IMG/VR virus record: IMGVR_UViG_3300042291_000844
Coordinates: 1-64,000 of that record
Direction: 5' to 3' (one strand)
DNA length: 64,000 nt
DNA from: a virus
Taxonomy: Duplodnaviria; Caudoviricetes
A program made the translations under genes and the position numbers. The notes under the pieces were generated by a model. The model worked only from the letters and a program-made list of their open reading frames with translations. It searched no databases and was not told where the DNA came from. This document shows, one piece after another, positions 1-64,000 of the stretch. Within the stretch, counting starts at the first letter, position 1, and the number at the start of each line of letters is the position of its first letter.

Positions 1-158
1 TCTTTTTCATTACGTTCTACACGTAAACGGTCTAACTCTTCATTGATTTCATCTACTTCTGCTTCAGTTAATAATTCTAAAACTGTGAATCCGCGATATC
101 TCCAATCAAATGATATTTGTTGAAGTTCTTCCGTTGTAAGGTGTTTGTATTTTTGCAT
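1..158 (-). CDS. Partial CDS running off the window start; possible PhyH-family (phytanoyl-CoA dioxygenase-like) 2OG-Fe(II) oxygenase N-terminus
   Basis: Manual translation from ATG at 158: MQKYKHLTTEELQQISFDWRYRGFTVLELLTEAEVDEINEELDRLRVERNEK, open to the window edge. GF.VL..LLT.AEVDEI pattern resembles PhyH N-termini. Late-type motif at 174-181. Confidence 0.45.
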   Translation of the reverse strand, partial: MQKYKHLTTEELQQISFDWRYRGFTVLELLTEAEVDEINEELDRLRVERNEK

Positions 159-173
159 AACTTTTGTGTTTTA

Positions 174-181
174 TATAAATA
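174..181 (-). promoter_or_regulatory. Late-type motif
   Basis: Plus-strand TATAAATA, 15 nt before the ATG at 158. Confidence 0.55.
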
Positions 182-224
182 TATATAATTTGTAAAAACG
201 ATAATTATTTTTTTATGATTGTTA

Positions 225-614
225 TCACTTATAAAATTGTAATAAATTTGGTAGGTATAATTTTAAGGTAGGTATTTTTTCATATACCAATTTTATTGCC
301 CTTCTATTTGATTCACTTACACTTACATCAAACACATCTCCATTTTCTCTATATTGAGTTTCCTTTGGGCCAGATATTCTCCATTTCAAAGAACAACGAC
401 TGAATAAGGGGTTTGTTTGAAATCTTAAATATGTTTTTGAATTGATTTCAAATATAGGTGAATTGATATCATTTACTTTTTTTATAAAATATCTACTGAT
501 ATATCCACGAGTATAATCTAATTTAGATGGCGTAGGAATATGAGTATCAAATGAATCATTTGGTAATGATGTTGATGGATTTATCAACTTATTATATGAA
601 TCTAATATACTCAT
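225..614 (-). CDS. Hypothetical protein, baseplate region
   Basis: 129-aa ORF directly downstream of the hub gene (2-nt gap), same strand. Confidence 0.7.
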   Translation of the reverse strand: MSILDSYNKLINPSTSLPNDSFDTHIPTPSKLDYTRGYISRYFIKKVNDINSPIFEINSKTYLRFQTNPLFSRCSLKWRISGPKETQYRENGDVFDVSVSESNRRAIKLVYEKIPTLKLYLPNLLQFYK

Positions 615-616
615 CG

Positions 617-3124
617 TTATTTAGGTTTACTTTCTTTACCTACTATTCTTAATTTAGATTTAACATCCGTTGTCCATGTCATACCATCTAATGTGTGGTC
701 TACTTTCACTACTTGAAATACATTTGGTTGACCGAATTTATCAGGTAATCCATCTACTTGAAATTGGTCACCCACCTTAAATCCACTTACACCATGTACT
801 TTGAAATCAAAATCAGCAACACCAAATGGTGGATTTTGTGTATTATTAGCAGCTTTCGTTTGTAAAGTTTGACTAAAGGCTAAACCCTTATCAACTAAAA
901 AACATTGTCTTAGGGCCGAGGTATCATTCCATGAACCTACCATTAATACATTTTCAATTGTGTTATCATTACCTGCCCTATCAAAAAAGGTTTTAGTTAT
1001 ATCTAGTTTTGCCTCTCTATCTTGAATTTTAGGATATACTGCACCTGTTTTTACAAAAAATTCAAAATTTGCTACCTTAGCCTCTAATTCTAATTCATCT
1101 GCACTTTTTCGTTTTGGTGGGTTATTTGATGTATCAGGTGGTCCTTCTTCTTCTTCCTTTTCTGCTTGTTGTATTCCTGCTAGGATAGTACCAACAAAAT
1201 CTTGTCTTCTAGAAAATACAGTTCCTAAAGCCGGACGGGGATTTAATTCAGGACTATGGTCATATGTATGACCCTTATCATCTTTTAATTTATTATTCAC
1301 AACCGATGACATCATTGCGGCAGGAACTTCTACTGAAAAATCACAACTAATAAATGGCGATTTAACTCCTCTCGATTGAAATGTTACAATACCACTATTA
1401 TTTGAGATATCACCTAAAAAATTTAAATCAACTACTGCTAATTCAAATTTTCCTTCTGGGTTTGCTTTTGGTACTTCTTGTATTTGAAATTTCCAAATTG
1501 AATTACATGCAGATGACATACCATTTAACATTTCATAAAAAACATCTCTAATTACGAAATTTGGTTTACTTATACATTCTACAAAAAAATTAAAATTTAT
1601 ATATAAATCTTTTAAATATCCCCAAAATCTAGCTTTTTCTTGTATTGCTATAAATGTAGAATCAGCCGGAGATTTTGCACTCAACCCTCGTGTATTTGGA
1701 AATGCGTATGGAACTAACCTACTCTTACCATCTGAAGGGTCTACTCTTGAATCTACATGTTGTAGCCAAGGATACGCAGTTAGTTCCGCTAACGGATGTA
1801 TGTTTGAAAAATTTTTAGAATCATCTAATGCATCAAATTCAAAATAAGTTTTTATTTCTTTATCTGCTGATAACGCATCTAAAAATTTAAAATTTGGAGT
1901 AGTTGGATTTGGTATAAATAATTTTGTAGCATCAGTTGAAAACATATGTGGAAACCCACTAATATAAGTATTTTTAATATTAATTATTTTACTACGGGTT
2001 TCACAATTACTGCATGCACTGGGTTTACCTTTTAAATCATATACATAGCTATTCATGATTTCACATGCTAATTCAAATCTAATAAATTTTTCTTCTGATA
2101 ATAGTGGTAAATCTTTGGGTATAGCCACTTCTGCTCCACTTGATGATTTTAATTCACCTGCCTCTGATAAAGCATCTTTTAAAGTTTCACCAACTACTTT
2201 ATCTATATTTACAAAATTAGCAGTATCTGCCCATTGTGGATTTTTCCATAACTTATAAACTGGTGGTGTTCTTTTTTGGCCAGGAAGTTGATTAAACATT
2301 TGCATAAAAAGTGCGGCACCTATTTTTTTATCACCCACCTGTGTTTCAATTTCTTGTGGTGAAAAAGTCTTTCCACTATCTTTTTTATTTTCTTTTGTAT
2401 TATTTGCATCTCTATGAGTTTGCATATATTCAGCTACATTACCAACTGATGTTAATTTTACTTCCAATTCATAACTCTCATTATCTCCAAATGAAACCCC
2501 ACCGCCTGTTACAATACCTAAAAATGCATCATAAGTAAAATCAGATTTAATTCTCTTTTCTTTAATTGTAGACCATTGGTCATACGCAACTAAATCACAA
2601 TTTGTTACCTTTCCGCCACCGCCAACTTTTTGTGCGGCAGATAGTGCAGTATTCCAACCCCACTCACATAGAGCATGAAATCCCGGTTCTAAAAAATATC
2701 CCGCTAATAAATCAGATTGTTCTTTTGTAAATGCACGAATTTTAATAGTTGCTAATCGACTACCACCTTCAGCTTTTTCATCCATAGTCATAGATGTTAT
2801 AATAGGTGGTGGTCTAAGTGCTCTACTTCTACCAGATGGTATCCATATTTCATCACCACTAAAATTTCTACCGATAGCACCAGGGCCTATGTAAGAACCA
2901 CCATTTGAACCATATACCGATGTGAAATCAGTAGCGTTTGGATTTATTGATTCTAATATACACCCATTTGGTGCCACCCCAGCTAATAATCTAATCCAAG
3001 TAGATAGACCACTAACACCGGGTTTTTCTTTTGCGTTCCACGGGTTATTGTTACCTGCTCTATTTTTTAGAGTAGTTTCTAATTCAGGATATATATTTGA
3101 TAAATTTGGAAATGAACCTGGCAT
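617..3124 (-). CDS. Baseplate hub / tail protein (gp27/VgrG/late-control-D-like)
   Basis: 835 aa, follows TMP, tube initiator and LysM genes. C-terminal G.SGF.VGD.F.V..LP...FQV..V.H...W.T pattern typical of hub proteins. Confidence 0.6.
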   Translation of the reverse strand: MPGSFPNLSNIYPELETTLKNRAGNNNPWNAKEKPGVSGLSTWIRLLAGVAPNGCILESINPNATDFTSVYGSNGGSYIGPGAIGRNFSGDEIWIPSGRSRALRPPPIITSMTMDEKAEGGSRLATIKIRAFTKEQSDLLAGYFLEPGFHALCEWGWNTALSAAQKVGGGGKVTNCDLVAYDQWSTIKEKRIKSDFTYDAFLGIVTGGGVSFGDNESYELEVKLTSVGNVAEYMQTHRDANNTKENKKDSGKTFSPQEIETQVGDKKIGAALFMQMFNQLPGQKRTPPVYKLWKNPQWADTANFVNIDKVVGETLKDALSEAGELKSSSGAEVAIPKDLPLLSEEKFIRFELACEIMNSYVYDLKGKPSACSNCETRSKIINIKNTYISGFPHMFSTDATKLFIPNPTTPNFKFLDALSADKEIKTYFEFDALDDSKNFSNIHPLAELTAYPWLQHVDSRVDPSDGKSRLVPYAFPNTRGLSAKSPADSTFIAIQEKARFWGYLKDLYINFNFFVECISKPNFVIRDVFYEMLNGMSSACNSIWKFQIQEVPKANPEGKFELAVVDLNFLGDISNNSGIVTFQSRGVKSPFISCDFSVEVPAAMMSSVVNNKLKDDKGHTYDHSPELNPRPALGTVFSRRQDFVGTILAGIQQAEKEEEEGPPDTSNNPPKRKSADELELEAKVANFEFFVKTGAVYPKIQDREAKLDITKTFFDRAGNDNTIENVLMVGSWNDTSALRQCFLVDKGLAFSQTLQTKAANNTQNPPFGVADFDFKVHGVSGFKVGDQFQVDGLPDKFGQPNVFQVVKVDHTLDGMTWTTDVKSKLRIVGKESKPK

Positions 3125-3131
3125 AATTTAT

Positions 3132-3419
3132 TTATTTTGAAAAACTATTTGAAATTTCTAAATAATTTTCTGGTATTCTTAGTATTGTTCCATCGTTTAC
3201 TGCGAATGGTGCATCGTGGATGTTGTTAGCAGTTGCTATAATCCACCATAAGGATGCATCTCCGTAAAACTGATGTGCAAGTGTATCCAATCGGTCACCC
3301 GTCTGGGTCACTGCGTAAATATCAGTATCTCTCAATGGTATATTTGGATATATCTTTGTTCTGAAGACTTCCCTACCATCTTTAAGTTTTTGTATTTTAT
3401 TATTTGTATATCTTGACAT
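3132..3419 (-). CDS. LysM/tail-X-like baseplate wedge protein
   Basis: TQTGDRLDTLAHQFYGDASLWWIIATANNI...GTILRIP, a LysM/gpX/gp53-type motif, in baseplate synteny. Confidence 0.85.
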   Translation of the reverse strand: MSRYTNNKIQKLKDGREVFRTKIYPNIPLRDTDIYAVTQTGDRLDTLAHQFYGDASLWWIIATANNIHDAPFAVNDGTILRIPENYLEISNSFSK

Positions 3420-3432
3420 AATTTAATTTATT

Positions 3433-6108
3433 TTAAAATCCAAATGAATTTGATGGTTTCGGTGCATTTGCTGCCATATCTGATGCCGTTGCTATTTTTC
3501 CATCTTTATTATGGAAAAATTTATTTAAAGGGTCTCCACCATCATTAAATTTTGTACACCATCTTGAATAATTACTAATATTATTATTTTGGAATGTACC
3601 ATCTGCATTAAGTTTTGCATGTGCTACTTGTTCGTATAAATCATCATCAGTATCAATCCATTCAAAATAAAATGCAGTTTCATTTAGTTTTTTAACTTCT
3701 TTAAGTTTTCTACCGCCCGTTTCATGATATGCAAATATACTTCTAACCCATTCAGGATATGAATCATATTTTTTTATTGCTTTTTCGTAATCTTCTCTTT
3801 CTTTCGTTTGAGAACTGATTGCAATTGCAGTCAATGTAGCAGGGTCATTACTTTGTTTCGGTGTTTCCGCTGGTTTTCCTGTATCTAATGATTTTGGTGC
3901 AGAATCTACTCCTAACATACCACCACTCTTTGATTGTGTTTTAGGTGCTTCGGTTTGTGGTACACCTACACTATTAATTGGTGCCGGAGGTGTTGTTGGT
4001 TGAACTACTTGGATTGTATTTGTTTTTGTAATTACTGAAGTACCACCTGTTTTTGGTTGTTGACTTACAGTAGTTGTGTTACCAGATTGTTGAGCCCTTT
4101 TATTATTAATTGATTTAACCGCTTCTTTCGAAATTGCAAATCCATAAGGTTTAAGTTCTGCCCCAACATTTTCAACAAATTTAAATTCCATTTGGACTTC
4201 AACTATTTTTGGTAATTGCATACCATCCATAGTAGTTTCCCATACCCCATCATCTGGTATTGTATATGAAAGAGAGTTTATAAATGCTGTTTTCTTTTGA
4301 TACATATTACCCAATGTAAATTCAATAAATGGTGGATTTACTAAATTACTTTTATCAATAGTTGGATATGCTTTTTTTGTTAAAAAATCAATTCGTTGCC
4401 ACATTGTTCCTAATTCACCCGAATTCATACAATACATTTTTAATTGTAATGATAGGGTTCTTTCAACCCCACCATAAGTGTAGTAACTATATGGATTACC
4501 AACAAATTTAGCAGAATCCCAAGTTGGTGAAACTGTTTCACTCAAACTTGTTACTAATGTTCTAAAATATACTTTTTGAGAATCCCCTACACCTGCTATT
4601 GAAAATGTTATTAAATCTTTTTTATCACCATCACTTCCCCCACCGCTTACTCCATACGAACTATTAATTAAATCACCCTTATTACTTGTTATTCCATATT
4701 TCGTTTCTAATGTACCAGTTTTCGTACCACCTACTACTCCACTATATGGACGAGTTGGGTCATTTGGCATAACTGCACCCGTATTATTTTTTATATCTTT
4801 AAATGCGTTTGGTGATGTACCAAACACACCTTTTGTTTTTCTTCTATCAATTCCATACACAGGAGATACTAAGGATAAGTCAATTCCATTTAAGGTATTA
4901 ACATCCATTTTTTCACTATATATTTTTTCAGTAGTAGTAGTTGTTTTAGTTTTCGATTCAACTGCTTTATCTATTTCAGGTTTAGATTCCGTACCTTTTA
5001 GTTTATCTTTTACTGATGTAGTAGTTGACCCTAATTTTTCTTTAGCCTTACCAATTTCTGCAGAATCTTTTTTTGCAATATCAGTAGATTCAGCAGTTGG
5101 TATTCCTAAATTAGTTTCTTTACTATTCGATGTTATATATGAACTATATTTTTCATCATATGGTCTAGCATTATCAGCTTTTTCTTTAGCTTTTTCCTCT
5201 ACAAGTTTATCAAGTGCAGTTGGTGATGCAGAACCTTTTAGTTTTTGTTTTAGAGATGCAGTTGCATTTGTAGATGCCTCTCCTAATTTTTTCTTAGCAT
5301 CAAGTTGTAATTGAGTTACTTTTTTAGTAATATCAGTTGCACCTTTATCTACTTTACTTACTGATTTTGAATTAAACTTAACATTGTTAATTTGTTTTGA
5401 ATATGGTAGTTTTGAACTATATTCGTATTTATCAGTTGCACCTGCAGTGTTAGCACCTAATGTATTTGGATTACCAAATAGAGCAGTTCTTAACTTATCT
5501 TTTACTAATGAGATACCCTGTCCTAATATTTGTTTGCCAATTGTTTTTGGATTACCACCACCGGTATTTTTTAGGAATGTGCCAACGATTGTACCCTTTG
5601 CATCATTTCTAATTTTTGCAAGAGTAATCATTGTATCTGGTTCTAATCCTGATTGTAATCCATTTGTATTATATACATAAGTTGGGATAGCATTTCCTGG
5701 AATACCTATACGTGAATTTACACCATCTCTTGCTTGAGATAATGATGTAACTTTACCACCAAAAACAAATTTACCAAATTTACCACCGGTAATAGCACCT
5801 AATCCTTTACCAATCAATCCACCATCTCCTGCACTTCCACCTGTTGCCTGTTTCATTTTCTCAACCGATGATGTACTACGAGTTGCTATACGAATTGCTT
5901 CGTTACCATATATTAATGGGTTATTTAATTCTACCTTAGTTTTTATACGAATACCACTAAGTTCTTGTTCTATTAAAGTTATTGTATCTGCTTTTACACT
6001 TTTTTCTTGAGTAGAACCTGCAAATAATTCTTGCACGGGAGTTAAGTCCAATATTTTTGGAGTTATATCTTTATTCGAACCTCTAAATAATTCTAATATT
6101 GTTGGCAT
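3433..6108 (-). CDS. Tail tube initiator / baseplate protein (gp48/gp54-like domain) with low-complexity insertions
   Basis: FRTLVTSLSETVSPTW...GNPYSYYTYGGVERTLSL...PPFIEFTLGNMY...INSLSYTIP tube-fold domain; follows the tape measure gene. Confidence 0.65.
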   Translation of the reverse strand: MPTILELFRGSNKDITPKILDLTPVQELFAGSTQEKSVKADTITLIEQELSGIRIKTKVELNNPLIYGNEAIRIATRSTSSVEKMKQATGGSAGDGGLIGKGLGAITGGKFGKFVFGGKVTSLSQARDGVNSRIGIPGNAIPTYVYNTNGLQSGLEPDTMITLAKIRNDAKGTIVGTFLKNTGGGNPKTIGKQILGQGISLVKDKLRTALFGNPNTLGANTAGATDKYEYSSKLPYSKQINNVKFNSKSVSKVDKGATDITKKVTQLQLDAKKKLGEASTNATASLKQKLKGSASPTALDKLVEEKAKEKADNARPYDEKYSSYITSNSKETNLGIPTAESTDIAKKDSAEIGKAKEKLGSTTTSVKDKLKGTESKPEIDKAVESKTKTTTTTEKIYSEKMDVNTLNGIDLSLVSPVYGIDRRKTKGVFGTSPNAFKDIKNNTGAVMPNDPTRPYSGVVGGTKTGTLETKYGITSNKGDLINSSYGVSGGGSDGDKKDLITFSIAGVGDSQKVYFRTLVTSLSETVSPTWDSAKFVGNPYSYYTYGGVERTLSLQLKMYCMNSGELGTMWQRIDFLTKKAYPTIDKSNLVNPPFIEFTLGNMYQKKTAFINSLSYTIPDDGVWETTMDGMQLPKIVEVQMEFKFVENVGAELKPYGFAISKEAVKSINNKRAQQSGNTTTVSQQPKTGGTSVITKTNTIQVVQPTTPPAPINSVGVPQTEAPKTQSKSGGMLGVDSAPKSLDTGKPAETPKQSNDPATLTAIAISSQTKEREDYEKAIKKYDSYPEWVRSIFAYHETGGRKLKEVKKLNETAFYFEWIDTDDDLYEQVAHAKLNADGTFQNNNISNYSRWCTKFNDGGDPLNKFFHNKDGKIATASDMAANAPKPSNSFGF

Positions 6109-6110
6109 AA

Positions 6111-8672
6111 TTAAGCTCCCATTAATCCAAATCGGTTTTCACCACTTTTTTCGTTTGTTTTCACTACTGCTGATGAAACTTTTTCTTTATCCATATAGAC
6201 ATCTCTATTTGATTGAACTGCCACAATTAATTCGTCTAATTTAGCAACAACCGCAGTGTTATCTTGTCCTCCACCTCCCATCAATCCGCCTAATAATCCA
6301 CCAATACCAGTTCCTAAGCCTGTAGCAATTGTTTCCAATAAACTAGCAGGGTCTTTAGTTGCTAATAAAACATCTGCAGGGTTTGTTCCTATTACTTTAC
6401 CATCTTGAACTACACCATCGTTAATACTTGAAGTTGTTGCGGTACTTCCATCAGTTTTTGCTTCATCACTTATTCCTAAGAACGAACCTATCGAACTAAA
6501 TACACTACCTATTCCGTTTACTGCCCACATAATCGGGTCTACTATATATTTAGAAATTGTATCTCCTATAAAACTAATTACATCATATATTATACCAAAT
6601 CCTTTTACTAAAAAATCTACAAAAAACCCAATTGCTCCACCTACTAATGAACCAAATATTTTACCAATACTACTAATAACTCCAATGATTGGTTGTGCAA
6701 ATTTCATCATTACTTCTTTGAATTCACCTATTTTTAAAAACAATGGTTCTAATGCATCAAACGCAGCTTCAAATGGAGTAAGTAATGCATTTATTATTGC
6801 AGAACCGATTGCTACTAATGGCATGACAATTGCAGATATAACATCATAAACTGCTTTAAGTGGTTTGAATACCATTTTAAACGCCATTCCTATAACTCTA
6901 AATATCGGTAATAGAACTGCATTTAATATTGTAAATAAATCATTTAACACCGGCATTACAAATGCTGCTATTGGTTCGAACATATCACTAAATCCAGTTT
7001 TAAGAGCAGATGAACTATTTGCAAGGTTATCCATTACTCCTTGCATATCCTTTTGAGATGATAATCTTTGTGTTTGTAAATCTAAATCTTCTTTTGATAA
7101 TGAAGTGATATCTCTGCCGGAATCCATTAAGGACATTGCAGATGCTAATTGTTCTTCATTTAATTTACCAAATTGTTCTCTAATCCTTTGTTGGTTTATC
7201 AAATCACCCATTTGCATACCGGTTGCTTTGGTAAGGGCTTCTTGTTCAAATTTATTTAATTTTGTTAAATCACCTAAACTTGAAACCTGATTTAACACTT
7301 CTTGTTGTGCTTCTACCGCTTTACCATTTGCTGCTAGGTATCTTGCTTGTGAAAGATTTAAGTTTGTTCCTAATATTGCACTTGCTTCTAATTCTGATGT
7401 AATACTACTTTCAAAATCCAATAGATTATCTGCAACTGAACCTGCTTCTTTAATTGATGTTCCTAATTTTGCTGCTTGAACTGCTGCTTTAGCTAATTCT
7501 TTTGGTGAACCATTAAAATAACGATATGCATATTCGGAACTCTCCGCCATATCTGCTATTACCTTTGAAGGTGCAACCCCAGCCATCTTTGCCATTTCAG
7601 CAGTTTGACCAATTAGGGCTTGTGATTGGGCGGCGGTTAATCCACCCATATTTTGAAATACTTTATTTAATTCCGCACCTTGTTCTACCCCAACACCAAA
7701 GTTTTTGTTCAACATAACCATAGAACCCAACACTTCTCTTGAAGGTTGCTCTAACCCGCCAAATATTTGTGTAAAGGCGGTTGCAGATTTACCTACATCT
7801 TCCGCACTTACACCTAACCCTGCAAATTCGGTTGATACCGCTTGTATATTACCTTGTAAAGTTCTAGTTTGAGAATTTAATAATCCAGTTTCCTCTCTAA
7901 AAGATTTTGCTGCTGCTTCTATTTCTTTAAATCTCTCCAATCCTACTTCAAATGCTTTATATAATGCATATGCAATTAGGGCAACTGCTGCTACTACTGC
8001 TACAACTGATAAGATTGCTATTCCTTGTGGTCCTAATAACCCCATTATCATATTTTTAGCAGAACCAAATCCTCTACTTAATCCAGAAGTAAATGATTCC
8101 ATCATATTAGAACCCTTATTAGTTGCTTGAGTAAATCCCGTTTTGAACTGAGTCATAAAACGTTTTTTTACTGCATCTATACTTCCTTTTGCTTTATCTG
8201 AGAAGGGTGTCCAAAATCTATTAAATAGTGTTTCCCCTATTATGGGTATACCTTTTATTTTTTCACCAATGGAATCTAATGATTTTACAAATTTATTTTG
8301 TAAATTATCTGCAATTCGTTGGGTTTCATTTATTATTTTTAATCTAGCTAATTCCTTTTTTACAATTGCATCTGCTGCATCTAATTGTGCTAGATACGTT
8401 GATTTCATTTTTTCATTAACACCAAAATTTGATTGCAGAACTTGTCCTTTTTGGGCAGATAATTTAATTAGAGCCTCTTCGTAGGATTTTTCATCCTTTA
8501 ATGAGTTTAACACTTTTTTAGTTAAACTTATTTCTTCAAATATTTTTTTATTGCGCAAATCAGAAGCTTCAGCAGTTTCTTCAATAGCCCTCTTCATATC
8601 ACCTATGATAGATGAGGTATATTTGACTGCATCTTGATATTCTTTTTCTTCTGCTGTTTTATTTTTTGCCAT
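6111..8672 (-). CDS. Tape measure protein
   Basis: 853 aa, helical and Ala/Gly-rich with hydrophobic Pro-punctuated stretches; lies downstream of tube and chaperone genes. Confidence 0.85.
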   Translation of the reverse strand: MAKNKTAEEKEYQDAVKYTSSIIGDMKRAIEETAEASDLRNKKIFEEISLTKKVLNSLKDEKSYEEALIKLSAQKGQVLQSNFGVNEKMKSTYLAQLDAADAIVKKELARLKIINETQRIADNLQNKFVKSLDSIGEKIKGIPIIGETLFNRFWTPFSDKAKGSIDAVKKRFMTQFKTGFTQATNKGSNMMESFTSGLSRGFGSAKNMIMGLLGPQGIAILSVVAVVAAVALIAYALYKAFEVGLERFKEIEAAAKSFREETGLLNSQTRTLQGNIQAVSTEFAGLGVSAEDVGKSATAFTQIFGGLEQPSREVLGSMVMLNKNFGVGVEQGAELNKVFQNMGGLTAAQSQALIGQTAEMAKMAGVAPSKVIADMAESSEYAYRYFNGSPKELAKAAVQAAKLGTSIKEAGSVADNLLDFESSITSELEASAILGTNLNLSQARYLAANGKAVEAQQEVLNQVSSLGDLTKLNKFEQEALTKATGMQMGDLINQQRIREQFGKLNEEQLASAMSLMDSGRDITSLSKEDLDLQTQRLSSQKDMQGVMDNLANSSSALKTGFSDMFEPIAAFVMPVLNDLFTILNAVLLPIFRVIGMAFKMVFKPLKAVYDVISAIVMPLVAIGSAIINALLTPFEAAFDALEPLFLKIGEFKEVMMKFAQPIIGVISSIGKIFGSLVGGAIGFFVDFLVKGFGIIYDVISFIGDTISKYIVDPIMWAVNGIGSVFSSIGSFLGISDEAKTDGSTATTSSINDGVVQDGKVIGTNPADVLLATKDPASLLETIATGLGTGIGGLLGGLMGGGGQDNTAVVAKLDELIVAVQSNRDVYMDKEKVSSAVVKTNEKSGENRFGLMGA

Positions 8673-8674
8673 AA

Positions 8675-8941
8675 TTAGTAATCAAATCCTAAATATTTTC
8701 TAACTGATTGAGGTATTGCCTTTTTAACTGCTTCTTTATCGCCACCGAATCGTTTTTCAATAGTTTCACGAGCAGTTTCGATTGATTCGTCTGCATCTTT
8801 TATTGCTTTAGCTATATTTTTATCACTTTTTAAATTACGACTTAATATAGATAAAAATAAATTACTAATAAATCCTTCTTTCAATTTATGTTTAGTATAA
8901 ATTTCTTTAAAAAGTTGTCTATCTTCTTTTGTTAATTTCAT
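8675..8941 (-). CDS. Hypothetical protein
   Basis: 88-aa ORF with AGGAG RBS (TAGGAGAACCTTATG) and its own late-type motif at 8963-8970. Confidence 0.8.
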   Translation of the reverse strand: MKLTKEDRQLFKEIYTKHKLKEGFISNLFLSILSRNLKSDKNIAKAIKDADESIETARETIEKRFGGDKEAVKKAIPQSVRKYLGFDY

Positions 8942-8962
8942 AAGGTTCTCCTATTATACTCC

Positions 8963-8970
8963 TATAAATA
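8963..8970 (-). promoter_or_regulatory. Late-type motif
   Basis: Plus-strand TATAAATA, between a terminator and the TMP operon. Confidence 0.65.
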
Positions 8971-8978
8971 TAAGACAT

Positions 8979-9007
8979 AAAAAAAGTGAGGAATTTATTT
9001 CCTCACT
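8979..9007 (-). terminator. Rho-independent terminator
   Basis: Stem AGTGAGGAA/TTCCTCACT (8985-8993, 8999-9007) followed by a T7 run on the minus strand. Confidence 0.8.
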
Positions 9008-9234
9008 CTTACACCTGGTCCTTTTGATGGTTGGTTATTTTTTTGTGCTTTATTTGCATTATCACTTTCTCGTTTCTTTGTATCTACCAATTCTTTGTAA
9101 TAAAAATTTCTTAAATGAACTGGTAATCTATATACATCCGATTGAATGAACCCATTTCCATGATAACATAATTCAAAAATTTGTCTATGTAATAGGATAG
9201 AATAATTACTCGGTAGGCCAAAAAAAGCTAACAC
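8995..9234 (-). CDS. Tail assembly chaperone second segment (gp51-like); may be expressed by frameshift from the upstream gene
   Basis: GTG start with no RBS, 29-nt overlap with the upstream gene across a T7 run; product ...FFGLPSNYSILLHRQIFELCYHG... Confidence 0.7.
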   Translation of the reverse strand: MLAFFGLPSNYSILLHRQIFELCYHGNGFIQSDVYRLPVHLRNFYYKELVDTKKRESDNANKAQKNNQPSKGPGVRVRK

Positions 9235-9961
9235 CCATTGTAATAGGTCTTACCTCCATTTCTCCTGTTTCAGGGTTTTCGTAATCAAATTCCATTTTGA
9301 TATCCGGTTGTAAATTTTTTACATGTTCTCTAAATCCTTTGGTATCTCTAGCAAGGAATTTATTATTAATAAAATCAGTTATGGATTTGGTATCATCTTT
9401 ACCATCTACTGATTGAATCATATAACGATAACGAGTAGTTAATTCATTACCCATTGAATCTTTATTTAATCTCTTTAATGCATTAACATCAGTATCAATT
9501 CTTTTTTCATCACCATGAGTTAATAGTTTAAAAACTAATACATTACCAGTTGATGTTGTAAATTGATAACGATTTTCAGAACTTAATTTACTGAAATCAA
9601 CATCTTTTGTTTGAACTTTACCTAAATCAACAGTAATTTGTTGTTTGTTATCATTATCATCTAATATTTCAATCTTATATTCTGGTCCGTATCCTAAAAT
9701 ACGAGTTGCTAACATAATAGCATTCTTATCACCCAAAAGAATATCATCGGGATTTACTTTCTTATCTACTATAATTGCTTCGAATAATTTATCTAATACT
9801 ACACCTTTTTTAATCAAACTTTGAGATGAAAGAATTTCCTCCTCTCTTGCCGTCATGTATTTTAATTCGATGTTACCACTTGATAATGGATTTGTTTCTG
9901 GATAACACTTACCTTGAGATGGTAATGAAATTATCTCCGTTGAGAATTCGTATTGTGACAT
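9206..9961 (-). CDS. Tail assembly chaperone / baseplate hub assembly protein (gp26-like)
   Basis: ISLPSQGKCYP...IELKYMTAREEEIL motif, ends FFWPTE, lies between tube and TMP, AAAGGT RBS. Confidence 0.75.
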   Translation of the reverse strand: MSQYEFSTEIISLPSQGKCYPETNPLSSGNIELKYMTAREEEILSSQSLIKKGVVLDKLFEAIIVDKKVNPDDILLGDKNAIMLATRILGYGPEYKIEILDDNDNKQQITVDLGKVQTKDVDFSKLSSENRYQFTTSTGNVLVFKLLTHGDEKRIDTDVNALKRLNKDSMGNELTTRYRYMIQSVDGKDDTKSITDFINNKFLARDTKGFREHVKNLQPDIKMEFDYENPETGEMEVRPITMGVSFFWPTE

Positions 9962-9987
9962 ATTTTACCTTTATTTTGTTTATTGTA

Positions 9988-9995
9988 TATAAATA
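9988..9995 (-). promoter_or_regulatory. Late-type motif
   Basis: Plus-strand TATAAATA upstream of the chaperone gene. Confidence 0.65.
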
Positions 9996-10014
9996 TATAA
10001 ATAAAAAAAAATTG

Positions 10015-10043
10015 AAAAAAAAGGAGATATTTCTATCTCCTTT
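10015..10043 (-). terminator. Rho-independent terminator after the tail tube gene
   Basis: Minus strand AAGGAGATA-GAAA-TATCTCCTT followed by a T-run. Confidence 0.85.
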
Positions 10044-10066
10044 CTTAATTTTATATTTTAATTCTA

Positions 10067-10555
10067 TTAGAATTCAAGTATTGCATAATCGTAAGCTAAC
10101 GTTAATGTGATTTCTGCCGGGTCATTTGATGTCCAATCTAACTCACCAAATTGTGCGTTTAAGATAAATGCACCTTTGATTTTCCAGTTTTCGATTTTAT
10201 CACCTACTGGTCCTAACATATAGATATCAATATCTTTTTTGTAGAAATCTGCATATCCATCACGTCCTGTTAGGGATTCATGTGAAGTTCTAACCCACTC
10301 CATTACTGCTTGTGCACCTGATGGAACGATTGGGTCATACAATGTGATTTCTAAATCTTGCCACTCACCTTTACCTTTCAACTTTCTTTTTAAGTTGATG
10401 TGTTCTAATGTTACAGCTTCAAACTGAATGTTTGGTCTGTTAGCGGTTTTGATAAGATATGAAGGGATACCACCGATTTCCATGATGAAACGATTTTTCA
10501 TCTTTGGTTCAAAGTTGGTATAGAACATTTCGTTAAACTCTAATATTTCTGCCAT
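10067..10555 (-). CDS. gp19: Tail tube protein (T4 gp19-like)
   Basis: 162 aa; EPKMKNRF...WQDLEITLYDPIVPSGAQAVMEW...GAF...FGELDW...LTLAYDYA; directly after the sheath gene; TAGGAG RBS. Confidence 0.92.
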   Translation of the reverse strand: MAEILEFNEMFYTNFEPKMKNRFIMEIGGIPSYLIKTANRPNIQFEAVTLEHINLKRKLKGKGEWQDLEITLYDPIVPSGAQAVMEWVRTSHESLTGRDGYADFYKKDIDIYMLGPVGDKIENWKIKGAFILNAQFGELDWTSNDPAEITLTLAYDYAILEF

Positions 10556-10577
10556 TTTTATTTTCTCCTATTATATT

Positions 10578-10585
10578 AATAAATA
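10578..10585 (-). promoter_or_regulatory. Late-type motif
   Basis: Plus-strand AATAAATA upstream of the tube gene. Confidence 0.6.
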
Positions 10586-10609
10586 TAAGGTTTCTCTTTT
10601 TTTTAAAAT

Positions 10610-12961
10610 TTATGCTGAGAACGATGCTCCAGTCGGTAAGATGTTGAAATCTAACACGATGAATTCAGCGGTTTTTGTTGGTTGTAAGAAAATCTGTCCA
10701 GCCAATATATTTCTATCAATTACATCAGGAGTGTTATTACTCTCATCCATTATTACTCTAAATGCATATAAACCTTGTCTTTGTTGAATTGCTTCTAAAT
10801 AAGGATTAACTGTATTTAAGAATCTTGAACGAGTGGTAGAAGTATTTTGTTCGAATACTAAGTATCTTGATGTAGAAGCGATATACTTCTTAACTTTGAT
10901 AAGTAATCTTCTAACATTAATTCTATCTAACGCTGATGATTTTTCTTGTAATGTTTTCTGTCCAAATGCCACGATACCCTCGCCAGGGAAAGATGCGATA
11001 GGATTTATTTTTCCTTCGTATAATGTATCTCTCTCTGCGTGTGTTAATCTATTCAATACTGAAACTGCTCCTACGATTCCACCACGATTTAAACCAGCTG
11101 GTGCGAACCATTCTGCTGCAACCGCGTCATTTGCTGCGAAAATACCTGGCATCAATACTGATGGTGGTACTGCAGTTAATCTGTTGGTGTTTCTATCGAT
11201 TGTCTTAACCCACGGGTAGTAAGTACCTACATAGTTAGAATCTACGTTAGAACCTTCCGTTACCGCTTGGTCAATTGTATCATCTTGTCCTATTACATCA
11301 CCAATAAAGAATACATCTTCACGATTCTCACACATTTCAGTTATATAATCAAATACATATCCATGATGTCTACGAACTATACCAGGTGCTGCGATTATAT
11401 TGATATCAAAATCATCAGGATTAGATACCGCATCGATTGCTTTCTTATATGCAACCGAACCATTTGAAATTGATGTTGTAAAGCTAAATCCCTGTGAATT
11501 ACCTGCTGATATATCAGAACCTTTATCAATTGTTATTGTTGGCGTTACACCATCAAACCCACCTTGAAATCCTAATGTAAATTGTCTTTTAGCAATTTCA
11601 GTAGCATCATCATCAGTTGCTAATGTGTAACCAAAATTATATGTTGAAACTGAACCGCTTACAATAGCGGTTATATCACCATCAAATGTAAAATCAACGT
11701 TAGCTCCAGCTGTTGCTGATGCTGGGATTGGTTTTAAGTATTGTAAGTTGTTTATCTTAATTGTAGCAGTTTCTAAATCAATACCAGAATATCTATATGT
11801 AGATGATGCTGTATTGTTAGCAGAACCTGTTGAATAAATAACTGCAGGAACTAATGATTCTAAACTATTTCCAACATAAATTGGGTTAGTATATGCCTCA
11901 TGTCCAAAAGGTGCTGCTATAATAGGGAATGAACCCTCCGGTGATACTACTACTCTAACTAATTTAGAACGATTTGCATAATCACCCGATTCGTTTTGTT
12001 TACCATTTGCATCAATTGTTAATCTTCTATCACCAATTACTTTAGCAATATAGTTTGGAGATGCAGGGTCTAAATTAACGTTATTATATGTTTCTTTTAC
12101 TGATTTTTTTCTATCGGTATCACTAAATCCACGAACTACTACTGAGAATGTTGCGTAATCAGTTGCACCTGATACTCCTGCTGCTTTAACGTTAAAAATA
12201 CTTACTTTGTATTCAGTATTGTATGGGTTACCATCACCTAATGTTTCAAATTTAAATAAATCACTTCTAACACCACTAATTAATTGAGATTTAACCATTG
12301 GAGTAGATGCGTATGTTGTATCTTCAGTAAAAGCTTGTGTTGCTAATTGAATAAGTTCAACATCAGAACCACTATTAAGTGAAACTGATGAATCAGTTGC
12401 CGTTTTTTCAAAATAAGTGTAAACATATGCATTTTTAGTTCCAAATGGAGATTCTCCAAATACATCACCAATATCGTTTCCTGCTGAAGGTAATACTGAT
12501 GCTGATATGAATACTCCTAAGTTAGAACCACTAATACTAAATACAGATGCAGATACGGCTGAACTGATTACTGAACCAGTAAGTCCTACGCTTTCATCAC
12601 CTGTATTAGTTGAATGTAATGTTGCTACAATTTTTCTTCCACCTTGTTCTGTCGAACCACTCACTGCAATTGCAATTGGATTTACTTGTGAATATCCACC
12701 TAAGTGACCAACACGAACAATAGTAACTGTTCCTGCTTCTCTTAGATAGTTTTGTACTGCGTACCCTGTATAGTATGTTCCATCAGGTGTACCGAATATT
12801 TCTTCAAATTCTGATTGTGTATTTACGATAGTTGGTAAGAATGCTGGTCCTTTACTAAAAGGTCCTACTATTGCTGCTCCAATTTCTCCGATACCTTGTG
12901 ATAAAAATGATAAATCATTCTCTCTTGTGAATACACCAGGTGATACAATTTTTTCTGCCAT
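10610..12961 (-). CDS. gp18: Tail sheath protein (T4 gp18-like); start corrected to MAEKIVSPGV at 12961
   Basis: SPGVFTRENDLS N-terminus; WFAPAGLNRG, INPI, FGQKTLQ, DRINVRRL, PTKTAEFI sheath motifs; TAGGAG RBS 9 nt before the ATG at 12961. Confidence 0.95.
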   Translation of the reverse strand: MAEKIVSPGVFTRENDLSFLSQGIGEIGAAIVGPFSKGPAFLPTIVNTQSEFEEIFGTPDGTYYTGYAVQNYLREAGTVTIVRVGHLGGYSQVNPIAIAVSGSTEQGGRKIVATLHSTNTGDESVGLTGSVISSAVSASVFSISGSNLGVFISASVLPSAGNDIGDVFGESPFGTKNAYVYTYFEKTATDSSVSLNSGSDVELIQLATQAFTEDTTYASTPMVKSQLISGVRSDLFKFETLGDGNPYNTEYKVSIFNVKAAGVSGATDYATFSVVVRGFSDTDRKKSVKETYNNVNLDPASPNYIAKVIGDRRLTIDANGKQNESGDYANRSKLVRVVVSPEGSFPIIAAPFGHEAYTNPIYVGNSLESLVPAVIYSTGSANNTASSTYRYSGIDLETATIKINNLQYLKPIPASATAGANVDFTFDGDITAIVSGSVSTYNFGYTLATDDDATEIAKRQFTLGFQGGFDGVTPTITIDKGSDISAGNSQGFSFTTSISNGSVAYKKAIDAVSNPDDFDINIIAAPGIVRRHHGYVFDYITEMCENREDVFFIGDVIGQDDTIDQAVTEGSNVDSNYVGTYYPWVKTIDRNTNRLTAVPPSVLMPGIFAANDAVAAEWFAPAGLNRGGIVGAVSVLNRLTHAERDTLYEGKINPIASFPGEGIVAFGQKTLQEKSSALDRINVRRLLIKVKKYIASTSRYLVFEQNTSTTRSRFLNTVNPYLEAIQQRQGLYAFRVIMDESNNTPDVIDRNILAGQIFLQPTKTAEFIVLDFNILPTGASFSA

Positions 12962-12998
12962 TTTATTTACTCCTATTAAGTTTGTGTAATGATACACA

Positions 12999-13006
12999 TA
13001 TAAGTA
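12999..13006 (-). promoter_or_regulatory. Late-type motif
   Basis: Plus-strand TATAAGTA upstream of the sheath gene. Confidence 0.6.
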
Positions 13007-13053
13007 TTAGATACTTTTTCTAAAATATTATTTTATATATGCGTAACGTAGTA

Positions 13054-13323
13054 TTATTCTGCGATTGGTGTGAATTCTCCCGTTGTAGGGTTGTAATCAC
13101 CATCTCCGTATTTTTCATTTAAACCTTTAAATAAGGTTTCTTCCGTTATAACTAAATCCGAATGTTGTTTAGTTAATTCTGCTTCTCTTTCTTCTAATTC
13201 TGACAATCTTCTTCTTTTTTCAATATGAATTTGTCCTAATTCAGTAAAAACAGCCCCAACATCAATTCTTAATTTGTTAATTTGGTTAACCTCTTCTTCC
13301 GTAAACTTAATTTTTTCTGCCAT
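13054..13323 (-). CDS. Small coiled-coil protein (possible fibre assembly chaperone)
   Basis: 89 aa, heptad pattern, ends KYGDGDYNPTTGEFTP; late-type motif at 13359-13366. Confidence 0.75.
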   Translation of the reverse strand: MAEKIKFTEEEVNQINKLRIDVGAVFTELGQIHIEKRRRLSELEEREAELTKQHSDLVITEETLFKGLNEKYGDGDYNPTTGEFTPIAE

Positions 13324-13394
13324 TTTGATATATTTTGTTTATTAATTAGTTATATATATATAAATATATAGATTTTCCCCAAACGATAAAAAAA

Positions 13395-14666
13395 TTATCT
13401 AACAAATGAAACTGCACTACTCCAAGTCCCTTTAAGTCCTTGGTCAATTGCTCTAACTCTAACATACCAAGTCCCTGCTGATAATAGGGTATTAACTTCT
13501 ATATTAGCTTCACTCCATTCCGTATTATCCACTATGTTTGTAACAAACGTATTTCCTGTTGATATTTGTATATCATATGCAGTAATACCACCTGTTCCTA
13601 CCGATGCCGGTGCAGTCCAAGATACAAACGGAGATGCATATGCTACTGAAGTAGGTGCACCAGGCGCTGCTAAATCTGCGAATGAGTTTCCACCTTTGTT
13701 GTGAGTTACATATCCATTTACTAAATAAGTATCTACATCTTCAACGTCAATTGAAACGATTTCAGATGTTCTATTTATTAATTCAATTGATGTAATATCT
13801 TTTTCTACTAAAACTCCACCTTCTTCTTTTACTAATTTATCATTAGTTGTAATTCTAAATATTTCTTTAAATCTATATTTACCATCTTCAGAATCTTTTA
13901 CTAATAATGGATGTTCTGATGTTGCAGTTACTCCACCATTGTTTATATCATAATATTTTGATGAGAATGAGTATACAATACCCTTAACTTCTACTTCTTT
14001 TAATTCTTGACCTAATTCAGATGATGACCAATTAAAGAAATTATTATCAGAATCTAATGTTAAACCAGATAATGAATAACCTTTTAACTTATCACCTTCT
14101 ACTAAATCTCCTGCTTCTACTATTGAACCATCTGATAACACTATTGGTGAATCGATTGTTAAACATAAAGCGGTTGAGTTACCATCATACGAATCTACTG
14201 AATAAACAGTTTTATCTTTATTTGAATTGTATCCAGTTGCATGGGTATTATACCCATCTGCAAATACTGCTCTAATTGTATTAGATTGTGCACTTAAAAG
14301 TGAAGTTTGTGCTGATGGAGATTGTGGATTCATATTAGAAATTGTAAAAGTAGCGGTTGTACCACTATTTGTTCCCAATGTTATATATGAACCTGCTGCT
14401 ACACTCCATGTAAAGTTTGCCCCTCTACCACTAATTCTGGCAAAATTTGAACCAGCACCAGTAAACCCTAATGTATAAGTTTCAGTTGTAGATTCTACTG
14501 CGTATGTATAACCAGTTACCGAATCTACCGAATCAATTGCAAATGATGACATTGCAATAGGACCTGTTGAATTTCCTTTTGCTGCTGACATTGATTTTGT
14601 AGCTTGACCTGTTGCTGAAGCTAAATTATTTAAACTTTTGGTTTGTCCTGATGATAATGTTGCCAT
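13395..14666 (-). CDS. Putative virion protein containing a Hint (BIL-type) domain and a C-terminal FN3 domain
   Basis: Hint spans aa 168-323: starts CLTID, block B TSEHP, ends VTHN followed by K. FN3-like APGAPTSV..VSWTAP..Y..Y.VRVRA..G..S. Confidence 0.85.
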   Translation of the reverse strand: MATLSSGQTKSLNNLASATGQATKSMSAAKGNSTGPIAMSSFAIDSVDSVTGYTYAVESTTETYTLGFTGAGSNFARISGRGANFTWSVAAGSYITLGTNSGTTATFTISNMNPQSPSAQTSLLSAQSNTIRAVFADGYNTHATGYNSNKDKTVYSVDSYDGNSTALCLTIDSPIVLSDGSIVEAGDLVEGDKLKGYSLSGLTLDSDNNFFNWSSSELGQELKEVEVKGIVYSFSSKYYDINNGGVTATSEHPLLVKDSEDGKYRFKEIFRITTNDKLVKEEGGVLVEKDITSIELINRTSEIVSIDVEDVDTYLVNGYVTHNKGGNSFADLAAPGAPTSVAYASPFVSWTAPASVGTGGITAYDIQISTGNTFVTNIVDNTEWSEANIEVNTLLSAGTWYVRVRAIDQGLKGTWSSAVSFVR

Positions 14667-14677
14667 TTATGTTTTTC

Positions 14678-15676
14678 CTATTTGTTATAAATATCTAATA
14701 ATGAAGCAATCCACTTATTCTTATCCGTATATTTTTCAATCATATAAGTTTTTATAATATTAAACCAATATAATTTTTCAGAATAAGATAATGTAGTAAT
14801 CTTTGTATAAATATCAAAAAATTCAGTTTTAGATGATGCTCGGTATGGATATTCTAAATCTTTACACCAACTCGAATGTAGGATTGGTAATTTACCTTTA
14901 TCAACCGCTTCAAATATTGAATATCCAAATGGTTCTGATATAAACGCAGAGTGTGATATACCCCAATCCATATCATAAAATGTATCTTTAAAATCTGTAT
15001 TATAATGATATAATTTTGATTTTGAAATATCTACTTTTACACCATTTTTCCAAAGTAAATTAAATTCTTCGGAATTAGTAAAAATAAAAGTTGGAATTTT
15101 ATCTAAATAGTGTGGGTTTTTTCTTCCTTCACTTCTTGCTGCAAATCCTAACTTATTAGATTCGGATAGGGGTAGATTCCATTTAAATTCGTAAAAATTT
15201 GGTATATTAGTATTCTTATAAAGTATTTCGTATAATCCTACCCATATATTAGTTTCACACCAATCAGTAACCTCTTGTTCCCATTCTGAACTCATATAAG
15301 GATGATGACCTATTGGTAAATCACTTCCAAATTGAGATTTTAGAATATGGTCTACTGAATTGTGTAATATATTTGAATGAATTTTATCTTTATTATCTAC
15401 GATTGGTTTCATCGGAGTGTAATGTCCATGTAGGATATTAATTCTTCTTGCACCTTTACATAGTTCTTCAAATTTTTGAATATCTTCACCATGCCAATAA
15501 GTTTCTATTGGAAATTGGTAATCTTCGTGTCCTTTGGGTTTGTTTCTATGAATTAGTAGAATTGGTTTAACATCTAATTTAGGTGCTATTAATTCCATCC
15601 ATAAATTTACCCAAATATCAGAACCTGCATTGACCCAAGGTCCTCCGCCGGTTGTGTAATAGACATCGTAAACCAT
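14678..15676 (-). CDS. GT-B glycosyltransferase (GT4-like)
   Basis: FAARSEGRKNPHY and EPFGYSIFEAVDKG (E-x7-E) motifs. Confidence 0.75.
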   Translation of the reverse strand: MVYDVYYTTGGGPWVNAGSDIWVNLWMELIAPKLDVKPILLIHRNKPKGHEDYQFPIETYWHGEDIQKFEELCKGARRINILHGHYTPMKPIVDNKDKIHSNILHNSVDHILKSQFGSDLPIGHHPYMSSEWEQEVTDWCETNIWVGLYEILYKNTNIPNFYEFKWNLPLSESNKLGFAARSEGRKNPHYLDKIPTFIFTNSEEFNLLWKNGVKVDISKSKLYHYNTDFKDTFYDMDWGISHSAFISEPFGYSIFEAVDKGKLPILHSSWCKDLEYPYRASSKTEFFDIYTKITTLSYSEKLYWFNIIKTYMIEKYTDKNKWIASLLDIYNK

Positions 15677-15695
15677 TTATATTATTATTTTATTA

Positions 15696-16676
15696 TTATA
15701 ATCCGAATCTACTTTTTTGTGATTCATAATTTTGTCTAATCTCCGCAATTGATAATTCTCTATTATACACACTAAACATACCATATTTACCTACTTTATG
15801 TTCACCAAATGTATAACGAGCCATCAATGTTATAGTTCCAATTTGTGTTCCACTATTTCTCATATACAAATGAAACCATTGATTTGTTGGCAAACTTTGC
15901 ATTGAAACCGTCGTTGATACTCCGTTTAAATACCACTGGTCCCAATCTGTTCCTATGCTACCATGCCAAACCCAGCCATTAGTTGAACCAGTTCTAGCAT
16001 CTAATAAATAATTTGTGGTATTGTCATTAATATATGCCCACAAACTAAATGTTTTATAATTTCTTATACTAGAAGTTAAGCCATATGTACCTGTACCTGA
16101 AAACTCAATACAACCTCCATTAGAACTACTATATGTTGGGCCGCCTATAAAATTACAATAACCATTATATCCACCCACATCTTGCCAATGTGTTGCAAAA
16201 TCATATGAAACTGTACCTATAATATAATCACCACTATCCGAATGATTGTCATCTACATATTTTTTTATTACATAATGATTATCATCACTATCAACTAATA
16301 CTATTTTTGAAATTCTTGGGTGATGTGATTCAACCGCACTACCTTCTACATATCTCCAATAACGGTGTACTCCAATTGGTGTTGTTAAAAATCCTGTTCC
16401 TGTTTGGTATGAGTATGAGGAATTGTTTGACATTACACCACTAAATGCAGTTGTCCATGTTGAATTATCATCACTCCATTGTACTGTATAGTTTGCACTT
16501 CTTAATCCGTTAAAAACTGAATATGTTTTTACTTTAACTATATTCTTAGTTGTACTATATGATAAGGTATTACCCGCATCTAAATGATATATTAAACCAT
16601 TAGTTGATATATCATTTAATTGTTGTGATTTAACAATATTAACATCATACTTATTTCCATTTATATCAAAAGGCAT
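15696..16676 (-). CDS. Discoidin/F5-8-like plus LamG/ConA-like lectin-domain virion protein
   Basis: GLIYHLDAGN; YTVQWSDDNSTWTT...RYWRY; QWFHL..; YNRELSIAEIRQNY. Confidence 0.7.
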   Translation of the reverse strand: MPFDINGNKYDVNIVKSQQLNDISTNGLIYHLDAGNTLSYSTTKNIVKVKTYSVFNGLRSANYTVQWSDDNSTWTTAFSGVMSNNSSYSYQTGTGFLTTPIGVHRYWRYVEGSAVESHHPRISKIVLVDSDDNHYVIKKYVDDNHSDSGDYIIGTVSYDFATHWQDVGGYNGYCNFIGGPTYSSSNGGCIEFSGTGTYGLTSSIRNYKTFSLWAYINDNTTNYLLDARTGSTNGWVWHGSIGTDWDQWYLNGVSTTVSMQSLPTNQWFHLYMRNSGTQIGTITLMARYTFGEHKVGKYGMFSVYNRELSIAEIRQNYESQKSRFGL

Positions 16677-16677
16677 A

Positions 16678-17430
16678 TTATTGTCCGAATTTAGTTTTTT
16701 GTGTATTATATAATTGTTTAACTTCAGGATGGGTTAATGCTCTATTCCATATTTGTACTGAATACATATTTCCTTTAAATATTAATCCACCAAATCTTGT
16801 TCCTAATTGTAATTGGTCTCCATTATCATTTGTACCAAAATTACCTTTAGTATATTGTGAACCAGTAGCCGCTAATTCTCCTCCATACCAAGTTGTTTCT
16901 GTTGCACCATCTAAAGTCCAAACTACGTGGTAAATTCTATTTGCTTGCCAAGCTCCATCTTTATGAAATGCGGAATTTCCTTCATTGTAGGTTGGAAAAG
17001 TACCATCAATTCCATTTCTCGTATAGGTGTGAATATAACCACCTTCATATATCCCCAATTCATAATTACTATAATGTTTAGAAATCAATGCCTGTCTATA
17101 TGGTAAATTATTTTGTGGAACACTAAACCAACATGATATTGACATTTGATATTGCATTTTTAAACTCGGTGAATCCGGAATATTAACCCAATCATCTACT
17201 CCATCAAAATATATACTACCAGAATTTCCACTTTGATATACCGCACCACCTACTAATGTTCCGTTATTACCATACCCACTCATATCATACCAAACTTCAC
17301 CACTTCCCGCATATGAATTTTTAACCGAAGCATCTAAGTTCAATACCAAACCATTTTGAGGTATTCCCGTAGAACCCAATGTGTTTGCAATTGTATTATT
17401 GATTATATTTCCGTTTACATTTATAGGCAT
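16678..17430 (-). CDS. LamG/ConA-like lectin-domain virion protein
   Basis: GLVLNLDAS...WYDMSG.GNNGTL...FDGVDD...YHVV...FKG...WNRALT..EV. Confidence 0.85.
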   Translation of the reverse strand: MPINVNGNIINNTIANTLGSTGIPQNGLVLNLDASVKNSYAGSGEVWYDMSGYGNNGTLVGGAVYQSGNSGSIYFDGVDDWVNIPDSPSLKMQYQMSISCWFSVPQNNLPYRQALISKHYSNYELGIYEGGYIHTYTRNGIDGTFPTYNEGNSAFHKDGAWQANRIYHVVWTLDGATETTWYGGELAATGSQYTKGNFGTNDNGDQLQLGTRFGGLIFKGNMYSVQIWNRALTHPEVKQLYNTQKTKFGQ

Positions 17431-17433
17431 ATC

Positions 17434-18153
17434 TTATAATCCAAATCTTGTTTTTTGTATATTGTAATTATGTAATATTTCATTTGCTGATAATACTCTA
17501 TTATAAAATCTATAAACACCATAACTTACATTTGCATAACCACCATATCCAGCTCCAGGTCTATTATATGTTCCTAAAGTATGTTCACCTGCATTACTAC
17601 TTGGACCCCCAGTGTATGTTCCAGCGGTGTCTGCAGTATCTAATGCACCATTTATATACATTCTAAAATCATTATTTTTAGTTGTAACACATATATGATA
17701 CCAAGTATCCAAAGTAATTGAAGTTACGGAACTGAAAGATGCAAGGTATGCACCGTCATCATACCAAGTAAGTTGAACATATCCCGCTGAAAATTGTAAT
17801 CTTAATTCAGGATTATCAGAATTATCAATAGTTAAAAAATATCCACTATTAGCATGTCTTTTAATCCAAAATTCAACTGTATGAGTTGAAGGTGCAAATC
17901 CGGCTGTTGGTAATGTTAAATAATCATTTACACCATCTAAACGAATTGCATTATTTGAAAATGTTGGTCCATTGACTAATGTACCATTATTTCCATTTGC
18001 TGAAATATCATATATTGTAGTTCCTGTTCCATTATAAGATGCAGAAATTGCCATATCATAGTATAATTTTAATCCACCTAATGTTATATTTCTATATTCA
18101 AGTGATTTAATAATATTTGAATTCGCAATGCTACCACTTATATTTAAAGGCAT
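17434..18153 (-). CDS. LamG/ConA-like lectin-domain virion protein
   Basis: NGNNGTLVNGP...DGVND...TVEFW...WYHICVT...MYING...YNRVLSANEI. Confidence 0.85.
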   Translation of the reverse strand: MPLNISGSIANSNIIKSLEYRNITLGGLKLYYDMAISASYNGTGTTIYDISANGNNGTLVNGPTFSNNAIRLDGVNDYLTLPTAGFAPSTHTVEFWIKRHANSGYFLTIDNSDNPELRLQFSAGYVQLTWYDDGAYLASFSSVTSITLDTWYHICVTTKNNDFRMYINGALDTADTAGTYTGGPSSNAGEHTLGTYNRPGAGYGGYANVSYGVYRFYNRVLSANEILHNYNIQKTRFGL

Positions 18154-18176
18154 AATTTATGATTTTTTAATATTAT

Positions 18177-18686
18177 TTAATTAACTTCAAATGTTATTGT
18201 TAGAATAACCATATTATCATTTGAGGTGTTTACTGGTATTCTATGATAAATATTACCTGAAAATACTATTACATCACCTATTTGTACATTTGGTTTATAT
18301 TCATTCACTTTTAAACTATTATCTGCAAAATAAACTCCCCGATGTTCTAACGAATTAAATTTTAAATTTAATATACCAACATATTGGTTAGTATTTTCAA
18401 TAACATCATAACCATTTTCAGTATTGATATGAACACCAATTTCTTCATTAGGTTTTATAATATTTCCCCAAAGATTTCCAATAGTATATGTTGATTTATT
18501 TATTGTTTCTAAAAATGATGTTAATATTGGTTCAATTTCATTTTTTACAATATCCCACTCATAAGGAAATAAACCATTACAACAACTAATCTTATCGTCC
18601 AAATCTTTTGTTTGTGATATTGTGTTTACATAATTCTCAACAGAACTAATGTTATAAATTTTTATTAAGTTTTCTAAGTTGTGCAT
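18177..18686 (-). CDS. 2OG-Fe(II) oxygenase-like protein, possibly degenerate
   Basis: LWGNII.P...GVH...P..GDVIVFSGNIYHRIP.N.S..... double-stranded beta-helix pattern; the HxD/H motif reads HIN. Confidence 0.55.
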   Translation of the reverse strand: MHNLENLIKIYNISSVENYVNTISQTKDLDDKISCCNGLFPYEWDIVKNEIEPILTSFLETINKSTYTIGNLWGNIIKPNEEIGVHINTENGYDVIENTNQYVGILNLKFNSLEHRGVYFADNSLKVNEYKPNVQIGDVIVFSGNIYHRIPVNTSNDNMVILTITFEVN

Positions 18687-18699
18687 GTTTTAATTTTTA

Positions 18700-19713
18700 T
18701 TACCACCTAATCCATATTTCCCAAGTACCTTGTACTATGGTATATACAGGACCTGAAGTTCCTGTCCCCCATCTTAAATCATTTGGGAATGAACCACATG
18801 ACCCATCATAACCAGCACCAATCGCTCCTGTTGAATTTCCCCAATTACATGTTTCCTGTGAACTATTATATATTCCATGTCCGCCTGCATATCCAAAAAA
18901 CACCCTATAACCTATTTTTGTACCGGTAGTTGTAAGGTCAGAGTTACCGGCAGCATTTCCTCTAGTATTAAATCTTCTATAAGTACCATCACTCCATCCC
19001 GCCGTTGCGTATGTACTTGCATCGTAATTCACCATTAATTGTGTTATTGGTAAGTTTACATCAATTAAATTTAAAGTTGCAGCTCCTTGTGTTGGTGATG
19101 AGAATACTCTAACAAAACCATAACCTGTTCCTCTAAAATTTGGTGTATAATATAATTGATAAGTTGCACTATTTGCACCAGGAGGTGCGAAATAATATGT
19201 TCCGGCAGATTTAGATAAACTATCAAATTGTAAAACGCTTGTTGATGCATTTGTAACAGATGAACCATCACCAAATGGTGCGACAGGTATCCAACCCGTA
19301 CTACTATAATATTCTGTTTTATCTAAAGTGGTGTTAAATCTAATCATTCCCGTTACAGGTGAAGCGGGTCTTTGGGCTGTCGTTCCTTTTGGTAAAACTA
19401 CCGCATTAGTACCATCAAATGCACTATATGAGGCATCTCTTTTCATATAGAACATTCTTTGCCAATCACCAACACTTGGTTTTACATAAAATTCAAATTC
19501 ATCAGTAGTACCATTTGTTTGTATTGCACTATAATCTGTTCCACCCTTTGCAAATCTTAAATCATTTTCAGTTGTGGAATTTGCACTATCAAGCCTTAAG
19601 GCCATTGCGGTAGTAGCATCAAAAGTAAATTTGCCATAACTAGAAGCATTTAAACTACCAGTTATTGTAACATTCCCACCATTTGTTAATGTACTACTAT
19701 TATCTAATGGCAT
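18700..19713 (-). CDS. Tail-fibre-associated protein
   Basis: LPKGTTAQRP...GMIRFNTT fibre motif; Gly-rich C-terminal domain. Confidence 0.7.
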   Translation of the reverse strand: MPLDNSSTLTNGGNVTITGSLNASSYGKFTFDATTAMALRLDSANSTTENDLRFAKGGTDYSAIQTNGTTDEFEFYVKPSVGDWQRMFYMKRDASYSAFDGTNAVVLPKGTTAQRPASPVTGMIRFNTTLDKTEYYSSTGWIPVAPFGDGSSVTNASTSVLQFDSLSKSAGTYYFAPPGANSATYQLYYTPNFRGTGYGFVRVFSSPTQGAATLNLIDVNLPITQLMVNYDASTYATAGWSDGTYRRFNTRGNAAGNSDLTTTGTKIGYRVFFGYAGGHGIYNSSQETCNWGNSTGAIGAGYDGSCGSFPNDLRWGTGTSGPVYTIVQGTWEIWIRW

Positions 19714-19716
19714 AAC

Positions 19717-22521
19717 TTATGATTTTTTAGGAGTTGCCACATTGGGGTCAACTTCGGTTAAAGCAAATTTGTAAACTTTACCCTTCTTATTATTATATAA
19801 GAATAAATCATCTTCACCCTCTACAATTGTCCAATCTCCAATTCCGTTGTTTAAGGATAAATCGGATGTATAAACAGTAGACCATCTTAATGCTGCCGAA
19901 CCTAAATCTCTTGTTCCATTTGCTTCCGGTAAAACGTTACCACTAAATGTTGCACCTGCGAAAGTTGGAGTTGATGTAGTTAAAACTGCTTGGTTTATTA
20001 CTGAACCATATCCTGTTGTTGATGATAGAGTTATTTGAGAACTTCCACTTACCAAAGTTGGTAATGAACTTATTCCATTAAAAGTTATTTGAGATGAACC
20101 TGATACAATACTTCTACCCTTAGTTTCGTAAGATGAAGTTGCTGTATTTAAATTTGAAAGTTGTGAACTAACTGAAGCAGTATAAGTTGCAAGAGTAGAG
20201 TTTTTAGTATCTAAACTTGATGTATAAGTTGCTAATGTTGTATTTTTAGTATCTAAACTTGATGTATATGTAGCAAGGGTTAAATCCTTAGTATTTTGTG
20301 AACCACTAAAAGTATTTAAATCCGTTAGTATACCAACGATTTGAGATGAACCACTAACTACTCCGTTTGTAGATGCAAGTGAACCACTAAATCCGGTAGC
20401 AGTTAATATTCCTGTTACGGATGTATTTGAACCCAATGTAATCAAAGTACCGGTATCGGTAATATTTGAATCATTAAGATGTTCTTTACCTGTGCCCTTT
20501 GGTAATTTATTTGTTGTTAAATAAGTTTCATTTCCTAAATCATCGTATGTTTCAGGACCTAATAAAAAATGTGATGAGGTTACGTTTGTACCATTTCCTC
20601 TATGAACAAAGATAAATTCATCTTGTACTGAATCATATAAGAATGAACCAGAACCACCAATTGAACCACTATCTATTATACTTAAACCTGCATATCTTAC
20701 TGATGGGTTTGCTGTATTTAATTGAACAATGTTAGTTCCAATGGATACTGATGATGCGGAAATATATTGAATTGATGAACTACCTTGTACAATTAAGTCA
20801 TTTGCAATATACACCGAACCACTAAATGTTTGAAGTCCAAAAAATGTATTAGAACCAGTAGTTGCTAATCTTGTAATGTTTGTTGTAGACATTACATCTA
20901 CTTGTGATGAACCACTAAGTAATCCACTTCCACCTACTATTTGAGATGAACCTGAAATTACTCCAGTTGGTAAGTTAGCAATAGTTTGTAAAGACCCACT
21001 AACTACTCCCGTAGGTAATAATGATATCACTTGTGAAGAACCACTAACAATTCCACTACCTTTTATTTCGTATGAAGATGTTGCAGTATTTTGATTTAAA
21101 AATGTAGATGCAATGGATGAACTAAATGTATTTAAGTTTATACCATTTATAGTACCAACACTTTCAATTGAACCACTAACTATAATATTATCACCAAATA
21201 TGATACTATTTGCACCTGAAGATGTTATTTTATTACCATCTTGTATCTGTAATGTACCCTTAACCGAAATTAAACCTGCGGTAGGGTCTAATAATATATC
21301 ACCTCCACCTGAAGATTTTAGTTCAATATCACCATCTGCAGATTGTAAAATAATATTATCAGTACCCGCCTCTAATATCTTTATTGACTGACCATTATCA
21401 GTTGTTATTTGTAATTCAGTACCGGTTGAACCTAATACTTTTGTTCCATCTATATAAAGTGAACCAGATGAAACGAATATATCTCTCCATTGGTATTCTA
21501 AACTACCTAAATCGTATGTATTATCTATTGCCGGTATAATCGAACCGCTATGGATTTGAGTCCCTCTAAACGTGTTAGAACCCGTTGTAGCCAATACCGA
21601 TGCGGTTAATTGTGAAGAACCACTTATTGTTCCAATTGGGACTGCACTAATACTACCACTTAGGGTGTATCTTGTATCAAAAGAAGCCGTTAATTGGGAT
21701 GAACCACTAATCGTTCCTGCCGGTGTAGTTACCGAACTACTTACAATACCACTTGGTATATCAGTTAAAGTATTATATGAAACTGTACCAACTGCAGTTA
21801 CTAAATGTCCACCTTTAGCTACAACTACATATCCGCTTTGAGCAGATGATAATCCAATCGTTGCAGTATTTAAATCAGTTAAAGTTACTGATGACGGTAT
21901 TATTTGTGAATCATTTGAATTGTAAACTGAAATTACTAAATTCTTTGAATTAAAGTTGTGTGTTACACTTATAGTTGATTGTGTATCAAATGATGCAGTG
22001 ACAGTAGCAATTGTAGCTACTTCTTGCACTATTGTTCCACTAACTATATGACCACCTTTAGCAACAACTGCATATCCACTCTGAGGAGATGATAACCCAA
22101 TTGTTGTAGTGTTATTATTAGTAAGTATTACGGATGATGGTATGATTTGTGAATCATTTGTTCCATATACCGAAACTATTATATTTTTTGAATTAAAATT
22201 ATGGGTAACTGCAAAAGATGAGGTATTGTCGAATGATGCAGTAATAGTTGCTACTTGAGATACATCTGCGTTTGGTAAGTTGGTTAATCCACTACCATTT
22301 CCTATGAAATATGAAGCCGTTACAGCACCACCGATATTAAGCGAACCAGAAATTAGGGCATCAGTAACAACTATTGATTGTATGGAAGGGACTCCGTTAT
22401 CTTTTTCAAAATACAACTTACCATCGTAAGTGTTTATTGCCAACTCTCCTAACTCAAGAGTGTCGGTTGTAGGTGATTTTCCCTGAACTGCCGTTCTTTT
22501 TAGCTTTAATACTTGTGCCAT
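19717..22521 (-). CDS. Long Ser/Thr-rich tail/whisker fibre protein with Mtd_N/hyaluronidase-like N-terminal anchor
   Basis: N-term LKLKR...P....L.LGELAINTYDGKLYF; SGSSQ repeats; C-term DLGSAALRW.....WTIVEGEDDLF. Confidence 0.8.
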   Translation of the reverse strand: MAQVLKLKRTAVQGKSPTTDTLELGELAINTYDGKLYFEKDNGVPSIQSIVVTDALISGSLNIGGAVTASYFIGNGSGLTNLPNADVSQVATITASFDNTSSFAVTHNFNSKNIIVSVYGTNDSQIIPSSVILTNNNTTTIGLSSPQSGYAVVAKGGHIVSGTIVQEVATIATVTASFDTQSTISVTHNFNSKNLVISVYNSNDSQIIPSSVTLTDLNTATIGLSSAQSGYVVVAKGGHLVTAVGTVSYNTLTDIPSGIVSSSVTTPAGTISGSSQLTASFDTRYTLSGSISAVPIGTISGSSQLTASVLATTGSNTFRGTQIHSGSIIPAIDNTYDLGSLEYQWRDIFVSSGSLYIDGTKVLGSTGTELQITTDNGQSIKILEAGTDNIILQSADGDIELKSSGGGDILLDPTAGLISVKGTLQIQDGNKITSSGANSIIFGDNIIVSGSIESVGTINGINLNTFSSSIASTFLNQNTATSSYEIKGSGIVSGSSQVISLLPTGVVSGSLQTIANLPTGVISGSSQIVGGSGLLSGSSQVDVMSTTNITRLATTGSNTFFGLQTFSGSVYIANDLIVQGSSSIQYISASSVSIGTNIVQLNTANPSVRYAGLSIIDSGSIGGSGSFLYDSVQDEFIFVHRGNGTNVTSSHFLLGPETYDDLGNETYLTTNKLPKGTGKEHLNDSNITDTGTLITLGSNTSVTGILTATGFSGSLASTNGVVSGSSQIVGILTDLNTFSGSQNTKDLTLATYTSSLDTKNTTLATYTSSLDTKNSTLATYTASVSSQLSNLNTATSSYETKGRSIVSGSSQITFNGISSLPTLVSGSSQITLSSTTGYGSVINQAVLTTSTPTFAGATFSGNVLPEANGTRDLGSAALRWSTVYTSDLSLNNGIGDWTIVEGEDDLFLYNNKKGKVYKFALTEVDPNVATPKKS
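19978..20040. repeat. 63-nt perfect repeat, copy 1 (copy 2 at 22996-23058)
   Basis: Base-by-base identity between two different fibre genes. Confidence 0.9.
20279..20327. repeat. 49-nt perfect repeat, copy 1 (copy 2 at 34341-34389)
   Basis: gttaaatccttagtattttgtgaaccactaaaagtatttaaatccgtta present in two fibre genes. Confidence 0.9.
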
Positions 22522-22588
22522 ATGTATGACTTAATAATTTCATTATATAATTACTTAATTAGAAACTCCTTATATAAGAAGTTTATGA

Positions 22589-22612
22589 ACTATAACCCAT
22601 GTGGGTTATAGT
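22589..22612. repeat. Perfect 11-bp inverted repeat
   Basis: ACTATAACCCA-TG-TGGGTTATAGT overlapping the stop codon at 22606. Confidence 0.85.
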
Positions 22613-24156
22613 CCAGTTTCTAATTTATTAATTTTGTTTGATAAATCTTCGATTTGCTTTTGTTGTTCTTTTATACCTTCGATTAATAGAGCAACTAATT
22701 TGTCATATTTAACCGCTTTATATCCATTATCACGAGTTACAACTAACTGTGGAAGAACTTCTTCAATTTCTTGTGCGATTACACCGACATCGTTTCCTTC
22801 AAATCCATGTATATCTTTATTTTCTGCTTTCCAATCATATGTGTTACCACTAATCATTTTGATTTTTTCAATTGGAGATTCGATTGCTGTGATATTTTCT
22901 TTGAAACGAATATCTGAAGCAGAGAATGCTGTGATATCACCCGTTGCAGTTATTGCTCCGTTGATTGTTAAACCTGCGAAAGTTGGGGATGATGAAGTTA
23001 AAACTGCTTGGTTTATTACTGAACCATATCCTGTTGTTGATGATAGAGTTATTTGAGATGAACCCGAAACTACTCCGGTTGGTAATGTTGCGGTAAGTTG
23101 TGAAGAGCCAGATATTACACCATTAGTTGCATTTATCACTCCATTAAATGAAGTTGCGGTAATTACATCTGCTTTAAAATCTGCTAATGTAAATCCATTA
23201 CCGGTCGTATCAATTGTACCAGATGGTTCTGATGTGTATCCTTCGAATACTTTCCAAGTACCACCATCACTTGCATCTCTAAAAATACCAGCGTGTCGAT
23301 ACACTCCATCATTATAATTACCAACAATACCTAAGTCAGGATTAGTTATAGTAGAACCTTCGTTTAAGTAAATGAGATTATCTTGTATTGCTAAATTTGT
23401 TGAATTAATTATAGATTGTGTTCCATATACAACTATATCTCCCAAAAATGAAACAGTTGAACCCGTAAGTTGAATTGCTCCATTAAGAGATGATGTATAT
23501 GTATTTAAACTTGTTTGTGATGATAATAAAGAGCCTGTTACATTTGCAAGAGTTGTATTCTTAGTATCTAAACTTGCAGTGTAAGTAGCAAGAGTTGAGT
23601 TTTTTGATTCTTCAGACCCACTAAAAGTATTTAAATCTGATAATATACCAACTACTTGTGAACTACCACTAACAACGCCAGTTGGTAATGTTGCAGTAAG
23701 TTGCGAAGAACCAGATATTACACCGGTTGGTAACAATGGAGTTACCTGTGTAGAACCACTAACAATACCTGCTGGTATTGAGGAAACACTTGCATAAGTT
23801 ATTTGTGAAGAACCACTAACTAATCCTCTACCCGTTGTTTCATAAGATGAAGTTGCAGAGTTTAAGTTTGAAAGTTGTGTATCAACTGAAGCAGTATAAT
23901 TGGCAAGAGTTGAGTTCTTAGTTTCTAACGATGATGTATACGATTCAATTAAATCTAATCTAGCATCTTGAGAGCCAGTATCAATATTTAATTGTTGAAT
24001 TTTAGTTTCTAATGATGCAGAAAAAGTCTTAGGGTCTCCCAAACCTGCAACTGAACCACTAAACGAACCACTATATATACCATTATCTGGTAAGGTGAAT
24101 GTTGCACCATTTGCAAAGGTTAGTGAACCTGAAATTATGGGACTATGTATTATCAT
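22606..24156 (-). CDS. Tail fibre with C-terminal intramolecular chaperone (peptidase S74/ICA) domain
   Basis: ASDIRFKENI...GVIAQEIEEVLPQLV...VKYDKLVALLIEGIKEQQ. Confidence 0.9.
   Translation of the reverse strand: MIIHSPIISGSLTFANGATFTLPDNGIYSGSFSGSVAGLGDPKTFSASLETKIQQLNIDTGSQDARLDLIESYTSSLETKNSTLANYTASVDTQLSNLNSATSSYETTGRGLVSGSSQITYASVSSIPAGIVSGSTQVTPLLPTGVISGSSQLTATLPTGVVSGSSQVVGILSDLNTFSGSEESKNSTLATYTASLDTKNTTLANVTGSLLSSQTSLNTYTSSLNGAIQLTGSTVSFLGDIVVYGTQSIINSTNLAIQDNLIYLNEGSTITNPDLGIVGNYNDGVYRHAGIFRDASDGGTWKVFEGYTSEPSGTIDTTGNGFTLADFKADVITATSFNGVINATNGVISGSSQLTATLPTGVVSGSSQITLSSTTGYGSVINQAVLTSSSPTFAGLTINGAITATGDITAFSASDIRFKENITAIESPIEKIKMISGNTYDWKAENKDIHGFEGNDVGVIAQEIEEVLPQLVVTRDNGYKAVKYDKLVALLIEGIKEQQKQIEDLSNKINKLETGL
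22996..23058. repeat. 63-nt perfect repeat, copy 2
   Basis: Identical to 19978-20040. Confidence 0.9.
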
Positions 24157-24202
24157 CGCTTTTGATTTTTTTTTATTTTATTTACTAATAAATATATTTT
24201 TT

Positions 24203-24847
24203 TTAAATTGAACCGCCATCTATACTAGATATTGTTGTTGCATTTGCTGTTCCTGTCACATCTCCACTCAATGTTATTTGAGATGAGCCGCTAAAAATAC
24301 CAAGTGCATTTACTTGATTTGTTACAGCAGTACTGAACCCAGTAATGTTACTAGAATCAATTGAACCACTAACAATATGACCACCTTTTGCTATAACTAC
24401 ATATCCACTTCTTGCAGATTCAAATGTAATTGTTATAGTATTATTATCAGTATGTCTTAATGTTGATGGGATTATTTGGTATCCATCGGTATCATACACT
24501 TGTGCAATTGCATTAGGTGTGTTGAAATTATGAATAGCTACCCAAGTAGATGAGGCAGTAAAAGAACGTTGAACTGTCGCCGTTTGAGCAATTGTTACGT
24601 TTTCTAACCCACTACCATCTCCTACAAAATAAGAAGCGGTAATTGAACCGGTTATATTAAGGTTACCGGCAATGGCAGTTGAAGTATTAGTTGTTACTAA
24701 TGATTCTATTGAATCTACTGAACCTGACTTTCTAAAAAATACCTTACCATCGGTAACGTTCATTGCTATTTCACCATATTGTAGTGAACCAGTTTCAGGT
24801 ATTGCTCCAGCGGTCGTTGACCTTTTGAATTTAATAATTTGTGCCAT
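24203..24847 (-). CDS. Short fibre/adaptor protein with Mtd_N-like anchor
   Basis: IKFKRS...P..GSLQYGEIAMNVTDGKVFF; shares the HNFN...IIPS...AKGGH module with 19717..22521. Confidence 0.75.
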   Translation of the reverse strand: MAQIIKFKRSTTAGAIPETGSLQYGEIAMNVTDGKVFFRKSGSVDSIESLVTTNTSTAIAGNLNITGSITASYFVGDGSGLENVTIAQTATVQRSFTASSTWVAIHNFNTPNAIAQVYDTDGYQIIPSTLRHTDNNTITITFESARSGYVVIAKGGHIVSGSIDSSNITGFSTAVTNQVNALGIFSGSSQITLSGDVTGTANATTISSIDGGSI

Positions 24848-27800
24848 TAATTTTCTATTTTGGTTTTTAAATATTCCACTTGTTTGGTTAATTCCTTAAT
24901 ACCTTCAATTAAAACGGATACTAATTTATCATATTTAACTGCTTTGTAACCATTTTCTCTTGTTTGTACTAATTCAGGGAATACTTCTTCAATTTCTTGA
25001 GCGATTACTCCGTAATCTTTACCACTATAAATAGATTGTAACTCATCATTCCATTCAAACTCACAGCCATTAATTTTAGAAATCTTTTCTAATGGGGATT
25101 CGATTGGTTTGATATTATTTTTTAATCTAATATCTGATGATGCAAACGCAACAATATCACCTCCTGCATTGATACCACCACTCACCCCTATACCACCTGT
25201 TACGATAAATGCACCAGTTGTTTTATCAGTCGATGCGGTAGCATTTGTAATTGTGATTGCAGTTGATGTTGATGCACCTGCTGTAGTTACTTCTTGTAAT
25301 GTTTTTGTTACTTGTGATGAACCACTAACAACACCCGAAGGTAATGTTGCAGTAAGTTGTGAAGAACCCGATATTACTCCGTTTGTAGCGTTTATTACTC
25401 CATTAAATGAAGTTGCAATTACATCACCTATTGTTGTAAGTGAACCTGTTATTTGAACTGAACCTGTAAATTCATGTGTATCATTTCCAAAATCACCAAA
25501 CCTATTAGAACCACTACTAAATATGACAGATGCCGTTTCATTAATTGTTGTTAAATTAACAATGGTTAAATCCGTAATAGTTGTTCCACTTAATTGAGAT
25601 GAACCCGAAATTATTCCGGCTGGGATTGATGAAATATCTGCATATATTATTTGAGAACTCCCACTTACCAAGCCACTTCCACCAAATATCTGGGATGAAC
25701 CAGAAACTGTTCCGGTTGGTAATAATGGAGTTACTTGTGAACTACCACTTACAATTCCTCTGCCGTTTGTTTCATAAGATGAAGTTGCAGAGTTTAAGTT
25801 TGAAATATGTGAATCAATTGATGCTGTATAAATAGCAAGAGTTGAATTCTTTGTATCTTGTGAAGATGTATATGAATTTAATGAGGTTAATGGAATTAAT
25901 CTAGCATCAACGCCATTGGTGAAATGTGCAGAACCAGTATCTAATGTAAGAGTTACGGCTCCAAATTCAGCACCACCACTCAAACCATTACCCGAATTAA
26001 CTGCAGTAATATCACCTGCTCCAGCCAATACCATTGCATCATCTACATATTCTTTAATAGCAAATGCATTTCCTAATGTGTTTGGATTACCATCTGCTAT
26101 TGAAGATGATACATTATAAAATGCTGCTGAACCTAATGATGCTAGTGTATTTGCACCCAATAGCGTAGCAAAGGATGCCGATGGTGCATATCTTAAATCA
26201 TATGAACTAGTCAATTGTTGTGAACCACTAACTACACCGGTTGGTAATAATGATGGTATCTGCGAAGAACCACTAACTATGCCCGCCGGGATTGATGTTA
26301 ACGCGGTATATACTACTTGTGATGAACCACTAACTACTCCATTTGTTGCGTTGATTTCACCGATGATTGAACCAGTAAATCCTGCTGATGCACTTACTGC
26401 ACCTGTTACATTTAACGAAGAACCAACAAATACACCATTTACACCAACAATAGAAACTGTTTGTGCACTATCATCTATTTTTAAGTAATTGGTATCGTCA
26501 CCAAAGTAGTTGAAATCTGTATTACCTTTAAAGTGAATATCATTACCCGAAGGTGCAGCAGTATTATAAATTTGAAAATATCTTGCATCATTAACATCAG
26601 GTTGTAAAAATATATTTCCAATACCTTTAATTTCATTAGTTACTATTAAAGAAGAACTTATTATTTGCTCACCTTTAAATGTATTTGAACCGGTTGTTGC
26701 AAATGAACCAGTTAAATTTTGTAATGTTAAATTCTTAGTATCTAAACTTGATGTATAATTTCCTAAAGTTAAGTTCTTAGTATCTTGTGAAGATGTGTAA
26801 GAATTTAAATCATTTAATATATTTACAATTTGTGCAGATGATGATACTACTGAATCACCATCAATCATTAAATATCTATTATCTAATGAACTTGTTACTT
26901 GTTGAGAACCACTAACTACACCGGATGGTAATAATGAAGTCACTTGTGCGGATGATGAAACTATCCCATCTCCTCCTGCTAAAAGTATTTTTGATTCATC
27001 ATTTAATTTACCACCTTTCCAATAATCATTTGTTGAATCCCATAATAGAGAACCACTAATTTCGGAAGCACCAGTTGGGTCTTTAACCAATAAACCACCA
27101 TTCGCTACACCTGTACCATTTAATTCGATGATATTATCACCCAATACAATTGCAGTTGAATTAATTGATGTTTGTGTTCCTTGAACTACTAAATTTCCTT
27201 TAATCGTAGTAATCGATGAACCATCTTGGCCAGTAACTGTTATTGCATCTTTTAAAGATTGAGTATATAATAAAACTGATGAGGTTACATTTAATAATGT
27301 TTCCCATTTAGTATCTATTGAAGCAGTATAAATTGCTAAAGTTGTATTTTTTGATTCTTCAGATGCAGTAAATAGTAACAAAGAACTCGTTAATAAAGCT
27401 AATGTTGAATTCTTAGTATCTAAACTTGAAGTATAATTTGCAAGGGTACTATTCTTAGTGTCTTGTGAAGATGTGTAAGAATTTAATGATGCTGTTGCTG
27501 ATAAAACTGATGAGGTTACATTTAATAAGGTTTCCCATTTAGTATCGATTGAACCAGTATAAATTGCAAGAGTACTATTTTTAGTATCCTGTGATTGTGT
27601 ATAAGAATTTAATGAAGCCGTTGCTGATAAAATCGATTCAGTTACATTTAATAATGTACTCCATTTAGTATCGATTGATGCAGTATAAATTGCTAAAGTT
27701 GAATTTTTAGTTTCTAAACTTGCAGTGTATATTTCTAATGTAGAATTTTTAGTATCTAAACTTGCAGTGTATATAGCAAGAGTACTATTCTTAGTATTTT

Positions 27801-28374
27801 GGGATGAGGTATACTCATTTAATGAAGAAGTACTTACACTAACTGCAACAAATTTACTATCTACTGATGTAGTGTAATTTGCTAAAGTTAAATTTTTATC
27901 ATTAATACTTCCCGTATAAGATGCAAATGATGTATCGGATGATGATAAAATACCACTTCCTGGTACTAATATACTATCTATTGATGCAGAAACTGCATAT
28001 AAATTTTTCCATTTTTTATCTGAAGCACCTAAATCATCTATCCCATCAAATTGTGGAATCAATGAACCTGTGAATGGTGCGTTTACAGTAATAGTATCAT
28101 TTGAACCAGTACCTAATACGATGTTTCCACCAATTTCAATATTTCCACCAATTTTTGCATTACCTGCAATATTAAGTGTAGAGCCTGAAATAGTACCAAC
28201 TATTTGTAAATTTCCATTATTTGTTTCAGTTAGTTTTACTAATGTAATGTTATCATTACTTGCACTACTTTTACCGACCTGTAATGTAGTCAATGTACTA
28301 TTATAAAATAGTTCAGATACCTCTAACGAAGTTGGGGTAGTAGACCCTCTTCTTAATTGTAATATTGCAGCCAT
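24847..28374 (-). CDS. Long tail fibre with 14-aa coiled-coil repeats and C-terminal S74/ICA chaperone domain
   Basis: MAAILQLRRG N-terminus; DTKNSTLAIYTASL repeats; SDIRLKNNI...GVIAQEIEEVFPELV...YDKLVSVLIEGIKEL. Confidence 0.9.
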   Translation of the reverse strand: MAAILQLRRGSTTPTSLEVSELFYNSTLTTLQVGKSSASNDNITLVKLTETNNGNLQIVGTISGSTLNIAGNAKIGGNIEIGGNIVLGTGSNDTITVNAPFTGSLIPQFDGIDDLGASDKKWKNLYAVSASIDSILVPGSGILSSSDTSFASYTGSINDKNLTLANYTTSVDSKFVAVSVSTSSLNEYTSSQNTKNSTLAIYTASLDTKNSTLEIYTASLETKNSTLAIYTASIDTKWSTLLNVTESILSATASLNSYTQSQDTKNSTLAIYTGSIDTKWETLLNVTSSVLSATASLNSYTSSQDTKNSTLANYTSSLDTKNSTLALLTSSLLLFTASEESKNTTLAIYTASIDTKWETLLNVTSSVLLYTQSLKDAITVTGQDGSSITTIKGNLVVQGTQTSINSTAIVLGDNIIELNGTGVANGGLLVKDPTGASEISGSLLWDSTNDYWKGGKLNDESKILLAGGDGIVSSSAQVTSLLPSGVVSGSQQVTSSLDNRYLMIDGDSVVSSSAQIVNILNDLNSYTSSQDTKNLTLGNYTSSLDTKNLTLQNLTGSFATTGSNTFKGEQIISSSLIVTNEIKGIGNIFLQPDVNDARYFQIYNTAAPSGNDIHFKGNTDFNYFGDDTNYLKIDDSAQTVSIVGVNGVFVGSSLNVTGAVSASAGFTGSIIGEINATNGVVSGSSQVVYTALTSIPAGIVSGSSQIPSLLPTGVVSGSQQLTSSYDLRYAPSASFATLLGANTLASLGSAAFYNVSSSIADGNPNTLGNAFAIKEYVDDAMVLAGAGDITAVNSGNGLSGGAEFGAVTLTLDTGSAHFTNGVDARLIPLTSLNSYTSSQDTKNSTLAIYTASIDSHISNLNSATSSYETNGRGIVSGSSQVTPLLPTGTVSGSSQIFGGSGLVSGSSQIIYADISSIPAGIISGSSQLSGTTITDLTIVNLTTINETASVIFSSGSNRFGDFGNDTHEFTGSVQITGSLTTIGDVIATSFNGVINATNGVISGSSQLTATLPSGVVSGSSQVTKTLQEVTTAGASTSTAITITNATASTDKTTGAFIVTGGIGVSGGINAGGDIVAFASSDIRLKNNIKPIESPLEKISKINGCEFEWNDELQSIYSGKDYGVIAQEIEEVFPELVQTRENGYKAVKYDKLVSVLIEGIKELTKQVEYLKTKIEN

Positions 28375-28400
28375 TAATTGAAATTTCCTATTTTATTTCC

Positions 28401-28408
28401 TATAAATA
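28401..28408 (-). promoter_or_regulatory. Late-type motif
   Basis: Plus-strand TATAAATA upstream of the 1175-aa fibre gene. Confidence 0.6.
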
Positions 28409-28480
28409 TAGATATTTAATAAAATGTAAGTAAGATATAATAGTTATACCACCTATATAAGTATTGAAAAACAAAAAGAT

Positions 28481-28512
28481 AAAAAAAATCCCCCACTATT
28501 GTGAGGGATTTT
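28481..28512 (-). terminator. Rho-independent terminator (possibly bidirectional)
   Basis: AAAATCCC-C-CAC-TATT-GTG-A-GGGATTTT, with an A-run on the low side (T-run on minus). Confidence 0.7.
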
Positions 28513-28532
28513 GATTTTTTATTTATTCCGTA

Positions 28533-31304
28533 TTAGAAAGTTCCACCATCTAATTCGTTTGAAGCAACGAATGATGAACCATTCCATTGAATTAAATCAC
28601 CAGCGTTTGATGGAGTTACTGAGATTAACTTCTTAGAACCATTCGATACTACGAATGAGTTAGCAGTTAATCCACTAATTATCAAATCAGTTCCGATAGT
28701 TACTTTAACAGCATCATCAGAAATTTGAGAATTTACAAATAATCCACTTGCTCCTACTACTTGAACTGAACCTGATGTTGGAGTTGCACTGAATCTAGCA
28801 AGTTCTTTTTCAGAACCTAACGCTCCAGCTTTCCAATAATCAGATGTAGAATCCCAAAGTAAAGAACCAGATGCAGTGTTTGGATTAGTAGCATCTTTTA
28901 CTAATAAACCACCATTTGCTGCTCCACTTCCGTTTAATTCAAGAACGTTATCACCGATTTGTACGGTCGTAGAATCAACTGTTGTAGTTGTACCTTGAAC
29001 ATATAAGTTACCAGCGATTGTTACTGAATCTGCAGTTGAGTTACCTAAGAAAACATTACCATTTGCAGTAAATGAACCAGAAACCGTTACGTTATCAGGT
29101 AAACCGATAGTTACTGTCCCGCCTGAACCTAAAGTTACTGAACCACCTGTGATTTCGATTTCATTAGCTGTTCCTTGTACGGTCAATGAAGTATTACCTT
29201 CTACTGCAGTACCAGATGTTGAACCATAATCCACTTTTAATGAATTATCGCCACCATCTAAAGAAAGACCAGTTCCTGCAACATCAGCGTTTAAAGTTGC
29301 AGCGTTTACACCACCTGCTTTAATTGCGACATTACCAGAAGTTACACCGAAATTAGTAGCATCAAATGAAGCAACACCCTTTGCAGATGTACTTGCATTA
29401 TCAGCTGTAATTGTAATTGTATTAGCTGATACTGCTGCAGATATTGAATTTGAACCCGTTACTAATAACGCTTCAGTTTTCAAATTAAGTGTATCATTAC
29501 CAGTAGAACCACTAAATGCTAATGTACTTGCAATACCTGTTAATGCAGAACCATCTCCTGAGAATGTTCCAAAATGTGAACCACTAAATGAACCACTTGC
29601 AGATACACCTGTTAATGTTGCAAGATTGATTGTAGTTGAATCCAATTGAGAAGAACCAGAAACGATTCCTGCAGGGATTGAAGATATATTCGCGTAAGTA
29701 ATTTGAGATGAACCTGAAACTATACCATTTGTAGCGTTTATTGCTCCGTATACGTTAGTTGCATAGACATTAGCGAATAATCTACTAGCAGAACCTAAAC
29801 TACGAACATTAGAACCAGAAGGTATAATATCTGAAGTTAAATCTGCTGCGAATGATACTGTATCAGTTGTAGAATCACCAATAGTGATATTACCACCTAA
29901 AATTAAGTTACCATCAATTTTAGCGTTTCCAGTGATATCCAAAGATGAACCAGAAATACCTGCAACATTTATATTTTGACTTACTAAGTTTGCAACTATT
30001 TGTGATGAACCACTTACAATTCCACCTGGTTTACCATTAAGGTTTTCCCATGTAGCTGCTGCGGTTGATGCACTGATTGCTGTTGCTACTGAACCACTAT
30101 ATGTATCGTATCCGTTTACTTGTGTTAAAAGTATTTGTTGAGATGCAGTAACAAGATTGTCACCACCCATTAATGCTATTTTACTTTCAGCTCCTAATAC
30201 TCCTGCTTTCCAGTAATCATTAGTTACATCCCAAAGTAAAGAACCAGATACTGTTGAACCACCTGTAGCATCTCTTACAACTAACCCACCATCAGATGTT
30301 CCAGCTGCGTTTAATACTAATATATTATCAGCTAAGTTAATTGTTGTTGAATCAACGACAGTTTGAGTACCTTGTACAAACAAGTTACCTTTTACGGTCG
30401 TATCACCATTAAATGTTACATTAACACCACTTGCAGTAAATGCTGCTCTTAATGATGCAGTGTAATTTTGAATATTATCTATTGATGATGAAGCCGATGC
30501 ACTGAATGTATTTAATGCACTTAATATATCAACTACTTGTGAAGAACCAGAAACGGTCCCCGTTGGTAATAATGGAATGATACCAGCTGAACCTGAAATT
30601 ACACCATCTGCATCTAATTTAGATTTAACGTTTGAATCAAAGTTTGTAATTGAATCTGCATCTACTTGAGAAGAACCACTAACAATTCCTGCTGGAATTG
30701 AAGCGATATTTGCATAAGTAATTTGAGATGAACCACTAACAATTCCTGTTGGAATTGAAGAGATATTCGCGTAAGTAATTTGAGATGAACCAGAAACTGT
30801 TCCGGTTGGTAATAATGGGATGATACCAGCTGAACCTGAAATTACACCGTCAGCATCTAATTTAGATTTAACGTTTGAATCAAAGTTAGTGATTGAATCC
30901 GCATCTACTTGTGCAGAACTTGAAATAGTTCCAGTCGGTAATAAAGCAGCAACTTGACCAGAACCTGAAACGATTCCTGTTCCGCCAGTATTTGCTGTTG
31001 CTTTTACCTCAACATTACCACCTTTATTAACGATGAATAATTTTTCAGTTGATGTGTTATAAAATGGAATACCATCTATTGAGGTATCATATGTTGCTCC
31101 TGTTAAATCAGGTGTTGCAGTTCCTTGTAAAATTTTATTTGCGGGAGTTACTGTTGAACCATCAATACCTACGAATAAGATTGAGTTACCATTAGTTGCT
31201 GTGATTCCTGCTGAACCCGTTACAACTAATAATTCACCTGCTCTTTTTGTAGCACTTGATACGGATTCTAACGAACCCCTCCTATGTTTAATTATTTGTG
31301 CCAT
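28533..31304 (-). CDS. Ser/Gly-rich structural fibre protein
   Basis: MAQIIKHRRG N-terminus; SGSSQ repeats; two GGL.V.D...SGSLLWD modules; ends LDGGTF. Confidence 0.8.
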   Translation of the reverse strand: MAQIIKHRRGSLESVSSATKRAGELLVVTGSAGITATNGNSILFVGIDGSTVTPANKILQGTATPDLTGATYDTSIDGIPFYNTSTEKLFIVNKGGNVEVKATANTGGTGIVSGSGQVAALLPTGTISSSAQVDADSITNFDSNVKSKLDADGVISGSAGIIPLLPTGTVSGSSQITYANISSIPTGIVSGSSQITYANIASIPAGIVSGSSQVDADSITNFDSNVKSKLDADGVISGSAGIIPLLPTGTVSGSSQVVDILSALNTFSASASSSIDNIQNYTASLRAAFTASGVNVTFNGDTTVKGNLFVQGTQTVVDSTTINLADNILVLNAAGTSDGGLVVRDATGGSTVSGSLLWDVTNDYWKAGVLGAESKIALMGGDNLVTASQQILLTQVNGYDTYSGSVATAISASTAAATWENLNGKPGGIVSGSSQIVANLVSQNINVAGISGSSLDITGNAKIDGNLILGGNITIGDSTTDTVSFAADLTSDIIPSGSNVRSLGSASRLFANVYATNVYGAINATNGIVSGSSQITYANISSIPAGIVSGSSQLDSTTINLATLTGVSASGSFSGSHFGTFSGDGSALTGIASTLAFSGSTGNDTLNLKTEALLVTGSNSISAAVSANTITITADNASTSAKGVASFDATNFGVTSGNVAIKAGGVNAATLNADVAGTGLSLDGGDNSLKVDYGSTSGTAVEGNTSLTVQGTANEIEITGGSVTLGSGGTVTIGLPDNVTVSGSFTANGNVFLGNSTADSVTIAGNLYVQGTTTTVDSTTVQIGDNVLELNGSGAANGGLLVKDATNPNTASGSLLWDSTSDYWKAGALGSEKELARFSATPTSGSVQVVGASGLFVNSQISDDAVKVTIGTDLIISGLTANSFVVSNGSKKLISVTPSNAGDLIQWNGSSFVASNELDGGTF
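30537..30911 (-). repeat. Internal 132-nt duplication (30780-30911 and 30537-30668)
   Basis: Identical 44-aa translation QVDADSITNF...SGSSQ; 11 nucleotide differences, all at third codon positions. Confidence 0.9.
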
Positions 31305-31430
31305 TGTTTTCCTTCTTTGTTTTTTTAATTTAAATGATAACCTTTATTTTTTTGGTTGTAAGGACATATGCCTAAATAATAAAACACTATGTAGTGTTAT
31401 GAATATAAGTATAAAGATATTTTAGATTTA

Positions 31431-31988
31431 TTATATTTTACCGCAGTCAATCGTAAAAGAACCGGATGAAATTACAGATTCTACTCCACTTTGAAAATGT
31501 AAAGAGCCAGTATCTAATGAAAATGATATTGTAGTTCCAGATACTGAGCCGGTTAATCCATTAGATGCTTCGTATGTGTTACCACCACCAAAAGTGTAAG
31601 TGTTCCAAGTAATAGAATCACTAAACGTATTCGAGAAATCTGCGTATGTTACATCAGCCTGATATAATGTGTTGGTATCTACAACATAAACGATTTGACC
31701 ATCTGTAAAATAATTTGCATAAACAGCGGTTAAATCTGCATAAGTTGGGTAGATTTGAAATGCCCCTCTATTACTTAATAGGACTTCCTCCCAACCATTA
31801 ACATTCGCTACATTTAAGGTATCTTTTAATACCCATATAGTGTTTGTATCGCGTTGATAGACAAGTAAACCTTCATATATGTTTGCGGCGGATAATGCAT
31901 AACGTGCCGTTTGGTCTGCTAAACTAAATCTAGCATCGACCGGTTCACTATTCGTTATATTAAATCCACCAGGTAATATGATTGCCAT
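31431..31988 (-). CDS. Putative structural protein
   Basis: PVDARF.......YEGLLVYQRDTNTIWVL module; lies in the fibre cluster. Confidence 0.7.
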   Translation of the reverse strand: MAIILPGGFNITNSEPVDARFSLADQTARYALSAANIYEGLLVYQRDTNTIWVLKDTLNVANVNGWEEVLLSNRGAFQIYPTYADLTAVYANYFTDGQIVYVVDTNTLYQADVTYADFSNTFSDSITWNTYTFGGGNTYEASNGLTGSVSGTTISFSLDTGSLHFQSGVESVISSGSFTIDCGKI

Positions 31989-32008
31989 TTTGTATCTTTT
32001 CTATTTTA

Positions 32009-34618
32009 TTATGTTAATATATATGTTATACTACTTCCTGCACCACCTGCATTTAAAAGAGTTGTTCTATAAACTTTATATTGTCCAACTGTTGTTAATG
32101 TAAATTGTCCTAATACCGCGAAACCACTTGTTGAGATACCTGTTAAGTTTGCTCTAGCTGAATCAAATACTATATAAAGATATTTATCACCACTCCAACT
32201 AATTGTTAGGGTTTGCCCACTCGCAGTTGTTGTTCCTTTTACAATCGTTCCTATTGCACCACCCAATGTAGTATCCCACAATGCTAGTGTTTCCAATTCT
32301 CCCGCCGTAAATGATGTTGCTGCACTTGCACCATGTCTTAAACTTCTAATCTTACTATAAGTATTAGTAGTAGTCGATGTTGTTGTTAAATCAGAACTAT
32401 TATCACCTGACGGAGATGCGTAATTTGCAGTTGCGGTTATACTAATTGAAGTAGAACCCGTTGCAGAACCAGTTACATAATAAGGTGATGCCACATCGGT
32501 TGTTACACTTGTCAAATTCCAACTATTAGAAGGATTTGCAGATGATGATGTAAATGTAATACTACCTGTTGCACCTTGTTCAATTTGATTTGAACTATAT
32601 CCTAACTGAACCGATGGAGTTGAACTCAATGTCGGATTAGCAGGATTTGATTTAGATAAAGTTCCCGTTGTTGTAGTCGATGTTTTATATAATGAACCAT
32701 CCAATGGAGAACTTGCAGTATATTGTAAAGTATAGGTATGTGAACCTGATGTTGTTGTACTATATGTTAAAGATGTTCCACTACCAACTTGTGTTAATAG
32801 AGTTGCCCCTTCAAATAAAGATGCACTTACTATTGTATATCCTTGATTATTCCAAGCCCCATTAACTGAATACGCATCGGTTACTTTATTGAACCTATCA
32901 GTTGCGAATCCACTTAAAGATGCTGCTACTGATGTTGGTGCGGTTGGTGTTCCAAAAATAAATTTAAGAACTCCGTTTGTAAATGTTACTGCGGTATTAT
33001 TATCAAAATCAGCTACTTCAATTCCTGTCAATTGTTCAACACTATTAGTTACATAGTTGATATAACCACTACTTTGAGATAATGTTTCTAATGTAGTTGC
33101 TATTGATGAACTAAATGTGGTTAAATCAGCATCAGTTGCAAAAATATTATCTAAAGATGATGTTATTTGGTCAGAACTACTTATAATTCCGCTTGGAAGG
33201 TTATTTAATTCAGTAAATGAAATTTGAGATGAACCGGATATCACTCCATCACTTCCAGCTAATAATATGTATTCTTCACTATCTTTAGGACCTGCTATCC
33301 ATCTATCATTAATTGAATCCCATAATAAAGAACCAGTTACTAAATTTGGGTCATCTAAATCTTTTACTAATAACCCACCATATTGTAAACCCCTACCATT
33401 TAATTCAATTATATTATCACCTAATTGAATTGTAGTTGAGTTAATTGTAGTGGTTGTTCCTTTAACTGTTAAATTACCATTAATTGTTACATTCGTACCA
33501 CTTGCAGTAATTGCTGCATTAAGTGATTGTGTAAACGAATTAAATGAACTTGATAAAAGGAATCCTGCGTTTTGAATTTGGGTAGACCCACTTATTGTAC
33601 CAGAAGGAACACCTGAGGATGCTAATGAATCTACATCTTGTCTAAGTCCTACAATTGATGCGGACATTAGAGATGATGATATCGTTAATTCAGCTACTGA
33701 TTGACTTGTAGCGTAACTTCCACTTACAAATCCTAATGCAGTTATTTGTGCTGATGAACTTATTAAATCTGATGGTAGGATTACGTTTTGGACACTACCA
33801 CTTAGAGTATATCTACTATCGTATGATGATGTAAGTTGTGATGAACCACTAATAGTACCATTTGGTACTGAATCTGATGAACTTACAAATCCTAATGCAG
33901 TTATTTGTGCAGAAGAACTGATTGTTCCAGCCGGTATGGTTGTTCCGCCTCCAAAACTACCTGATTGAGTAGCAAGAGTATCAAATTTTTGATTTATTGA
34001 TGAAGTAAACGCATTTAATGCAGATATATCAGTTGAAGAACTGACAAATCCCAATGAAGTTATTTGTGCAGAAGAACTAATTGTTCCAGTAGGTACTGAA
34101 GCAGATGAACTAACAAATCCTAATGCGGTAATTTGTGAACTACCACTTATAATACCATTCGGTACGTTTATAAGTTGAGTATAATCATCCGTACCACCTC
34201 CTCCACCCCCTACTACATATCCTAACGCACTGATTTGTGCAGATGAACTAATAATTCCTCTACCCTTTGTTTCGTAAGATGAAGTTGCTTGGGTTAAGTT
34301 TGAAAGTTGTGAATTAACCGATGCAGTATAAGTAGCAAGAGTTAAATCCTTAGTATTTTGTGAACCACTAAAAGTATTTAAATCCGTTAAGATGCCAATT
34401 ATTTGAGATGACCCACTAACTAATGTTGGTGCGTTAACAATACTACCAAAATTGATATTAGTTAATCCTGCACCATTACCCGTAAAGGTATTGGCCCTTA
34501 TATTACCAGATGCGGTTATATCCGTAGCAACTAAAGACCCACTTACTGTGAATATTCCTTCAACTACTGAAGCGGTTACAACCCCCTGTATTTGTTTACT
34601 TTTAATAAGTGTAGCCAT
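32009..34618 (-). CDS. Ser/Thr-rich structural fibre protein
   Basis: MATLIKSKQI N-terminus; ISSSAQITALG repeats; C-terminal beta-rich domain. Confidence 0.75.
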   Translation of the reverse strand: MATLIKSKQIQGVVTASVVEGIFTVSGSLVATDITASGNIRANTFTGNGAGLTNINFGSIVNAPTLVSGSSQIIGILTDLNTFSGSQNTKDLTLATYTASVNSQLSNLTQATSSYETKGRGIISSSAQISALGYVVGGGGGGTDDYTQLINVPNGIISGSSQITALGFVSSSASVPTGTISSSAQITSLGFVSSSTDISALNAFTSSINQKFDTLATQSGSFGGGTTIPAGTISSSAQITALGFVSSSDSVPNGTISGSSQLTSSYDSRYTLSGSVQNVILPSDLISSSAQITALGFVSGSYATSQSVAELTISSSLMSASIVGLRQDVDSLASSGVPSGTISGSTQIQNAGFLLSSSFNSFTQSLNAAITASGTNVTINGNLTVKGTTTTINSTTIQLGDNIIELNGRGLQYGGLLVKDLDDPNLVTGSLLWDSINDRWIAGPKDSEEYILLAGSDGVISGSSQISFTELNNLPSGIISSSDQITSSLDNIFATDADLTTFSSSIATTLETLSQSSGYINYVTNSVEQLTGIEVADFDNNTAVTFTNGVLKFIFGTPTAPTSVAASLSGFATDRFNKVTDAYSVNGAWNNQGYTIVSASLFEGATLLTQVGSGTSLTYSTTTSGSHTYTLQYTASSPLDGSLYKTSTTTTGTLSKSNPANPTLSSTPSVQLGYSSNQIEQGATGSITFTSSSANPSNSWNLTSVTTDVASPYYVTGSATGSTSISITATANYASPSGDNSSDLTTTSTTTNTYSKIRSLRHGASAATSFTAGELETLALWDTTLGGAIGTIVKGTTTASGQTLTISWSGDKYLYIVFDSARANLTGISTSGFAVLGQFTLTTVGQYKVYRTTLLNAGGAGSSITYILT
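34341..34389. repeat. 49-nt perfect repeat, copy 2
   Basis: Identical to 20279-20327. Confidence 0.9.
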
Positions 34619-34623
34619 AATTC

Positions 34624-35010
34624 TTAAATATCCACTAGTTTTCCTTTAACCATAAATTCACTTATAAGAATCTCACTTGGAGTATAAGCTATTGCTTGAT
34701 TAAATGTTATTATTATATTATTACCACTGGTCGTAACATCATATAAAGTTGGTTCTTGTAATATACCTTGTAGATATACATCTACATAATCTTTGGTATT
34801 ATTAAATTTTAATTCTTCAAATTCAAATTTTTTATTAGTTAAAGTTAATGTAAATAGTGTATCAGTAAGTTCATCTAACTCCATATCATCAGTACCACCT
34901 ATTAATTGGTATGAACGTCTAAATGTATCATCAAATACTTCATATATTAATTCCTTTACACGAGTTCTATCGTTAAAAGGAATTTTTTTTATTTTTGGTG
35001 CTACTTTCAT
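34624..35010 (-). CDS. Hypothetical structural protein
   Basis: 128 aa, ATGA-coupled to the upstream gene; DVYLQG...Y motif resembles its neighbours. Confidence 0.75.
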   Translation of the reverse strand: MKVAPKIKKIPFNDRTRVKELIYEVFDDTFRRSYQLIGGTDDMELDELTDTLFTLTLTNKKFEFEELKFNNTKDYVDVYLQGILQEPTLYDVTTSGNNIIITFNQAIAYTPSEILISEFMVKGKLVDI

Positions 35011-35339
35011 AGTATTTCAAAATCTCCCTTCATTACAATATTATCGTTTGTAGTAATATCATATGCGTTTACAAAATTAGCTTTTTTAAATTTAACTAAA
35101 ATATCTGCATTATACCCTTCCATCACATAATCTTTTTCGGATATGTATTGCCCGTTAATAAATATATCAAAACGTGCGTGTTCGCTTCGTAAAGGTCTAA
35201 GAAAGGATTCTAAATCTTTAAGTTTAGTATTTTTTGCACCCCATACCCAATATAGTGGGTGATTCATATCCATTGGTATCAATGAATACTCATTTTGGTC
35301 TTCAATTTGTTTTAATATTTTATTTAAATCATATATCAT
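35007..35339 (-). CDS. Hypothetical structural protein
   Basis: 110 aa, ATGA-coupled; FDIFINGQYI motif resembles the C-terminus of 35336..36481 (FKVYINGVLI). Confidence 0.75.
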   Translation of the reverse strand: MIYDLNKILKQIEDQNEYSLIPMDMNHPLYWVWGAKNTKLKDLESFLRPLRSEHARFDIFINGQYISEKDYVMEGYNADILVKFKKANFVNAYDITTNDNIVMKGDFEIL

Positions 35340-36481
35340 AATTCAATAAATTTTCCAGTTACTGCTATTTCATCAGTAGTTTCTATTGGGTATCCTAATT
35401 CATCCTCATTTGGATTTTCTATAATTTCTGCACCATCAAAAACAAATTGAATTTCATTTGTAGTAGCATCATATGAATAAGTGTATTTTCTAAATGGGAT
35501 TAATACTCCATTTATATAAACCTTAAACCATTCTCCTGCAGCAACATATGTATTTCTCAATTCTGGCGGGCATATAGGTAATTTTACATTGGTTAACTTA
35601 ATAGTAGATGAGTTGATAAAGATTGGTGCAAATGAACTTCCCAATACACCACCTTGTGCCCCTCTAATAGTAATAAAATCAATTAGGTCTGAATATTCAT
35701 TATACATTTGTTGTCTTGTATAATTTACATTACCACCAGATAAATCAGTTTCTATACCCCATACTACTTTTTTAGGAGATAATGATTTTTTAGTAGTCGG
35801 TTGATTATCAAATTTTTCAGGTAATAAATACGCATTGACTGTCATTGTAAATGTAGTTCTTACAATTCTTTGTGCACCGTCTCCTACTTCCTGTTGATTC
35901 TCAAATGAATCTATTTTTGTACGAAATTTAAACCCAGATTGGTCTCCCCAATATTCATCCGTTGCATATTGAAATGCTTCAACGATTTTATTCATATGTT
36001 CGGTAAAATCTGTCCATATAATAACATCATAAGTTACACTAACATAATCCGGCATTGTTATATTATATTGTTCAACCGGTCTTTTAGTATCCGTCATTAG
36101 GCTAAACTTATCATACTTATGTTTTTTAGAATACATAGATATGGTAGGATATGATACATGACGATTCATTGTATTAGCCAATGATTCATCTCTAGCAATT
36201 GAATTTCGTTTGAATACAACTATTGGGGTTTGAACTTGTCCGTTTTTATCTCTTAAAAATCCATCTCTTCTTATAGCTTTCCATCTTTCTGGATTACCAT
36301 ATATTACAGGTACTTTTATTGATTCACCTAAAATTTCTAAACTAGGAACGACAGTATCTACCATATGTTCAGCAATTGCTAAATCAACATCATATAACTT
36401 CACTCCTTTAAACTGATTTTTGGGTTCAGTTTTAAGTTGTTCTGCTCTATTTAGTGGTTTTTTTAGTGGGTCTACTGCCAT
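35336..36481 (-). CDS. Tail completion / sheath stabilizer (gp15-like) with C-terminal extension
   Basis: VPVIYGNPERW...P.Y..VTY.V.IWT...MNKIVE; neck-region synteny. Confidence 0.7.
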   Translation of the reverse strand: MAVDPLKKPLNRAEQLKTEPKNQFKGVKLYDVDLAIAEHMVDTVVPSLEILGESIKVPVIYGNPERWKAIRRDGFLRDKNGQVQTPIVVFKRNSIARDESLANTMNRHVSYPTISMYSKKHKYDKFSLMTDTKRPVEQYNITMPDYVSVTYDVIIWTDFTEHMNKIVEAFQYATDEYWGDQSGFKFRTKIDSFENQQEVGDGAQRIVRTTFTMTVNAYLLPEKFDNQPTTKKSLSPKKVVWGIETDLSGGNVNYTRQQMYNEYSDLIDFITIRGAQGGVLGSSFAPIFINSSTIKLTNVKLPICPPELRNTYVAAGEWFKVYINGVLIPFRKYTYSYDATTNEIQFVFDGAEIIENPNEDELGYPIETTDEIAVTGKFIEL

Positions 36482-37035
36482 TAGTATGTTCTCTCCTCAA
36501 TTTGAACTTGTGAACGTTTTACCATCATACCAGTAGCAACAAGTTGCATACTTGCATCTGAGAATGTGTTTGTAGATTGGTCATATATTTTTGATGAACC
36601 ACCTATTAACATAGTATCCATAACATTATTTATTTCATAATAAAATTCATCAAACAAAATAATATCTCCGATTTCAGGATATCCATATTGTGTATTTTGT
36701 ATTGCATCTGCAGGGATTTCGTTACCATTGATATCTCGTATCTTTGGTATCTCATGCGTTCTTAATCTTTCTTTATTAAAACGGAATTCTACATTTTGTT
36801 GTGTATCCGGTCCAAATTCATCATAATTTGAAGTAGTATTCTCTCTATCAACAATACACATCAAATTAGCGGGTGCATGGTATATTTTACCCAATGATTC
36901 ACCATATAAATTAGTTTTTGATTCGCCAACTGATATTTTGAATAGGGTAATAGTTGTTTCCACTACATAATCCACCACTTCTTCAGCGATAGTTTTTATG
37001 AACTCCAAATCTCTACTATGAAAAAACTTTGGCAT
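36481..37035 (-). CDS. Neck / head closure protein (gp14-like)
   Basis: NLYGES...FG.D......F......PEIGDII.FD..YYEI; follows the gp13-like gene. Confidence 0.7.
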   Translation of the reverse strand: MPKFFHSRDLEFIKTIAEEVVDYVVETTITLFKISVGESKTNLYGESLGKIYHAPANLMCIVDRENTTSNYDEFGPDTQQNVEFRFNKERLRTHEIPKIRDINGNEIPADAIQNTQYGYPEIGDIILFDEFYYEINNVMDTMLIGGSSKIYDQSTNTFSDASMQLVATGMMVKRSQVQIEERTY

Positions 37036-37041
37036 ATGTTA

Positions 37042-38193
37042 TTATCCTATGTATATTGCTAATGGAACTGATTTAATTATTTTTTGTTGTTGTTCAACCA
37101 TATTGGATTCATTTTCCATTCTGGTCTTTTTACTAACCTCTTCTAAGTTTTCTCTCAATTGAGTTACTAATGATTCCTTTTCAGTTTGTGCTTCTGCCCT
37201 TAGTGCTGCACCATCCAATGAAACATCCGAACCAGGAATTGGTATAGTAGAATATTTTTCTCTAATTGCACCTAATAATTCTTTAGCAAGTGCAAGAGTA
37301 TATTTTCTAATCCATTGTTTACCAACATCATTGATTTTTGAATAATCTTGAAACTGATATCCAACATTTGAATAATCACTTACAACATTAGGGGTTATTA
37401 TAGTATTTCCTTCTCTAAAATCTTTCTTAACCATATACTCAAACCACAACCTTTCAGCTTTAGTTGGTATTGGGAATATTTGTATTTTATTATTTACAAT
37501 ATTGAATGTAAATGCAGATTTACGGAATTGGTCATTAAATTCAATTGCTTGAATTCTTAACATATCCTCATACATTGGCATTAGAATGAATTGTGCTGCG
37601 GGTGAGAACGAACCAAAGCCAAATTCATCAATTAAGTTCAAAGTACCTTGTCCACTTACTGAATACGGGTCAAAGAAACGTGATATTGCAGGTGTTGCTT
37701 CATGATATACTCTTGTTATATCAATTCGTTCACCACTTTCACTTACATCACCCCATAGTTCTTGTAAATCATAATTTTGATTACCAGCTTGAACTACGAT
37801 ATTTCCTTTTTTAATATCAATTCTACCACCAACATTTGCTTGAGTACCATAACTTTCTGCAATAGTAATTACATTGTTTAATTCGCTACCTAATACTGAT
37901 TTGTTAGTAAAATTTGAACTTGTGGGTTGACCTTCAAGGGCACCCATATTGTTTCGTATGTTAAATTGATTAACTTGTGCAGAATATTCACTCACCGCCT
38001 CTTCAAACACCGCAAAGAAACTACTTGATATCAATTCTACATCTACAATTGGATAACCTAACCTTTGTGCACACCACGATGCAACTTTAGGGGCATCTAA
38101 TTGAAAGTTTGAATCATTATCATATAATCCGAATGGGGTAGATGAACCAGTAACGAAAGTTGCCGTACCTGTCCATACTCTTGATTGCGACAT
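37042..38193 (-). CDS. Neck protein (gp13-like); start corrected to MSQSR at 38193
   Basis: RLGYPIVDVEL, WIRKYTLALAKELLG..R.KY..IPIPG..VSLDG..L motifs; TAAGGAG RBS before 38193. Confidence 0.85.
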   Translation of the reverse strand: MSQSRVWTGTATFVTGSSTPFGLYDNDSNFQLDAPKVASWCAQRLGYPIVDVELISSSFFAVFEEAVSEYSAQVNQFNIRNNMGALEGQPTSSNFTNKSVLGSELNNVITIAESYGTQANVGGRIDIKKGNIVVQAGNQNYDLQELWGDVSESGERIDITRVYHEATPAISRFFDPYSVSGQGTLNLIDEFGFGSFSPAAQFILMPMYEDMLRIQAIEFNDQFRKSAFTFNIVNNKIQIFPIPTKAERLWFEYMVKKDFREGNTIITPNVVSDYSNVGYQFQDYSKINDVGKQWIRKYTLALAKELLGAIREKYSTIPIPGSDVSLDGAALRAEAQTEKESLVTQLRENLEEVSKKTRMENESNMVEQQQKIIKSVPLAIYIG

Positions 38194-38222
38194 ATTTATT
38201 CTCCTTAATACATTTATTCTTA

Positions 38223-38230
38223 TATAAATA
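38223..38230 (-). promoter_or_regulatory. Late-type motif
   Basis: Plus-strand TATAAATA between a terminator and the neck gene. Confidence 0.65.
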
Positions 38231-38239
38231 TAAAATAAC

Positions 38240-38270
38240 AAAAAAGGGAGTGAATAAATCCACTCCCTTT
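38240..38270 (-). terminator. Rho-independent terminator
   Basis: AAAGGGAGTG/CACTCCCTTT stem with a T-run on the minus strand. Confidence 0.8.
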
Positions 38271-38292
38271 CAAATCTTATGTTTTATATCTA

Positions 38293-38664
38293 TTATCCTA
38301 AGTTAATTAGTTTATATTTTGTTGAGTATAATAGTTTAGCAATATTATCTAATTCATTCTGAATCCAACTTACCTTTAATTTATCTTGTTGTCTTTCATT
38401 TTCTAAAAATTTAATCAGTTTATCGAAATAAGCAATTATGTTTTCTTTTGATGAATCGGTATCTATTCCGTTTACTTGTTTGTAAGTTATCAAACCATAT
38501 TTACCTTGATACGCCTCAATTAAACCATCTAATAGGGGTATAAGTTCCGTATAGTAAGTTTCTAATGCTAAATGTAATGCAAGAGAACCCGGTCCATTAA
38601 CTCCTGTGTGGAATTGATGTGTTTGTGTTCTACTATGAAAAAAAATCGAAGCTAATTGTTCCAT
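38293..38664 (-). CDS. Ferritin/Dps-like four-helix protein (DUF5856-like)
   Basis: H.FH......A.H.AL..YY..L..L.D.L.EAYQG.YG and ...I.N.LD.I..L...T.YKL pattern. Confidence 0.65.
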   Translation of the reverse strand: MEQLASIFFHSRTQTHQFHTGVNGPGSLALHLALETYYTELIPLLDGLIEAYQGKYGLITYKQVNGIDTDSSKENIIAYFDKLIKFLENERQQDKLKVSWIQNELDNIAKLLYSTKYKLINLG

Positions 38665-38705
38665 CTAATATATCCCTTTGGTAATAAGTATATAAAAAGG
38701 TTAAT

Positions 38706-39470
38706 TTAAATAATTTTTGAATTTATTTTTTGTTTTGAAAACGGATAGTATGCACACAATTCTTGTGTATCTGGTAATTCGGATTCCCATATTTTTGCTA
38801 TACTTAGCATATTATCATCATAATATTCTGATAAATGTTCTTTTACAAAATTGTGATGACACATTATGGTAGGATGCCCATCTAATTCGTATGGAATTTT
38901 AGTATCTTTAAAACCATATGATTGTGGGTTAGTTTTTGAAGAATATGATTGTAAACTTTCATTAATGTAGACATCCTTTTTGTAATCATTAAGAAGTAAA
39001 TTTACATTATCATCAGTTTTTAATGTAATACCCATATCAGTTTGTAATAAATCAAATGCTTGAAGAATTTTATACTTACATCCAATCCCATCTAATAAGG
39101 CTTTAATAGTTTTAACCATAAACCAAGTGTTATATATTGAATGTTCATCACTCCACACTTCTCTTACAAATTTTTCCCCAAAAATATCTTCTGAGTTGTA
39201 AATATTTCCATTTAATATAAAAGCTTTATACTTTGGGTTATATATATCTAATCTATTAAAACTACTTAACATTATTAAAACCACATCGTTTTTAGTTATG
39301 TTTGCTTTTAAATGCATTTCGTATAATTTTTCAGCAGCATAATAATTACCTGCCCCTTGTTGTGCACAATTATAATGTTCTTTAAAATTTGTTGCTATTA
39401 TGTTAGCCCAGGTGGGCCACATATATTTTGTGTAACTACATCCAAATGTAAATAATCTATTTTTTGTCAT
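38706..39470 (-). CDS. SGNH/GDSL-like hydrolase-fold protein; start corrected to MTKNRLF at 39470
   Basis: LFTFGCSYT..WPTW...AQQGAGN...DGHPT..CH motifs. Confidence 0.6.
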   Translation of the reverse strand: MTKNRLFTFGCSYTKYMWPTWANIIATNFKEHYNCAQQGAGNYYAAEKLYEMHLKANITKNDVVLIMLSSFNRLDIYNPKYKAFILNGNIYNSEDIFGEKFVREVWSDEHSIYNTWFMVKTIKALLDGIGCKYKILQAFDLLQTDMGITLKTDDNVNLLLNDYKKDVYINESLQSYSSKTNPQSYGFKDTKIPYELDGHPTIMCHHNFVKEHLSEYYDDNMLSIAKIWESELPDTQELCAYYPFSKQKINSKII

Positions 39471-39489
39471 TATTATAAATATTATATAC

Positions 39490-39514
39490 AAAAAAAAGGG
39501 AGAATCCTCCCTTT
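39490..39514 (-). terminator. Terminator closing the small-gene cassette
   Basis: AAAGGGAG-loop-CTCCCTTT with a T8 run on the minus strand. Confidence 0.8.
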
Positions 39515-39545
39515 AACAAATGAACAAACAAACAAAACTAATATC

Positions 39546-39812
39546 TTAATACTCAATCATTGAGACCGGTACGTTGTATGAAGCAAATCCACCTTTTACT
39601 CTCAAATTGGCTTTAGTTCGGTTGATTTTAACAACCTCTAACTCTCTACCCATTAATTTGGGGTGATTTACTTTAACCGTCATACCTACTTGCAATGACA
39701 ATTTCTTTTCTAACGATTCTATGGTACGTTTTTGCTTAATCAGTTCAATAACCATTTGGTTAACATTACGCAATTCTGCTACTGATAATTTTGATAATTC
39801 TGAATAATTCAT
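39546..39812 (-). CDS. Small hypothetical protein, C-terminal KOW/SH3-like fold
   Basis: LQVGMTVKV...VVKINRTKA...YNVPVSMI. Confidence 0.75.
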   Translation of the reverse strand: MNYSELSKLSVAELRNVNQMVIELIKQKRTIESLEKKLSLQVGMTVKVNHPKLMGRELEVVKINRTKANLRVKGGFASYNVPVSMIEY

Positions 39813-39835
39813 GTCTTTTATGTTTTAAATTTTAA

Positions 39836-40048
39836 TTAATCTATTTCGCCAAATACTCTAATCCATTCCTCATTGGTAATCCCCGTCATAAGGAACTCCC
39901 TTTCGTCCATTGTTAAGTTTGGAACGATGTTTTGTATCAATTCCGTTGAATTGCGACGATTCTCTATTCTTAATAACTCATCTTGAGTAACATTGATATT
40001 CAATGTATGTTCAATACCGGTTAAACTGCTGATTTTTGTAATATTCAT
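39836..40048 (-). CDS. Small hypothetical protein
   Basis: 70 aa; IQNIVPNLTMDEREFLMTGIT..EW; A-rich leader. Confidence 0.75.
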   Translation of the reverse strand: MNITKISSLTGIEHTLNINVTQDELLRIENRRNSTELIQNIVPNLTMDEREFLMTGITNEEWIRVFGEID

Positions 40049-40066
40049 ATTTTTATATTTTAAGGG

Positions 40067-40309
40067 TTACCAACACAACATATCTCCTGCCTTATCCCAA
40101 CTTCTAGCACCACTTTCGGTTGCTTTGTGAAGTGTATTGTAATCCACATCTAAGTTGGAATTACCGAACTGGCGTTTAAGTTCTGATTTGAATTCCGTAA
40201 GGTTCTTAGCCCAAACATCGTTGAACCCACCACTTACCCAATTGAATTGGTATCGGTATTCACCTTTTGAATTCTTTAACAATCTTTCATACTTTGCTCT
40301 ATGTTTCAT
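40067..40309 (-). CDS. Small hypothetical protein
   Basis: 80 aa; first gene after the promoter at 40354-40383. Confidence 0.75.
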   Translation of the reverse strand: MKHRAKYERLLKNSKGEYRYQFNWVSGGFNDVWAKNLTEFKSELKRQFGNSNLDVDYNTLHKATESGARSWDKAGDMLCW

Positions 40310-40353
40310 AATTTTATATTTTATATTTTATAGTTTATTATCTCTCAATCTTA

Positions 40354-40383
40354 TAAAGCTAATCTACAACTTTTTTTCCACAT
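40354..40383 (-). promoter_or_regulatory. Bacteroidota-type sigma-A promoter candidate (early), copy 1
   Basis: Minus strand ATG-N19-TAGCTTTA, compared with the Flavobacterium consensus TTG-N19-TAnnTTTG; paralogous to 40996-41025. Confidence 0.6.
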
Positions 40384-40407
40384 TTCCTAATATTTTAGGA
40401 CTTATTT

Positions 40408-40716
40408 TTATAAATAAGTTGGGCCATAATGAGACCATTTAGCTGTCCCCTCAAATATGTTTCCTCTACTATGTTTAGCCGGGGCTCTCCAACTGGCAGG
40501 TTTCATTAAATCACCTTTCTTAACCGGAACTCCCATATGGTAACCATCAAACATTGAAACGAACGCCCATACGTGGTTACTATCCATAATTTTCATAAAC
40601 TTAGAACCCTTTTTAACCTTTAACGGGGTATAATCACTATAATACTCACCCGATTCGTGTCTTTTTTTACGGTCTGCATCAACCTTTGCTAACCAAATTT
40701 CAAATTGCGTTTTCAT
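40408..40716 (-). CDS. Small hypothetical protein of a type common in T4-like phages
   Basis: VWAFV...GDLMKPASWRAPAKHSRGNI motif. Confidence 0.8.
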   Translation of the reverse strand: MKTQFEIWLAKVDADRKKRHESGEYYSDYTPLKVKKGSKFMKIMDSNHVWAFVSMFDGYHMGVPVKKGDLMKPASWRAPAKHSRGNIFEGTAKWSHYGPTYL

Positions 40717-40728
40717 ATATCTTATATT

Positions 40729-40959
40729 TTATTTTAACCATAAATTGTAAACATAATCATACTTTACATTCAAAGTCTCTGCAAGTTTCTCAAACAATCT
40801 CTCTCTGATTACACTATCGGTAACACCAATGTATCGGTAAACATCCTCACCAACAATCAGTTTATTTAATAGACCGGGAAATGTGGGGGTTTCATTCAAT
40901 TCTAATCCCAAATCATCGGTTGGGAAGTTCTCTACATAATACTCTTTAATTGTGCTCAT
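40729..40959 (-). CDS. Small hypothetical protein
   Basis: 76 aa; VGDSV.RE.LF..LAE...V.YDYVY.LW pattern. Confidence 0.75.
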   Translation of the reverse strand: MSTIKEYYVENFPTDDLGLELNETPTFPGLLNKLIVGEDVYRYIGVTDSVIRERLFEKLAETLNVKYDYVYNLWLK

Positions 40960-40995
40960 ATTTTTTATATTTTATTTGTTTATCTCCTAATCTTA

Positions 40996-41025
40996 TAAAG
41001 CTAAACTACACATTATTTTCCACAA
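40996..41025 (-). promoter_or_regulatory. Bacteroidota-type sigma-A promoter candidate (early), copy 2
   Basis: Minus strand TTG-N19-TAGCTTTA. Confidence 0.65.
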
Positions 41026-41078
41026 TTCCAAATTATTTCCCATTTATTTTCACTTTTTTTGTAAAATTTTTCATTGAT

Positions 41079-41119
41079 TATCAATGAGTTATGGGAGGTT
41101 GACTATCAATGAGTTATGG
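41079..41119 (+). repeat. 16-nt direct repeat x2, each matching the IHF consensus
   Basis: TATCAATGAGTTATGG at 41079-41094 and 41104-41119; fits WATCAANNNNTTR. Confidence 0.7.
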
Positions 41120-41123
41120 ACAT

Positions 41124-41154
41124 AAAAAAAGGGAGAATATTTCTATTCCCCCTT
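41124..41154 (-). terminator. Terminator after the major capsid gene
   Basis: Minus strand GGGGGAATA-GAAA-TATTCTCCC followed by T7 (one G-U pair). Confidence 0.85.
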
Positions 41155-41207
41155 CTTTATTATCGAATCGTTAGTTTGATTCAGTTATCGATTGTTCTTT
41201 ATCTAAA

Positions 41208-42836
41208 TTAGATAGAAGCCAAATCTTTAACATAAATCTTACCATAGAATTCTGGACGGACCATCTTCTTAGCGTAACGAGTCATAACACCACGACGAGG
41301 CGTGAAGTTAGATGGGTCGTACACTAATGGAGTCATAATCAATGGTACATATGGAGCATAAACCGCACCAGTCTCAAGGAAGTTACTTCCTTTGAATCCT
41401 AATAAGATTTCGTTAGAAGTCATATAAGGGTTCTTGTAAACTGTGTAACGAGATGCCAAAGAACCTACTTGAGATACACCAGCTGCGAAAGATGTAGCAT
41501 CTTTATCAGCGTTAACTGTAAATCCAGGAATTGATTCTAAGATAGTACAAACATCTGGAGATGCAACGATGAAGTTAGCACCACCACGTAATGTTAATTG
41601 GTGAATCTTGTTAGAAACTTTGTTCAATTTAACACCTAATGTTTGGAACCATGTATTTTTTTGGTATGCCAATGAATTGTTACCTGCTGACCAAGTACCT
41701 GCTGCTGCATTGTACTCTTCACCGATTGAAGCAGACCAGTAATCAACTGTCAAAGCATTTGATTTTAACATATCTAAGATTTCTAAGTCAATCTCTAAAG
41801 AGATATATTCAGATAACATAGAAGTTAATTCAGCTTCAGCATCGATTGAGTGATATGCATTCAAATCTTGTGCCAATTCTGGAGTCCACACTGCTTTTAA
41901 CTTACGAGTCTTAGCAACGATTGCCTCAGAACGTAATTCTAAGTCAACTTCTGGAATACCTAAATCAGTTGCTGGTTCAGTTGGGTTACCATCTTCGAAA
42001 TCACCACGAGTGTTTGAAGTTGGAGCCTGTGCATATTTAACAGTGATTTGTGTGTGAGCACCAGCTGTGTATTTAGCATAGAATACGATATTATCACCAT
42101 CAACTTTAGTAAATTGAGGATAGAACGCATCAGCAGCAGAGAATGCTGAAGATGAGAAGTAGAATGAACGTACACCATCTAAATCTGGTCTTGATAATTC
42201 TGATTTAGGGAATACAACTTTTCTTAATCCGCCTGTTGCAGTACCTAAAGCTACTGATGCAGATAAAGATGAATCGAATCCAACTTCTGCCCATGTTGCA
42301 GAACCAGTACTGATTACATCAGCAGATGCTACTAATGAACTAGATTCGTTAACTGTATAACCATAACGACCTTCACCATAAAGACCGTTTACTGCAGATT
42401 TAGTTCTACCGAAATCACCATCAAATGTTGAAGTACCTGCACCACCGAATAAAGATTTTCCAGAAAATGCTGGATTACCTGGAACTGCAGTACCATATTT
42501 GAAGTCTAGATAGAATATAAGACCTGAAGGTAAGTTCATTGGTTGAACTGAAACGAATTCTTTCGCTGCAATTTCACCAAAGATTCTTCTTACTAATGGT
42601 AAAGCGACGCCAGACCATTCTTCAGAACCTGCTGAAGTACCAGTTGCGGTAGCTTCATCCAATAATTGTTTCGCTTGGTTCTCTAATAGAACTGCGATTT
42701 GAGATTGCTCTCTTTCTTTTAAACCTTCTAAAAGACCAGTTGCTTCCCATTTGCTTTTCAATTGACGTGTTTCAGCCAACATTACCGCTTGTGGGTTCTT
42801 GCCTTCCATAAGTTTAGATAAATTAAAATTTGCCAT
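41208..42836 (-). CDS. gp23: Major capsid protein (T4 gp23-like)
   Basis: PLVRR, VSVQPMNLPSGLIFY, AKTRKLKAVWTPELAQDLNAYH.IDAEAEL, YAPYVPL, P..G.MTRY motifs; AAAGGAG RBS. Confidence 0.97.
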   Translation of the reverse strand: MANFNLSKLMEGKNPQAVMLAETRQLKSKWEATGLLEGLKEREQSQIAVLLENQAKQLLDEATATGTSAGSEEWSGVALPLVRRIFGEIAAKEFVSVQPMNLPSGLIFYLDFKYGTAVPGNPAFSGKSLFGGAGTSTFDGDFGRTKSAVNGLYGEGRYGYTVNESSSLVASADVISTGSATWAEVGFDSSLSASVALGTATGGLRKVVFPKSELSRPDLDGVRSFYFSSSAFSAADAFYPQFTKVDGDNIVFYAKYTAGAHTQITVKYAQAPTSNTRGDFEDGNPTEPATDLGIPEVDLELRSEAIVAKTRKLKAVWTPELAQDLNAYHSIDAEAELTSMLSEYISLEIDLEILDMLKSNALTVDYWSASIGEEYNAAAGTWSAGNNSLAYQKNTWFQTLGVKLNKVSNKIHQLTLRGGANFIVASPDVCTILESIPGFTVNADKDATSFAAGVSQVGSLASRYTVYKNPYMTSNEILLGFKGSNFLETGAVYAPYVPLIMTPLVYDPSNFTPRRGVMTRYAKKMVRPEFYGKIYVKDLASI

Positions 42837-42871
42837 TTTATTTTTTCTCCTTTGGGGTTGTTTTTTTTTGT

Positions 42872-43987
42872 TTATTTAATATTTGCTAATTTCTTGAAAC
42901 GTTCTGCCATAGAATTGCTTTCTGCTATAATTGTTTTTGGAGCAGTTGAAGCAACTTTTTTCGATGCGAATGATTCATTCATTTTAGTTTGTTGTTTTAC
43001 CTTCTTAGCAGTTCCACCAATTTTCATTGATTCAGCTAATGTAGAGAAAACTAATTTTACTTCTCTAACGTTTTGAGTTCTATCTAAAGTTTCAACAACT
43101 TTATGTTTTTGCTCATTAGTTAAATCGTAAGAACGGAATAATTTGTTAGTATACAATAATTTTGCATTTAACAAGTTTACTTCGTTGATTGTAGATTTCA
43201 AAGATTTGATAACTTTGTATGCTTCTTCTAAATCAGCTTGTAATTCAGCTTTTTCTTCATCAGCACCTTCTTTCATTTCCTCTTCTTCACCTTCCATTTT
43301 TTCGTCATCACCATAACCCATTTCACGTAAGATTTCGTCTAAGTCGATTTCTTCGTCTTCTTCGGATACTGGTTCTGCTTTTTCGTCACCTTCTGCAAAA
43401 GCTTCTGGTTTTTCTTCCTCTTCAACATACTCAGGTTTTTCAGTTTCGAATTTTACTTCGCCTTTTTCATCACCTTCTTCTGTCATTGGGTCGTTTTTAC
43501 CATCTAACTCTTGTTCTAGTTCTCTGATAATTTCTTCTAAATCGAAATCATCTTCATCCATAGGTTCAGGTTTTTCTTCTTCAGAAATTGCTCCAGTTGG
43601 GTCGTCGTTAACACCATCACCATTTTCATCTTCATCAGATTCTGCGATTGTGTTGTTTTCGTCTTCTTTACCTGGTGTTGCTGTTTCTTTGTCAGTATCA
43701 CCTAATTCTGTGTGTGCATCAGTTGAGATACCCTGTGGGTCTTTGTTCTCAACATCGCCAAATTTTGTGCTGTCTGCATCCGATGTGTCATCTGCACCAT
43801 ACTCTTCAGTTACATCTGCTGTCTCATCTTCTTCACCTTCCATTTCGGCTGTGATTTTCTTAGATAAGATAGATTGTAAACGTGGAGTAAAAGCTTCCTC
43901 TAATGCGATTTTAGCATTAGCGATTGCAGTTTCACGTACGGCTTTAGCATCAGCAATTGCATCTTTCAACAATTTTGAATTTGCCAT
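42872..43987 (-). CDS. Prohead core scaffold protein (gp22-like)
   Basis: Highly acidic with a coiled-coil C-terminus; immediately upstream of the capsid gene; AAAGGA RBS. Confidence 0.85.
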   Translation of the reverse strand: MANSKLLKDAIADAKAVRETAIANAKIALEEAFTPRLQSILSKKITAEMEGEEDETADVTEEYGADDTSDADSTKFGDVENKDPQGISTDAHTELGDTDKETATPGKEDENNTIAESDEDENGDGVNDDPTGAISEEEKPEPMDEDDFDLEEIIRELEQELDGKNDPMTEEGDEKGEVKFETEKPEYVEEEEKPEAFAEGDEKAEPVSEEDEEIDLDEILREMGYGDDEKMEGEEEEMKEGADEEKAELQADLEEAYKVIKSLKSTINEVNLLNAKLLYTNKLFRSYDLTNEQKHKVVETLDRTQNVREVKLVFSTLAESMKIGGTAKKVKQQTKMNESFASKKVASTAPKTIIAESNSMAERFKKLANIK

Positions 43988-44136
43988 TTGTTTTCTTCCT
44001 TTACTTTTTTTTCTGAAAATATTGAGTGATTTTCAATCGAATTGATTAAGTTAGTTGTTCGGTGACCTCACATAAGGGTGGGTATTCATTAACCAACGGG
44101 ATAAAATTAAACCTACATTAAGTAGGTTATTATAGA

Positions 44137-44144
44137 AATAAATA
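44137..44144 (-). promoter_or_regulatory. Late-type motif
   Basis: Plus-strand AATAAATA upstream of the scaffold/capsid leader. Confidence 0.6.
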
Positions 44145-44185
44145 TATAAATGTTTACGAAACCGCAAAATTTATGTAAAATATTT

Positions 44186-44488
44186 TTAATCTCTTGAGGT
44201 GTCTTTATCTGATTGAGGTGTTTTTTTACTAACTTTCTTTTTCTTTTTAGTAAAAAACCTAATCGTTCTATCACCATCTGCAATCTTACCGAGAGCAACT
44301 CTTTTTTGCTCTTCTCTGATTGCCTTTTGTTTTTGTAATCGTCTTTTTGTAGTAGGTTTAACGTATTCCTTTCTTTCTCTTAGTTCTAAGAGGTGTCCAG
44401 ATTCCATAACCTTTTTTTTGAATTTCTTTAAAGCCTTTGCAATGTCTCCATTACGAACTTCGACTGTAACTCTTGATAATCCGCTCAT
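44186..44488 (-). CDS. rpsU: Phage-encoded 30S ribosomal protein bS21 with C-terminal extension
   Basis: V.VRNGDIAKALKKFKKKV...G.L.ELRERKEYVKPT.KRR.QKQKA bS21 signature. Confidence 0.93.
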   Translation of the reverse strand: MSGLSRVTVEVRNGDIAKALKKFKKKVMESGHLLELRERKEYVKPTTKRRLQKQKAIREEQKRVALGKIADGDRTIRFFTKKKKKVSKKTPQSDKDTSRD

Positions 44489-44524
44489 TAATTGTATTTA
44501 AATTGTGTTTGTAACTTATTTGGT

Positions 44525-44532
44525 AATAAATA
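44525..44532 (-). promoter_or_regulatory. Late-type motif
   Basis: Plus-strand AATAAATA upstream of bS21. Confidence 0.6.
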
Positions 44533-44545
44533 TGTCTTTTATAGA

Positions 44546-45619
44546 TTATTTGCTTAAAAGGAACAATGCTTCTTCAGCTTCTTGTTGATTTTTAATCTTT
44601 GGGTCTTTATACATATCTACTTTATATCCTCTTAACGCATTTGATAAGAATATCATATACTTAGGATGTCCTAATTTTTCTTCTAACGTAGAAAGTGAAT
44701 CATAGAACGATTGCTCGTTTCCTTTATTCATTTTTTCTGCTGCTTTGAATTCTTCTTTATGTTTATCAATATATGATGCAGTTGAATCTTTATATCCGTA
44801 TTGTGCTTCGTTTACTTTACCACAATCAACACAATTAGTTTTAGATTCTTCTAATGGCCATTGTTTCAACCACTTTAACCACTCTTTAGTATTCCAATCG
44901 TTTCTTTGTCTTGCATCTACTTTATAGTATTTTGCAAATACATCTTTTAATTCTGATTTGTAATTAGCAAAACCGGGTATTTTAGATGTAACGTTTACAA
45001 ATTCATTTGCACTAGCGTAATGTTCCATTGAGTTAGATAACATATCTACTAATGCTAACATTGCTTTATCATTACCTAACGCTTCGTTTACTGATTCATT
45101 CTTTGGAACACAATTAGGAACTTGAGCACCACCTTTACCTGGTTTCATTCCTATCATCTCATATCCTTTCCAACATGGGTCTTTCTCCCCACCTTGTAAT
45201 TTACCATCTTCTCTCAATCCCAAACGTTCTCTCATTTGTTCTTCAGAAATTTCACCAATTTTATAGTAACGAGATAGGATATGTCCCATATCTTCGTATA
45301 ATCCATGTAATCTTTGGTCTAAGTTCTTTGCTTCTATTGCAACTTGGTCGAATGATTTACCTAATTTAGTTAATTCATTCATATTACGTTTAACAGTATG
45401 TGCATCAAACCAATCATCTGCTTCGTTTACCGCCAATTCTCTAGCTGCATCGGTAATACCACCTAAAGTTTCTGCAACTTCAGTAATATCTGATTTTCTA
45501 TCCATCATTTCTTGATACTTGTTGTATGTAGAAACGATTTCTAAGAAATGTTTTTTTACTTCGTTAGAAAATCTTTTTGGTTCTTCACCTTCTTTAACTA
45601 TCTTTGATAAACGTATCAT
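44546..45619 (-). CDS. Putative internal head protein, modular
   Basis: N-term MIRLSKIVKE; internal ESVNE; TAGGAG RBS; lies in the head cluster. Confidence 0.6.
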   Translation of the reverse strand: MIRLSKIVKEGEEPKRFSNEVKKHFLEIVSTYNKYQEMMDRKSDITEVAETLGGITDAARELAVNEADDWFDAHTVKRNMNELTKLGKSFDQVAIEAKNLDQRLHGLYEDMGHILSRYYKIGEISEEQMRERLGLREDGKLQGGEKDPCWKGYEMIGMKPGKGGAQVPNCVPKNESVNEALGNDKAMLALVDMLSNSMEHYASANEFVNVTSKIPGFANYKSELKDVFAKYYKVDARQRNDWNTKEWLKWLKQWPLEESKTNCVDCGKVNEAQYGYKDSTASYIDKHKEEFKAAEKMNKGNEQSFYDSLSTLEEKLGHPKYMIFLSNALRGYKVDMYKDPKIKNQQEAEEALFLLSK

Positions 45620-45629
45620 TTATTATCTC

Positions 45630-46988
45630 CTATTTTACTAATTTTGCTAATTTTATTGATTCTGATTTAAATGGATTAAATAATCCTCTATTATTTACTT
45701 CCTTTTCAGTAGATGGTGCAACTTTTGCATTTTGTTGGTGTTTGTTCTTTATTGGATTATATTTTTCCAATTCATCAACATTAACATTACCATCTGCATC
45801 GGTTTTAACCTCGCCCGATTTATCATCACCCATTCTTACAATACCAACTGTCTTTGTTCTTGTATTATATACTAAATCATCTTTTTTGAATTTACCTTCA
45901 TTTGTAGTATCTTTTGTTTTAAGTACGTCTGCAAATGTATTTTCAATTTCATCCATCATATTGAATTCATTTAATTCATCCCAATCAAATGATGTTTTTA
46001 ATTTAGTCCAATTTATTTTTTCGTTTTTAGGTGCACCCGATACAATTGTCCAAATCAAGTCATTACATACTTTTATTTTAGCATCTTTATCTTGTGAATA
46101 TTTAGGATTATCTAATGCTTTTATAGTAGTATCATATACTGCTTTAACATTGTTGTATGCTAACTCTTTTCTAGTATAATGTATATCAGCTAATTTTTTA
46201 GCTGCAGCTTCTCTTTTTTTCTTAAAGTATGGAATTATATCTAATATGTCTTCATTTACCATTTTTGATAACGAAAGTCTACCTTCATTCTTCATATATG
46301 GTTTATTATCAAATACTGATTGAATTAAATCCGCTTCTTTATGAAATCCATTCATCCTTAATGTAAATGCTATACCATCTGCTGCATCAACTCCATCCCA
46401 TCCTGATGCTTGTGATACATCCGTACCATAATCATCAATCTCACCAGTTCCGTTCATATAAACCGAACCATCTGCCGAATTCTTACGAATATCAGCCATT
46501 TTCTCTTTATACTTAGGGTCTTTGATTGACGGATATTCAGGTTTCTTTGCAAATTCAGGTTTTCCCTCAATCGCTGCTACTAATTCTCTTGCCTCACTAT
46601 GGAAGTTTGAATCAGTTAGTGCAGAAACTGCTGCTTGAAACATTGCTTCTTTATATTTTTCATTACCCAACTTTTGTGGAGTAATTCCTGATTTCTCAGC
46701 TAATTTCTTAGCATCTTTATTTACCGATGGATTACCTGGTCTTTTCTTTTTAGGTTCTGATGTTGGTTCATCCTTCTTAGGTTCTGCTGCAGGAGTATTA
46801 AATATATTTGCGGTTGGTGTAGATGCCTTTTTAGAAACATCGCCCCCTTTACCATCTGCTTTTGAGTGAGTTCCTGCTTTGATTGCAGAATCTCTACTAT
46901 CCTTTGATTTGAACACCGATGTTTTACCGGTCTTCTTATTAGTAGCAGTAAACGTTTCTTCGTTAAGTAAATTATTTAATTTAATCAT
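45630..46988 (-). CDS. Putative internal head protein, modular
   Basis: N-term MIKLNNLLNE; internal xxNE junctions; AGGA RBS. Confidence 0.6.
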   Translation of the reverse strand: MIKLNNLLNEETFTATNKKTGKTSVFKSKDSRDSAIKAGTHSKADGKGGDVSKKASTPTANIFNTPAAEPKKDEPTSEPKKKRPGNPSVNKDAKKLAEKSGITPQKLGNEKYKEAMFQAAVSALTDSNFHSEARELVAAIEGKPEFAKKPEYPSIKDPKYKEKMADIRKNSADGSVYMNGTGEIDDYGTDVSQASGWDGVDAADGIAFTLRMNGFHKEADLIQSVFDNKPYMKNEGRLSLSKMVNEDILDIIPYFKKKREAAAKKLADIHYTRKELAYNNVKAVYDTTIKALDNPKYSQDKDAKIKVCNDLIWTIVSGAPKNEKINWTKLKTSFDWDELNEFNMMDEIENTFADVLKTKDTTNEGKFKKDDLVYNTRTKTVGIVRMGDDKSGEVKTDADGNVNVDELEKYNPIKNKHQQNAKVAPSTEKEVNNRGLFNPFKSESIKLAKLVK

Positions 46989-47007
46989 TAGTTGATGTTC
47001 CTATATT

Positions 47008-47448
47008 TTAAAATCCTATTGAGACCGTTTTATTATCAAATTCTATCCAACGTATTTTTAATGCAATTAAATCTTTTAAATCTGATGGGTCTAATCTCCA
47101 ATTTTTTTCTGCCATTTCAATATCAGCGATATTACCATGAATACCATCCCAAATTGTAATAACTTTACCATTAAAGAATTTTAAGAATTGTTGTACTTGT
47201 TTTTGTTTGTTAGAATCTAATTCTTTTAATTCAATTTCTGATGCCTCTTTAATTACCCTTTTAGTTTCAGTTAATACAGTTTTATGTGTATAAAGGTCTA
47301 ACTTACCATCGGCTTTAATCTTAACCTCATAGTTAGTCTTACGAATATCGTTATGACCACCCTTAAAAGGTGTATCACCAACTTCTTTCTTAATACTACC
47401 CATTTCTATTTTGTTATCTCTTAGATAATCTTGTATTGAAAATGCCAT
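47008..47448 (-). CDS. Hypothetical head-region protein
   Basis: 146 aa, AAAGGA RBS, between the protease and internal-protein genes. Confidence 0.7.
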   Translation of the reverse strand: MAFSIQDYLRDNKIEMGSIKKEVGDTPFKGGHNDIRKTNYEVKIKADGKLDLYTHKTVLTETKRVIKEASEIELKELDSNKQKQVQQFLKFFNGKVITIWDGIHGNIADIEMAEKNWRLDPSDLKDLIALKIRWIEFDNKTVSIGF

Positions 47449-47458
47449 ATTGTATCCT

Positions 47459-48058
47459 TTATGCTAATTCAGTAATGATTTCTCTCATAAGGTCTTGTGC
47501 CTTACAATACTCACCACAAACTATAGCTTGTTCTTTTAATTGTCTATTTACTGATTCATTCATCGTAACCGGTGTCATAAATGCACCATGTGTAGATGGG
47601 TTAGAAACAAAATCCCAACCAATCAGTTCAAAATCATCACCCACTTTTACTTTACCTTCGCCAATGTTAACTACCGAACCCATACCACGAGAGGAAATAC
47701 CCAAAAGGATACCTGCTCTTAATAATTCTTTTAAGATGTTACCTGATGGGGTTGGTAGAATTTCTACTGTGCCACAAAGGTCATCACCTTCCCAATGAAT
47801 TTCTTTTACGTTATGTGAAACATTCTTTAAGTTGATAATACCAGAATCTGGATGGTCTAACTCTCCTAATGCACGTCTTTCTTTAATAAGAACTTCGTAT
47901 TTCTTTGCTTCACGCATTAAGATTTCTTTAGGGTATATACGACCATTTTGGTTTTCTGCAACCGCTCTTTGAAGAATACCTTTAACTAAGGTTCTACCAT
48001 TTGAATCTTCATTCAATTTTCCTTCAAATAATGTTGTTTCTATTAATAAATTTTTCAT
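47459..48058 (-). CDS. gp21: Prohead core protease (T4 gp21-like); start corrected to MKNLLIE at 48058
   Basis: NQNGRIYP, ALGELDHP, NVSH, TPSG, LGISSRGMGS, WDFVSNPSTHGA motifs. Confidence 0.95.
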   Translation of the reverse strand: MKNLLIETTLFEGKLNEDSNGRTLVKGILQRAVAENQNGRIYPKEILMREAKKYEVLIKERRALGELDHPDSGIINLKNVSHNVKEIHWEGDDLCGTVEILPTPSGNILKELLRAGILLGISSRGMGSVVNIGEGKVKVGDDFELIGWDFVSNPSTHGAFMTPVTMNESVNRQLKEQAIVCGEYCKAQDLMREIITELA

Positions 48059-48234
48059 TATGCTCCCCACGTTTTTCTCTTTTTAAAGAGGTCAAAAAAT
48101 ATTGCAGATACTTCTCTACGAATAATATCACGAATAAGTTTTTCATCCTCAGTTGTGATTTCTTCTTTGACGATACCCCATTTTACTTTGGTTATCTCTT
48201 CGTTAATAATATCTAACAATCTTTTTCGTGTCAT
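48058..48234 (-). CDS. Small head-region protein missing from the ORF track (58 aa)
   Basis: Manual translation MTRKRLLDIINEEITKVKWGIVKEEITTEDEKLIRDIIRREVSAIFFDLFKKRKTWGA*; fills the gap exactly and overlaps the protease start as TAATG. Confidence 0.8.
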   Translation of the reverse strand: MTRKRLLDIINEEITKVKWGIVKEEITTEDEKLIRDIIRREVSAIFFDLFKKRKTWGA

Positions 48235-48236
48235 TG

Positions 48237-48719
48237 TTATTTTTTCTTTACTAATTCGTTTACACCTTCTACTAAATGTAGAACAAAATCACCATTACCA
48301 TTTGATTTTACTACTTTATATTCTTTTTTCTTACCACCGGAATTGATAGTTATTTTTTCACCAACTTTAAATGCGTTTTTATCACCAGTTTTTAATACAG
48401 CAGGTCCATCGTAATCTTCGTTTACTGATTCGTTTGCTTTTTTACCAGCTCTTAAATCTGCTAAATCATCACTACCGATATCACCATCTTTATCAACATC
48501 TAATTTCTTTTGGCCACCAACTAATTCTTCATTCTTCTCGCCCTTACCATTCCATGCTGCATCAATTTTATCAAAGAATGCTTTCTTTTCTTCATCTGAC
48601 ATAGATGGAATTGATTTTCCAGCTTTATCTAATGCTTTTTGAAAGAATGCCTGATATTCATTTTCTTCAGTCATTACTCCTTTGATGATTTCTTTTAATC
48701 GTGTACGTGATATTTTCAT
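48237..48719 (-). CDS. Putative internal head protein
   Basis: MKISRTRLKEIIKGVMTE N-terminus; ESVNE junction; LDVDKDGDIGSDDL EF-hand-like loop. Confidence 0.6.
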   Translation of the reverse strand: MKISRTRLKEIIKGVMTEENEYQAFFQKALDKAGKSIPSMSDEEKKAFFDKIDAAWNGKGEKNEELVGGQKKLDVDKDGDIGSDDLADLRAGKKANESVNEDYDGPAVLKTGDKNAFKVGEKITINSGGKKKEYKVVKSNGNGDFVLHLVEGVNELVKKK

Positions 48720-50095
48720 TATTTTTCTATCTCCTGTATTGTTTTCGCTATGTTGATTAATCGTTCCTTTATCTTATAAATATGTCCATGCGTTCTTTTC
48801 CAAAATGTATCGGAACTCAATTCATTCATAGTCTTAATTTGATTATACCAACGGAAAAAAGTTTCAACTTCTTTTAATTGATATTTTAATTCTCTCAAAC
48901 CAGTTGCTAACTTCTTATTAGCATGCATTGATTCATCGTTTTTTAATTCTAACCAACGATTTACCGGTCTTTGAATTTTCTTTCCCTCTGATAAACTCTC
49001 ATCCATATGTTCTAAACCATATTTCATAATAGTTTTATCATCTAACATCTTACCATTAAGAGTAAACATACGTTTACCTTTATAATAAACTGACCAATTA
49101 CCTTGTGGGGTTGCATCGACAGTAATATTTTTTAAATCCTTTATACTTCTATCATTAACTTGAATAGCATCTAAGAATTTTTCTGCTTTAGGGTCTAATG
49201 CTTCGTTTACCGATTCATTTGTTGATACAAATAATCTTACTGAAAGAATTACATCTTTATCTATATTTAAACTTCTTACTTTATTTTTTTCTAAATCGTA
49301 AGCCGGATTGATTGTATTTGCTTTTGCAATTACACCATCTTTAACAAAGTGTGGTTGTAATCCAGAATAGTTATCATCTCTAAACATAAAAACATCTTTA
49401 GGAGAATCCTTAGATATTTTAATTATTTTCTTTAAACCTTCCTTACCGATAAAACATCCACCTTCACATTTACTTCCACCATAAGTTTTACCTTTTTGTA
49501 ATGATGCTTCGTTTACCGATTCACCTAATCTATCAAGCATTCCACTTACAACTTTATTAGTTATTTTATGGTTATTATCATTAAAAGCTTTTAAAATTGC
49601 GTGATATACATTTGTACCACCTTTAACATTTTTTTTCTCTATTTTTAGTTTTTTACCATTTTTTAATGTTACTAAAATATAGTGTGGGTTTACAAATTCA
49701 TCCCAATCTTTGTAGATGGGTGCATCTTCGTTTACTGATTCGTATTTAATCATATCGGGGTCAAACTTGTCAAAATTCTTCTTTGCCCATTTAACGGCAT
49801 CTTCATAAGAATTAAATTTAATCCTATCTTGTTTGAATCCCTTTTTCTTATTTAGAAAATCAATATAAACTTTGTCTTCATTTATGGATTCATCAATATT
49901 ATTAATATCATTATTTACTAATGTATAACCGAATTGTGTTGCAGTTTTTTTTCTTTTTTTATCAGAATTTTTACCAGAAAAGGCATGAGGAGTATCGTAA
50001 CCATCAACATTACCTGTCACATTGGCTTCATCTAATTCATCTTCGACTTCCTTAATAAGTTCGTCTATAAAAGATTTAATATTTTTTTCTGACAT
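48719..50095 (-). CDS. Modular putative head protein with five ES(V/I/L)(N/S)E-delimited cassettes
   Basis: ESINE, ESVNE x3 and ESLSE separate unrelated 45-110 aa modules. Confidence 0.65.
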   Translation of the reverse strand: MSEKNIKSFIDELIKEVEDELDEANVTGNVDGYDTPHAFSGKNSDKKRKKTATQFGYTLVNNDINNIDESINEDKVYIDFLNKKKGFKQDRIKFNSYEDAVKWAKKNFDKFDPDMIKYESVNEDAPIYKDWDEFVNPHYILVTLKNGKKLKIEKKNVKGGTNVYHAILKAFNDNNHKITNKVVSGMLDRLGESVNEASLQKGKTYGGSKCEGGCFIGKEGLKKIIKISKDSPKDVFMFRDDNYSGLQPHFVKDGVIAKANTINPAYDLEKNKVRSLNIDKDVILSVRLFVSTNESVNEALDPKAEKFLDAIQVNDRSIKDLKNITVDATPQGNWSVYYKGKRMFTLNGKMLDDKTIMKYGLEHMDESLSEGKKIQRPVNRWLELKNDESMHANKKLATGLRELKYQLKEVETFFRWYNQIKTMNELSSDTFWKRTHGHIYKIKERLINIAKTIQEIEK

Positions 50096-50945
50096 TGGTT
50101 ATTTCCTTTATTAATTCGTATGATATCATCAACGCTGAAACCTGTTCATCCGTAATTTTCTTTCCTATCTTTTGTGTTTTCAAAACATTGATAGTTTCTT
50201 TTAATTTAATTTTTGTGATTTTATCATTAACTTCGGAATGTAATTTGTGAAGTTCAGTTACTACTTTCTTTAATTGTGAATCGTAGTATTCACCGAATTT
50301 AGATGTATTATTAACATTATTAATAAATTCTCTTAAAAGACCTTTTTGGTCGTCGTTTAAGTTAGTGTATTTGGTATTAAATGTTTCAACTAGTATTTTA
50401 TATGTCAACAATCTCAAATCTTTTTCTTGATTCTTATATGTTTCCATTAATTTATCTTCAATCTTCTTAATAGATACTGTGGTTGTAGATACGTGTTCTA
50501 CTAATGTAATCTTAGCATCAAATACATCCTTAACATTAGTTACATCTTGTATCTTTGCTTCAAAAATCTTATGAACCGATGCTAATACTCTATAATTAGA
50601 AACAGGAGAAGCAACAAATTCTTCAATATCGAAATTTTCTTTAATAGCTTTTACTAAGTTATACTTTTCTCTTAATAATTTAGTTTCATCTAATTTAGTA
50701 CGAGTTTCGATAATAGCATCAATAAATTTTTCTGCTTTACTTTCTGAATTATATTTTTCAGTTGTAAGTAAATTGAATAAACGCAATTCCTTTGCTAATT
50801 CGGTTTTACCACCAAAAAATTCTTGTACTATTTTTTTAGCCTTCTCAACTGGAGCATTATTTAAAATCTCCAATGTGATTTGACGAGTTAAGAGTTCAAA
50901 TAAAAACCCTGTATTTTTAAATTTCGAATGTTTAATTTTTTTCAT
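50076..50945 (-). CDS. Conserved hypothetical helical protein downstream of the portal
   Basis: 289 aa; KHSKFKNTG.LFELL motif; AAGGA RBS. Confidence 0.75.
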   Translation of the reverse strand: MKKIKHSKFKNTGFLFELLTRQITLEILNNAPVEKAKKIVQEFFGGKTELAKELRLFNLLTTEKYNSESKAEKFIDAIIETRTKLDETKLLREKYNLVKAIKENFDIEEFVASPVSNYRVLASVHKIFEAKIQDVTNVKDVFDAKITLVEHVSTTTVSIKKIEDKLMETYKNQEKDLRLLTYKILVETFNTKYTNLNDDQKGLLREFINNVNNTSKFGEYYDSQLKKVVTELHKLHSEVNDKITKIKLKETINVLKTQKIGKKITDEQVSALMISYELIKEITNVRKKY

Positions 50946-51013
50946 TGTATTTTAAATCCTTATTTTGATAGACTCAAATTTCTATATATAAATATAAAAA
51001 ATTCTAAGTTAGA

Positions 51014-52744
51014 TTAATTTTCCGTATCATCGATAATATTAGTTTCATCTAACATATCTTTAGTTTCGTGTAAATATTTCTTTTTTGATGAAATCCCATT
51101 GATGTAATTCATTGCTTTTGTTTCAGATGTTCTACTTCTCTTTGAAGTTCTCTCATCATCACCTAATGGGTCTCTTCCATAAGGATGTTTGTCTTTACCA
51201 TAAGTATTACCTTCGCGGGGTCTACCACCTTTATCCTTCAATTCTGTTTTAAGATTTTCTAAACTTTCTTCAACATCATTTTGTTTTGGAGGGTTTGCAG
51301 GGTCATTACCATCGTTTTCTATTGAGTTATAACGGAATGTATCTTTTAAATCCTCAACCACTTTACCTCTTTGTTCAGTTTGTTCTGTTTCTGATAATTT
51401 AAATATATTTTCATATATCCAATCTTTAGATAACATCTTTAAACTTTGCATATCAGTTGCTAAACGGATTTTCTCACTCCATAAGTTTACTTTCTCTTGT
51501 TCGTAGATTGTAGATGGGTTAACTAATCCAATTTCAAAATTAGTCATTTCAGAATCTTGAATACCATTACCATATAAGTGGATAACTGCTATTTTAGATA
51601 ATTCTGAAGTAATTGTTCGTTGGATTCTTTCGATTGTTCTTGCAAAACGTACATCTTCTGCTGCTAGGGTTGCTTTACCATTTACATTTTCATCATATCC
51701 CAAATATGCTTTAGGAATTTTTAATGCAGCAAATAATTTAGCTTTTAAGTAATCAATATCTTCAATTGAAGCGTATTCTAATCCTGCTAAGTTTTCAATA
51801 GCAGTTCCACTATCACCACCTCTTACCGGTAGATAAAAATCTTCCGTAAGGTTTTGCATATTATACTTTAAATTGTAATCACCACTTGTCTTATCTAAGA
51901 ATGGAACTTTTTTCATCTTATTGATAATCTTTTGCATGTAGTTATCAACTTCCGTTGGTGGAATATTACCAATATCAATTTTGAACACTCTTTTTTCAGG
52001 TGCTCTCATAATACGATGGATTAACATCGCATCTTCCATTAGGGATAATTGTTTCCATAACCTTCTACCATTCTCAATCATTGATTTACCATAAGGTAAC
52101 CAGTTGGTATCTGATAATAAACGGAAATGTGCCATTTCAAAGTTATCATACTCTACTTTACCGATTGGGTCTTCTTGTACTTTGAATTTAACAAGTGAAG
52201 TATTCTCAGGGTCATGTCCTTCTATTCTTTCAGTATTGTATTGTGAGTGTGGAGTAACGTTTACTATACCTTTACCTTCAGCAATCTCAAGTCCTAAAAA
52301 GAAATCACCATATTTACACATATTACGTGTCCACGGCCATAAGTTAAATTCAACATTAAGAATATCATAGAAAAGATTTTCTAATAATTCTTGTACTCTT
52401 TGATTATCTGAACGTATTGTTAGAATATCACCAAATTCATTTTTAAGTGTAGATTCATCAGCGTAAATATCTAATGCAGATGCTATAATTGGGTCTTGGT
52501 CCATTGCATCAAAATCTCTAAATACTTCTCTACGAACTTGAGCGTATGCCATTGATTGTGCACCACCTGCTTGTTCATAAAAAGATTTTTGTATTTTTGT
52601 GTACCTATCTTTTAATGAAGATAGGTTTGTTTGTTGTTTTTCATCCGCATCAAAAACTTTTCGTTTTCCACTAGCATCGACAGTAACAATTGCCTTTGTA
52701 GAGAAAAGTTTTTTTAACCGATTGAAAAATGTAGTATCTGCCAT
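51014..52744 (-). CDS. gp20: Portal protein (T4 gp20-like)
   Basis: W.R...KYGD, EDAMLIHRIMRAPEKRVFKIDIGN, EDFYLP.RGG..GT.I..L.G, L..ALKIP motifs. Confidence 0.96.
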   Translation of the reverse strand: MADTTFFNRLKKLFSTKAIVTVDASGKRKVFDADEKQQTNLSSLKDRYTKIQKSFYEQAGGAQSMAYAQVRREVFRDFDAMDQDPIIASALDIYADESTLKNEFGDILTIRSDNQRVQELLENLFYDILNVEFNLWPWTRNMCKYGDFFLGLEIAEGKGIVNVTPHSQYNTERIEGHDPENTSLVKFKVQEDPIGKVEYDNFEMAHFRLLSDTNWLPYGKSMIENGRRLWKQLSLMEDAMLIHRIMRAPEKRVFKIDIGNIPPTEVDNYMQKIINKMKKVPFLDKTSGDYNLKYNMQNLTEDFYLPVRGGDSGTAIENLAGLEYASIEDIDYLKAKLFAALKIPKAYLGYDENVNGKATLAAEDVRFARTIERIQRTITSELSKIAVIHLYGNGIQDSEMTNFEIGLVNPSTIYEQEKVNLWSEKIRLATDMQSLKMLSKDWIYENIFKLSETEQTEQRGKVVEDLKDTFRYNSIENDGNDPANPPKQNDVEESLENLKTELKDKGGRPREGNTYGKDKHPYGRDPLGDDERTSKRSRTSETKAMNYINGISSKKKYLHETKDMLDETNIIDDTEN

Positions 52745-52798
52745 ATTTTATTTTTTATATTAAAATTATATTATTTAATAGTGCATCTTATTATACAC

Positions 52799-52806
52799 TA
52801 TAAATA
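52799..52806 (-). promoter_or_regulatory. Late-type motif
   Basis: Plus-strand TATAAATA upstream of the portal gene. Confidence 0.6.
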
Positions 52807-52817
52807 TGTTGAATTTT

Positions 52818-54401
52818 TTATTTAATCAACCAAGTCAAATCTTCGTCTTGATTACCCACTCTCATTGACCACGGATTATCATCCATTGAACTACCACCAT
52901 AGAAACCAGATTCTTGTATTTGTTGTTGAATTCCACCCAATGATTTAATAGTTAAATCGATTCCTTCCTGTCTTAATCTCAATGCGGTATCTCTAACCCA
53001 TAGAGCAATCGATAACGCCATCACTAAGTCATCATTGTATCCCCTCATTGCTTCTGCACGATTGTTGTTCCATATAAAGGTAAAAAGCTCCTCTATCAAC
53101 CTATTAGAACGTATGGTGATAGATTTCTCTCTGAAGTAATCATCTAACTTTGAAATAATCAAAGGTCGTGTCTTAGATGTAGTTGAAAAACCTGCAACCA
53201 TACCTCTTTCTTCTGCCCTAAACTTATTATGCATCTGATGTTCAACATCCACATACTTTAAATCCTTACTCATATAGAATAAGTTTTTATATCCCCTATC
53301 GATTACCTGTTGGATAACTGCCCAACCAATATTTGCGTTCTCTATTACTAAAAGTGCTTCGTTATAATCAGTTGCTAAGGAAACTAAGAAATTTCCAAAA
53401 TCTTTTGTATCTAATTTTCCTTTGTATTCTGCTACTTGTACCGAATTAACAATATCAATCACTTGTGCGGCGGAGTAATCCGTAGAATCTCCACGGGCAA
53501 CGTCCGCAACAACCATATATGATTTTTGATAATCGGGATATTCCCATTTCCAAAGATTCCCATCAAAGCCAGTTTTTTCTAATGGTTCTTGTACAAAAGA
53601 TTCTTTATAAAACATTAGAAGTTGTGGGTCTATGACACTATCACCGGATGATACGAAATCACAATCGCATTCCTGTGCTGCACCCTTTGCTCCTAAAAGT
53701 ATTTGTTGTTCATCTCTCCATTCTTGATTTCTTTCGGGGTGAACCGTCCAATGTAAACGGACTGTATTGAATCCATTAGTTCCATCCTCTGCACCAACCC
53801 AAGTCCTATGAAAGAAATTACCCACACCATTAGGAGTAGAAAGAATAATTGCATTACCACCCGTTGATAGAGTAGATTGTGCAGATATCCAAATTTCTTC
53901 AATGTTATCAATGAATGCTGCCTCATCAAATACTAATAGGGATAGTGCTTCAGAACGACCAGCATCACCTGCTGCAGAAGTTGCTTTTGCCTGTGAACCA
54001 TTTGAGTATCGTAATGAAAGTTTATTATCTTCAACTGTTGTTTGTTTTAACCAACTAGGTAAATATTGATTCATTACCCTAATTTTAGTAATAAGGTTTT
54101 TAGCAACTTCTTGTTTAGTTGCAATTACCAATACGTTAAAATCTTGATTAAATAACATCTTCCACAATGCAAATCCCGCAGTTAAGGTAGATATACCAGT
54201 TTGACGAGATTTTAGAATGATGTTATATCGATGGTCTTTGAATTGTGTTAGTGTATTTTCTTGAAATGGATATAAATGAAATGGTATTTTACCGCGGACA
54301 GGGTGTTGAATCATACAATACTTTTTCATAAAGTATATAGGGTCACCAGCACATCGTTGGTATTCTAATTTTATTATATCTTTTAAAGAAGTTCCTGCCA
54401 T
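52818..54401 (-). CDS. gp17: Terminase large subunit (T4 gp17-like)
   Basis: KSRQTGIST Walker A, LLVFDEAAF Walker B, ILSTPNG coupling motif, VVADVARG nuclease motif, DDLVMAL. Confidence 0.97.
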   Translation of the reverse strand: MAGTSLKDIIKLEYQRCAGDPIYFMKKYCMIQHPVRGKIPFHLYPFQENTLTQFKDHRYNIILKSRQTGISTLTAGFALWKMLFNQDFNVLVIATKQEVAKNLITKIRVMNQYLPSWLKQTTVEDNKLSLRYSNGSQAKATSAAGDAGRSEALSLLVFDEAAFIDNIEEIWISAQSTLSTGGNAIILSTPNGVGNFFHRTWVGAEDGTNGFNTVRLHWTVHPERNQEWRDEQQILLGAKGAAQECDCDFVSSGDSVIDPQLLMFYKESFVQEPLEKTGFDGNLWKWEYPDYQKSYMVVADVARGDSTDYSAAQVIDIVNSVQVAEYKGKLDTKDFGNFLVSLATDYNEALLVIENANIGWAVIQQVIDRGYKNLFYMSKDLKYVDVEHQMHNKFRAEERGMVAGFSTTSKTRPLIISKLDDYFREKSITIRSNRLIEELFTFIWNNNRAEAMRGYNDDLVMALSIALWVRDTALRLRQEGIDLTIKSLGGIQQQIQESGFYGGSSMDDNPWSMRVGNQDEDLTWLIK

Positions 54402-54413
54402 TATTGTTTTGTA

Positions 54414-55073
54414 TTAAACGTAATGTTCACAATTATGTTCTTTTAAAATTTCAAATGCTTTATTACGGAACTCTTCTACTTTTTGTAACTCTGCTTTACC
54501 ATTTGTAATAATTTCCATTATTTCAGCACGAGTATTTTCTACTGAATTTGGTAATTCCCATTTTTCCGTAGTTCCATCCTCATTAATATATTCATAATAA
54601 GGTTTCACATCATCGTGTGCCTGTTGGAGTTCTTCTAATTTTATTTTACCATCAATTATCATACGAGTGTATATTTTATAATCCTCATATTGTTCCCATA
54701 CTCCGGCAACTCGTACTTTATGTTCTCTTTCCGCTAAACAATTGATACAATATCCAGTTTTTTTAATAACCTTCTTGTGATTACTATTAATCTTTATTGT
54801 AGTGCAATCTGGATTAGAGCATCTTTCCAATTCTGCTATATATTTTCTGATTTCATCAAATGCTTCAGAGTTTTTAGAAGTTTTCATTGTGAATCCTTCT
54901 TTTTTCTCATATCTATGATGCTCATCTTCCCAAACATCACCAACCTTTCGTTCTACGTTAGCGGTTTCCCATCCAACTGTGGTGTTTTTAGCATATTCAC
55001 CACCCGTCATAACCATATCCACCAACTTCCTACGAGTTGGATGCATAAACTTTTTGTTAAATTCCTTTGCCAT
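54414..55073 (-). CDS. Hypothetical protein with two Cys pairs (CSNPDC, CINC)
   Basis: 219 aa directly upstream of the terminase. Confidence 0.7.
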   Translation of the reverse strand: MAKEFNKKFMHPTRRKLVDMVMTGGEYAKNTTVGWETANVERKVGDVWEDEHHRYEKKEGFTMKTSKNSEAFDEIRKYIAELERCSNPDCTTIKINSNHKKVIKKTGYCINCLAEREHKVRVAGVWEQYEDYKIYTRMIIDGKIKLEELQQAHDDVKPYYEYINEDGTTEKWELPNSVENTRAEIMEIITNGKAELQKVEEFRNKAFEILKEHNCEHYV

Positions 55074-55126
55074 TATTCTATATTAGGTTTTTATTTTAAT
55101 ACATATATAAGTATATATAAAATAAA

Positions 55127-58100
55127 TTATGCGTAAAAAATACCTAATAATTGATTGAGAGAAGCGAACGCTCCTGTTAATTTGAATGTCTGTCCGTTAT
55201 ATACAAATACAATTCCTTCGATTGGTACGATTCTTTTAGCACCACCAATTGCATTTAATCTTTTAAGTTCTAATTTTAGTTTATCTATCTTTTTAGGGTC
55301 TCCACTTGCCTGAACATCCTTTATAGTTTGTTCTAAACGTTTCTTCATATCCCTTAGAGCGGAATCTGGATTAACTGTTAATACCGATGCGGTAAATTCT
55401 AATACATCTGCACCAACTCCTAAGAAAATATCTTCAAATTTCATTAAGTTATCTTTTGAAATACCCTTATGGTCTTCTTTATCTATCTTAGTAGCCCATG
55501 CAAGAGTTTTTTCATCCTTAATTGAATTCTTATCAATACGGAATCCCTTTTCGTTAAACGCCCATCTCTTAACTAACCCCATTTTAGTGGCGTTATCTAA
55601 TGTAGTTGGTGTTTTCTTATCTACAAAGTTCTCCCACCATGCTTGATGGTAATCGGCAACACCTGCAGTATCTCCTAATCCAAATTCTTTTTGCAATTTA
55701 GATATCATAGTAAGATACTTACCTTTCTTAGATGATAGGTCTTGTGATTTTGGTAACTTTAATACCGGTGGCCCTTGTAGTGTATACTTTGATTGAACAT
55801 CTGCGTTTACTTGTTTAAGCATTCCACCCAATACTCTACCTGCTTCTGCTGATTCCCCTATTGCATCACCATTCTCATCGTACTCCATTGTTCCGTGAAA
55901 TACTAATAGTGGTTGTCCGTAAGGAATGACGTTGACTGAGGTAGGATATATCACCTCTATGTTCATAAAACACGAACCATTCTTAAATACCTTATCTTTT
56001 TGTGATTGGGATAATGATTTTATAGCATTAGATAGGTCTTTCATCGCAAAATTGTAGGCATCAGTTAATTCACCTCTACCCGCAAACTTATCTGCTACTC
56101 CGTTGATATCTAACGCCCCTGCACCTTTGTTTTTCAAATGTGATTTGTTTCTTGCTGCTACTAATCTACCATCTATCCAACTAATTGCTAATGCTTGACC
56201 ATCGGTTTTCTCTCTAGCAAATTCTAAATTACCATCTAATGCACGATTTACGATATCTTTAAGTTGACCAAAGGTTAAATTGATTTCAGTATCAAATGGA
56301 TGATTCATATGTCCATATGCACCACCTTCCATTAGTAGGGATTCATTTATTGATTCCGTATTTAAAGATAATAAATCCCAATCTAATTCTTTACTATCAA
56401 AATCAATGCCATTACTATAAACATCTTTTACTATTACACCTACTTGTTTCATTTGGTTTGCTAAATCCTTAACAACATTTGGTTTCATATTAATAAGACT
56501 TACCGAACCTGCACCATTATATTCATACCCACTTCCCTCATATTTACGGAAACCTCTTACACTAGTACTATATGATTCTACTTTTTTTATACGATTCTTT
56601 TTAAAAATAGCATTTATTTCTTTTTTTACAATATTTCTTTCAGCTTCATTTATAGATTCGGTTGTAAATACAGGAGTAGATGATTTAAAATCAGCTTTTC
56701 TCATTATCGTCTTAGCAATCAATCTATCAGCCACTTTAATAAATGCTATATTGATATTTGATACTCTATCTTTAACTACAAACTCTTTATATTGTTTTAG
56801 AAACTCTAAAAATTTCTTTTTGTTTCTAGCCAATCTTTTAAATAATCCTGTTAATTCTGCAGGAGATATTTCTTTACCATTTCGTGGGTCGTTTAACCTT
56901 TGAAAGAAATGGTCAGTTTCCCTTCCTAAATCAACATCAGTTGGACTCATTTGTGAATCAGCATATTTTTCAACCGAATCCATATCAGTCTTAGCCATTT
57001 CAACTTTAACTTTTTCTCTTAATATTGCACTTTGAGATGAATAAAAGTATCTATCAATTAATTTATTTTCTACTTTTTTAAATCCTGCACTTTTATGACA
57101 ATTATGGAATGGGTTTTGTTGTTTCACCAAAAGTATTTGATGTGTTATCTCATGTAATATTGCCCTTTCTATATCAGTAACCTTACTCAAATCAAAGGTA
57201 ATGTATTCTGGTATAAATGTGTTAGAATCGTATGTAGTTGCAGCACCTGCACGACCAACTGAACCGAATTTAACTGCGATAGGTTTTATATTTAAATCTT
57301 TACAAATTGCTTTGTAGTAATTTACAACACTTTCTTTTTTAACTTCGGTGATAATACTCTCTTCAACTTTTTTTAATTTAGTATAATAGTTTTCATCCTC
57401 CCAAATATGGTCTTTTGCTATTTCAGTTGCAAACCGAATATCTGATGTGTGTTCCATTTCTACTTTAGCACCATCTTTGATTTTTTGTTTTATTACATCA
57501 ATTGTGGTGTTATATTTTGTAGCAAAATCATCTAATGTTTTATCAGTTGATAATCCACCGGGTATAACATCCGTTTGAACTGCTATTTCTTCCAAATCAT
57601 CTTCAAAATCTGGTTGACCCGAATCTTTTACTTTAAAATTAGCTTTTTTATTATCGTATTTTCTCGGATGTGTTCTTGCCCAATCTGCGTAATTATTAAC
57701 TGTTCCATCATAGTAATAATTTTCTTTAATATCACCCTTTTCATCTTTGTTAGAATTAAATGATTCTATTGCAGAAGCCATTACTTCATTTGGTATTTTT
57801 GCATTTTCTAATTTTTTACTTATGATAGCTATAAATTTTAACATATCCGCATCTGGTTCTTCCTCTCCTGCAAATAAGGCTGCTTTACCTGCCCCTACTG
57901 CAAGAGTTTCAACAACTACATGTGGAATAAATTCCATCATTACGTGTTTACCAAAAGCAACAGCTCCATGTGCCAATCCACCTCCCGCTGCACCAAATGC
58001 TGCTGCTAATGCAACTTTTTTTGCAACATTAATTAGGGCTTTCTTTTCTTCTTTTGATACCTCTTTACCACTAAAAAAGTTTTTAACGCCACTACCGGCT

Positions 58101-60670
58101 TCTTTAAACAAATGAACTTCGTGTTTGGCACCATATTTAATTGCTTCTATTGCACCTTTAGCTTTGTCTTTAACTGATTTAGCAAAACTTCTTCGTTCCG
58201 GTGATTCTCCTTTATGCACTTTTTGTATGAAAAATTGTTTTTCATCTAAACTCCAATTCTTCACACCATCTTTAATTTTTTGGAGAGCCATTGGAGCATT
58301 TTTATTTATATCCACCTTTGGACTAAGAGAATTAGGTACATTTTTATCTGTCTTTGGAGTATCTTGTGTATCTTTCTTTTTGTTTCGTTGTCTACGCAAA
58401 TCAACATGCGAATTACCAACGGGTGCAATTACTGTATATCCAGCATCTTCAGCCTCTTTGATTTTTCTATCTAATTCTTTTTGACGGAATCCATTGTATG
58501 CTTCTTGGGCTTTAAATATTTCAGTTTCACCATACCCATCATCATCTCTATAATTTAATTCGTAAAGGTCTTTTTGTTGTGCATCAGTTAGGTTATTCCA
58601 ATCAACCTCACCATCGAATTCTGAACTTCCACCTTTTTTTGCTTGGTCTATTAACCATTCTTTTCCTTCATCATCTAAATAATCATCAGGTGACATATTT
58701 TCATCAGGACCATCTTGTCCATACATATTTGACCACAATGCAGCTTTTGCTTTTGATTTACTACCACCTACCGATTTTGCTACTTCATCAAATACAGGCG
58801 ATTTATCATCCAATACATCTGCGTTTTCATCCCAACTACTTTCTTCCGCATTATCAAAATGTCCTTTTACTGCATTTCTAAATTCATTTTGTTCTCCACC
58901 AAATTCAATATTACCATTCTTATCTTTACTCATACCACCCTCACCCACAAACATTACTTTTGTATCTTTAGGTAAAGTTTTTATTTGTTCTATTGTTTCT
59001 TTATTACTTTTCTTTCTTTTTCCGTGTTCAACTCCAATAATCAATGAACCATTTGGTGTTACATCAATATCTAATTCTTCACCATTTTTTGTTTTTCTAT
59101 TCTTTAATTTATTTGCTACTTCAGCAGTATCAGATGATGATTTTGTAGGTTCTTGTTTTGGTTCTTCTTTAGGTTGTTTAACACTTTTATCGTGTTTAAA
59201 CATATCCGCCCCTTGTACTGCTTGACCAGTTGGTTTAGCTTCACCACCCTTATCATCTCCCCCAATAGGACTATATTTTCCACTATCATCTTTTTTAAAT
59301 AGTGGTGCACCTTCTACATCTTTTTTACTTTTTTCTTTGTATTTACCATATCCAACATGCACGTATTTATCATCTTCACCATCACTTTCAAATAGTGAAT
59401 CTAATAAATCAGAATAATCAGATATTAATTCTGAAATGGAGTCTTTTTGTTTTGCTTTCTTTTTCAATCTCTTTTCTGCCTTTTCAATTTTTTCAACTTC
59501 GTGAGTGACATCAACATCATCAAACCCAAGTGGATATGTAGTTGGTTTATTCAAATTTCTAGCGTTGTTTTTTGTTTTAATTTTAAAGGTTATTTGGTTT
59601 TCATCATCTGATGCATATATTGCATCTGCTTTTGGAAAATCAGTTTGGGTATATCCTCCTCTAACAAACCAATCATCACTACTATTAACTCCATCATCAC
59701 CACCCAATACTCTTGCCTTACCTTTTGGTAGATATCCACCATCGGGTTGTGAATCATCACCGCCAGAGACAGTTGCTGCCTCTTTAAAAATATTTTGTTT
59801 TGGTAGAATTCTAAATGTAGCCACTTTTTTACCATTAATCGTTGGCATTCCATGTTCATCTTTACCAATTGTTTTAACTACTGTTTTTTTATTTTTAAAT
59901 TTACCCATTAATATAGTATCACCTATATTAACATCCAATTTAATTTCTTCGTTTACTTCATCTTCATCATCTAACTTCTTACGCATCTTTTTCACATCTT
60001 CAGGTTTCGGTGCACCATTAATCGTACCATTTGGTAATGATATTCCGATACCCGTTCCACCTGGCATTCCTTCACTCATAGTTTTAAGTTTAAGAGTAAT
60101 CAGTTTGAATATTTTTTCATCAAACTTTGGATATGCTTTTAAGAATCCAGCCTTTTGTTGTTCTTCATCGCCCTTACTTAACCAATTTCGTACATTAGTA
60201 CCTGATATTGGGTTTGATTGTGATGGGGATACATACACATAACCCCTTTCTTTATATCCTTGTTCTATTTTACCTTTATATTTCTCAAAATACTTTCCAC
60301 CCAATCTCATCTCATCTTTTTCACCAACAACACTTATATAACCAGTTGTAGTTTCATCAAAGTTTTTTAAGATTTCAGTAGGTGCATAAGGATTTTTAAT
60401 CTCAACTATTTTGTTTGGTGGAATACCAAACATTTTAGTCATTATTATTTTCTTTTCCTTAAAATTAAATGGAGATTGTCTATTATCGGTTTTATTAGAT
60501 GTACCAATAAACACTTTATCCTTACCAAACTTTTTACAAAGATTCTGATAAGTTGCGTAGTGGCCCTTATGAAAAGGTTGGAATCTACCTGAATATACTA
60601 CAACAAAGTTGTGTAATTCGGTATCTTCTAATAAAATTTGATTGACAAGATATTGACTTAGTTCATTCAT
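55127..60670 (-). CDS. 1847-aa multidomain protein: HIGH nucleotidyltransferase, low-complexity region, DUF5661-like, SprT-like HExxH, C-terminal ligase-like (KxDG) domain
   Basis: SGRFQPFHKGH (60560-60592); VEMEHT...AKDH..ED..YY; HEITH (57140-57154); EKTDGQ (56195-56212); EGIVF...K (55205-55219). Confidence 0.75.
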   Translation of the reverse strand: MNELSQYLVNQILLEDTELHNFVVVYSGRFQPFHKGHYATYQNLCKKFGKDKVFIGTSNKTDNRQSPFNFKEKKIIMTKMFGIPPNKIVEIKNPYAPTEILKNFDETTTGYISVVGEKDEMRLGGKYFEKYKGKIEQGYKERGYVYVSPSQSNPISGTNVRNWLSKGDEEQQKAGFLKAYPKFDEKIFKLITLKLKTMSEGMPGGTGIGISLPNGTINGAPKPEDVKKMRKKLDDEDEVNEEIKLDVNIGDTILMGKFKNKKTVVKTIGKDEHGMPTINGKKVATFRILPKQNIFKEAATVSGGDDSQPDGGYLPKGKARVLGGDDGVNSSDDWFVRGGYTQTDFPKADAIYASDDENQITFKIKTKNNARNLNKPTTYPLGFDDVDVTHEVEKIEKAEKRLKKKAKQKDSISELISDYSDLLDSLFESDGEDDKYVHVGYGKYKEKSKKDVEGAPLFKKDDSGKYSPIGGDDKGGEAKPTGQAVQGADMFKHDKSVKQPKEEPKQEPTKSSSDTAEVANKLKNRKTKNGEELDIDVTPNGSLIIGVEHGKRKKSNKETIEQIKTLPKDTKVMFVGEGGMSKDKNGNIEFGGEQNEFRNAVKGHFDNAEESSWDENADVLDDKSPVFDEVAKSVGGSKSKAKAALWSNMYGQDGPDENMSPDDYLDDEGKEWLIDQAKKGGSSEFDGEVDWNNLTDAQQKDLYELNYRDDDGYGETEIFKAQEAYNGFRQKELDRKIKEAEDAGYTVIAPVGNSHVDLRRQRNKKKDTQDTPKTDKNVPNSLSPKVDINKNAPMALQKIKDGVKNWSLDEKQFFIQKVHKGESPERRSFAKSVKDKAKGAIEAIKYGAKHEVHLFKEAGSGVKNFFSGKEVSKEEKKALINVAKKVALAAAFGAAGGGLAHGAVAFGKHVMMEFIPHVVVETLAVGAGKAALFAGEEEPDADMLKFIAIISKKLENAKIPNEVMASAIESFNSNKDEKGDIKENYYYDGTVNNYADWARTHPRKYDNKKANFKVKDSGQPDFEDDLEEIAVQTDVIPGGLSTDKTLDDFATKYNTTIDVIKQKIKDGAKVEMEHTSDIRFATEIAKDHIWEDENYYTKLKKVEESIITEVKKESVVNYYKAICKDLNIKPIAVKFGSVGRAGAATTYDSNTFIPEYITFDLSKVTDIERAILHEITHQILLVKQQNPFHNCHKSAGFKKVENKLIDRYFYSSQSAILREKVKVEMAKTDMDSVEKYADSQMSPTDVDLGRETDHFFQRLNDPRNGKEISPAELTGLFKRLARNKKKFLEFLKQYKEFVVKDRVSNINIAFIKVADRLIAKTIMRKADFKSSTPVFTTESINEAERNIVKKEINAIFKKNRIKKVESYSTSVRGFRKYEGSGYEYNGAGSVSLINMKPNVVKDLANQMKQVGVIVKDVYSNGIDFDSKELDWDLLSLNTESINESLLMEGGAYGHMNHPFDTEINLTFGQLKDIVNRALDGNLEFAREKTDGQALAISWIDGRLVAARNKSHLKNKGAGALDINGVADKFAGRGELTDAYNFAMKDLSNAIKSLSQSQKDKVFKNGSCFMNIEVIYPTSVNVIPYGQPLLVFHGTMEYDENGDAIGESAEAGRVLGGMLKQVNADVQSKYTLQGPPVLKLPKSQDLSSKKGKYLTMISKLQKEFGLGDTAGVADYHQAWWENFVDKKTPTTLDNATKMGLVKRWAFNEKGFRIDKNSIKDEKTLAWATKIDKEDHKGISKDNLMKFEDIFLGVGADVLEFTASVLTVNPDSALRDMKKRLEQTIKDVQASGDPKKIDKLKLELKRLNAIGGAKRIVPIEGIVFVYNGQTFKLTGAFASLNQLLGIFYA

Positions 60671-60691
60671 TTGTGTAGTACTCTATTAGTG

Positions 60692-60699
60692 TATAAATA
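60692..60699 (-). promoter_or_regulatory. Late-type motif
   Basis: Plus-strand TATAAATA upstream of the 1847-aa gene. Confidence 0.6.
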
Positions 60700-60714
60700 T
60701 GAATGAGTTAAGAA

Positions 60715-60843
60715 TTAATGATTTTTATAAACGAATGGGTCTCTTTTACGGAGTTCTTCTAACTTTTTTTTATATAATTCTGCTTGTTTCTTTTTATTTC
60801 TTTTTTTGTTAAAGAAATCTAATATTTTTTTAAATAGTTTCAT
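60715..60843 (-). CDS. Small basic protein missing from the ORF track (42 aa)
   Basis: Manual translation MKLFKKILDFFNKKRNKKKQAELYKKKLEELRKRDPFVYKNH*; fills the gap. Confidence 0.6.
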   Translation of the reverse strand: MKLFKKILDFFNKKRNKKKQAELYKKKLEELRKRDPFVYKNH

Positions 60844-60849
60844 ATTTTT

Positions 60850-61560
60850 TTAATTTTGAGTTTTAGTTTCTTTCCAATATGTTCTAAATACATGTCTATT
60901 CCAATTTTTAATTTCAGTAACCGAATGTTGTATACCCATTTTATTAAAATACGAATCAAATACAATTAATTGATTTTTTTTGGGTCTATGTGTATAAATT
61001 ATATTATTTTTAATAACCTCTGGACTTTCGGATTCGGTTACATCACTATAAAATACAATTTCACCACCCTCATCCTCATCTTTCATTTCATTTAAATACA
61101 ATGTAGTTGTACAAATTCGTGGATTGGATTCTGGACTAGTATCAGAATGGATATTCATTATATGACCAGGTAGATATGTGAGTACATCTTGATGTTCTGC
61201 TTTTAAATTATTAATATGTTCTGTATATATACTTTCTAAATAAACACTTATGTGTTTGTTAGTAGTATTCAATAAAGTACGGTCACATGGACTTTCAATA
61301 TCTTTTCTATTAATTCGTTTACTACCAATATTTTTAAAATTATTCCATATATATGCTTCATCTTCATTTAAATTGGTAATCAATTTATTAAATGACATAT
61401 TATTGTTTGGATTTTCATAATCATGCAATCCAAATCGTGCAACAAAATTTTTTTCTTCAATATGTTTTTGACAATCTTCTAATAACAAATCTAAGATTGA
61501 TTCATCTAATGCGTTTTCGAATATAAAAACTTTATTATTTATATTTTTGATAAGTTTCAT
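60850..61560 (-). CDS. 2OG-Fe(II) oxygenase (prolyl-hydroxylase-like)
   Basis: IHSD, TTTLYLN....GGEIVF, QHSVT....R motifs. Confidence 0.85.
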   Translation of the reverse strand: MKLIKNINNKVFIFENALDESILDLLLEDCQKHIEEKNFVARFGLHDYENPNNNMSFNKLITNLNEDEAYIWNNFKNIGSKRINRKDIESPCDRTLLNTTNKHISVYLESIYTEHINNLKAEHQDVLTYLPGHIMNIHSDTSPESNPRICTTTLYLNEMKDEDEGGEIVFYSDVTESESPEVIKNNIIYTHRPKKNQLIVFDSYFNKMGIQHSVTEIKNWNRHVFRTYWKETKTQN

Positions 61561-63006
61561 TTAAAGTAAATCTACTAATTCTCCATTTATTATTTTATTT
61601 AAATTCTTTACATATATATCTGGAACCAATTTATCATTAAATTTCATTAAATGTGTTCTATTATGTTCTAATATATATGCCATTTTTGAAATCATAATAT
61701 CCCATTCTTCATTTGATACTAAAATTAATTTTTTTATAATTTCGTATACAGCTATAATTCTATCACTATTGTTTTCTATATCATCATAACTTTCATCCCA
61801 AAAATCAGAGAAAGTTTTAAATCCCAGTTTTTTTAATTTTTTTAAAATATGGGGTCTTCCCAACATAACAAATGGATGTAAATGTGCTATTGGTTTTAAG
61901 GTTTTTTCGGATATATAATTTCCTGCTTCATAGAAAAGAGTTTCGGGTACAATACTGAAATAGGTTTCTTCATATGGTTTTTTAGTTTCAAATGCAAATC
62001 CCCATACTGATTCAATATCATCATAATCAACTATTTGTTTTTTTATTTTAGTTAATCCGTGAAACCCAGTACTCATTTTTACACGAGTTTGGTAATCAGT
62101 TAAATATGGTTTATCATCATACCCACCACCACTTACTAAATCCAATCCAGCATCTTGTGTGTACAATAATTTCATATCAAACGATGATAATGTACTATCT
62201 AATAATTTATCATTTTGTAATAGGGAAAGAATGATTAATCGGTGTGGTCTAAGTCTCCTATTTAGCATCAAACACTTCTTTTTTCTATTCTTTATTTTAA
62301 AATAATCCGTTGTTTTACTAATTGAATTTTTATTAGTACTACCATTAAATGATAGTTCAGTATTTCCTCTCATTAAATCAACTGTTTCTTTTCCTTTTGC
62401 AAAGAATGGCCAGGGATAACAAGTCGTTTTTAATTTGAATTTTGGATTTTTATCTTTTACATAATATTCAGTATACAATTCAGTTGTATTAACTGCCGAA
62501 GTAATAAAAATTACTTTAGATGGACATATATTATGGGTTTCGCACGCAGTATGTATGTTGTAAAAAATATCTGGTTTTATATCACCCTCACTACTATAAT
62601 CAAAAATTAAATAAAAATTCTTAGCTTTTAAATATTGTTTAGCTCTTTCAGATATAAAATCAAAAACATGCTGATTCTGATGATATGTAAAATCTTGACC
62701 CGTAGCAACTAATACATTTCCGAATGGAGTAATAGTGTAAAAATAATTATCAGTTGGATTGCCAACTATATTAGTTTCTTCATCATATCTTAAATCAAAA
62801 ATATGAATATCAGTAATATTAAAAGGGCCGATGTTTAGATTACAATCATATACTGCTATTTGTAAATATTTTTTATTAAATTCATCAATAAAAATATTAT
62901 CAATATAAAAATTACAATCCCACATATCGGATGTGTATTTATAATTTACACCATTTGGTATAAACCCACTTGGTCCAATAAAATCAAAAACTCTATTAAT
63001 TTGCAT
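61561..63006 (-). CDS. Hypothetical protein, possibly a glycan-modifying enzyme
   Basis: 481 aa; LNRR.RPHR...FSIVPET......ISEKT.KPI....PF....F.TF..FWDESYD; adjacent to sugar genes. Confidence 0.6.
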   Translation of the reverse strand: MQINRVFDFIGPSGFIPNGVNYKYTSDMWDCNFYIDNIFIDEFNKKYLQIAVYDCNLNIGPFNITDIHIFDLRYDEETNIVGNPTDNYFYTITPFGNVLVATGQDFTYHQNQHVFDFISERAKQYLKAKNFYLIFDYSSEGDIKPDIFYNIHTACETHNICPSKVIFITSAVNTTELYTEYYVKDKNPKFKLKTTCYPWPFFAKGKETVDLMRGNTELSFNGSTNKNSISKTTDYFKIKNRKKKCLMLNRRLRPHRLIILSLLQNDKLLDSTLSSFDMKLLYTQDAGLDLVSGGGYDDKPYLTDYQTRVKMSTGFHGLTKIKKQIVDYDDIESVWGFAFETKKPYEETYFSIVPETLFYEAGNYISEKTLKPIAHLHPFVMLGRPHILKKLKKLGFKTFSDFWDESYDDIENNSDRIIAVYEIIKKLILVSNEEWDIMISKMAYILEHNRTHLMKFNDKLVPDIYVKNLNKIINGELVDLL

Positions 63007-63544
63007 AGTATAACTCTGGATATTCTGCTAACACATGAATACCAATATTTTCAGTTGCGTATTTATAAGATAATTCAACATCTTGCCAAGTCTTTAAATC
63101 ATGAAATTCTATATTAGGACACATTGATTTAAATTCATCTATATAATTTCCTTTATGTTGATGACCAGGGTCTAATGGTTTATCTGAGCCCTTGCCTACT
63201 CTAATTAGGATATGTGGATTCCATTGACCATTAGACATTTTTTTAATTTTATCTAAATGATTTACCAATTGGTTTCCTGCACATATTACAAAATCCCAAC
63301 GTGGATAAAATGAAACTACTTTATGTCCCGTCATTGCCAATCCCAAACTCATTCCCATTTGAGTTTCTTCCATAACAGGAACTTCAATCATTCGTTCTTT
63401 TGGTAACCCATCAATCGTTTTTGACATTGGATTTCCATAATAAACAATTTGTTGACCAATTAGGATTGTGCTTTCATCATCCATTAATGTTTTCATTGCA
63501 GTTGTTAATGCATCAACATATGGTGTAAACTGAGGTGTACTCAT
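62996..63544 (-). CDS. TPP-dependent transketolase/E1-beta pyrimidine-binding domain protein
   Basis: ERMIEVPVMEETQMGMSLGLAMTG...V...P..DF...AGNQLVN...PG.QH. Confidence 0.85.
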   Translation of the reverse strand: MSTPQFTPYVDALTTAMKTLMDDESTILIGQQIVYYGNPMSKTIDGLPKERMIEVPVMEETQMGMSLGLAMTGHKVVSFYPRWDFVICAGNQLVNHLDKIKKMSNGQWNPHILIRVGKGSDKPLDPGHQHKGNYIDEFKSMCPNIEFHDLKTWQDVELSYKYATENIGIHVLAEYPELYYAN

Positions 63545-64000
63545 TATGGTTTTGAATTTGGATTAAATTGATTTTTATTTTCTTTATACCATTTAAGAGC
63601 ATCAGTCAATCCACTTTTCAAATCATACTTTGGTTTCCAACCCAATGATTTTAATTTAGTGTTATCAAGTAATCTAACGGGTATCATTGGTGCTTTATTA
63701 TTTACATACTCAATTGGGTTAATATTACCTTCAATCTCTTTAATCGTATCTAAAACTTCATTTACAGTATATCCCTCACCATATGATACATTGTATACAT
63801 CATAAGTGTGAACGTTTTCTGCTACACATATAAATCCACTAACCATATCGTCCACATGAATTACATCTCTAACTTCACTACCATCACCCCATACTGGTAT
63901 TGGGTTTAGGTTATCCGCCACCTTTCTAATATTTGCGGGGGTAACGTGACATTTTTCATAATCAAATTTATCATTTGGGCCGAATGCATTTGAAGGTCTG
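63544..64000 (-). CDS. NAD-dependent epimerase/reductase (GDP-fucose synthase-like), 5'-truncated by the window end
   Basis: Frame is open to the edge: RPSNAFGPNDKFDYEKCHVTPANIRK...VWGDGSEVRDVIHVDD...YNV...LLDNTKL..LGW.P. Confidence 0.88.
   Translation of the reverse strand, partial: RPSNAFGPNDKFDYEKCHVTPANIRKVADNLNPIPVWGDGSEVRDVIHVDDMVSGFICVAENVHTYDVYNVSYGEGYTVNEVLDTIKEIEGNINPIEYVNNKAPMIPVRLLDNTKLKSLGWKPKYDLKSGLTDALKWYKENKNQFNPNSKP

Follow-up and report, generated by a model that had tools for sequence, protein, structure and literature searches.

A T4-like phage from lake water encodes its own ribosomal protein bS21 and carries candidate Shine-Dalgarno (SD) sites before genes of high-copy virion proteins, a combination which suggests that the phage re-tunes the ribosomes of its host. 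The best explanation of the whole, that phage bS21 frees the host anti-SD and favours SD-led high-copy virion mRNAs, is a tentative one. Bacteroidota ribosomes normally ignore SD sites, yet this phage, whose host is probably of that group, sets them before its most abundant virion genes.

The window, which is the whole 64,000-nt stretch of DNA analysed, is the late structural and morphogenesis module of a jumbo phage of about 250-290 kb, and all of its genes lie on the minus strand. Pfam and PHROG matches, together with Pfam labels in relatives, identify a T4-like set of head genes (gp23 capsid, gp20 portal, gp21 protease, gp17 terminase) and of tail and neck genes (gp18 sheath, gp19 tube, gp13 neck, gp25-like wedge). 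The bS21 gene is located among those for TerL, portal, protease and capsid, in an order that is identical in the relatives.

Table 1 Features of the window; SD sites are candidates, with the dG of pairing to the anti-SD.
Feature	Coordinates	Strand	Assignment, leader and promoter
Major capsid protein, gp23 family	41208..42836	-	PF07068 E 1.7e-76; SD AAAGGAG at 42846-42854, dG -8.9
Scaffold-like gene, 371 aa	42872..43987	-	Assigned by position; SD AAAGGAAG at 43996-44004, dG -5.7
Neck protein	37042..38193 (true ATG 38193)	-	phrog_211; gp13 family (PF26809) in relatives; SD AAGGAG at 38200-38208, dG -8.2; late motif 37 nt upstream
gp15-like tail completion gene	35336..36481	-	Faint PF16724 in L001 orthologue; SD GAGGAG, dG -8.6
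Prohead protease, gp21 family	47459..48058	-	PF03420 E 8e-27; GGGGAG 3 nt upstream, dG -7.0; true start ATG 48058, overlapping stop of upstream gene
Prohead-core region	44546..50945	-	Seven hypothetical genes plus protease, between portal and bS21; SD-like sites at 45619 (-7.3), 47448 (-5.5), 48719 (-7.4), 50095 (-5.7), weaker at 46988 and 50945; 48234 without site
Tail sheath	10610..12961 (true ATG 12961)	-	phrog_23; SD AGGAG at 12969-12977, dG -6.8
Tail tube	10067..10555	-	phrog_4542; SD AGGAG at 10564-10572, dG -7.3; late motif 30 nt upstream
Hypothetical gene, 88 aa	8675..8941	-	SD AGGAG, dG -7.3; late motif 29 nt upstream
Portal, gp20 family	51014..52744	-	phrog_213; SD-less; late motif 62 nt upstream
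Large terminase (TerL)	52818..54401	-	phrog_2; SD-less
Tail-fibre genes, 934, 516, 214, 1175 aa	19717..28374	-	SD-less or weak, 0 to -4.2
Five small genes and promoters	39546..41029	-	SD-less cassette behind two host-type promoter copies
Phage bS21, 100 aa	44186..44488	-	PF01165 E 3.5e-15; SD dG 0; A/T-only leader
Late-type promoter motif CATATTTATTA	44524..44536	-	44 nt upstream of bS21 ATG
Conserved 198-nt bS21-scaffold leader	43988..44185	-	Late motif, hairpin, near-invariant block
Terminator hairpin	41124..41154	-	3' of capsid gene; predicted from sequence

Shine-Dalgarno sites within the late module

SD strength was scored as the dG of leader pairing with the anti-SD ACCUCCUUU at 54 window genes. 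A dG of -6 or lower is reached at 13 of them, against 2.1 +/- 1.2 in shuffled leaders and 7.3% of internal ATGs (n=1433; binomial p about 1e-4 for the excess at genes), and -7 or lower at nine, with 1.2 expected. The best-pairing stretch ends 3-14 nt before the ATG, with clustering at 4-10 nt, and the first G of the GG core lies 8-15 nt from it (17-18 nt at three doubtful sites), a spacing that is ordinary for most sites. Candidate SD sites should pair with the 16S 3' tail 4-12 nt before the start more often than by chance, and these do; about a third of the late-module genes appear to carry a genuine (A/U)AAGGAG-like site, whose end lies 3-12 nt ahead of the ATG.

The GGAG motifs might serve as RNA processing or stability signals, or as sites for a phage translational regulator, instead of binding ribosomes. 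The scaffold leader does contain a conserved structured element, whose hairpin shows compensatory changes (alignment and consensus fold A2) and which matches no Rfam family, and the sites of 35010, 18686 and 36481 lie 12-14 nt from the ATG, long for an SD. Such a function is nevertheless very improbable, since the motif exactly complements the 16S 3' tail, keeps its clustered spacing to the ATG while its distance from the late promoter motif varies, and retains the GGAG core in relatives while the flanks vary.

Sites are present at 11/15 presumed high-copy head, neck and tail genes and at 6/39 other genes (Fisher p 1e-4), the two classes having been set partly after the fact. The energy scan by gene class thus agrees with the original prediction in linking SD sites to abundant structural genes and contradicts its claim of exclusivity: the sites are enriched at presumed high-copy genes, not restricted to them. 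Most SD-led genes seem to encode proteins of which the phage requires hundreds of molecules, namely those of capsid, scaffold, prohead core, protease, neck, sheath and tube. Leaders rich in A/U and free of G, of apparent host type, precede the low-copy or non-structural genes (portal, terminase, fibres, baseplate, bS21). All the leaders first quoted for capsid, tube, sheath, neck and scaffold occur in the sequence as given, and the reported lack of SD at bS21, portal, TerL and the five small genes (39546-40959) is confirmed by dG values of 0 to -0.4 and zero complementarity. Among 11 further genes listed as strong, those starting at 9961, 14666, 28374, 37035, 46988 and 50945 score only -3.9 to -4.9 and are thus weak, since some 20% of random ATGs have a dG of -4.0 or below. 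Stronger sites had been overlooked at the protease (GGGGAG), 48719 (AGGAG), 50095 (AAAGGA), 36481 (GAGGAG) and 6108 (GGGAG).

This division is conserved. In L001, L003-L005 and G020, whose bS21 is 63-87% identical, SD-led or SD-less status is kept gene by gene, including the capsid SD, and the scaffold SD of relatives reads AAGGAAGGT (dG -7.5). The prohead-core pattern is identical in L001 and L003-L005. The portal is likewise SD-less in these four close relatives, and has a site in the more distant G003 and G004.

Members of the late motif family number 15 on the coding strand of the window, with none on the opposite strand. SD-led and SD-less genes carry the identical motif, and it precedes two of the tail-fibre genes despite their absent or weak SD. 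Therefore no temporal switch is visible and the split falls within the late class, so that the early-versus-late switch proposed at first has to be given up; the SD split looks like a tuning of output within this class. Besides, a host-type promoter element, TTTG-N20-TAGTTTAG-CTTTATAAG, is present twice in the window, at 40983-41029 and 40341-40387. In RNA-library contigs of four metatranscriptome runs on lakes, which belong to four separate studies, the cassette of five small genes is covered at a depth of 0-4, versus 100-1274 on the capsid gene. The depth is 30-126 on bS21 and 1-17 on neighbouring head genes, and one contig spans bS21, scaffold and the capsid start. To this extent the original interpretation is supported: the bS21 gene is SD-less, follows a late-type promoter motif and is strongly present in these contigs.

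The phage bS21 protein

Phage bS21 matches PF01165 with 55.9 bits (cut-off 27) over residues 8-59, which form the two-helix core, and also matches PHROG 21469 and PDB bS21 chains. In Bacteroidia-type bS21, Tyr54 stacks on A1534 and Ile55 is a further contact residue. The HMMER alignment to the F. johnsoniae chain 7jil_z places Arg58 and Glu59 of the phage protein at these two positions, and the phage protein was also aligned to chain 9i5v_9. The KAIR reading at the Tyr54 position is upheld by 7jil_z and by the bS21 of a Flavobacterium MAG, which reads KAAY, and Arg is found here in 120/121 homologues. Arg is able to stack on adenine, so the contact with A1534 may persist in spite of Arg58. Beyond position 54 the protein has a tail of 42 residues with a net charge of +7 and a KKKKK run, compared with 10 residues (IQNMKDALEN) in the host type. 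Bacteroidia bS21 is marked by Tyr54 and by a C-terminus shorter and less basic than in other phyla (PMC7797042); the phage protein lacks both the Tyr54-Ile55 pair and the short, less basic C-terminus of the anti-SD-sequestering type.

No solved bS21 is markedly closer to the protein than the others (28-32 bits singly), and tblastn of the family against cultured phage records gave no match. It shares KPTT with E. coli bS21, and its profile scores highest on a KAIY-type chain. The gene is SD-less in 13/13 Arg-, Tyr- or His-type loci scored, even beside SD-led scaffold and capsid genes. No bS18 or bS6 genes were found in the relatives.

Probable host, relatives and proposed mechanism

Indirect signs make a member of the Bacteroidota the likely host. 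The SD-less leaders of the window are G-free and A-rich, resembling those of immuto, a true Flavobacterium phage, and the window contains a TTTG-N20-TAnnTTAG promoter element; neither the window nor immuto has the strict TTTG-N18-21-TAnnTTTG motif. The complete relative G003, which has an Arg-type bS21, contains 25 strict Bacteroidota-type promoters versus 3.6 expected, has the word TTCGTAT in common with immuto, and encodes a TonB-dependent receptor for which every look-alike in the Atlas is from Bacteroidota. In addition, the closest cultured capsid relative infects Flavobacterium, and contigs with phage-type bS21 were binned together with a Flavobacterium MAG. These features, along with the preference of the bS21 profile for a KAIY-type chain, make a host outside the SD-blind Bacteroidia unlikely. 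In such a host graded SD use would be ordinary and an Arg-type, basic-tailed bS21 would be the usual SD-competent kind; the SD-led state of 39-64% of genes in the related G004, G007 and G009, the TTGACA-type promoter words in G006 and G011, and the KPTT common to phage and E. coli bS21 would then be readily accommodated.

We infer the following steps. The SD-less bS21 mRNA, made from its late promoter, would be translated by ordinary host ribosomes, and the protein would occupy the bS21 site of 30S subunits. With Arg-Glu for Tyr54-Ile55 and a long basic tail, it may hold the 16S 3' tail more weakly in the bS21/bS18/bS6 pocket. The anti-SD would become available, and initiation on SD-led high-copy mRNAs could rise a few-fold, much as it does in F. 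johnsoniae carrying the Y54A or deltaC mutation. A freed anti-SD would also raise host rpsU, which is adverse to the phage unless the host mRNA is already gone.

Comparison with the relatives bears on this mechanism and on a different one, in which the SD sites simply tune expression and do so, or formerly did so, without phage bS21. The sites could use host ribosomes with a free anti-SD, such as bS21-lacking subunits, or be an inherited lineage trait; phage bS21 might then keep ribosomes replete and active late, outcompete host bS21 via its divergent N-terminal helix, or act in anti-defence. This reading is tentative too, and slightly less probable than the first. F. johnsoniae does have a natural pool of bS21-free, SD-reading ribosomes (PMC9976891), and phage bS21 acts like the host protein according to Chen et al. 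(PMC9723584). Moreover, SDs at scaffold and capsid occur with Tyr-, Arg- and Leu/Ala-type bS21 and in loci without bS21 nearby. The Arg-type G013 (44.7 kb) has an SD at 1/43 genes, and the capsid genes of the Arg-type L025 and L032 have none, versus strong SDs at scaffold and capsid in L051, L071, L081 and L091, whose Tyr-type bS21 has a host-like tail. Residue 54 is thus not predictive across the lineage, contrary to the initial idea that loss of Tyr54 goes with SD use, and bS21 tail length does not correlate with SD use either (Spearman -0.37, p 0.17, n=15). In 31/80 related loci, with a variety of residues at position 54, the bS21 gene lies upstream of scaffold and capsid, and this suggests a role that is ancient and general; it is on the capsid strand in 31/31 of the loci that have it. 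The Leu/Ala-type G004 and G009, which probably infect SD-reading hosts, use SD genome-wide, so this synteny predates any Bacteroidota-specific role.

Against plain tuners stands the strong avoidance of SD in Flavobacterium contexts. In the Flavobacterium MAG, a dG of -5 or lower occurs at 4/130 genes (3%) and -6 or lower at none of them; its own rpsU leader has -12.4. Immuto, whose whole 160 kb is free of bS21, has SD at 0/37 genes behind late motifs and at 8/206 overall (4%), versus 21% at internal ATGs. Close relatives with the window-type bS21 all retain their SDs. In the close relative G016, which lacks bS21 at the syntenic position, an SD precedes 1/17 genes, and both capsid and neck are without one. 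If SDs brought no gain, their conservation on the proteins in greatest demand would also be odd. The frequencies in G003 differ by promoter class, with SD at 1/33 genes behind host-type promoters versus 11/38 behind the late motif (p 0.003). What stands of the earlier interpretation is that SD sites are non-random, gene-specific and conserved and that bS21 is SD-less and lacks Tyr54 and Ile55; its early/late split and its residue-54 link do not stand.

Comparison with known systems

In F. johnsoniae, Y54A, deltaC or bS21 depletion raises SD-reporter output 2-5 fold (PMC9976891), and pocket mutations release the 16S 3' tail (PMC13000457). The phage protein resembles these mutants (PMC9976891, PMC13000457, PMC13000453, PMC7797042) in being naturally substituted at both contacts, Tyr54 and Ile55, but they are laboratory mutants of host genes and it is a natural viral paralogue. 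There, a single host mRNA is affected, rpsU with its 13-bp SD, whereas the phage has many short (5-7 nt) candidate SDs. In an intracellular pathogen, translation is reported to depend on a bS21 paralogue (PMC9578407), likewise a case of ribosomal protein composition shifting the favoured mRNAs, with a cellular paralogue in place of a viral one.

Immuto (vB_FspM_immuto, NC_055915) is the nearest cultured relative by capsid, with 52% identity. It shares the TerL-portal-core-protease-scaffold-capsid order and the late motif (C/A)TATTTATA, but unlike the present phage it lacks bS21 altogether, and none of its late genes is preceded by an SD. The Pelagibacter phage HTVC008M (Mizuno et al. 2019, PMC6375957) is likewise a T4-like myophage encoding bS21, and incorporation of this protein into E. 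coli ribosomes has been demonstrated. With 54% identity to the bS21 of its host, it has the look of a recent acquisition, in contrast to the present family with its similar distance from every solved bS21.

Chen et al. (2022, ISME Commun; PMC9723584) proposed that phage bS21 substitutes into host ribosomes and concluded that it blocks the anti-SD as the host protein does; SD use by gene class was not part of their analysis. Their large lake phages, with Bacteroidetes hosts assigned by CRISPR, share the placement of bS21 among TerL, portal, protease and capsid genes and its high expression alongside late structural genes. Their bS21 is on the opposite strand, whereas here it shares the strand of the structural genes and immediately precedes scaffold and capsid, and residue 54 is aromatic in 61/61 of their proteins and Arg in the present family. 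The theme of phage bS21 is therefore already known, and an Arg-type bS21 beside SD-led capsid genes is a new, testable variation of it.

Gene content of the window and its bS21 protein

All credible genes of the window lie on the minus strand, and its GC content is approximately 32%. The genes include a T4-type morphogenesis module, within which a gene for ribosomal protein bS21 is embedded (Table). No tRNA genes were found in the window, and a scan of its whole length returned no Rfam families. Four starts were corrected relative to the mechanical ORF list, the longer GTG/TTG readings being dropped because they cross terminator hairpins or an upstream stop. The stretch or near copies of it are present in lake-water metagenomes from 19 studies (20 runs), and cultured phage records gave no match either to 17 kb of the window (megablast) or to its bS21 (tblastn). 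The 1847-aa gene matches a cytidyltransferase PHROG at its N-terminus, the remainder being without explanation, and parts of it are separate genes in the relatives G003 and G005.

Table. Positions of the features discussed in the text
Feature	Position	Strand	Remarks
Large terminase (TerL), portal, prohead protease (Peptidase_S77), gp23-family capsid protein	window	minus	T4-type morphogenesis module; Pfam and PHROG scans
gp13-like neck protein, sheath, tube, gp25-like wedge protein, several fibre genes	window	minus	Pfam and PHROG scans
Ribosomal protein bS21	44186-44488	minus	100 aa; flanked by prohead-core genes and the scaffold-capsid pair
bS21-scaffold leader	43988-44185	minus	198 nt
Protease, corrected start	48058	minus	ATG
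254-aa gene, corrected start	39470	minus	ATG
Neck, corrected start	38193	minus	ATG
Sheath, corrected start	12961	minus	ATG
1847-aa gene	55127-60670	minus
Five small genes without SD	39546-41029	minus	between two terminators
Late-motif sites (examples)	52806, 50994, 44532, 38230, 28408, 13366, 10585, 8970	coding strand	15 in all

Alignment with the family profile (HMMER) places an Arg of the phage bS21 family on Tyr54 and a Glu on Ile55 of the Flavobacterium johnsoniae chain 7jil_z, gap-free from the conserved KP through position 54. The same placement is obtained against 9i5v_9 (KAIY) and against the bS21 of a Flavobacterium MAG (KAAY), in line with the original prediction that the phage protein has Arg in place of the host tyrosine. 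In F. johnsoniae, Tyr54 forms a stack with A1534, Ile55 makes a further contact with the 16S tail, and the C-terminus of Bacteroidetes bS21 is less basic than that of others (PMC7797042). The C-terminal tail of the phage protein comprises 42 residues with a net charge of +7, and Arg occupies position 54 in 120 of 121 metagenome homologues. An Arg at this position may still stack on A1534. Genes for bS18 and bS6 were sought in five relatives and not found. Three short contigs carrying an Arg-type phage bS21 (C196, C197 and C207; loci L008, L009 and L010) belong to Flavobacterium MAG G002, whose own rpsU reads KAAY and carries an extended SD, GAGGAGGUG.

Shine-Dalgarno sites in the window and in related genomes

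For 54 starts, the preceding 20 nt were scored for pairing with ACCUCCUUU. The scores are two-humped, with about half of the genes at 0 to -1 and 17 at -5 or below. A pairing energy (dG) of -6 or below is reached by 13 of the 54 genes, versus 2.1 ± 1.2 in shuffled leaders and 7.3% of 1433 internal ATGs, and nine genes reach -7 or below where 1.2 are expected. The best-pairing stretch ends 3-12 nt upstream of the ATG, with one doubtful exception. SD sites precede 11 of the 15 high-copy genes (capsid, scaffold, protease, seven prohead-core genes, three neck/tail-completion genes, sheath and tube) and 6 of the 39 genes of the second group, which contains all else (Fisher p = 1e-4). Since these six also carry SD sites and the grouping was partly set after the data had been seen, the pattern is one of enrichment, not the restriction to abundant structural genes that had been proposed. 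The leaders quoted in support of that proposal are exact in the sequence. However, among eleven additional sites described as strong, six are weak (-3.9 to -4.9, a range that approximately 20% of random ATGs reach), and better sites at the protease gene and at the genes starting at 48719, 50095, 36481 and 6108 had been overlooked.

SD sites are scarce in the Flavobacterium MAG, whose GC content is similar: 4 of 130 genes reach -5 and none reaches -6, in agreement with the published picture of Bacteroidia (PMC9976891, PMC13000453). The leader of the MAG's own rpsU has a dG of -12.4. The nearest cultured relative, Flavobacterium phage vB_FspM_immuto (capsid protein 52% identical), avoids SD sites, which occur at 8 of its 206 genes versus 21% of its internal ATGs. 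No SD precedes its late genes, including 0 of 37 behind the late motif shared with the window, and a search of its whole genome revealed no bS21.

The gene order TerL-portal-core-protease-bS21-scaffold-capsid is conserved on contigs 286 and 289 kb long, their bS21 proteins being 87% and 63% identical to that of the window. In these relatives the SD state is also conserved gene by gene. SD sites precede the capsid (AGGAG) and scaffold (AAGGAAGGT) genes, as well as several core genes, the protease and the neck gene, and the genes for bS21, portal and TerL and the small genes are again SD-less. The same pattern of SD-led and SD-less genes is seen in the relative G020. A close relative without bS21 at the syntenic site (G016, capsid 69% identical) has an SD at 1 of 17 genes, its capsid and neck genes being SD-less. 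Of the Arg-, Tyr- or His-type loci, 13 were scored, and in each the bS21 gene is SD-less, even where its neighbours are SD-led.

Promoters, transcripts and the probable host

A motif resembling a late promoter, (A/C)TATTTATA, was counted 15 times on the coding strand of the window and 0 times on the opposite one. The T4 late box TATAAATA is its reverse complement, and the motif is common to immuto and all relatives examined. At a distance of 27-63 nt it precedes SD-led genes (neck, tube and the genes starting at 8941, 48719 and 50945) and equally SD-less ones (portal, bS21, a fibre gene, 13323 and the 1847-aa gene), so the SD split falls within the late class, and the designation "late switch" of the original prediction is a wrong description. 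An SD difference between early and late genes, also anticipated there, is seen in a comparison limited to the relatives G003 and G005. In G003 (complete, 252.6 kb, Arg-type bS21), an SD precedes 1 of 33 genes behind host-type promoters versus 11 of 38 behind the late motif (p = 0.003), and in G005 an enzyme cluster of 38 consecutive genes is SD-less apart from one misplaced site.

Host-type promoter elements (TTTG-N20-TAGTTTAG-CTTTATAAG) are present in the window in two copies, found only ahead of the five small SD-less genes. This segment, with an RNA contig depth of 0-4, looks like a host-polymerase-driven cassette within the late module. E. coli-type sigma-70 promoters are not enriched (93 versus 99.9 expected). 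The strict Bacteroidota promoter pattern was rejected as a general host marker, with 0 occurrences in immuto, 0 in the window and 25 in G003, where 3.6 are expected on the coding strand.

The leader between bS21 and scaffold contains a hairpin that shows compensatory changes, together with a block, GTTGGTTAATGAATACC...GACCGAACAAC, that is near-invariant among relatives with bS21 identities of only 63-87%. The leader has no match in Rfam, and a gap of 197 nt is still present in G016, where bS21 is missing from the site.

In four lake metatranscriptomes, contig depth is 100-1274 for capsid, 30-126 for the bS21 contig and 1-17 for neighbouring head genes, values that constitute weak evidence because they are contig-level and come from runs chosen with the bS21-capsid stretch itself. 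The RNA evidence consists of assembled contigs, so the depths give no strict ranking of genes and uncovered parts do not signify silence. The hundred-fold spread in depth among RNA contigs argues against DNA carry-over, and one RNA contig starts upstream of bS21 and reaches into the capsid gene. A joint common to RNA contigs from three lake metatranscriptomes connects 37425 with 48441, leaving out 11,015 nt and carrying 15 other letters in between; its probable source is a relative whose genes are ordered differently, or a chimeric assembly.

A Bacteroidota host is probable for this phage. The indirect evidence in its favour includes the G-free, A-rich SD-less leaders, which resemble those of immuto, the TTTG-N20-TAGTTTAG element, the three phage-type bS21 contigs binned with the Flavobacterium MAG, and the KAIY-type chain that is the best PDB match of the family profile. 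In addition, G003 contributes its strict promoters, the word TTCGTAT common to it and immuto, and a TonB-dependent receptor for which every Atlas look-alike is from Bacteroidota; close cellular relatives of this receptor were sought in species genomes and not found. The receptor gene lies directly behind a TAnnTTTG promoter, and G003 also encodes a family B DNA polymerase and GroEL (L105, L107, L108). Two other relatives, G006 and G011 (L126-L132, L159-L162), have TTGACA-type promoter words (CTTGACAT, ATTGACTTTT), a repeated leader TGAGTTAATGATAACCTAATC and little SD, a sequence pattern that points to another host, outside the Bacteroidota, for these members of the lineage.

Possible role of the phage bS21

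Among ribosomes with a hidden anti-SD, those of Bacteroidia are understood best, and the controlling part is bS21. In published mutants, a weakened pocket on the bS21 side releases the anti-SD, and translation of SD-led mRNAs rises 2-5 fold (PMC9976891, PMC13000457). A natural bS21 lacking both contact residues, with an SD-less mRNA and SD-led high-demand neighbours, fits this picture. The Tyr-less, basic-tailed phage protein would replace host bS21 on the SD-blind 30S subunits and thereby expose the anti-SD, opening an SD-dependent route of translation reserved for the virion proteins in highest demand; its own mRNA would be kept SD-less, allowing ribosomes not yet converted to translate it. 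Entry of the phage protein into ribosomes, release of the 16S tail and a gain in translation are predictions from sequence. We hold the complete reading, a viral ribosomal protein that switches the initiation mode of host ribosomes through a bS21 swap, anti-SD exposure and a private SD channel, to be possible but rather unlikely.

In the main rival explanation, the SD sites adjust output without depending on the phage bS21, whose role would then be more general. The comparative record is mixed. That residue 54 predicts SD at capsid and scaffold was rejected: the Arg-type relative G013 has an SD at 1 of 43 genes, and two Arg-type loci (L025, L032) have SD-less capsid genes, whereas four loci with Tyr and a short, host-like tail (L051, L071, L081, L091) have strong SDs at scaffold and capsid. 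Neither the length nor the charge of the C-terminal tail predicts SD significantly, length being uncorrelated with SD strength. In three further relatives (G004, G007, G009), SD sites occur at 39-64% of genes. Residue 54 alone thus does not decide SD use, and the record warns that it cannot by itself be the full explanation. In 31 of 80 related loci, a bS21 gene precedes scaffold and capsid on their strand, and its residue 54 is Arg, Tyr, His, Leu, Ala or Val, which indicates that this placement is old and not bound to one host type. In G003, bS21 is located 105 kb from the capsid gene, not adjoining it.

Four things come together in this phage: a bS21 without both anti-SD contact residues, conserved SDs on the genes needed in highest amount, an SD-less bS21 gene, and a bS21-less sister phage without late-gene SD. 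This combination gives the vague notion of phage mRNAs being favoured by phage bS21 a precise, testable form and, if true, would provide a clear example of a virus altering the decoding rules of the ribosome by exchanging one protein.

Phages have been known since 2019 to encode bS21, and no other ribosomal protein is as common in their genomes. In our literature search, no paper found linked phage bS21 to SD-led phage genes. Watson et al. compared the ribosome-binding consensus of phages with that of their hosts, with genes not split by class, and saw no relation (PMC7550191). The phage bS21 proteins of Chen et al. have an aromatic residue at position 54 in all 61 cases, and their gene is on the opposite strand (PMC9723584), whereas the family of the window has Arg; by residue 54 and strand, it represents a distinct variant.

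Follow-up and report, generated by a model that had tools for sequence, protein, structure and literature searches.

The window, by which we mean the whole 64,000-nucleotide stretch analysed, comes from a large lake phage of the far-T4 type and covers its head module, with genes for an S77/gp21 prohead protease, a gp23-type capsid protein and a gp20-type portal. The stretch was found in 23 lake-water runs belonging to 23 separate studies. Genes built of several modules lie close to the protease, and a larger one lies further along the window; all are on the minus strand (Table 1).

Table 1. Cassette genes, joints, leaders and candidate protease sites of the head module (arrows mark candidate cuts)
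Feature	Position	Strand	Description or evidence
Capsid protein, L-D-E61↓A	42654..42662	minus	likely propeptide cleavage site; aligned with VSE↓A (immuto) and ISE↓A (Mel-JY01)
Acidic scaffold protein, I-N-E269↓V	43181..43189	minus	aligned with LQE↓V (immuto) and LNE↓V (Mel-JY01)
357-aa gene	44546..45619	minus	leader MIRLSKIVKE (45590-45619), acidic N module, two cassettes
KVNE, 357-aa gene	44807-44818	minus	cassette boundary
ESVNE joint, 357-aa gene	45083..45097	minus	cassette boundary
452-aa gene	45630..46988	minus	portable leader MIKLNNLLNE (46959-46988), one MVNE↓D site (46251-46265)
S77/gp21-type prohead serine protease	47459..48058	minus	starts MKNLLIE; Pfam, PHROGs and PDB matches
58-aa ORF	48058..48234	minus	leader MTRKRLLDIINE
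160-aa gene	48237..48719	minus	leader MKISRTRLKE, acidic N module of 101 aa, exchangeable C cassette of 59 aa
ESVNE joint, 160-aa gene	48417..48431	minus	
458-aa cassette polyprotein	48719..50095	minus	acidic constant N module of 73 aa, four cassettes, basic constant C module of 88 aa
ESLSE, 458-aa gene	48986..49000	minus	constant (L/I)-S-E↓G site before C module
Joint 4, ESVNE, 458-aa gene	49202..49216	minus	disordered tail of 102-aa cassette; in-frame motif, breakpoints, AlphaFold2 model
Joint 3, ESVNE, 458-aa gene	49508..49522	minus	in-frame motif, breakpoints, lake contigs
Joint 2, ESVNE, 458-aa gene	49727..49741	minus	in-frame motif, breakpoints, lake contigs
Joint 1, ESINE, 458-aa gene	49877..49891	minus	end of N module; in-frame motif, breakpoint mapping
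Leader, 458-type gene	50027..50095	minus	23-residue helix ending LDE↓A; conserved in 87 relatives
1847-aa multidomain protein	55127..60670	minus	cytidylyltransferase-like domain at N-terminus, DUF5661
ESINE joints, 1847-aa gene	56645..56659 and 56342..56356	minus	
101-aa cassette slot, 1847-aa protein	56357..56644	minus	flanked by two ESINE joints

The original prediction gave modules of 45-110 aa. The four cassettes of the 458-aa protein measure, in order, 50, 73, 102 and 72 aa, beside end modules of 73 and 88 aa, and the pieces of the other genes are larger (179 and 178 aa in the 357-aa protein, 101 and 59 aa in the 160-aa protein, and 1342, 101 and 404 aa in the 1847-aa protein). Up to eight modules were found in a single reading frame. 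Pfam and PHROGs searches for the cassettes gave nothing beyond two PHROGs of unknown function, both matched by the 357-aa protein, and a PDB sequence search with the C-terminal 402 aa of the 1847-aa protein gave no match.

The ES(V/I)NE motif and exchange at the joint

Eight copies of ES(V/I)NE, all in frame and distributed over four minus-strand genes, were counted among 55 genes of the window (20,447 aa in all), against 0.04 expected from residue shuffles, and none of 2000 shuffles reached eight. The nine pentapeptide positions of the original prediction, namely these eight and ESLSE, were all correct, in frame and on the minus strand. Its grouping of ESLSE with the joints was mistaken: the DNA of ESLSE (GAGAGTTTATCAGAG) differs from that of the five ESVNE copies (GAATC(A/G)GTAAACGAA) and of the three ESINE copies (GAATCNATAAATGAA), and it is a constant site preceding the C-terminal module, at which cassette-free relatives carry VISE↓G, and no cassette joint.

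Across 1.05 Mb, made up of the window and related loci, all 141 copies of the joint's DNA 15-mer were in frame within ORFs of at least 150 codons. A free-standing DNA site, whether homing or regulatory, was rejected on the same count, with zero copies out of frame or outside long ORFs. The 122 distinct joints have Glu at P1 without exception and either Val (94) or Ile (28) at P3; Glu-Ser at P5-P4 is invariant, and variant joints retain (V/I/L)-N-E. T4-type proteases require only P3 and P1, and the invariant Glu-Ser is unexplained by the protease alone. We know of no resemblance between this motif and 2A-like ribosome skipping or intein-like self-cleavage, and ESVNE in a phage context was absent from the literature searched.

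This study revealed 847 homologues of the 458-aa protein, 255-628 aa in length, in which the N- and C-terminal modules are constant and the internal cassettes vary in number, order and kind. Among 174 proteins, 119 architectures, 88 module families and 185 distinct adjacencies were distinguished. The loci that share at least 90% identity with the window gave 106 blastn alignment ends, and 99 of these fell within 10 nt of a joint, compared with 11.6% expected; the same was true of 33 of the 39 distinct ends (p = 2e-25). Near-identical relatives have swapped, added and lost domains precisely at the joint, and the module gain and loss at ESVNE that had been proposed is thereby strongly borne out. 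Two precise single-cassette deletions were seen in lake metagenome contigs, which join 49506 to 49726 and 49730 to 49881. The same cassettes also move among four or five genes with different N-terminal leaders: the 102-aa cassette was found behind three kinds of leader, and one 98-aa cassette is shared by a 458-type gene and the slot of the giant 1847-aa protein. The breakpoints of the 452-aa protein do not coincide with its (V/I/L)NE sites.

The cassettes are basic, with a median pI of about 9-9.9, and the N modules have a pI of 4.5-5.5. AlphaFold2 modelled the 102-aa cassette with a pLDDT of 84.6, and no part other than the ESVNE tail fell below 50; cassettes are predicted to fold as separate domains, with the joint in a disordered tail. 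The model of the whole 458-aa protein was poor (pLDDT 50.6), which counts against the polyprotein reading given below and made it unfit for a fold search. The cassettes themselves had no match in Pfam or PHROGs, and for the 102-aa cassette tblastn against cultured phages likewise gave none. Its model found nothing significant with Foldseek against the PDB and AlphaFold clusters (best E 0.085, TM below 0.45), and an ESM Atlas feature search returned no usable match. Distant homologues of the 102-aa cassette occur in giant proteins that have no ESVNE and look uncut, one of them adjoining an ArdA domain. One cassette contains a fused GIY-YIG fragment.

Leaders, protease and conserved candidate cleavage sites

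The protease matches Pfam Peptidase_S77 (PF03420; 8.2e-27), phrog_207 (8e-49) and the T4 gp21 structure 5JBL (1.2e-18). Its His and Ser, which we take to be the catalytic residues, align with Ala in the crystallised T4 protein, and its TMNE↓S aligns with ITE↓S near the C-terminus of T4 gp21. The gp21 protease cleaves after L/I-X-E (PMC9026906). In three phages, conserved sites of this kind occur in both the capsid and the scaffold protein. The cassette joint matches the rule, with Val at P3 extending it beyond T4, and a gp21 homologue is encoded between the cassette genes. Two such joints were also found in one protein (gp079) of the cultured Flavobacterium phage immuto, for which a complete genome sequence is available. 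No virion proteome of immuto or Mel-JY01 was found in the literature.

All of the N-termini quoted in the original prediction exist: MIRLSKIVKE (357-aa protein), MIKLNNLLNE (452-aa protein), MTRKRLLDIINE (58-aa ORF), MKNLLIE (protease, as read from the ATG at 48058) and MANFNLSKLME (capsid). It had overlooked MKISRTRLKE, the start of the 160-aa protein, which is also of 10 residues with a final Glu. The capsid targeting sequence of T4 is MKTYQEFIAE (PMC9026906). MIKLNNLLNE and MIRLSKIVKE fit the T4 pattern of about 10 residues with hydrophobic positions 4, 7 and 8 and Glu at 10, and MKISRTRLKE fits it solely at positions 8 and 10. The idea of a T4-like leader holds for a portable 10-mer on varied cargos, since MI(K/S)LK(D/N)(I/L)(I/L)(N/K)E heads at least six unrelated sequences, but not for the 458-type gene, whose leader is the 23-residue helix. 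The protease and capsid leaders, which had been thought similar, are not conserved in cultured relatives. In the related huge phage LR756508 there are many separate small genes, each bearing a leader.

Proposed processing of the cassettes and alternative explanations

The genes around the prohead protease probably encode head-core polyproteins, each predicted to consist of a short leader, an acidic pro-module and a string of independently folding, mostly basic cassettes. Each cassette ends in ES(V/I)NE, with (V/I/L)-N-E as its core, and the S77/gp21-type protease would, by T4 precedent, cut past the last Glu within the prohead. The cut cassettes would be freed as separate small proteins and stay with the DNA like the T4 internal proteins; at 50-170 aa, the products would be small proteins and not the small injected peptides first suggested. 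Cleavage, packaging and injection we infer from the T4 precedent only. The 15 nt that code for this site also serve as an in-frame recombination joint, and a crossover between any two joints would add, delete, reorder or move a cassette, within or between head genes, with frame and processing intact, so that every exchange would yield a working product.

Our fuller reading is tentative. A single 15-nt site may serve both as protease cut and as recombination joint, and the population may hold a combinatorial library of head-packaged, injected proteins, probably for counter-defence, with exchange perhaps stimulated by a dedicated nuclease. Since none of the cassettes could be placed in a known fold or family, any role after injection is a guess.

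It appears unlikely that the joint is a flexible linker and recombination site only, with the proteins remaining whole and uncut as beads on a string, in the manner of polyvalent proteins. The joint DNA is conserved beyond what the peptide demands, with the valine codon GTA in 62 of 65 joint classes (background 51-66%) and the asparagine codon AAC in 47 of 70 (background 24-30%), whereas the third position of the serine codon varies freely while the peptide stays, and the residue changes are conservative (V/I/L; N/S/T). P3 and P1 are all that a gp21-type site requires (PMC9026906), yet P5-P4 is always Glu-Ser; the end of the motif has the aliphatic P3 and P1 Glu of the very protease encoded amid these genes. 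Among the polyvalent proteins of virions, some are packaged without processing (PMC5512222), and the distant homologues of the 102-aa cassette point in the same direction. Against this, one cassette begins with the identical residue behind ESVNE and behind the 10-residue MI(K/S)LK(D/N)(I/L)(I/L)(N/K)E leader, and the joint sequence is kept where the cassette has diverged to 35-45% identity.

It seems improbable that the cassettes ride along in frame as neutral or selfish passengers of no use to the phage, tolerated at joints already cut and spread by recombination. Cassette number and order do differ between genomes otherwise 95-99% identical, variants without any cassette exist (P0105), no known function was found for the cassettes, and one carries the GIY-YIG fragment. 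However, their dN/dS of 0.0-0.27 shows that the cassettes are under purifying selection, the 102-aa cassette combines a confident fold with many residues invariant across contexts, and the common basic charge suggests a selected property.

Cutting of the sites by another enzyme, such as a protease of the host or the HExxH (SprT-like) part of the 1847-aa protein, is very improbable. Zincin domains have been proposed to process polyvalent proteins (PMC5512222), and the giant protein has a weak SprT-like match (E = 0.027); this match is far below Pfam's threshold, P1 Glu with an aliphatic P3 is the signature of a gp21-type protease, and immuto gp079 has joints but no HExxH motif in its printed sequence. 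An assembly artefact across repeated cassettes is scarcely credible: short-read contigs do break at joints, and cassettes are multi-copy in the samples (depth 3-5x that of the flanks), but assembly k-mers exceed the 15-nt repeat in length, which means that reads must span each of the 185 different adjacencies, the same architectures recur in independent samples and on contigs of 69-287 kb, and the completely sequenced immuto carries joints.

Comparison with known systems

The proposed processing and exchange of head-packaged cassettes has a close likeness in the T4 internal proteins IPI, IPII, IPIII and Alt, which carry the capsid targeting sequence and are processed by gp21. These share the protease family, a 10-residue leader ending in aliphatic-x-Glu, the use of one leader on diverse small basic cargos, and a locus that is variable among relatives (PMC9026906, PMC3012670). 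In T4, however, each cargo has one gene and its own leader, whereas here several cargos occupy one reading frame with internal sites, and exchange takes place at those sites and among several head genes. For T4, packaging and injection have been proven; here they are predicted.

In phiKZ, 201phi2-1 and SPN3US, whose head, inner-body and ejection proteins undergo multiple cleavage, many head proteins are likewise cleaved after Glu by a gp21-like protease, at short motifs of which A-X-E is one, and several cuts fall in long propeptides (PMC10052503, PMC9026906). Those cuts strip propeptides from single mature proteins, and no interchangeable cassette array or conserved nucleotide joint has been described there. 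The polyvalent proteins of phages and conjugative elements (Iyer et al., 2017; PMC5512222) resemble the present proteins in uniting many unrelated domains in a single chain encoded close to head genes, in the proposal that they are packaged and delivered, and in their extensive domain shuffling; the ArdA neighbour of the distant 102-aa cassette homologue is a further likeness, and their range of 2-15 unrelated domains per polypeptide in a phage head context applies here as well. Polyvalent proteins carry domains of known conflict function, often along with a zincin peptidase; here the giant protein has its cytidylyltransferase-like domain, DUF5661 and a sub-threshold SprT-like match, and ArdA appears solely beside that distant homologue. 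They differ in that their domains are mostly recognisable enzymes, whereas these cassettes match no family, and in that built-in zincin peptidases were proposed to process them, with no shared joint peptide or head-protease border sites described.

Short conserved flanks also mark insertion, deletion and replacement between near-identical phages in the PeSL shuffling of T4-type phages, for which homologous recombination on small patches was proposed (Arbiol et al., 2010; PMC2839356). The PeSL is an intergenic promoter and stem-loop of about 100 bp that moves whole genes, whereas the present joint is of 15-16 nt, coding, and moves domains. The repeat described here is not of that intergenic type, all 141 joint copies being in frame inside long ORFs.

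A phage first answers host defences with its injected head proteins, and most of what is known of their diversification comes from the T4 internal-protein genes. The arrangement described here suggests another route of diversification, through chained cargos whose cut sites double as recombination joints. Foreign proteins could be loaded into capsids with the leader and the joint as building blocks, as with the T4 targeting sequence. The family of the 458-aa protein is large and offers dozens of unexplored small protein folds, which may target host systems.

The joint and cassette exchange

The joint, an ES(V/I)NE pentapeptide separating protein modules, was present and in frame at every position listed in the original prediction. 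Eight copies of ES[VI]NE occur in the 55 genes of the window against 0.04 expected from residue shuffles, and a count of eight was reached in 0 of 2000 shuffles. The looser [VI]NE was observed 22 times against 10.3 expected, with copies clustering in the head genes and the 1847-aa gene. Across 1.05 Mb (the window and related loci), GAATCN(G/A)TAAAYGAA has 141 copies, every one of them in frame within an ORF of at least 150 codons, and no intergenic or out-of-frame copy was found; this marks the motif as a coding feature.

The 847 homologues of the 458-aa protein, which in the window's own case lies on a 238-kb contig, range from 255 to 628 aa, and many are 97-100% identical to it, yet across just 20-60% of the query. 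When proteins were split after ES[VILM][NSDT]E and the resulting pieces clustered into module families, these 458-type proteins proved to have two constant ends, an acidic N module of about 73 aa and a basic C module of about 87 aa; the cassettes between these ends are 43-170 aa long and variable in number, order and kind. A set of 174 proteins gave 119 architectures, 185 different adjacencies and 88 module families, the 102-aa cassette having 11 families before it and 15 after. The counterpart in Microcystis phage Mel-JY01 has no cassettes, AVNE being the sole site between its N and C modules, and cassette-free variants are also found in the lake clade.

These mosaic architectures, together with breakpoints at the joints, show that modules are exchanged at the motif, as had been predicted. 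Window positions 47400-51100 were compared by blastn with 79 related loci, counting internal ends of alignments that reached 90% identity or more: 99 of 106 fell within 10 nt of a joint, where only 11.6% of positions qualify, as did 33 of the 39 distinct ends (p = 2e-25). Three loci (L008-L010) that are 98% identical to the window are without the 73-aa cassette, the gap running exactly from joint 2 to joint 3 and the flanking alignments overlapping by 16 nt; at joint 4 these loci have an additional cassette, and what is the C cassette in the 160-aa gene sits in a different gene 3.5 kb off. In contigs from individual lake runs, 49506 is joined to 49726 (219 nt) and 49730 to 49881 (150 nt), one cassette in each case, and two reordered joins also occur; since these contigs were matched at 90% likeness, the evidence is limited to the existence of the joined forms as DNA.

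Cassettes in other genes and as proteins

Genes of three types carry the 102-aa cassette: the 458-type genes and those with MIKLK... or MIRLSK... leaders (short N-terminal sequences ending in Glu). The same 98-aa cassette was found in a 458-type gene (L037) and, at another locus (L053), in a slot bounded by two ESINE joints in the giant protein, the homologue of the window's 1847-aa protein; four loci hold four different cassettes in this slot. The 357-aa gene also has a breakpoint at a second site, KVNE (44807-44818). Breakpoints in the 452-aa protein are not at such (V/I/L)NE-type sites. A 639-aa 'cytidylyltransferase-like' protein of Mel-JY01 (L002 212-2128) corresponds to the N-terminal domain together with the C-terminal 404-aa domain (E = 2e-91) of the window's 1847-aa protein. 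As it holds both end domains only, the window's version (55127-60670) has gained about 1100 aa and the cassette slot mid-protein, a pattern the same as in the 458-aa gene.

Cassette dN/dS is 0.0-0.27. Cassettes and C modules are basic (median pI about 9-9.9) and N modules acidic (pI 4.5-5.5). The 102-aa cassette, modelled from an alignment of 51 diverse homologues, forms a compact alpha/beta domain (pLDDT 84.6, pTM 0.75), with pLDDT below 50 only at residues 98-102, the ESVNE tail; a poor whole-protein model of the 458-aa protein places all five joints in low-confidence coil. A search for fold or family matches to the cassettes found none. Distant homologues of the 102-aa cassette are standalone proteins of 75-117 aa and also parts of giant proteins, one of which adjoins an ArdA antirestriction domain.

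Several further observations concern these modules. Over the 102-aa cassette region (49136-49507), summed contig depth in three runs from lakes (X1-X3) was 3-5x that of the constant genes on either side, consistent with several genes or genomes per sample carrying it. P0053 (322 aa, on a 1.3-kb metagenome contig) has the N-terminal portion of the domain of a GIY-YIG nuclease fused in frame in the middle of this cassette (Pfam 2e-5), which may reflect either insertion of a homing endonuclease into the cassette locus or a chimeric contig. Directly before its ESVNE joint, the 357-aa protein has the Cys-bearing DPCWKGYEMIGMKPGKGGAQVPNCVP (45098-45190, residues about 144-174), a region matching phrog_36547 and phrog_9737 (E about 1e-8; function unassigned in PHROGs). 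The 160-aa protein has DVDKDGDIGSDD in the corresponding place (48432-48500, residues about 74-96), which by eye resembles an EF-hand calcium loop and, again by eye, GKEDSDINNDGKVDKTD of gp079 from Flavobacterium phage immuto.

Constraint on the joint and its fit to the head protease

The joint is constrained at both the peptide and the DNA level. The third position of the serine codon drifts while the peptide stays (TCA 65, TCG 30, TCT 14, TCC 12), substitutions are conservative (V/I/L at P3, N/S/T at P2), and the core (V/I/L)-N-E is retained in the variants EGVNE, ASVNE, SLVNE, TTLNE and ILNE. The joint persists where the 102-aa cassette is down to 35-45% identity, 58 of 106 representative clusters still having it. 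Its DNA is nevertheless more uniform than the peptide demands: GTA accounts for 62 of 65 joint classes (background 51-66%) and AAC for 47 of 70 (background 24-30%); G directly follows the motif in 83%, and beyond that base conservation ends.

The genes concerned are all encoded on the minus strand, in an order common to the window and its nearest named relatives immuto, Mel-JY01 and the uncultured 484-kb phage LR756508 (capsid identity 52%, 52% and 54%, respectively); the stretch itself is present in lake-water metagenomes of 23 studies.

Head-gene region of the window in gene order, with examples of leader-bearing small ORFs of LR756508
Feature	Position	Strand	Remarks
Large terminase	52818-54401	minus	
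gp20-type portal	51014-52744	minus	Pfam 4e-68
289-aa gene		minus	conserved
458-aa gene	48719-50095	minus	
160-aa gene	48237-48719	minus	
58-aa ORF	48058-48234	minus	
S77/gp21-type prohead protease	47459-48058	minus	Pfam 8e-27; T4 gp21 structure 5JBL 1e-18
146-aa gene		minus	
452-aa gene	45630-46988	minus	
357-aa gene	44546-45619	minus	
Phage ribosomal protein bS21	44186-44488	minus	Pfam 3.5e-15; among head genes, likewise in Mel-JY01
Acidic scaffold protein	42872-43987	minus	
gp23-type capsid protein	41208-42836	minus	Pfam 2e-76
LR756508 leader-bearing ORFs (L082)	501-932, 1221-1502, 2854-3117, 3167-3586, 8804-10166, 35297-39202		

Cleavage by gp21 follows L/I-X-E, and giant-phage relatives cleave after A-X-E (PMC9026906, PMC10052503). 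Sites of the gp21 type are conserved at the T4 cutting places: LDE61|A in the capsid protein (VSE|A in immuto, ISE|A in Mel-JY01), INE|V in the scaffold protein (LQE|V and LNE|V, respectively) and TMNE|S in the protease, aligned with ITE|S of gp21. The protease start MKNLLIE recalls LIE-9, noted for gp21 (PMC9026906), and is not conserved in immuto or Mel-JY01. That the S77 protease cuts the joints is the favoured reading and a moderately probable one.

Leaders and comparison with known systems

The T4 targeting sequence has 10 residues, with residues 4 and 7 serving targeting and 8 and 10 processing (PMC9026906), and two window leaders match its pattern. The leader MI(K/S)LK(D/N)(I/L)(I/L)(N/K)E heads at least six unrelated sequences, and the 102-aa cassette begins at the identical residue after this leader and after ESVNE, which links the end of the leader with the joint. 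The 458-type genes have a different leader, a conserved 23-residue helix ending in LDE|A. In LR756508 (L082, LR756508.1 151904-193517), at least 16 small head-region ORFs (80-180 aa) share one N-terminal helical leader, MK(I/L)(S/T)ExKLRx(I/L)(I/V)(K/R)E, also written with a further E at the end; the set resembles a large family of head proteins, each encoded by its own gene and bearing the leader, a one-gene-per-cargo solution. Starts of the same type are found on the 160-aa gene and the 58-aa ORF of the window.

Among known systems, those nearest to this one are T4 internal proteins, polyvalent proteins and PeSL shuffling (PMC2839356, PMC5512222). In none of them is a head-protease site also an in-frame recombination joint, and a literature search found no paper describing a site with this double role. 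By T4 precedent, the head cassettes may be packaged and injected.

In immuto, a 45-aa piece of the 841-aa gp079 is flanked by GAATCAGTAAATGAA and GAATCATTAAACGAA, the sole two copies of the 15-mer in the 160-kb genome. This protein (L001 1105-3627) begins MKKLIRIVE|AGEK and has NESVNE|G (residues 482-487) and KESLNE|D (residues 527-532) around the piece, with several LNE sites besides. The gp079 of this cultured phage could serve as a laboratory model for the joint.
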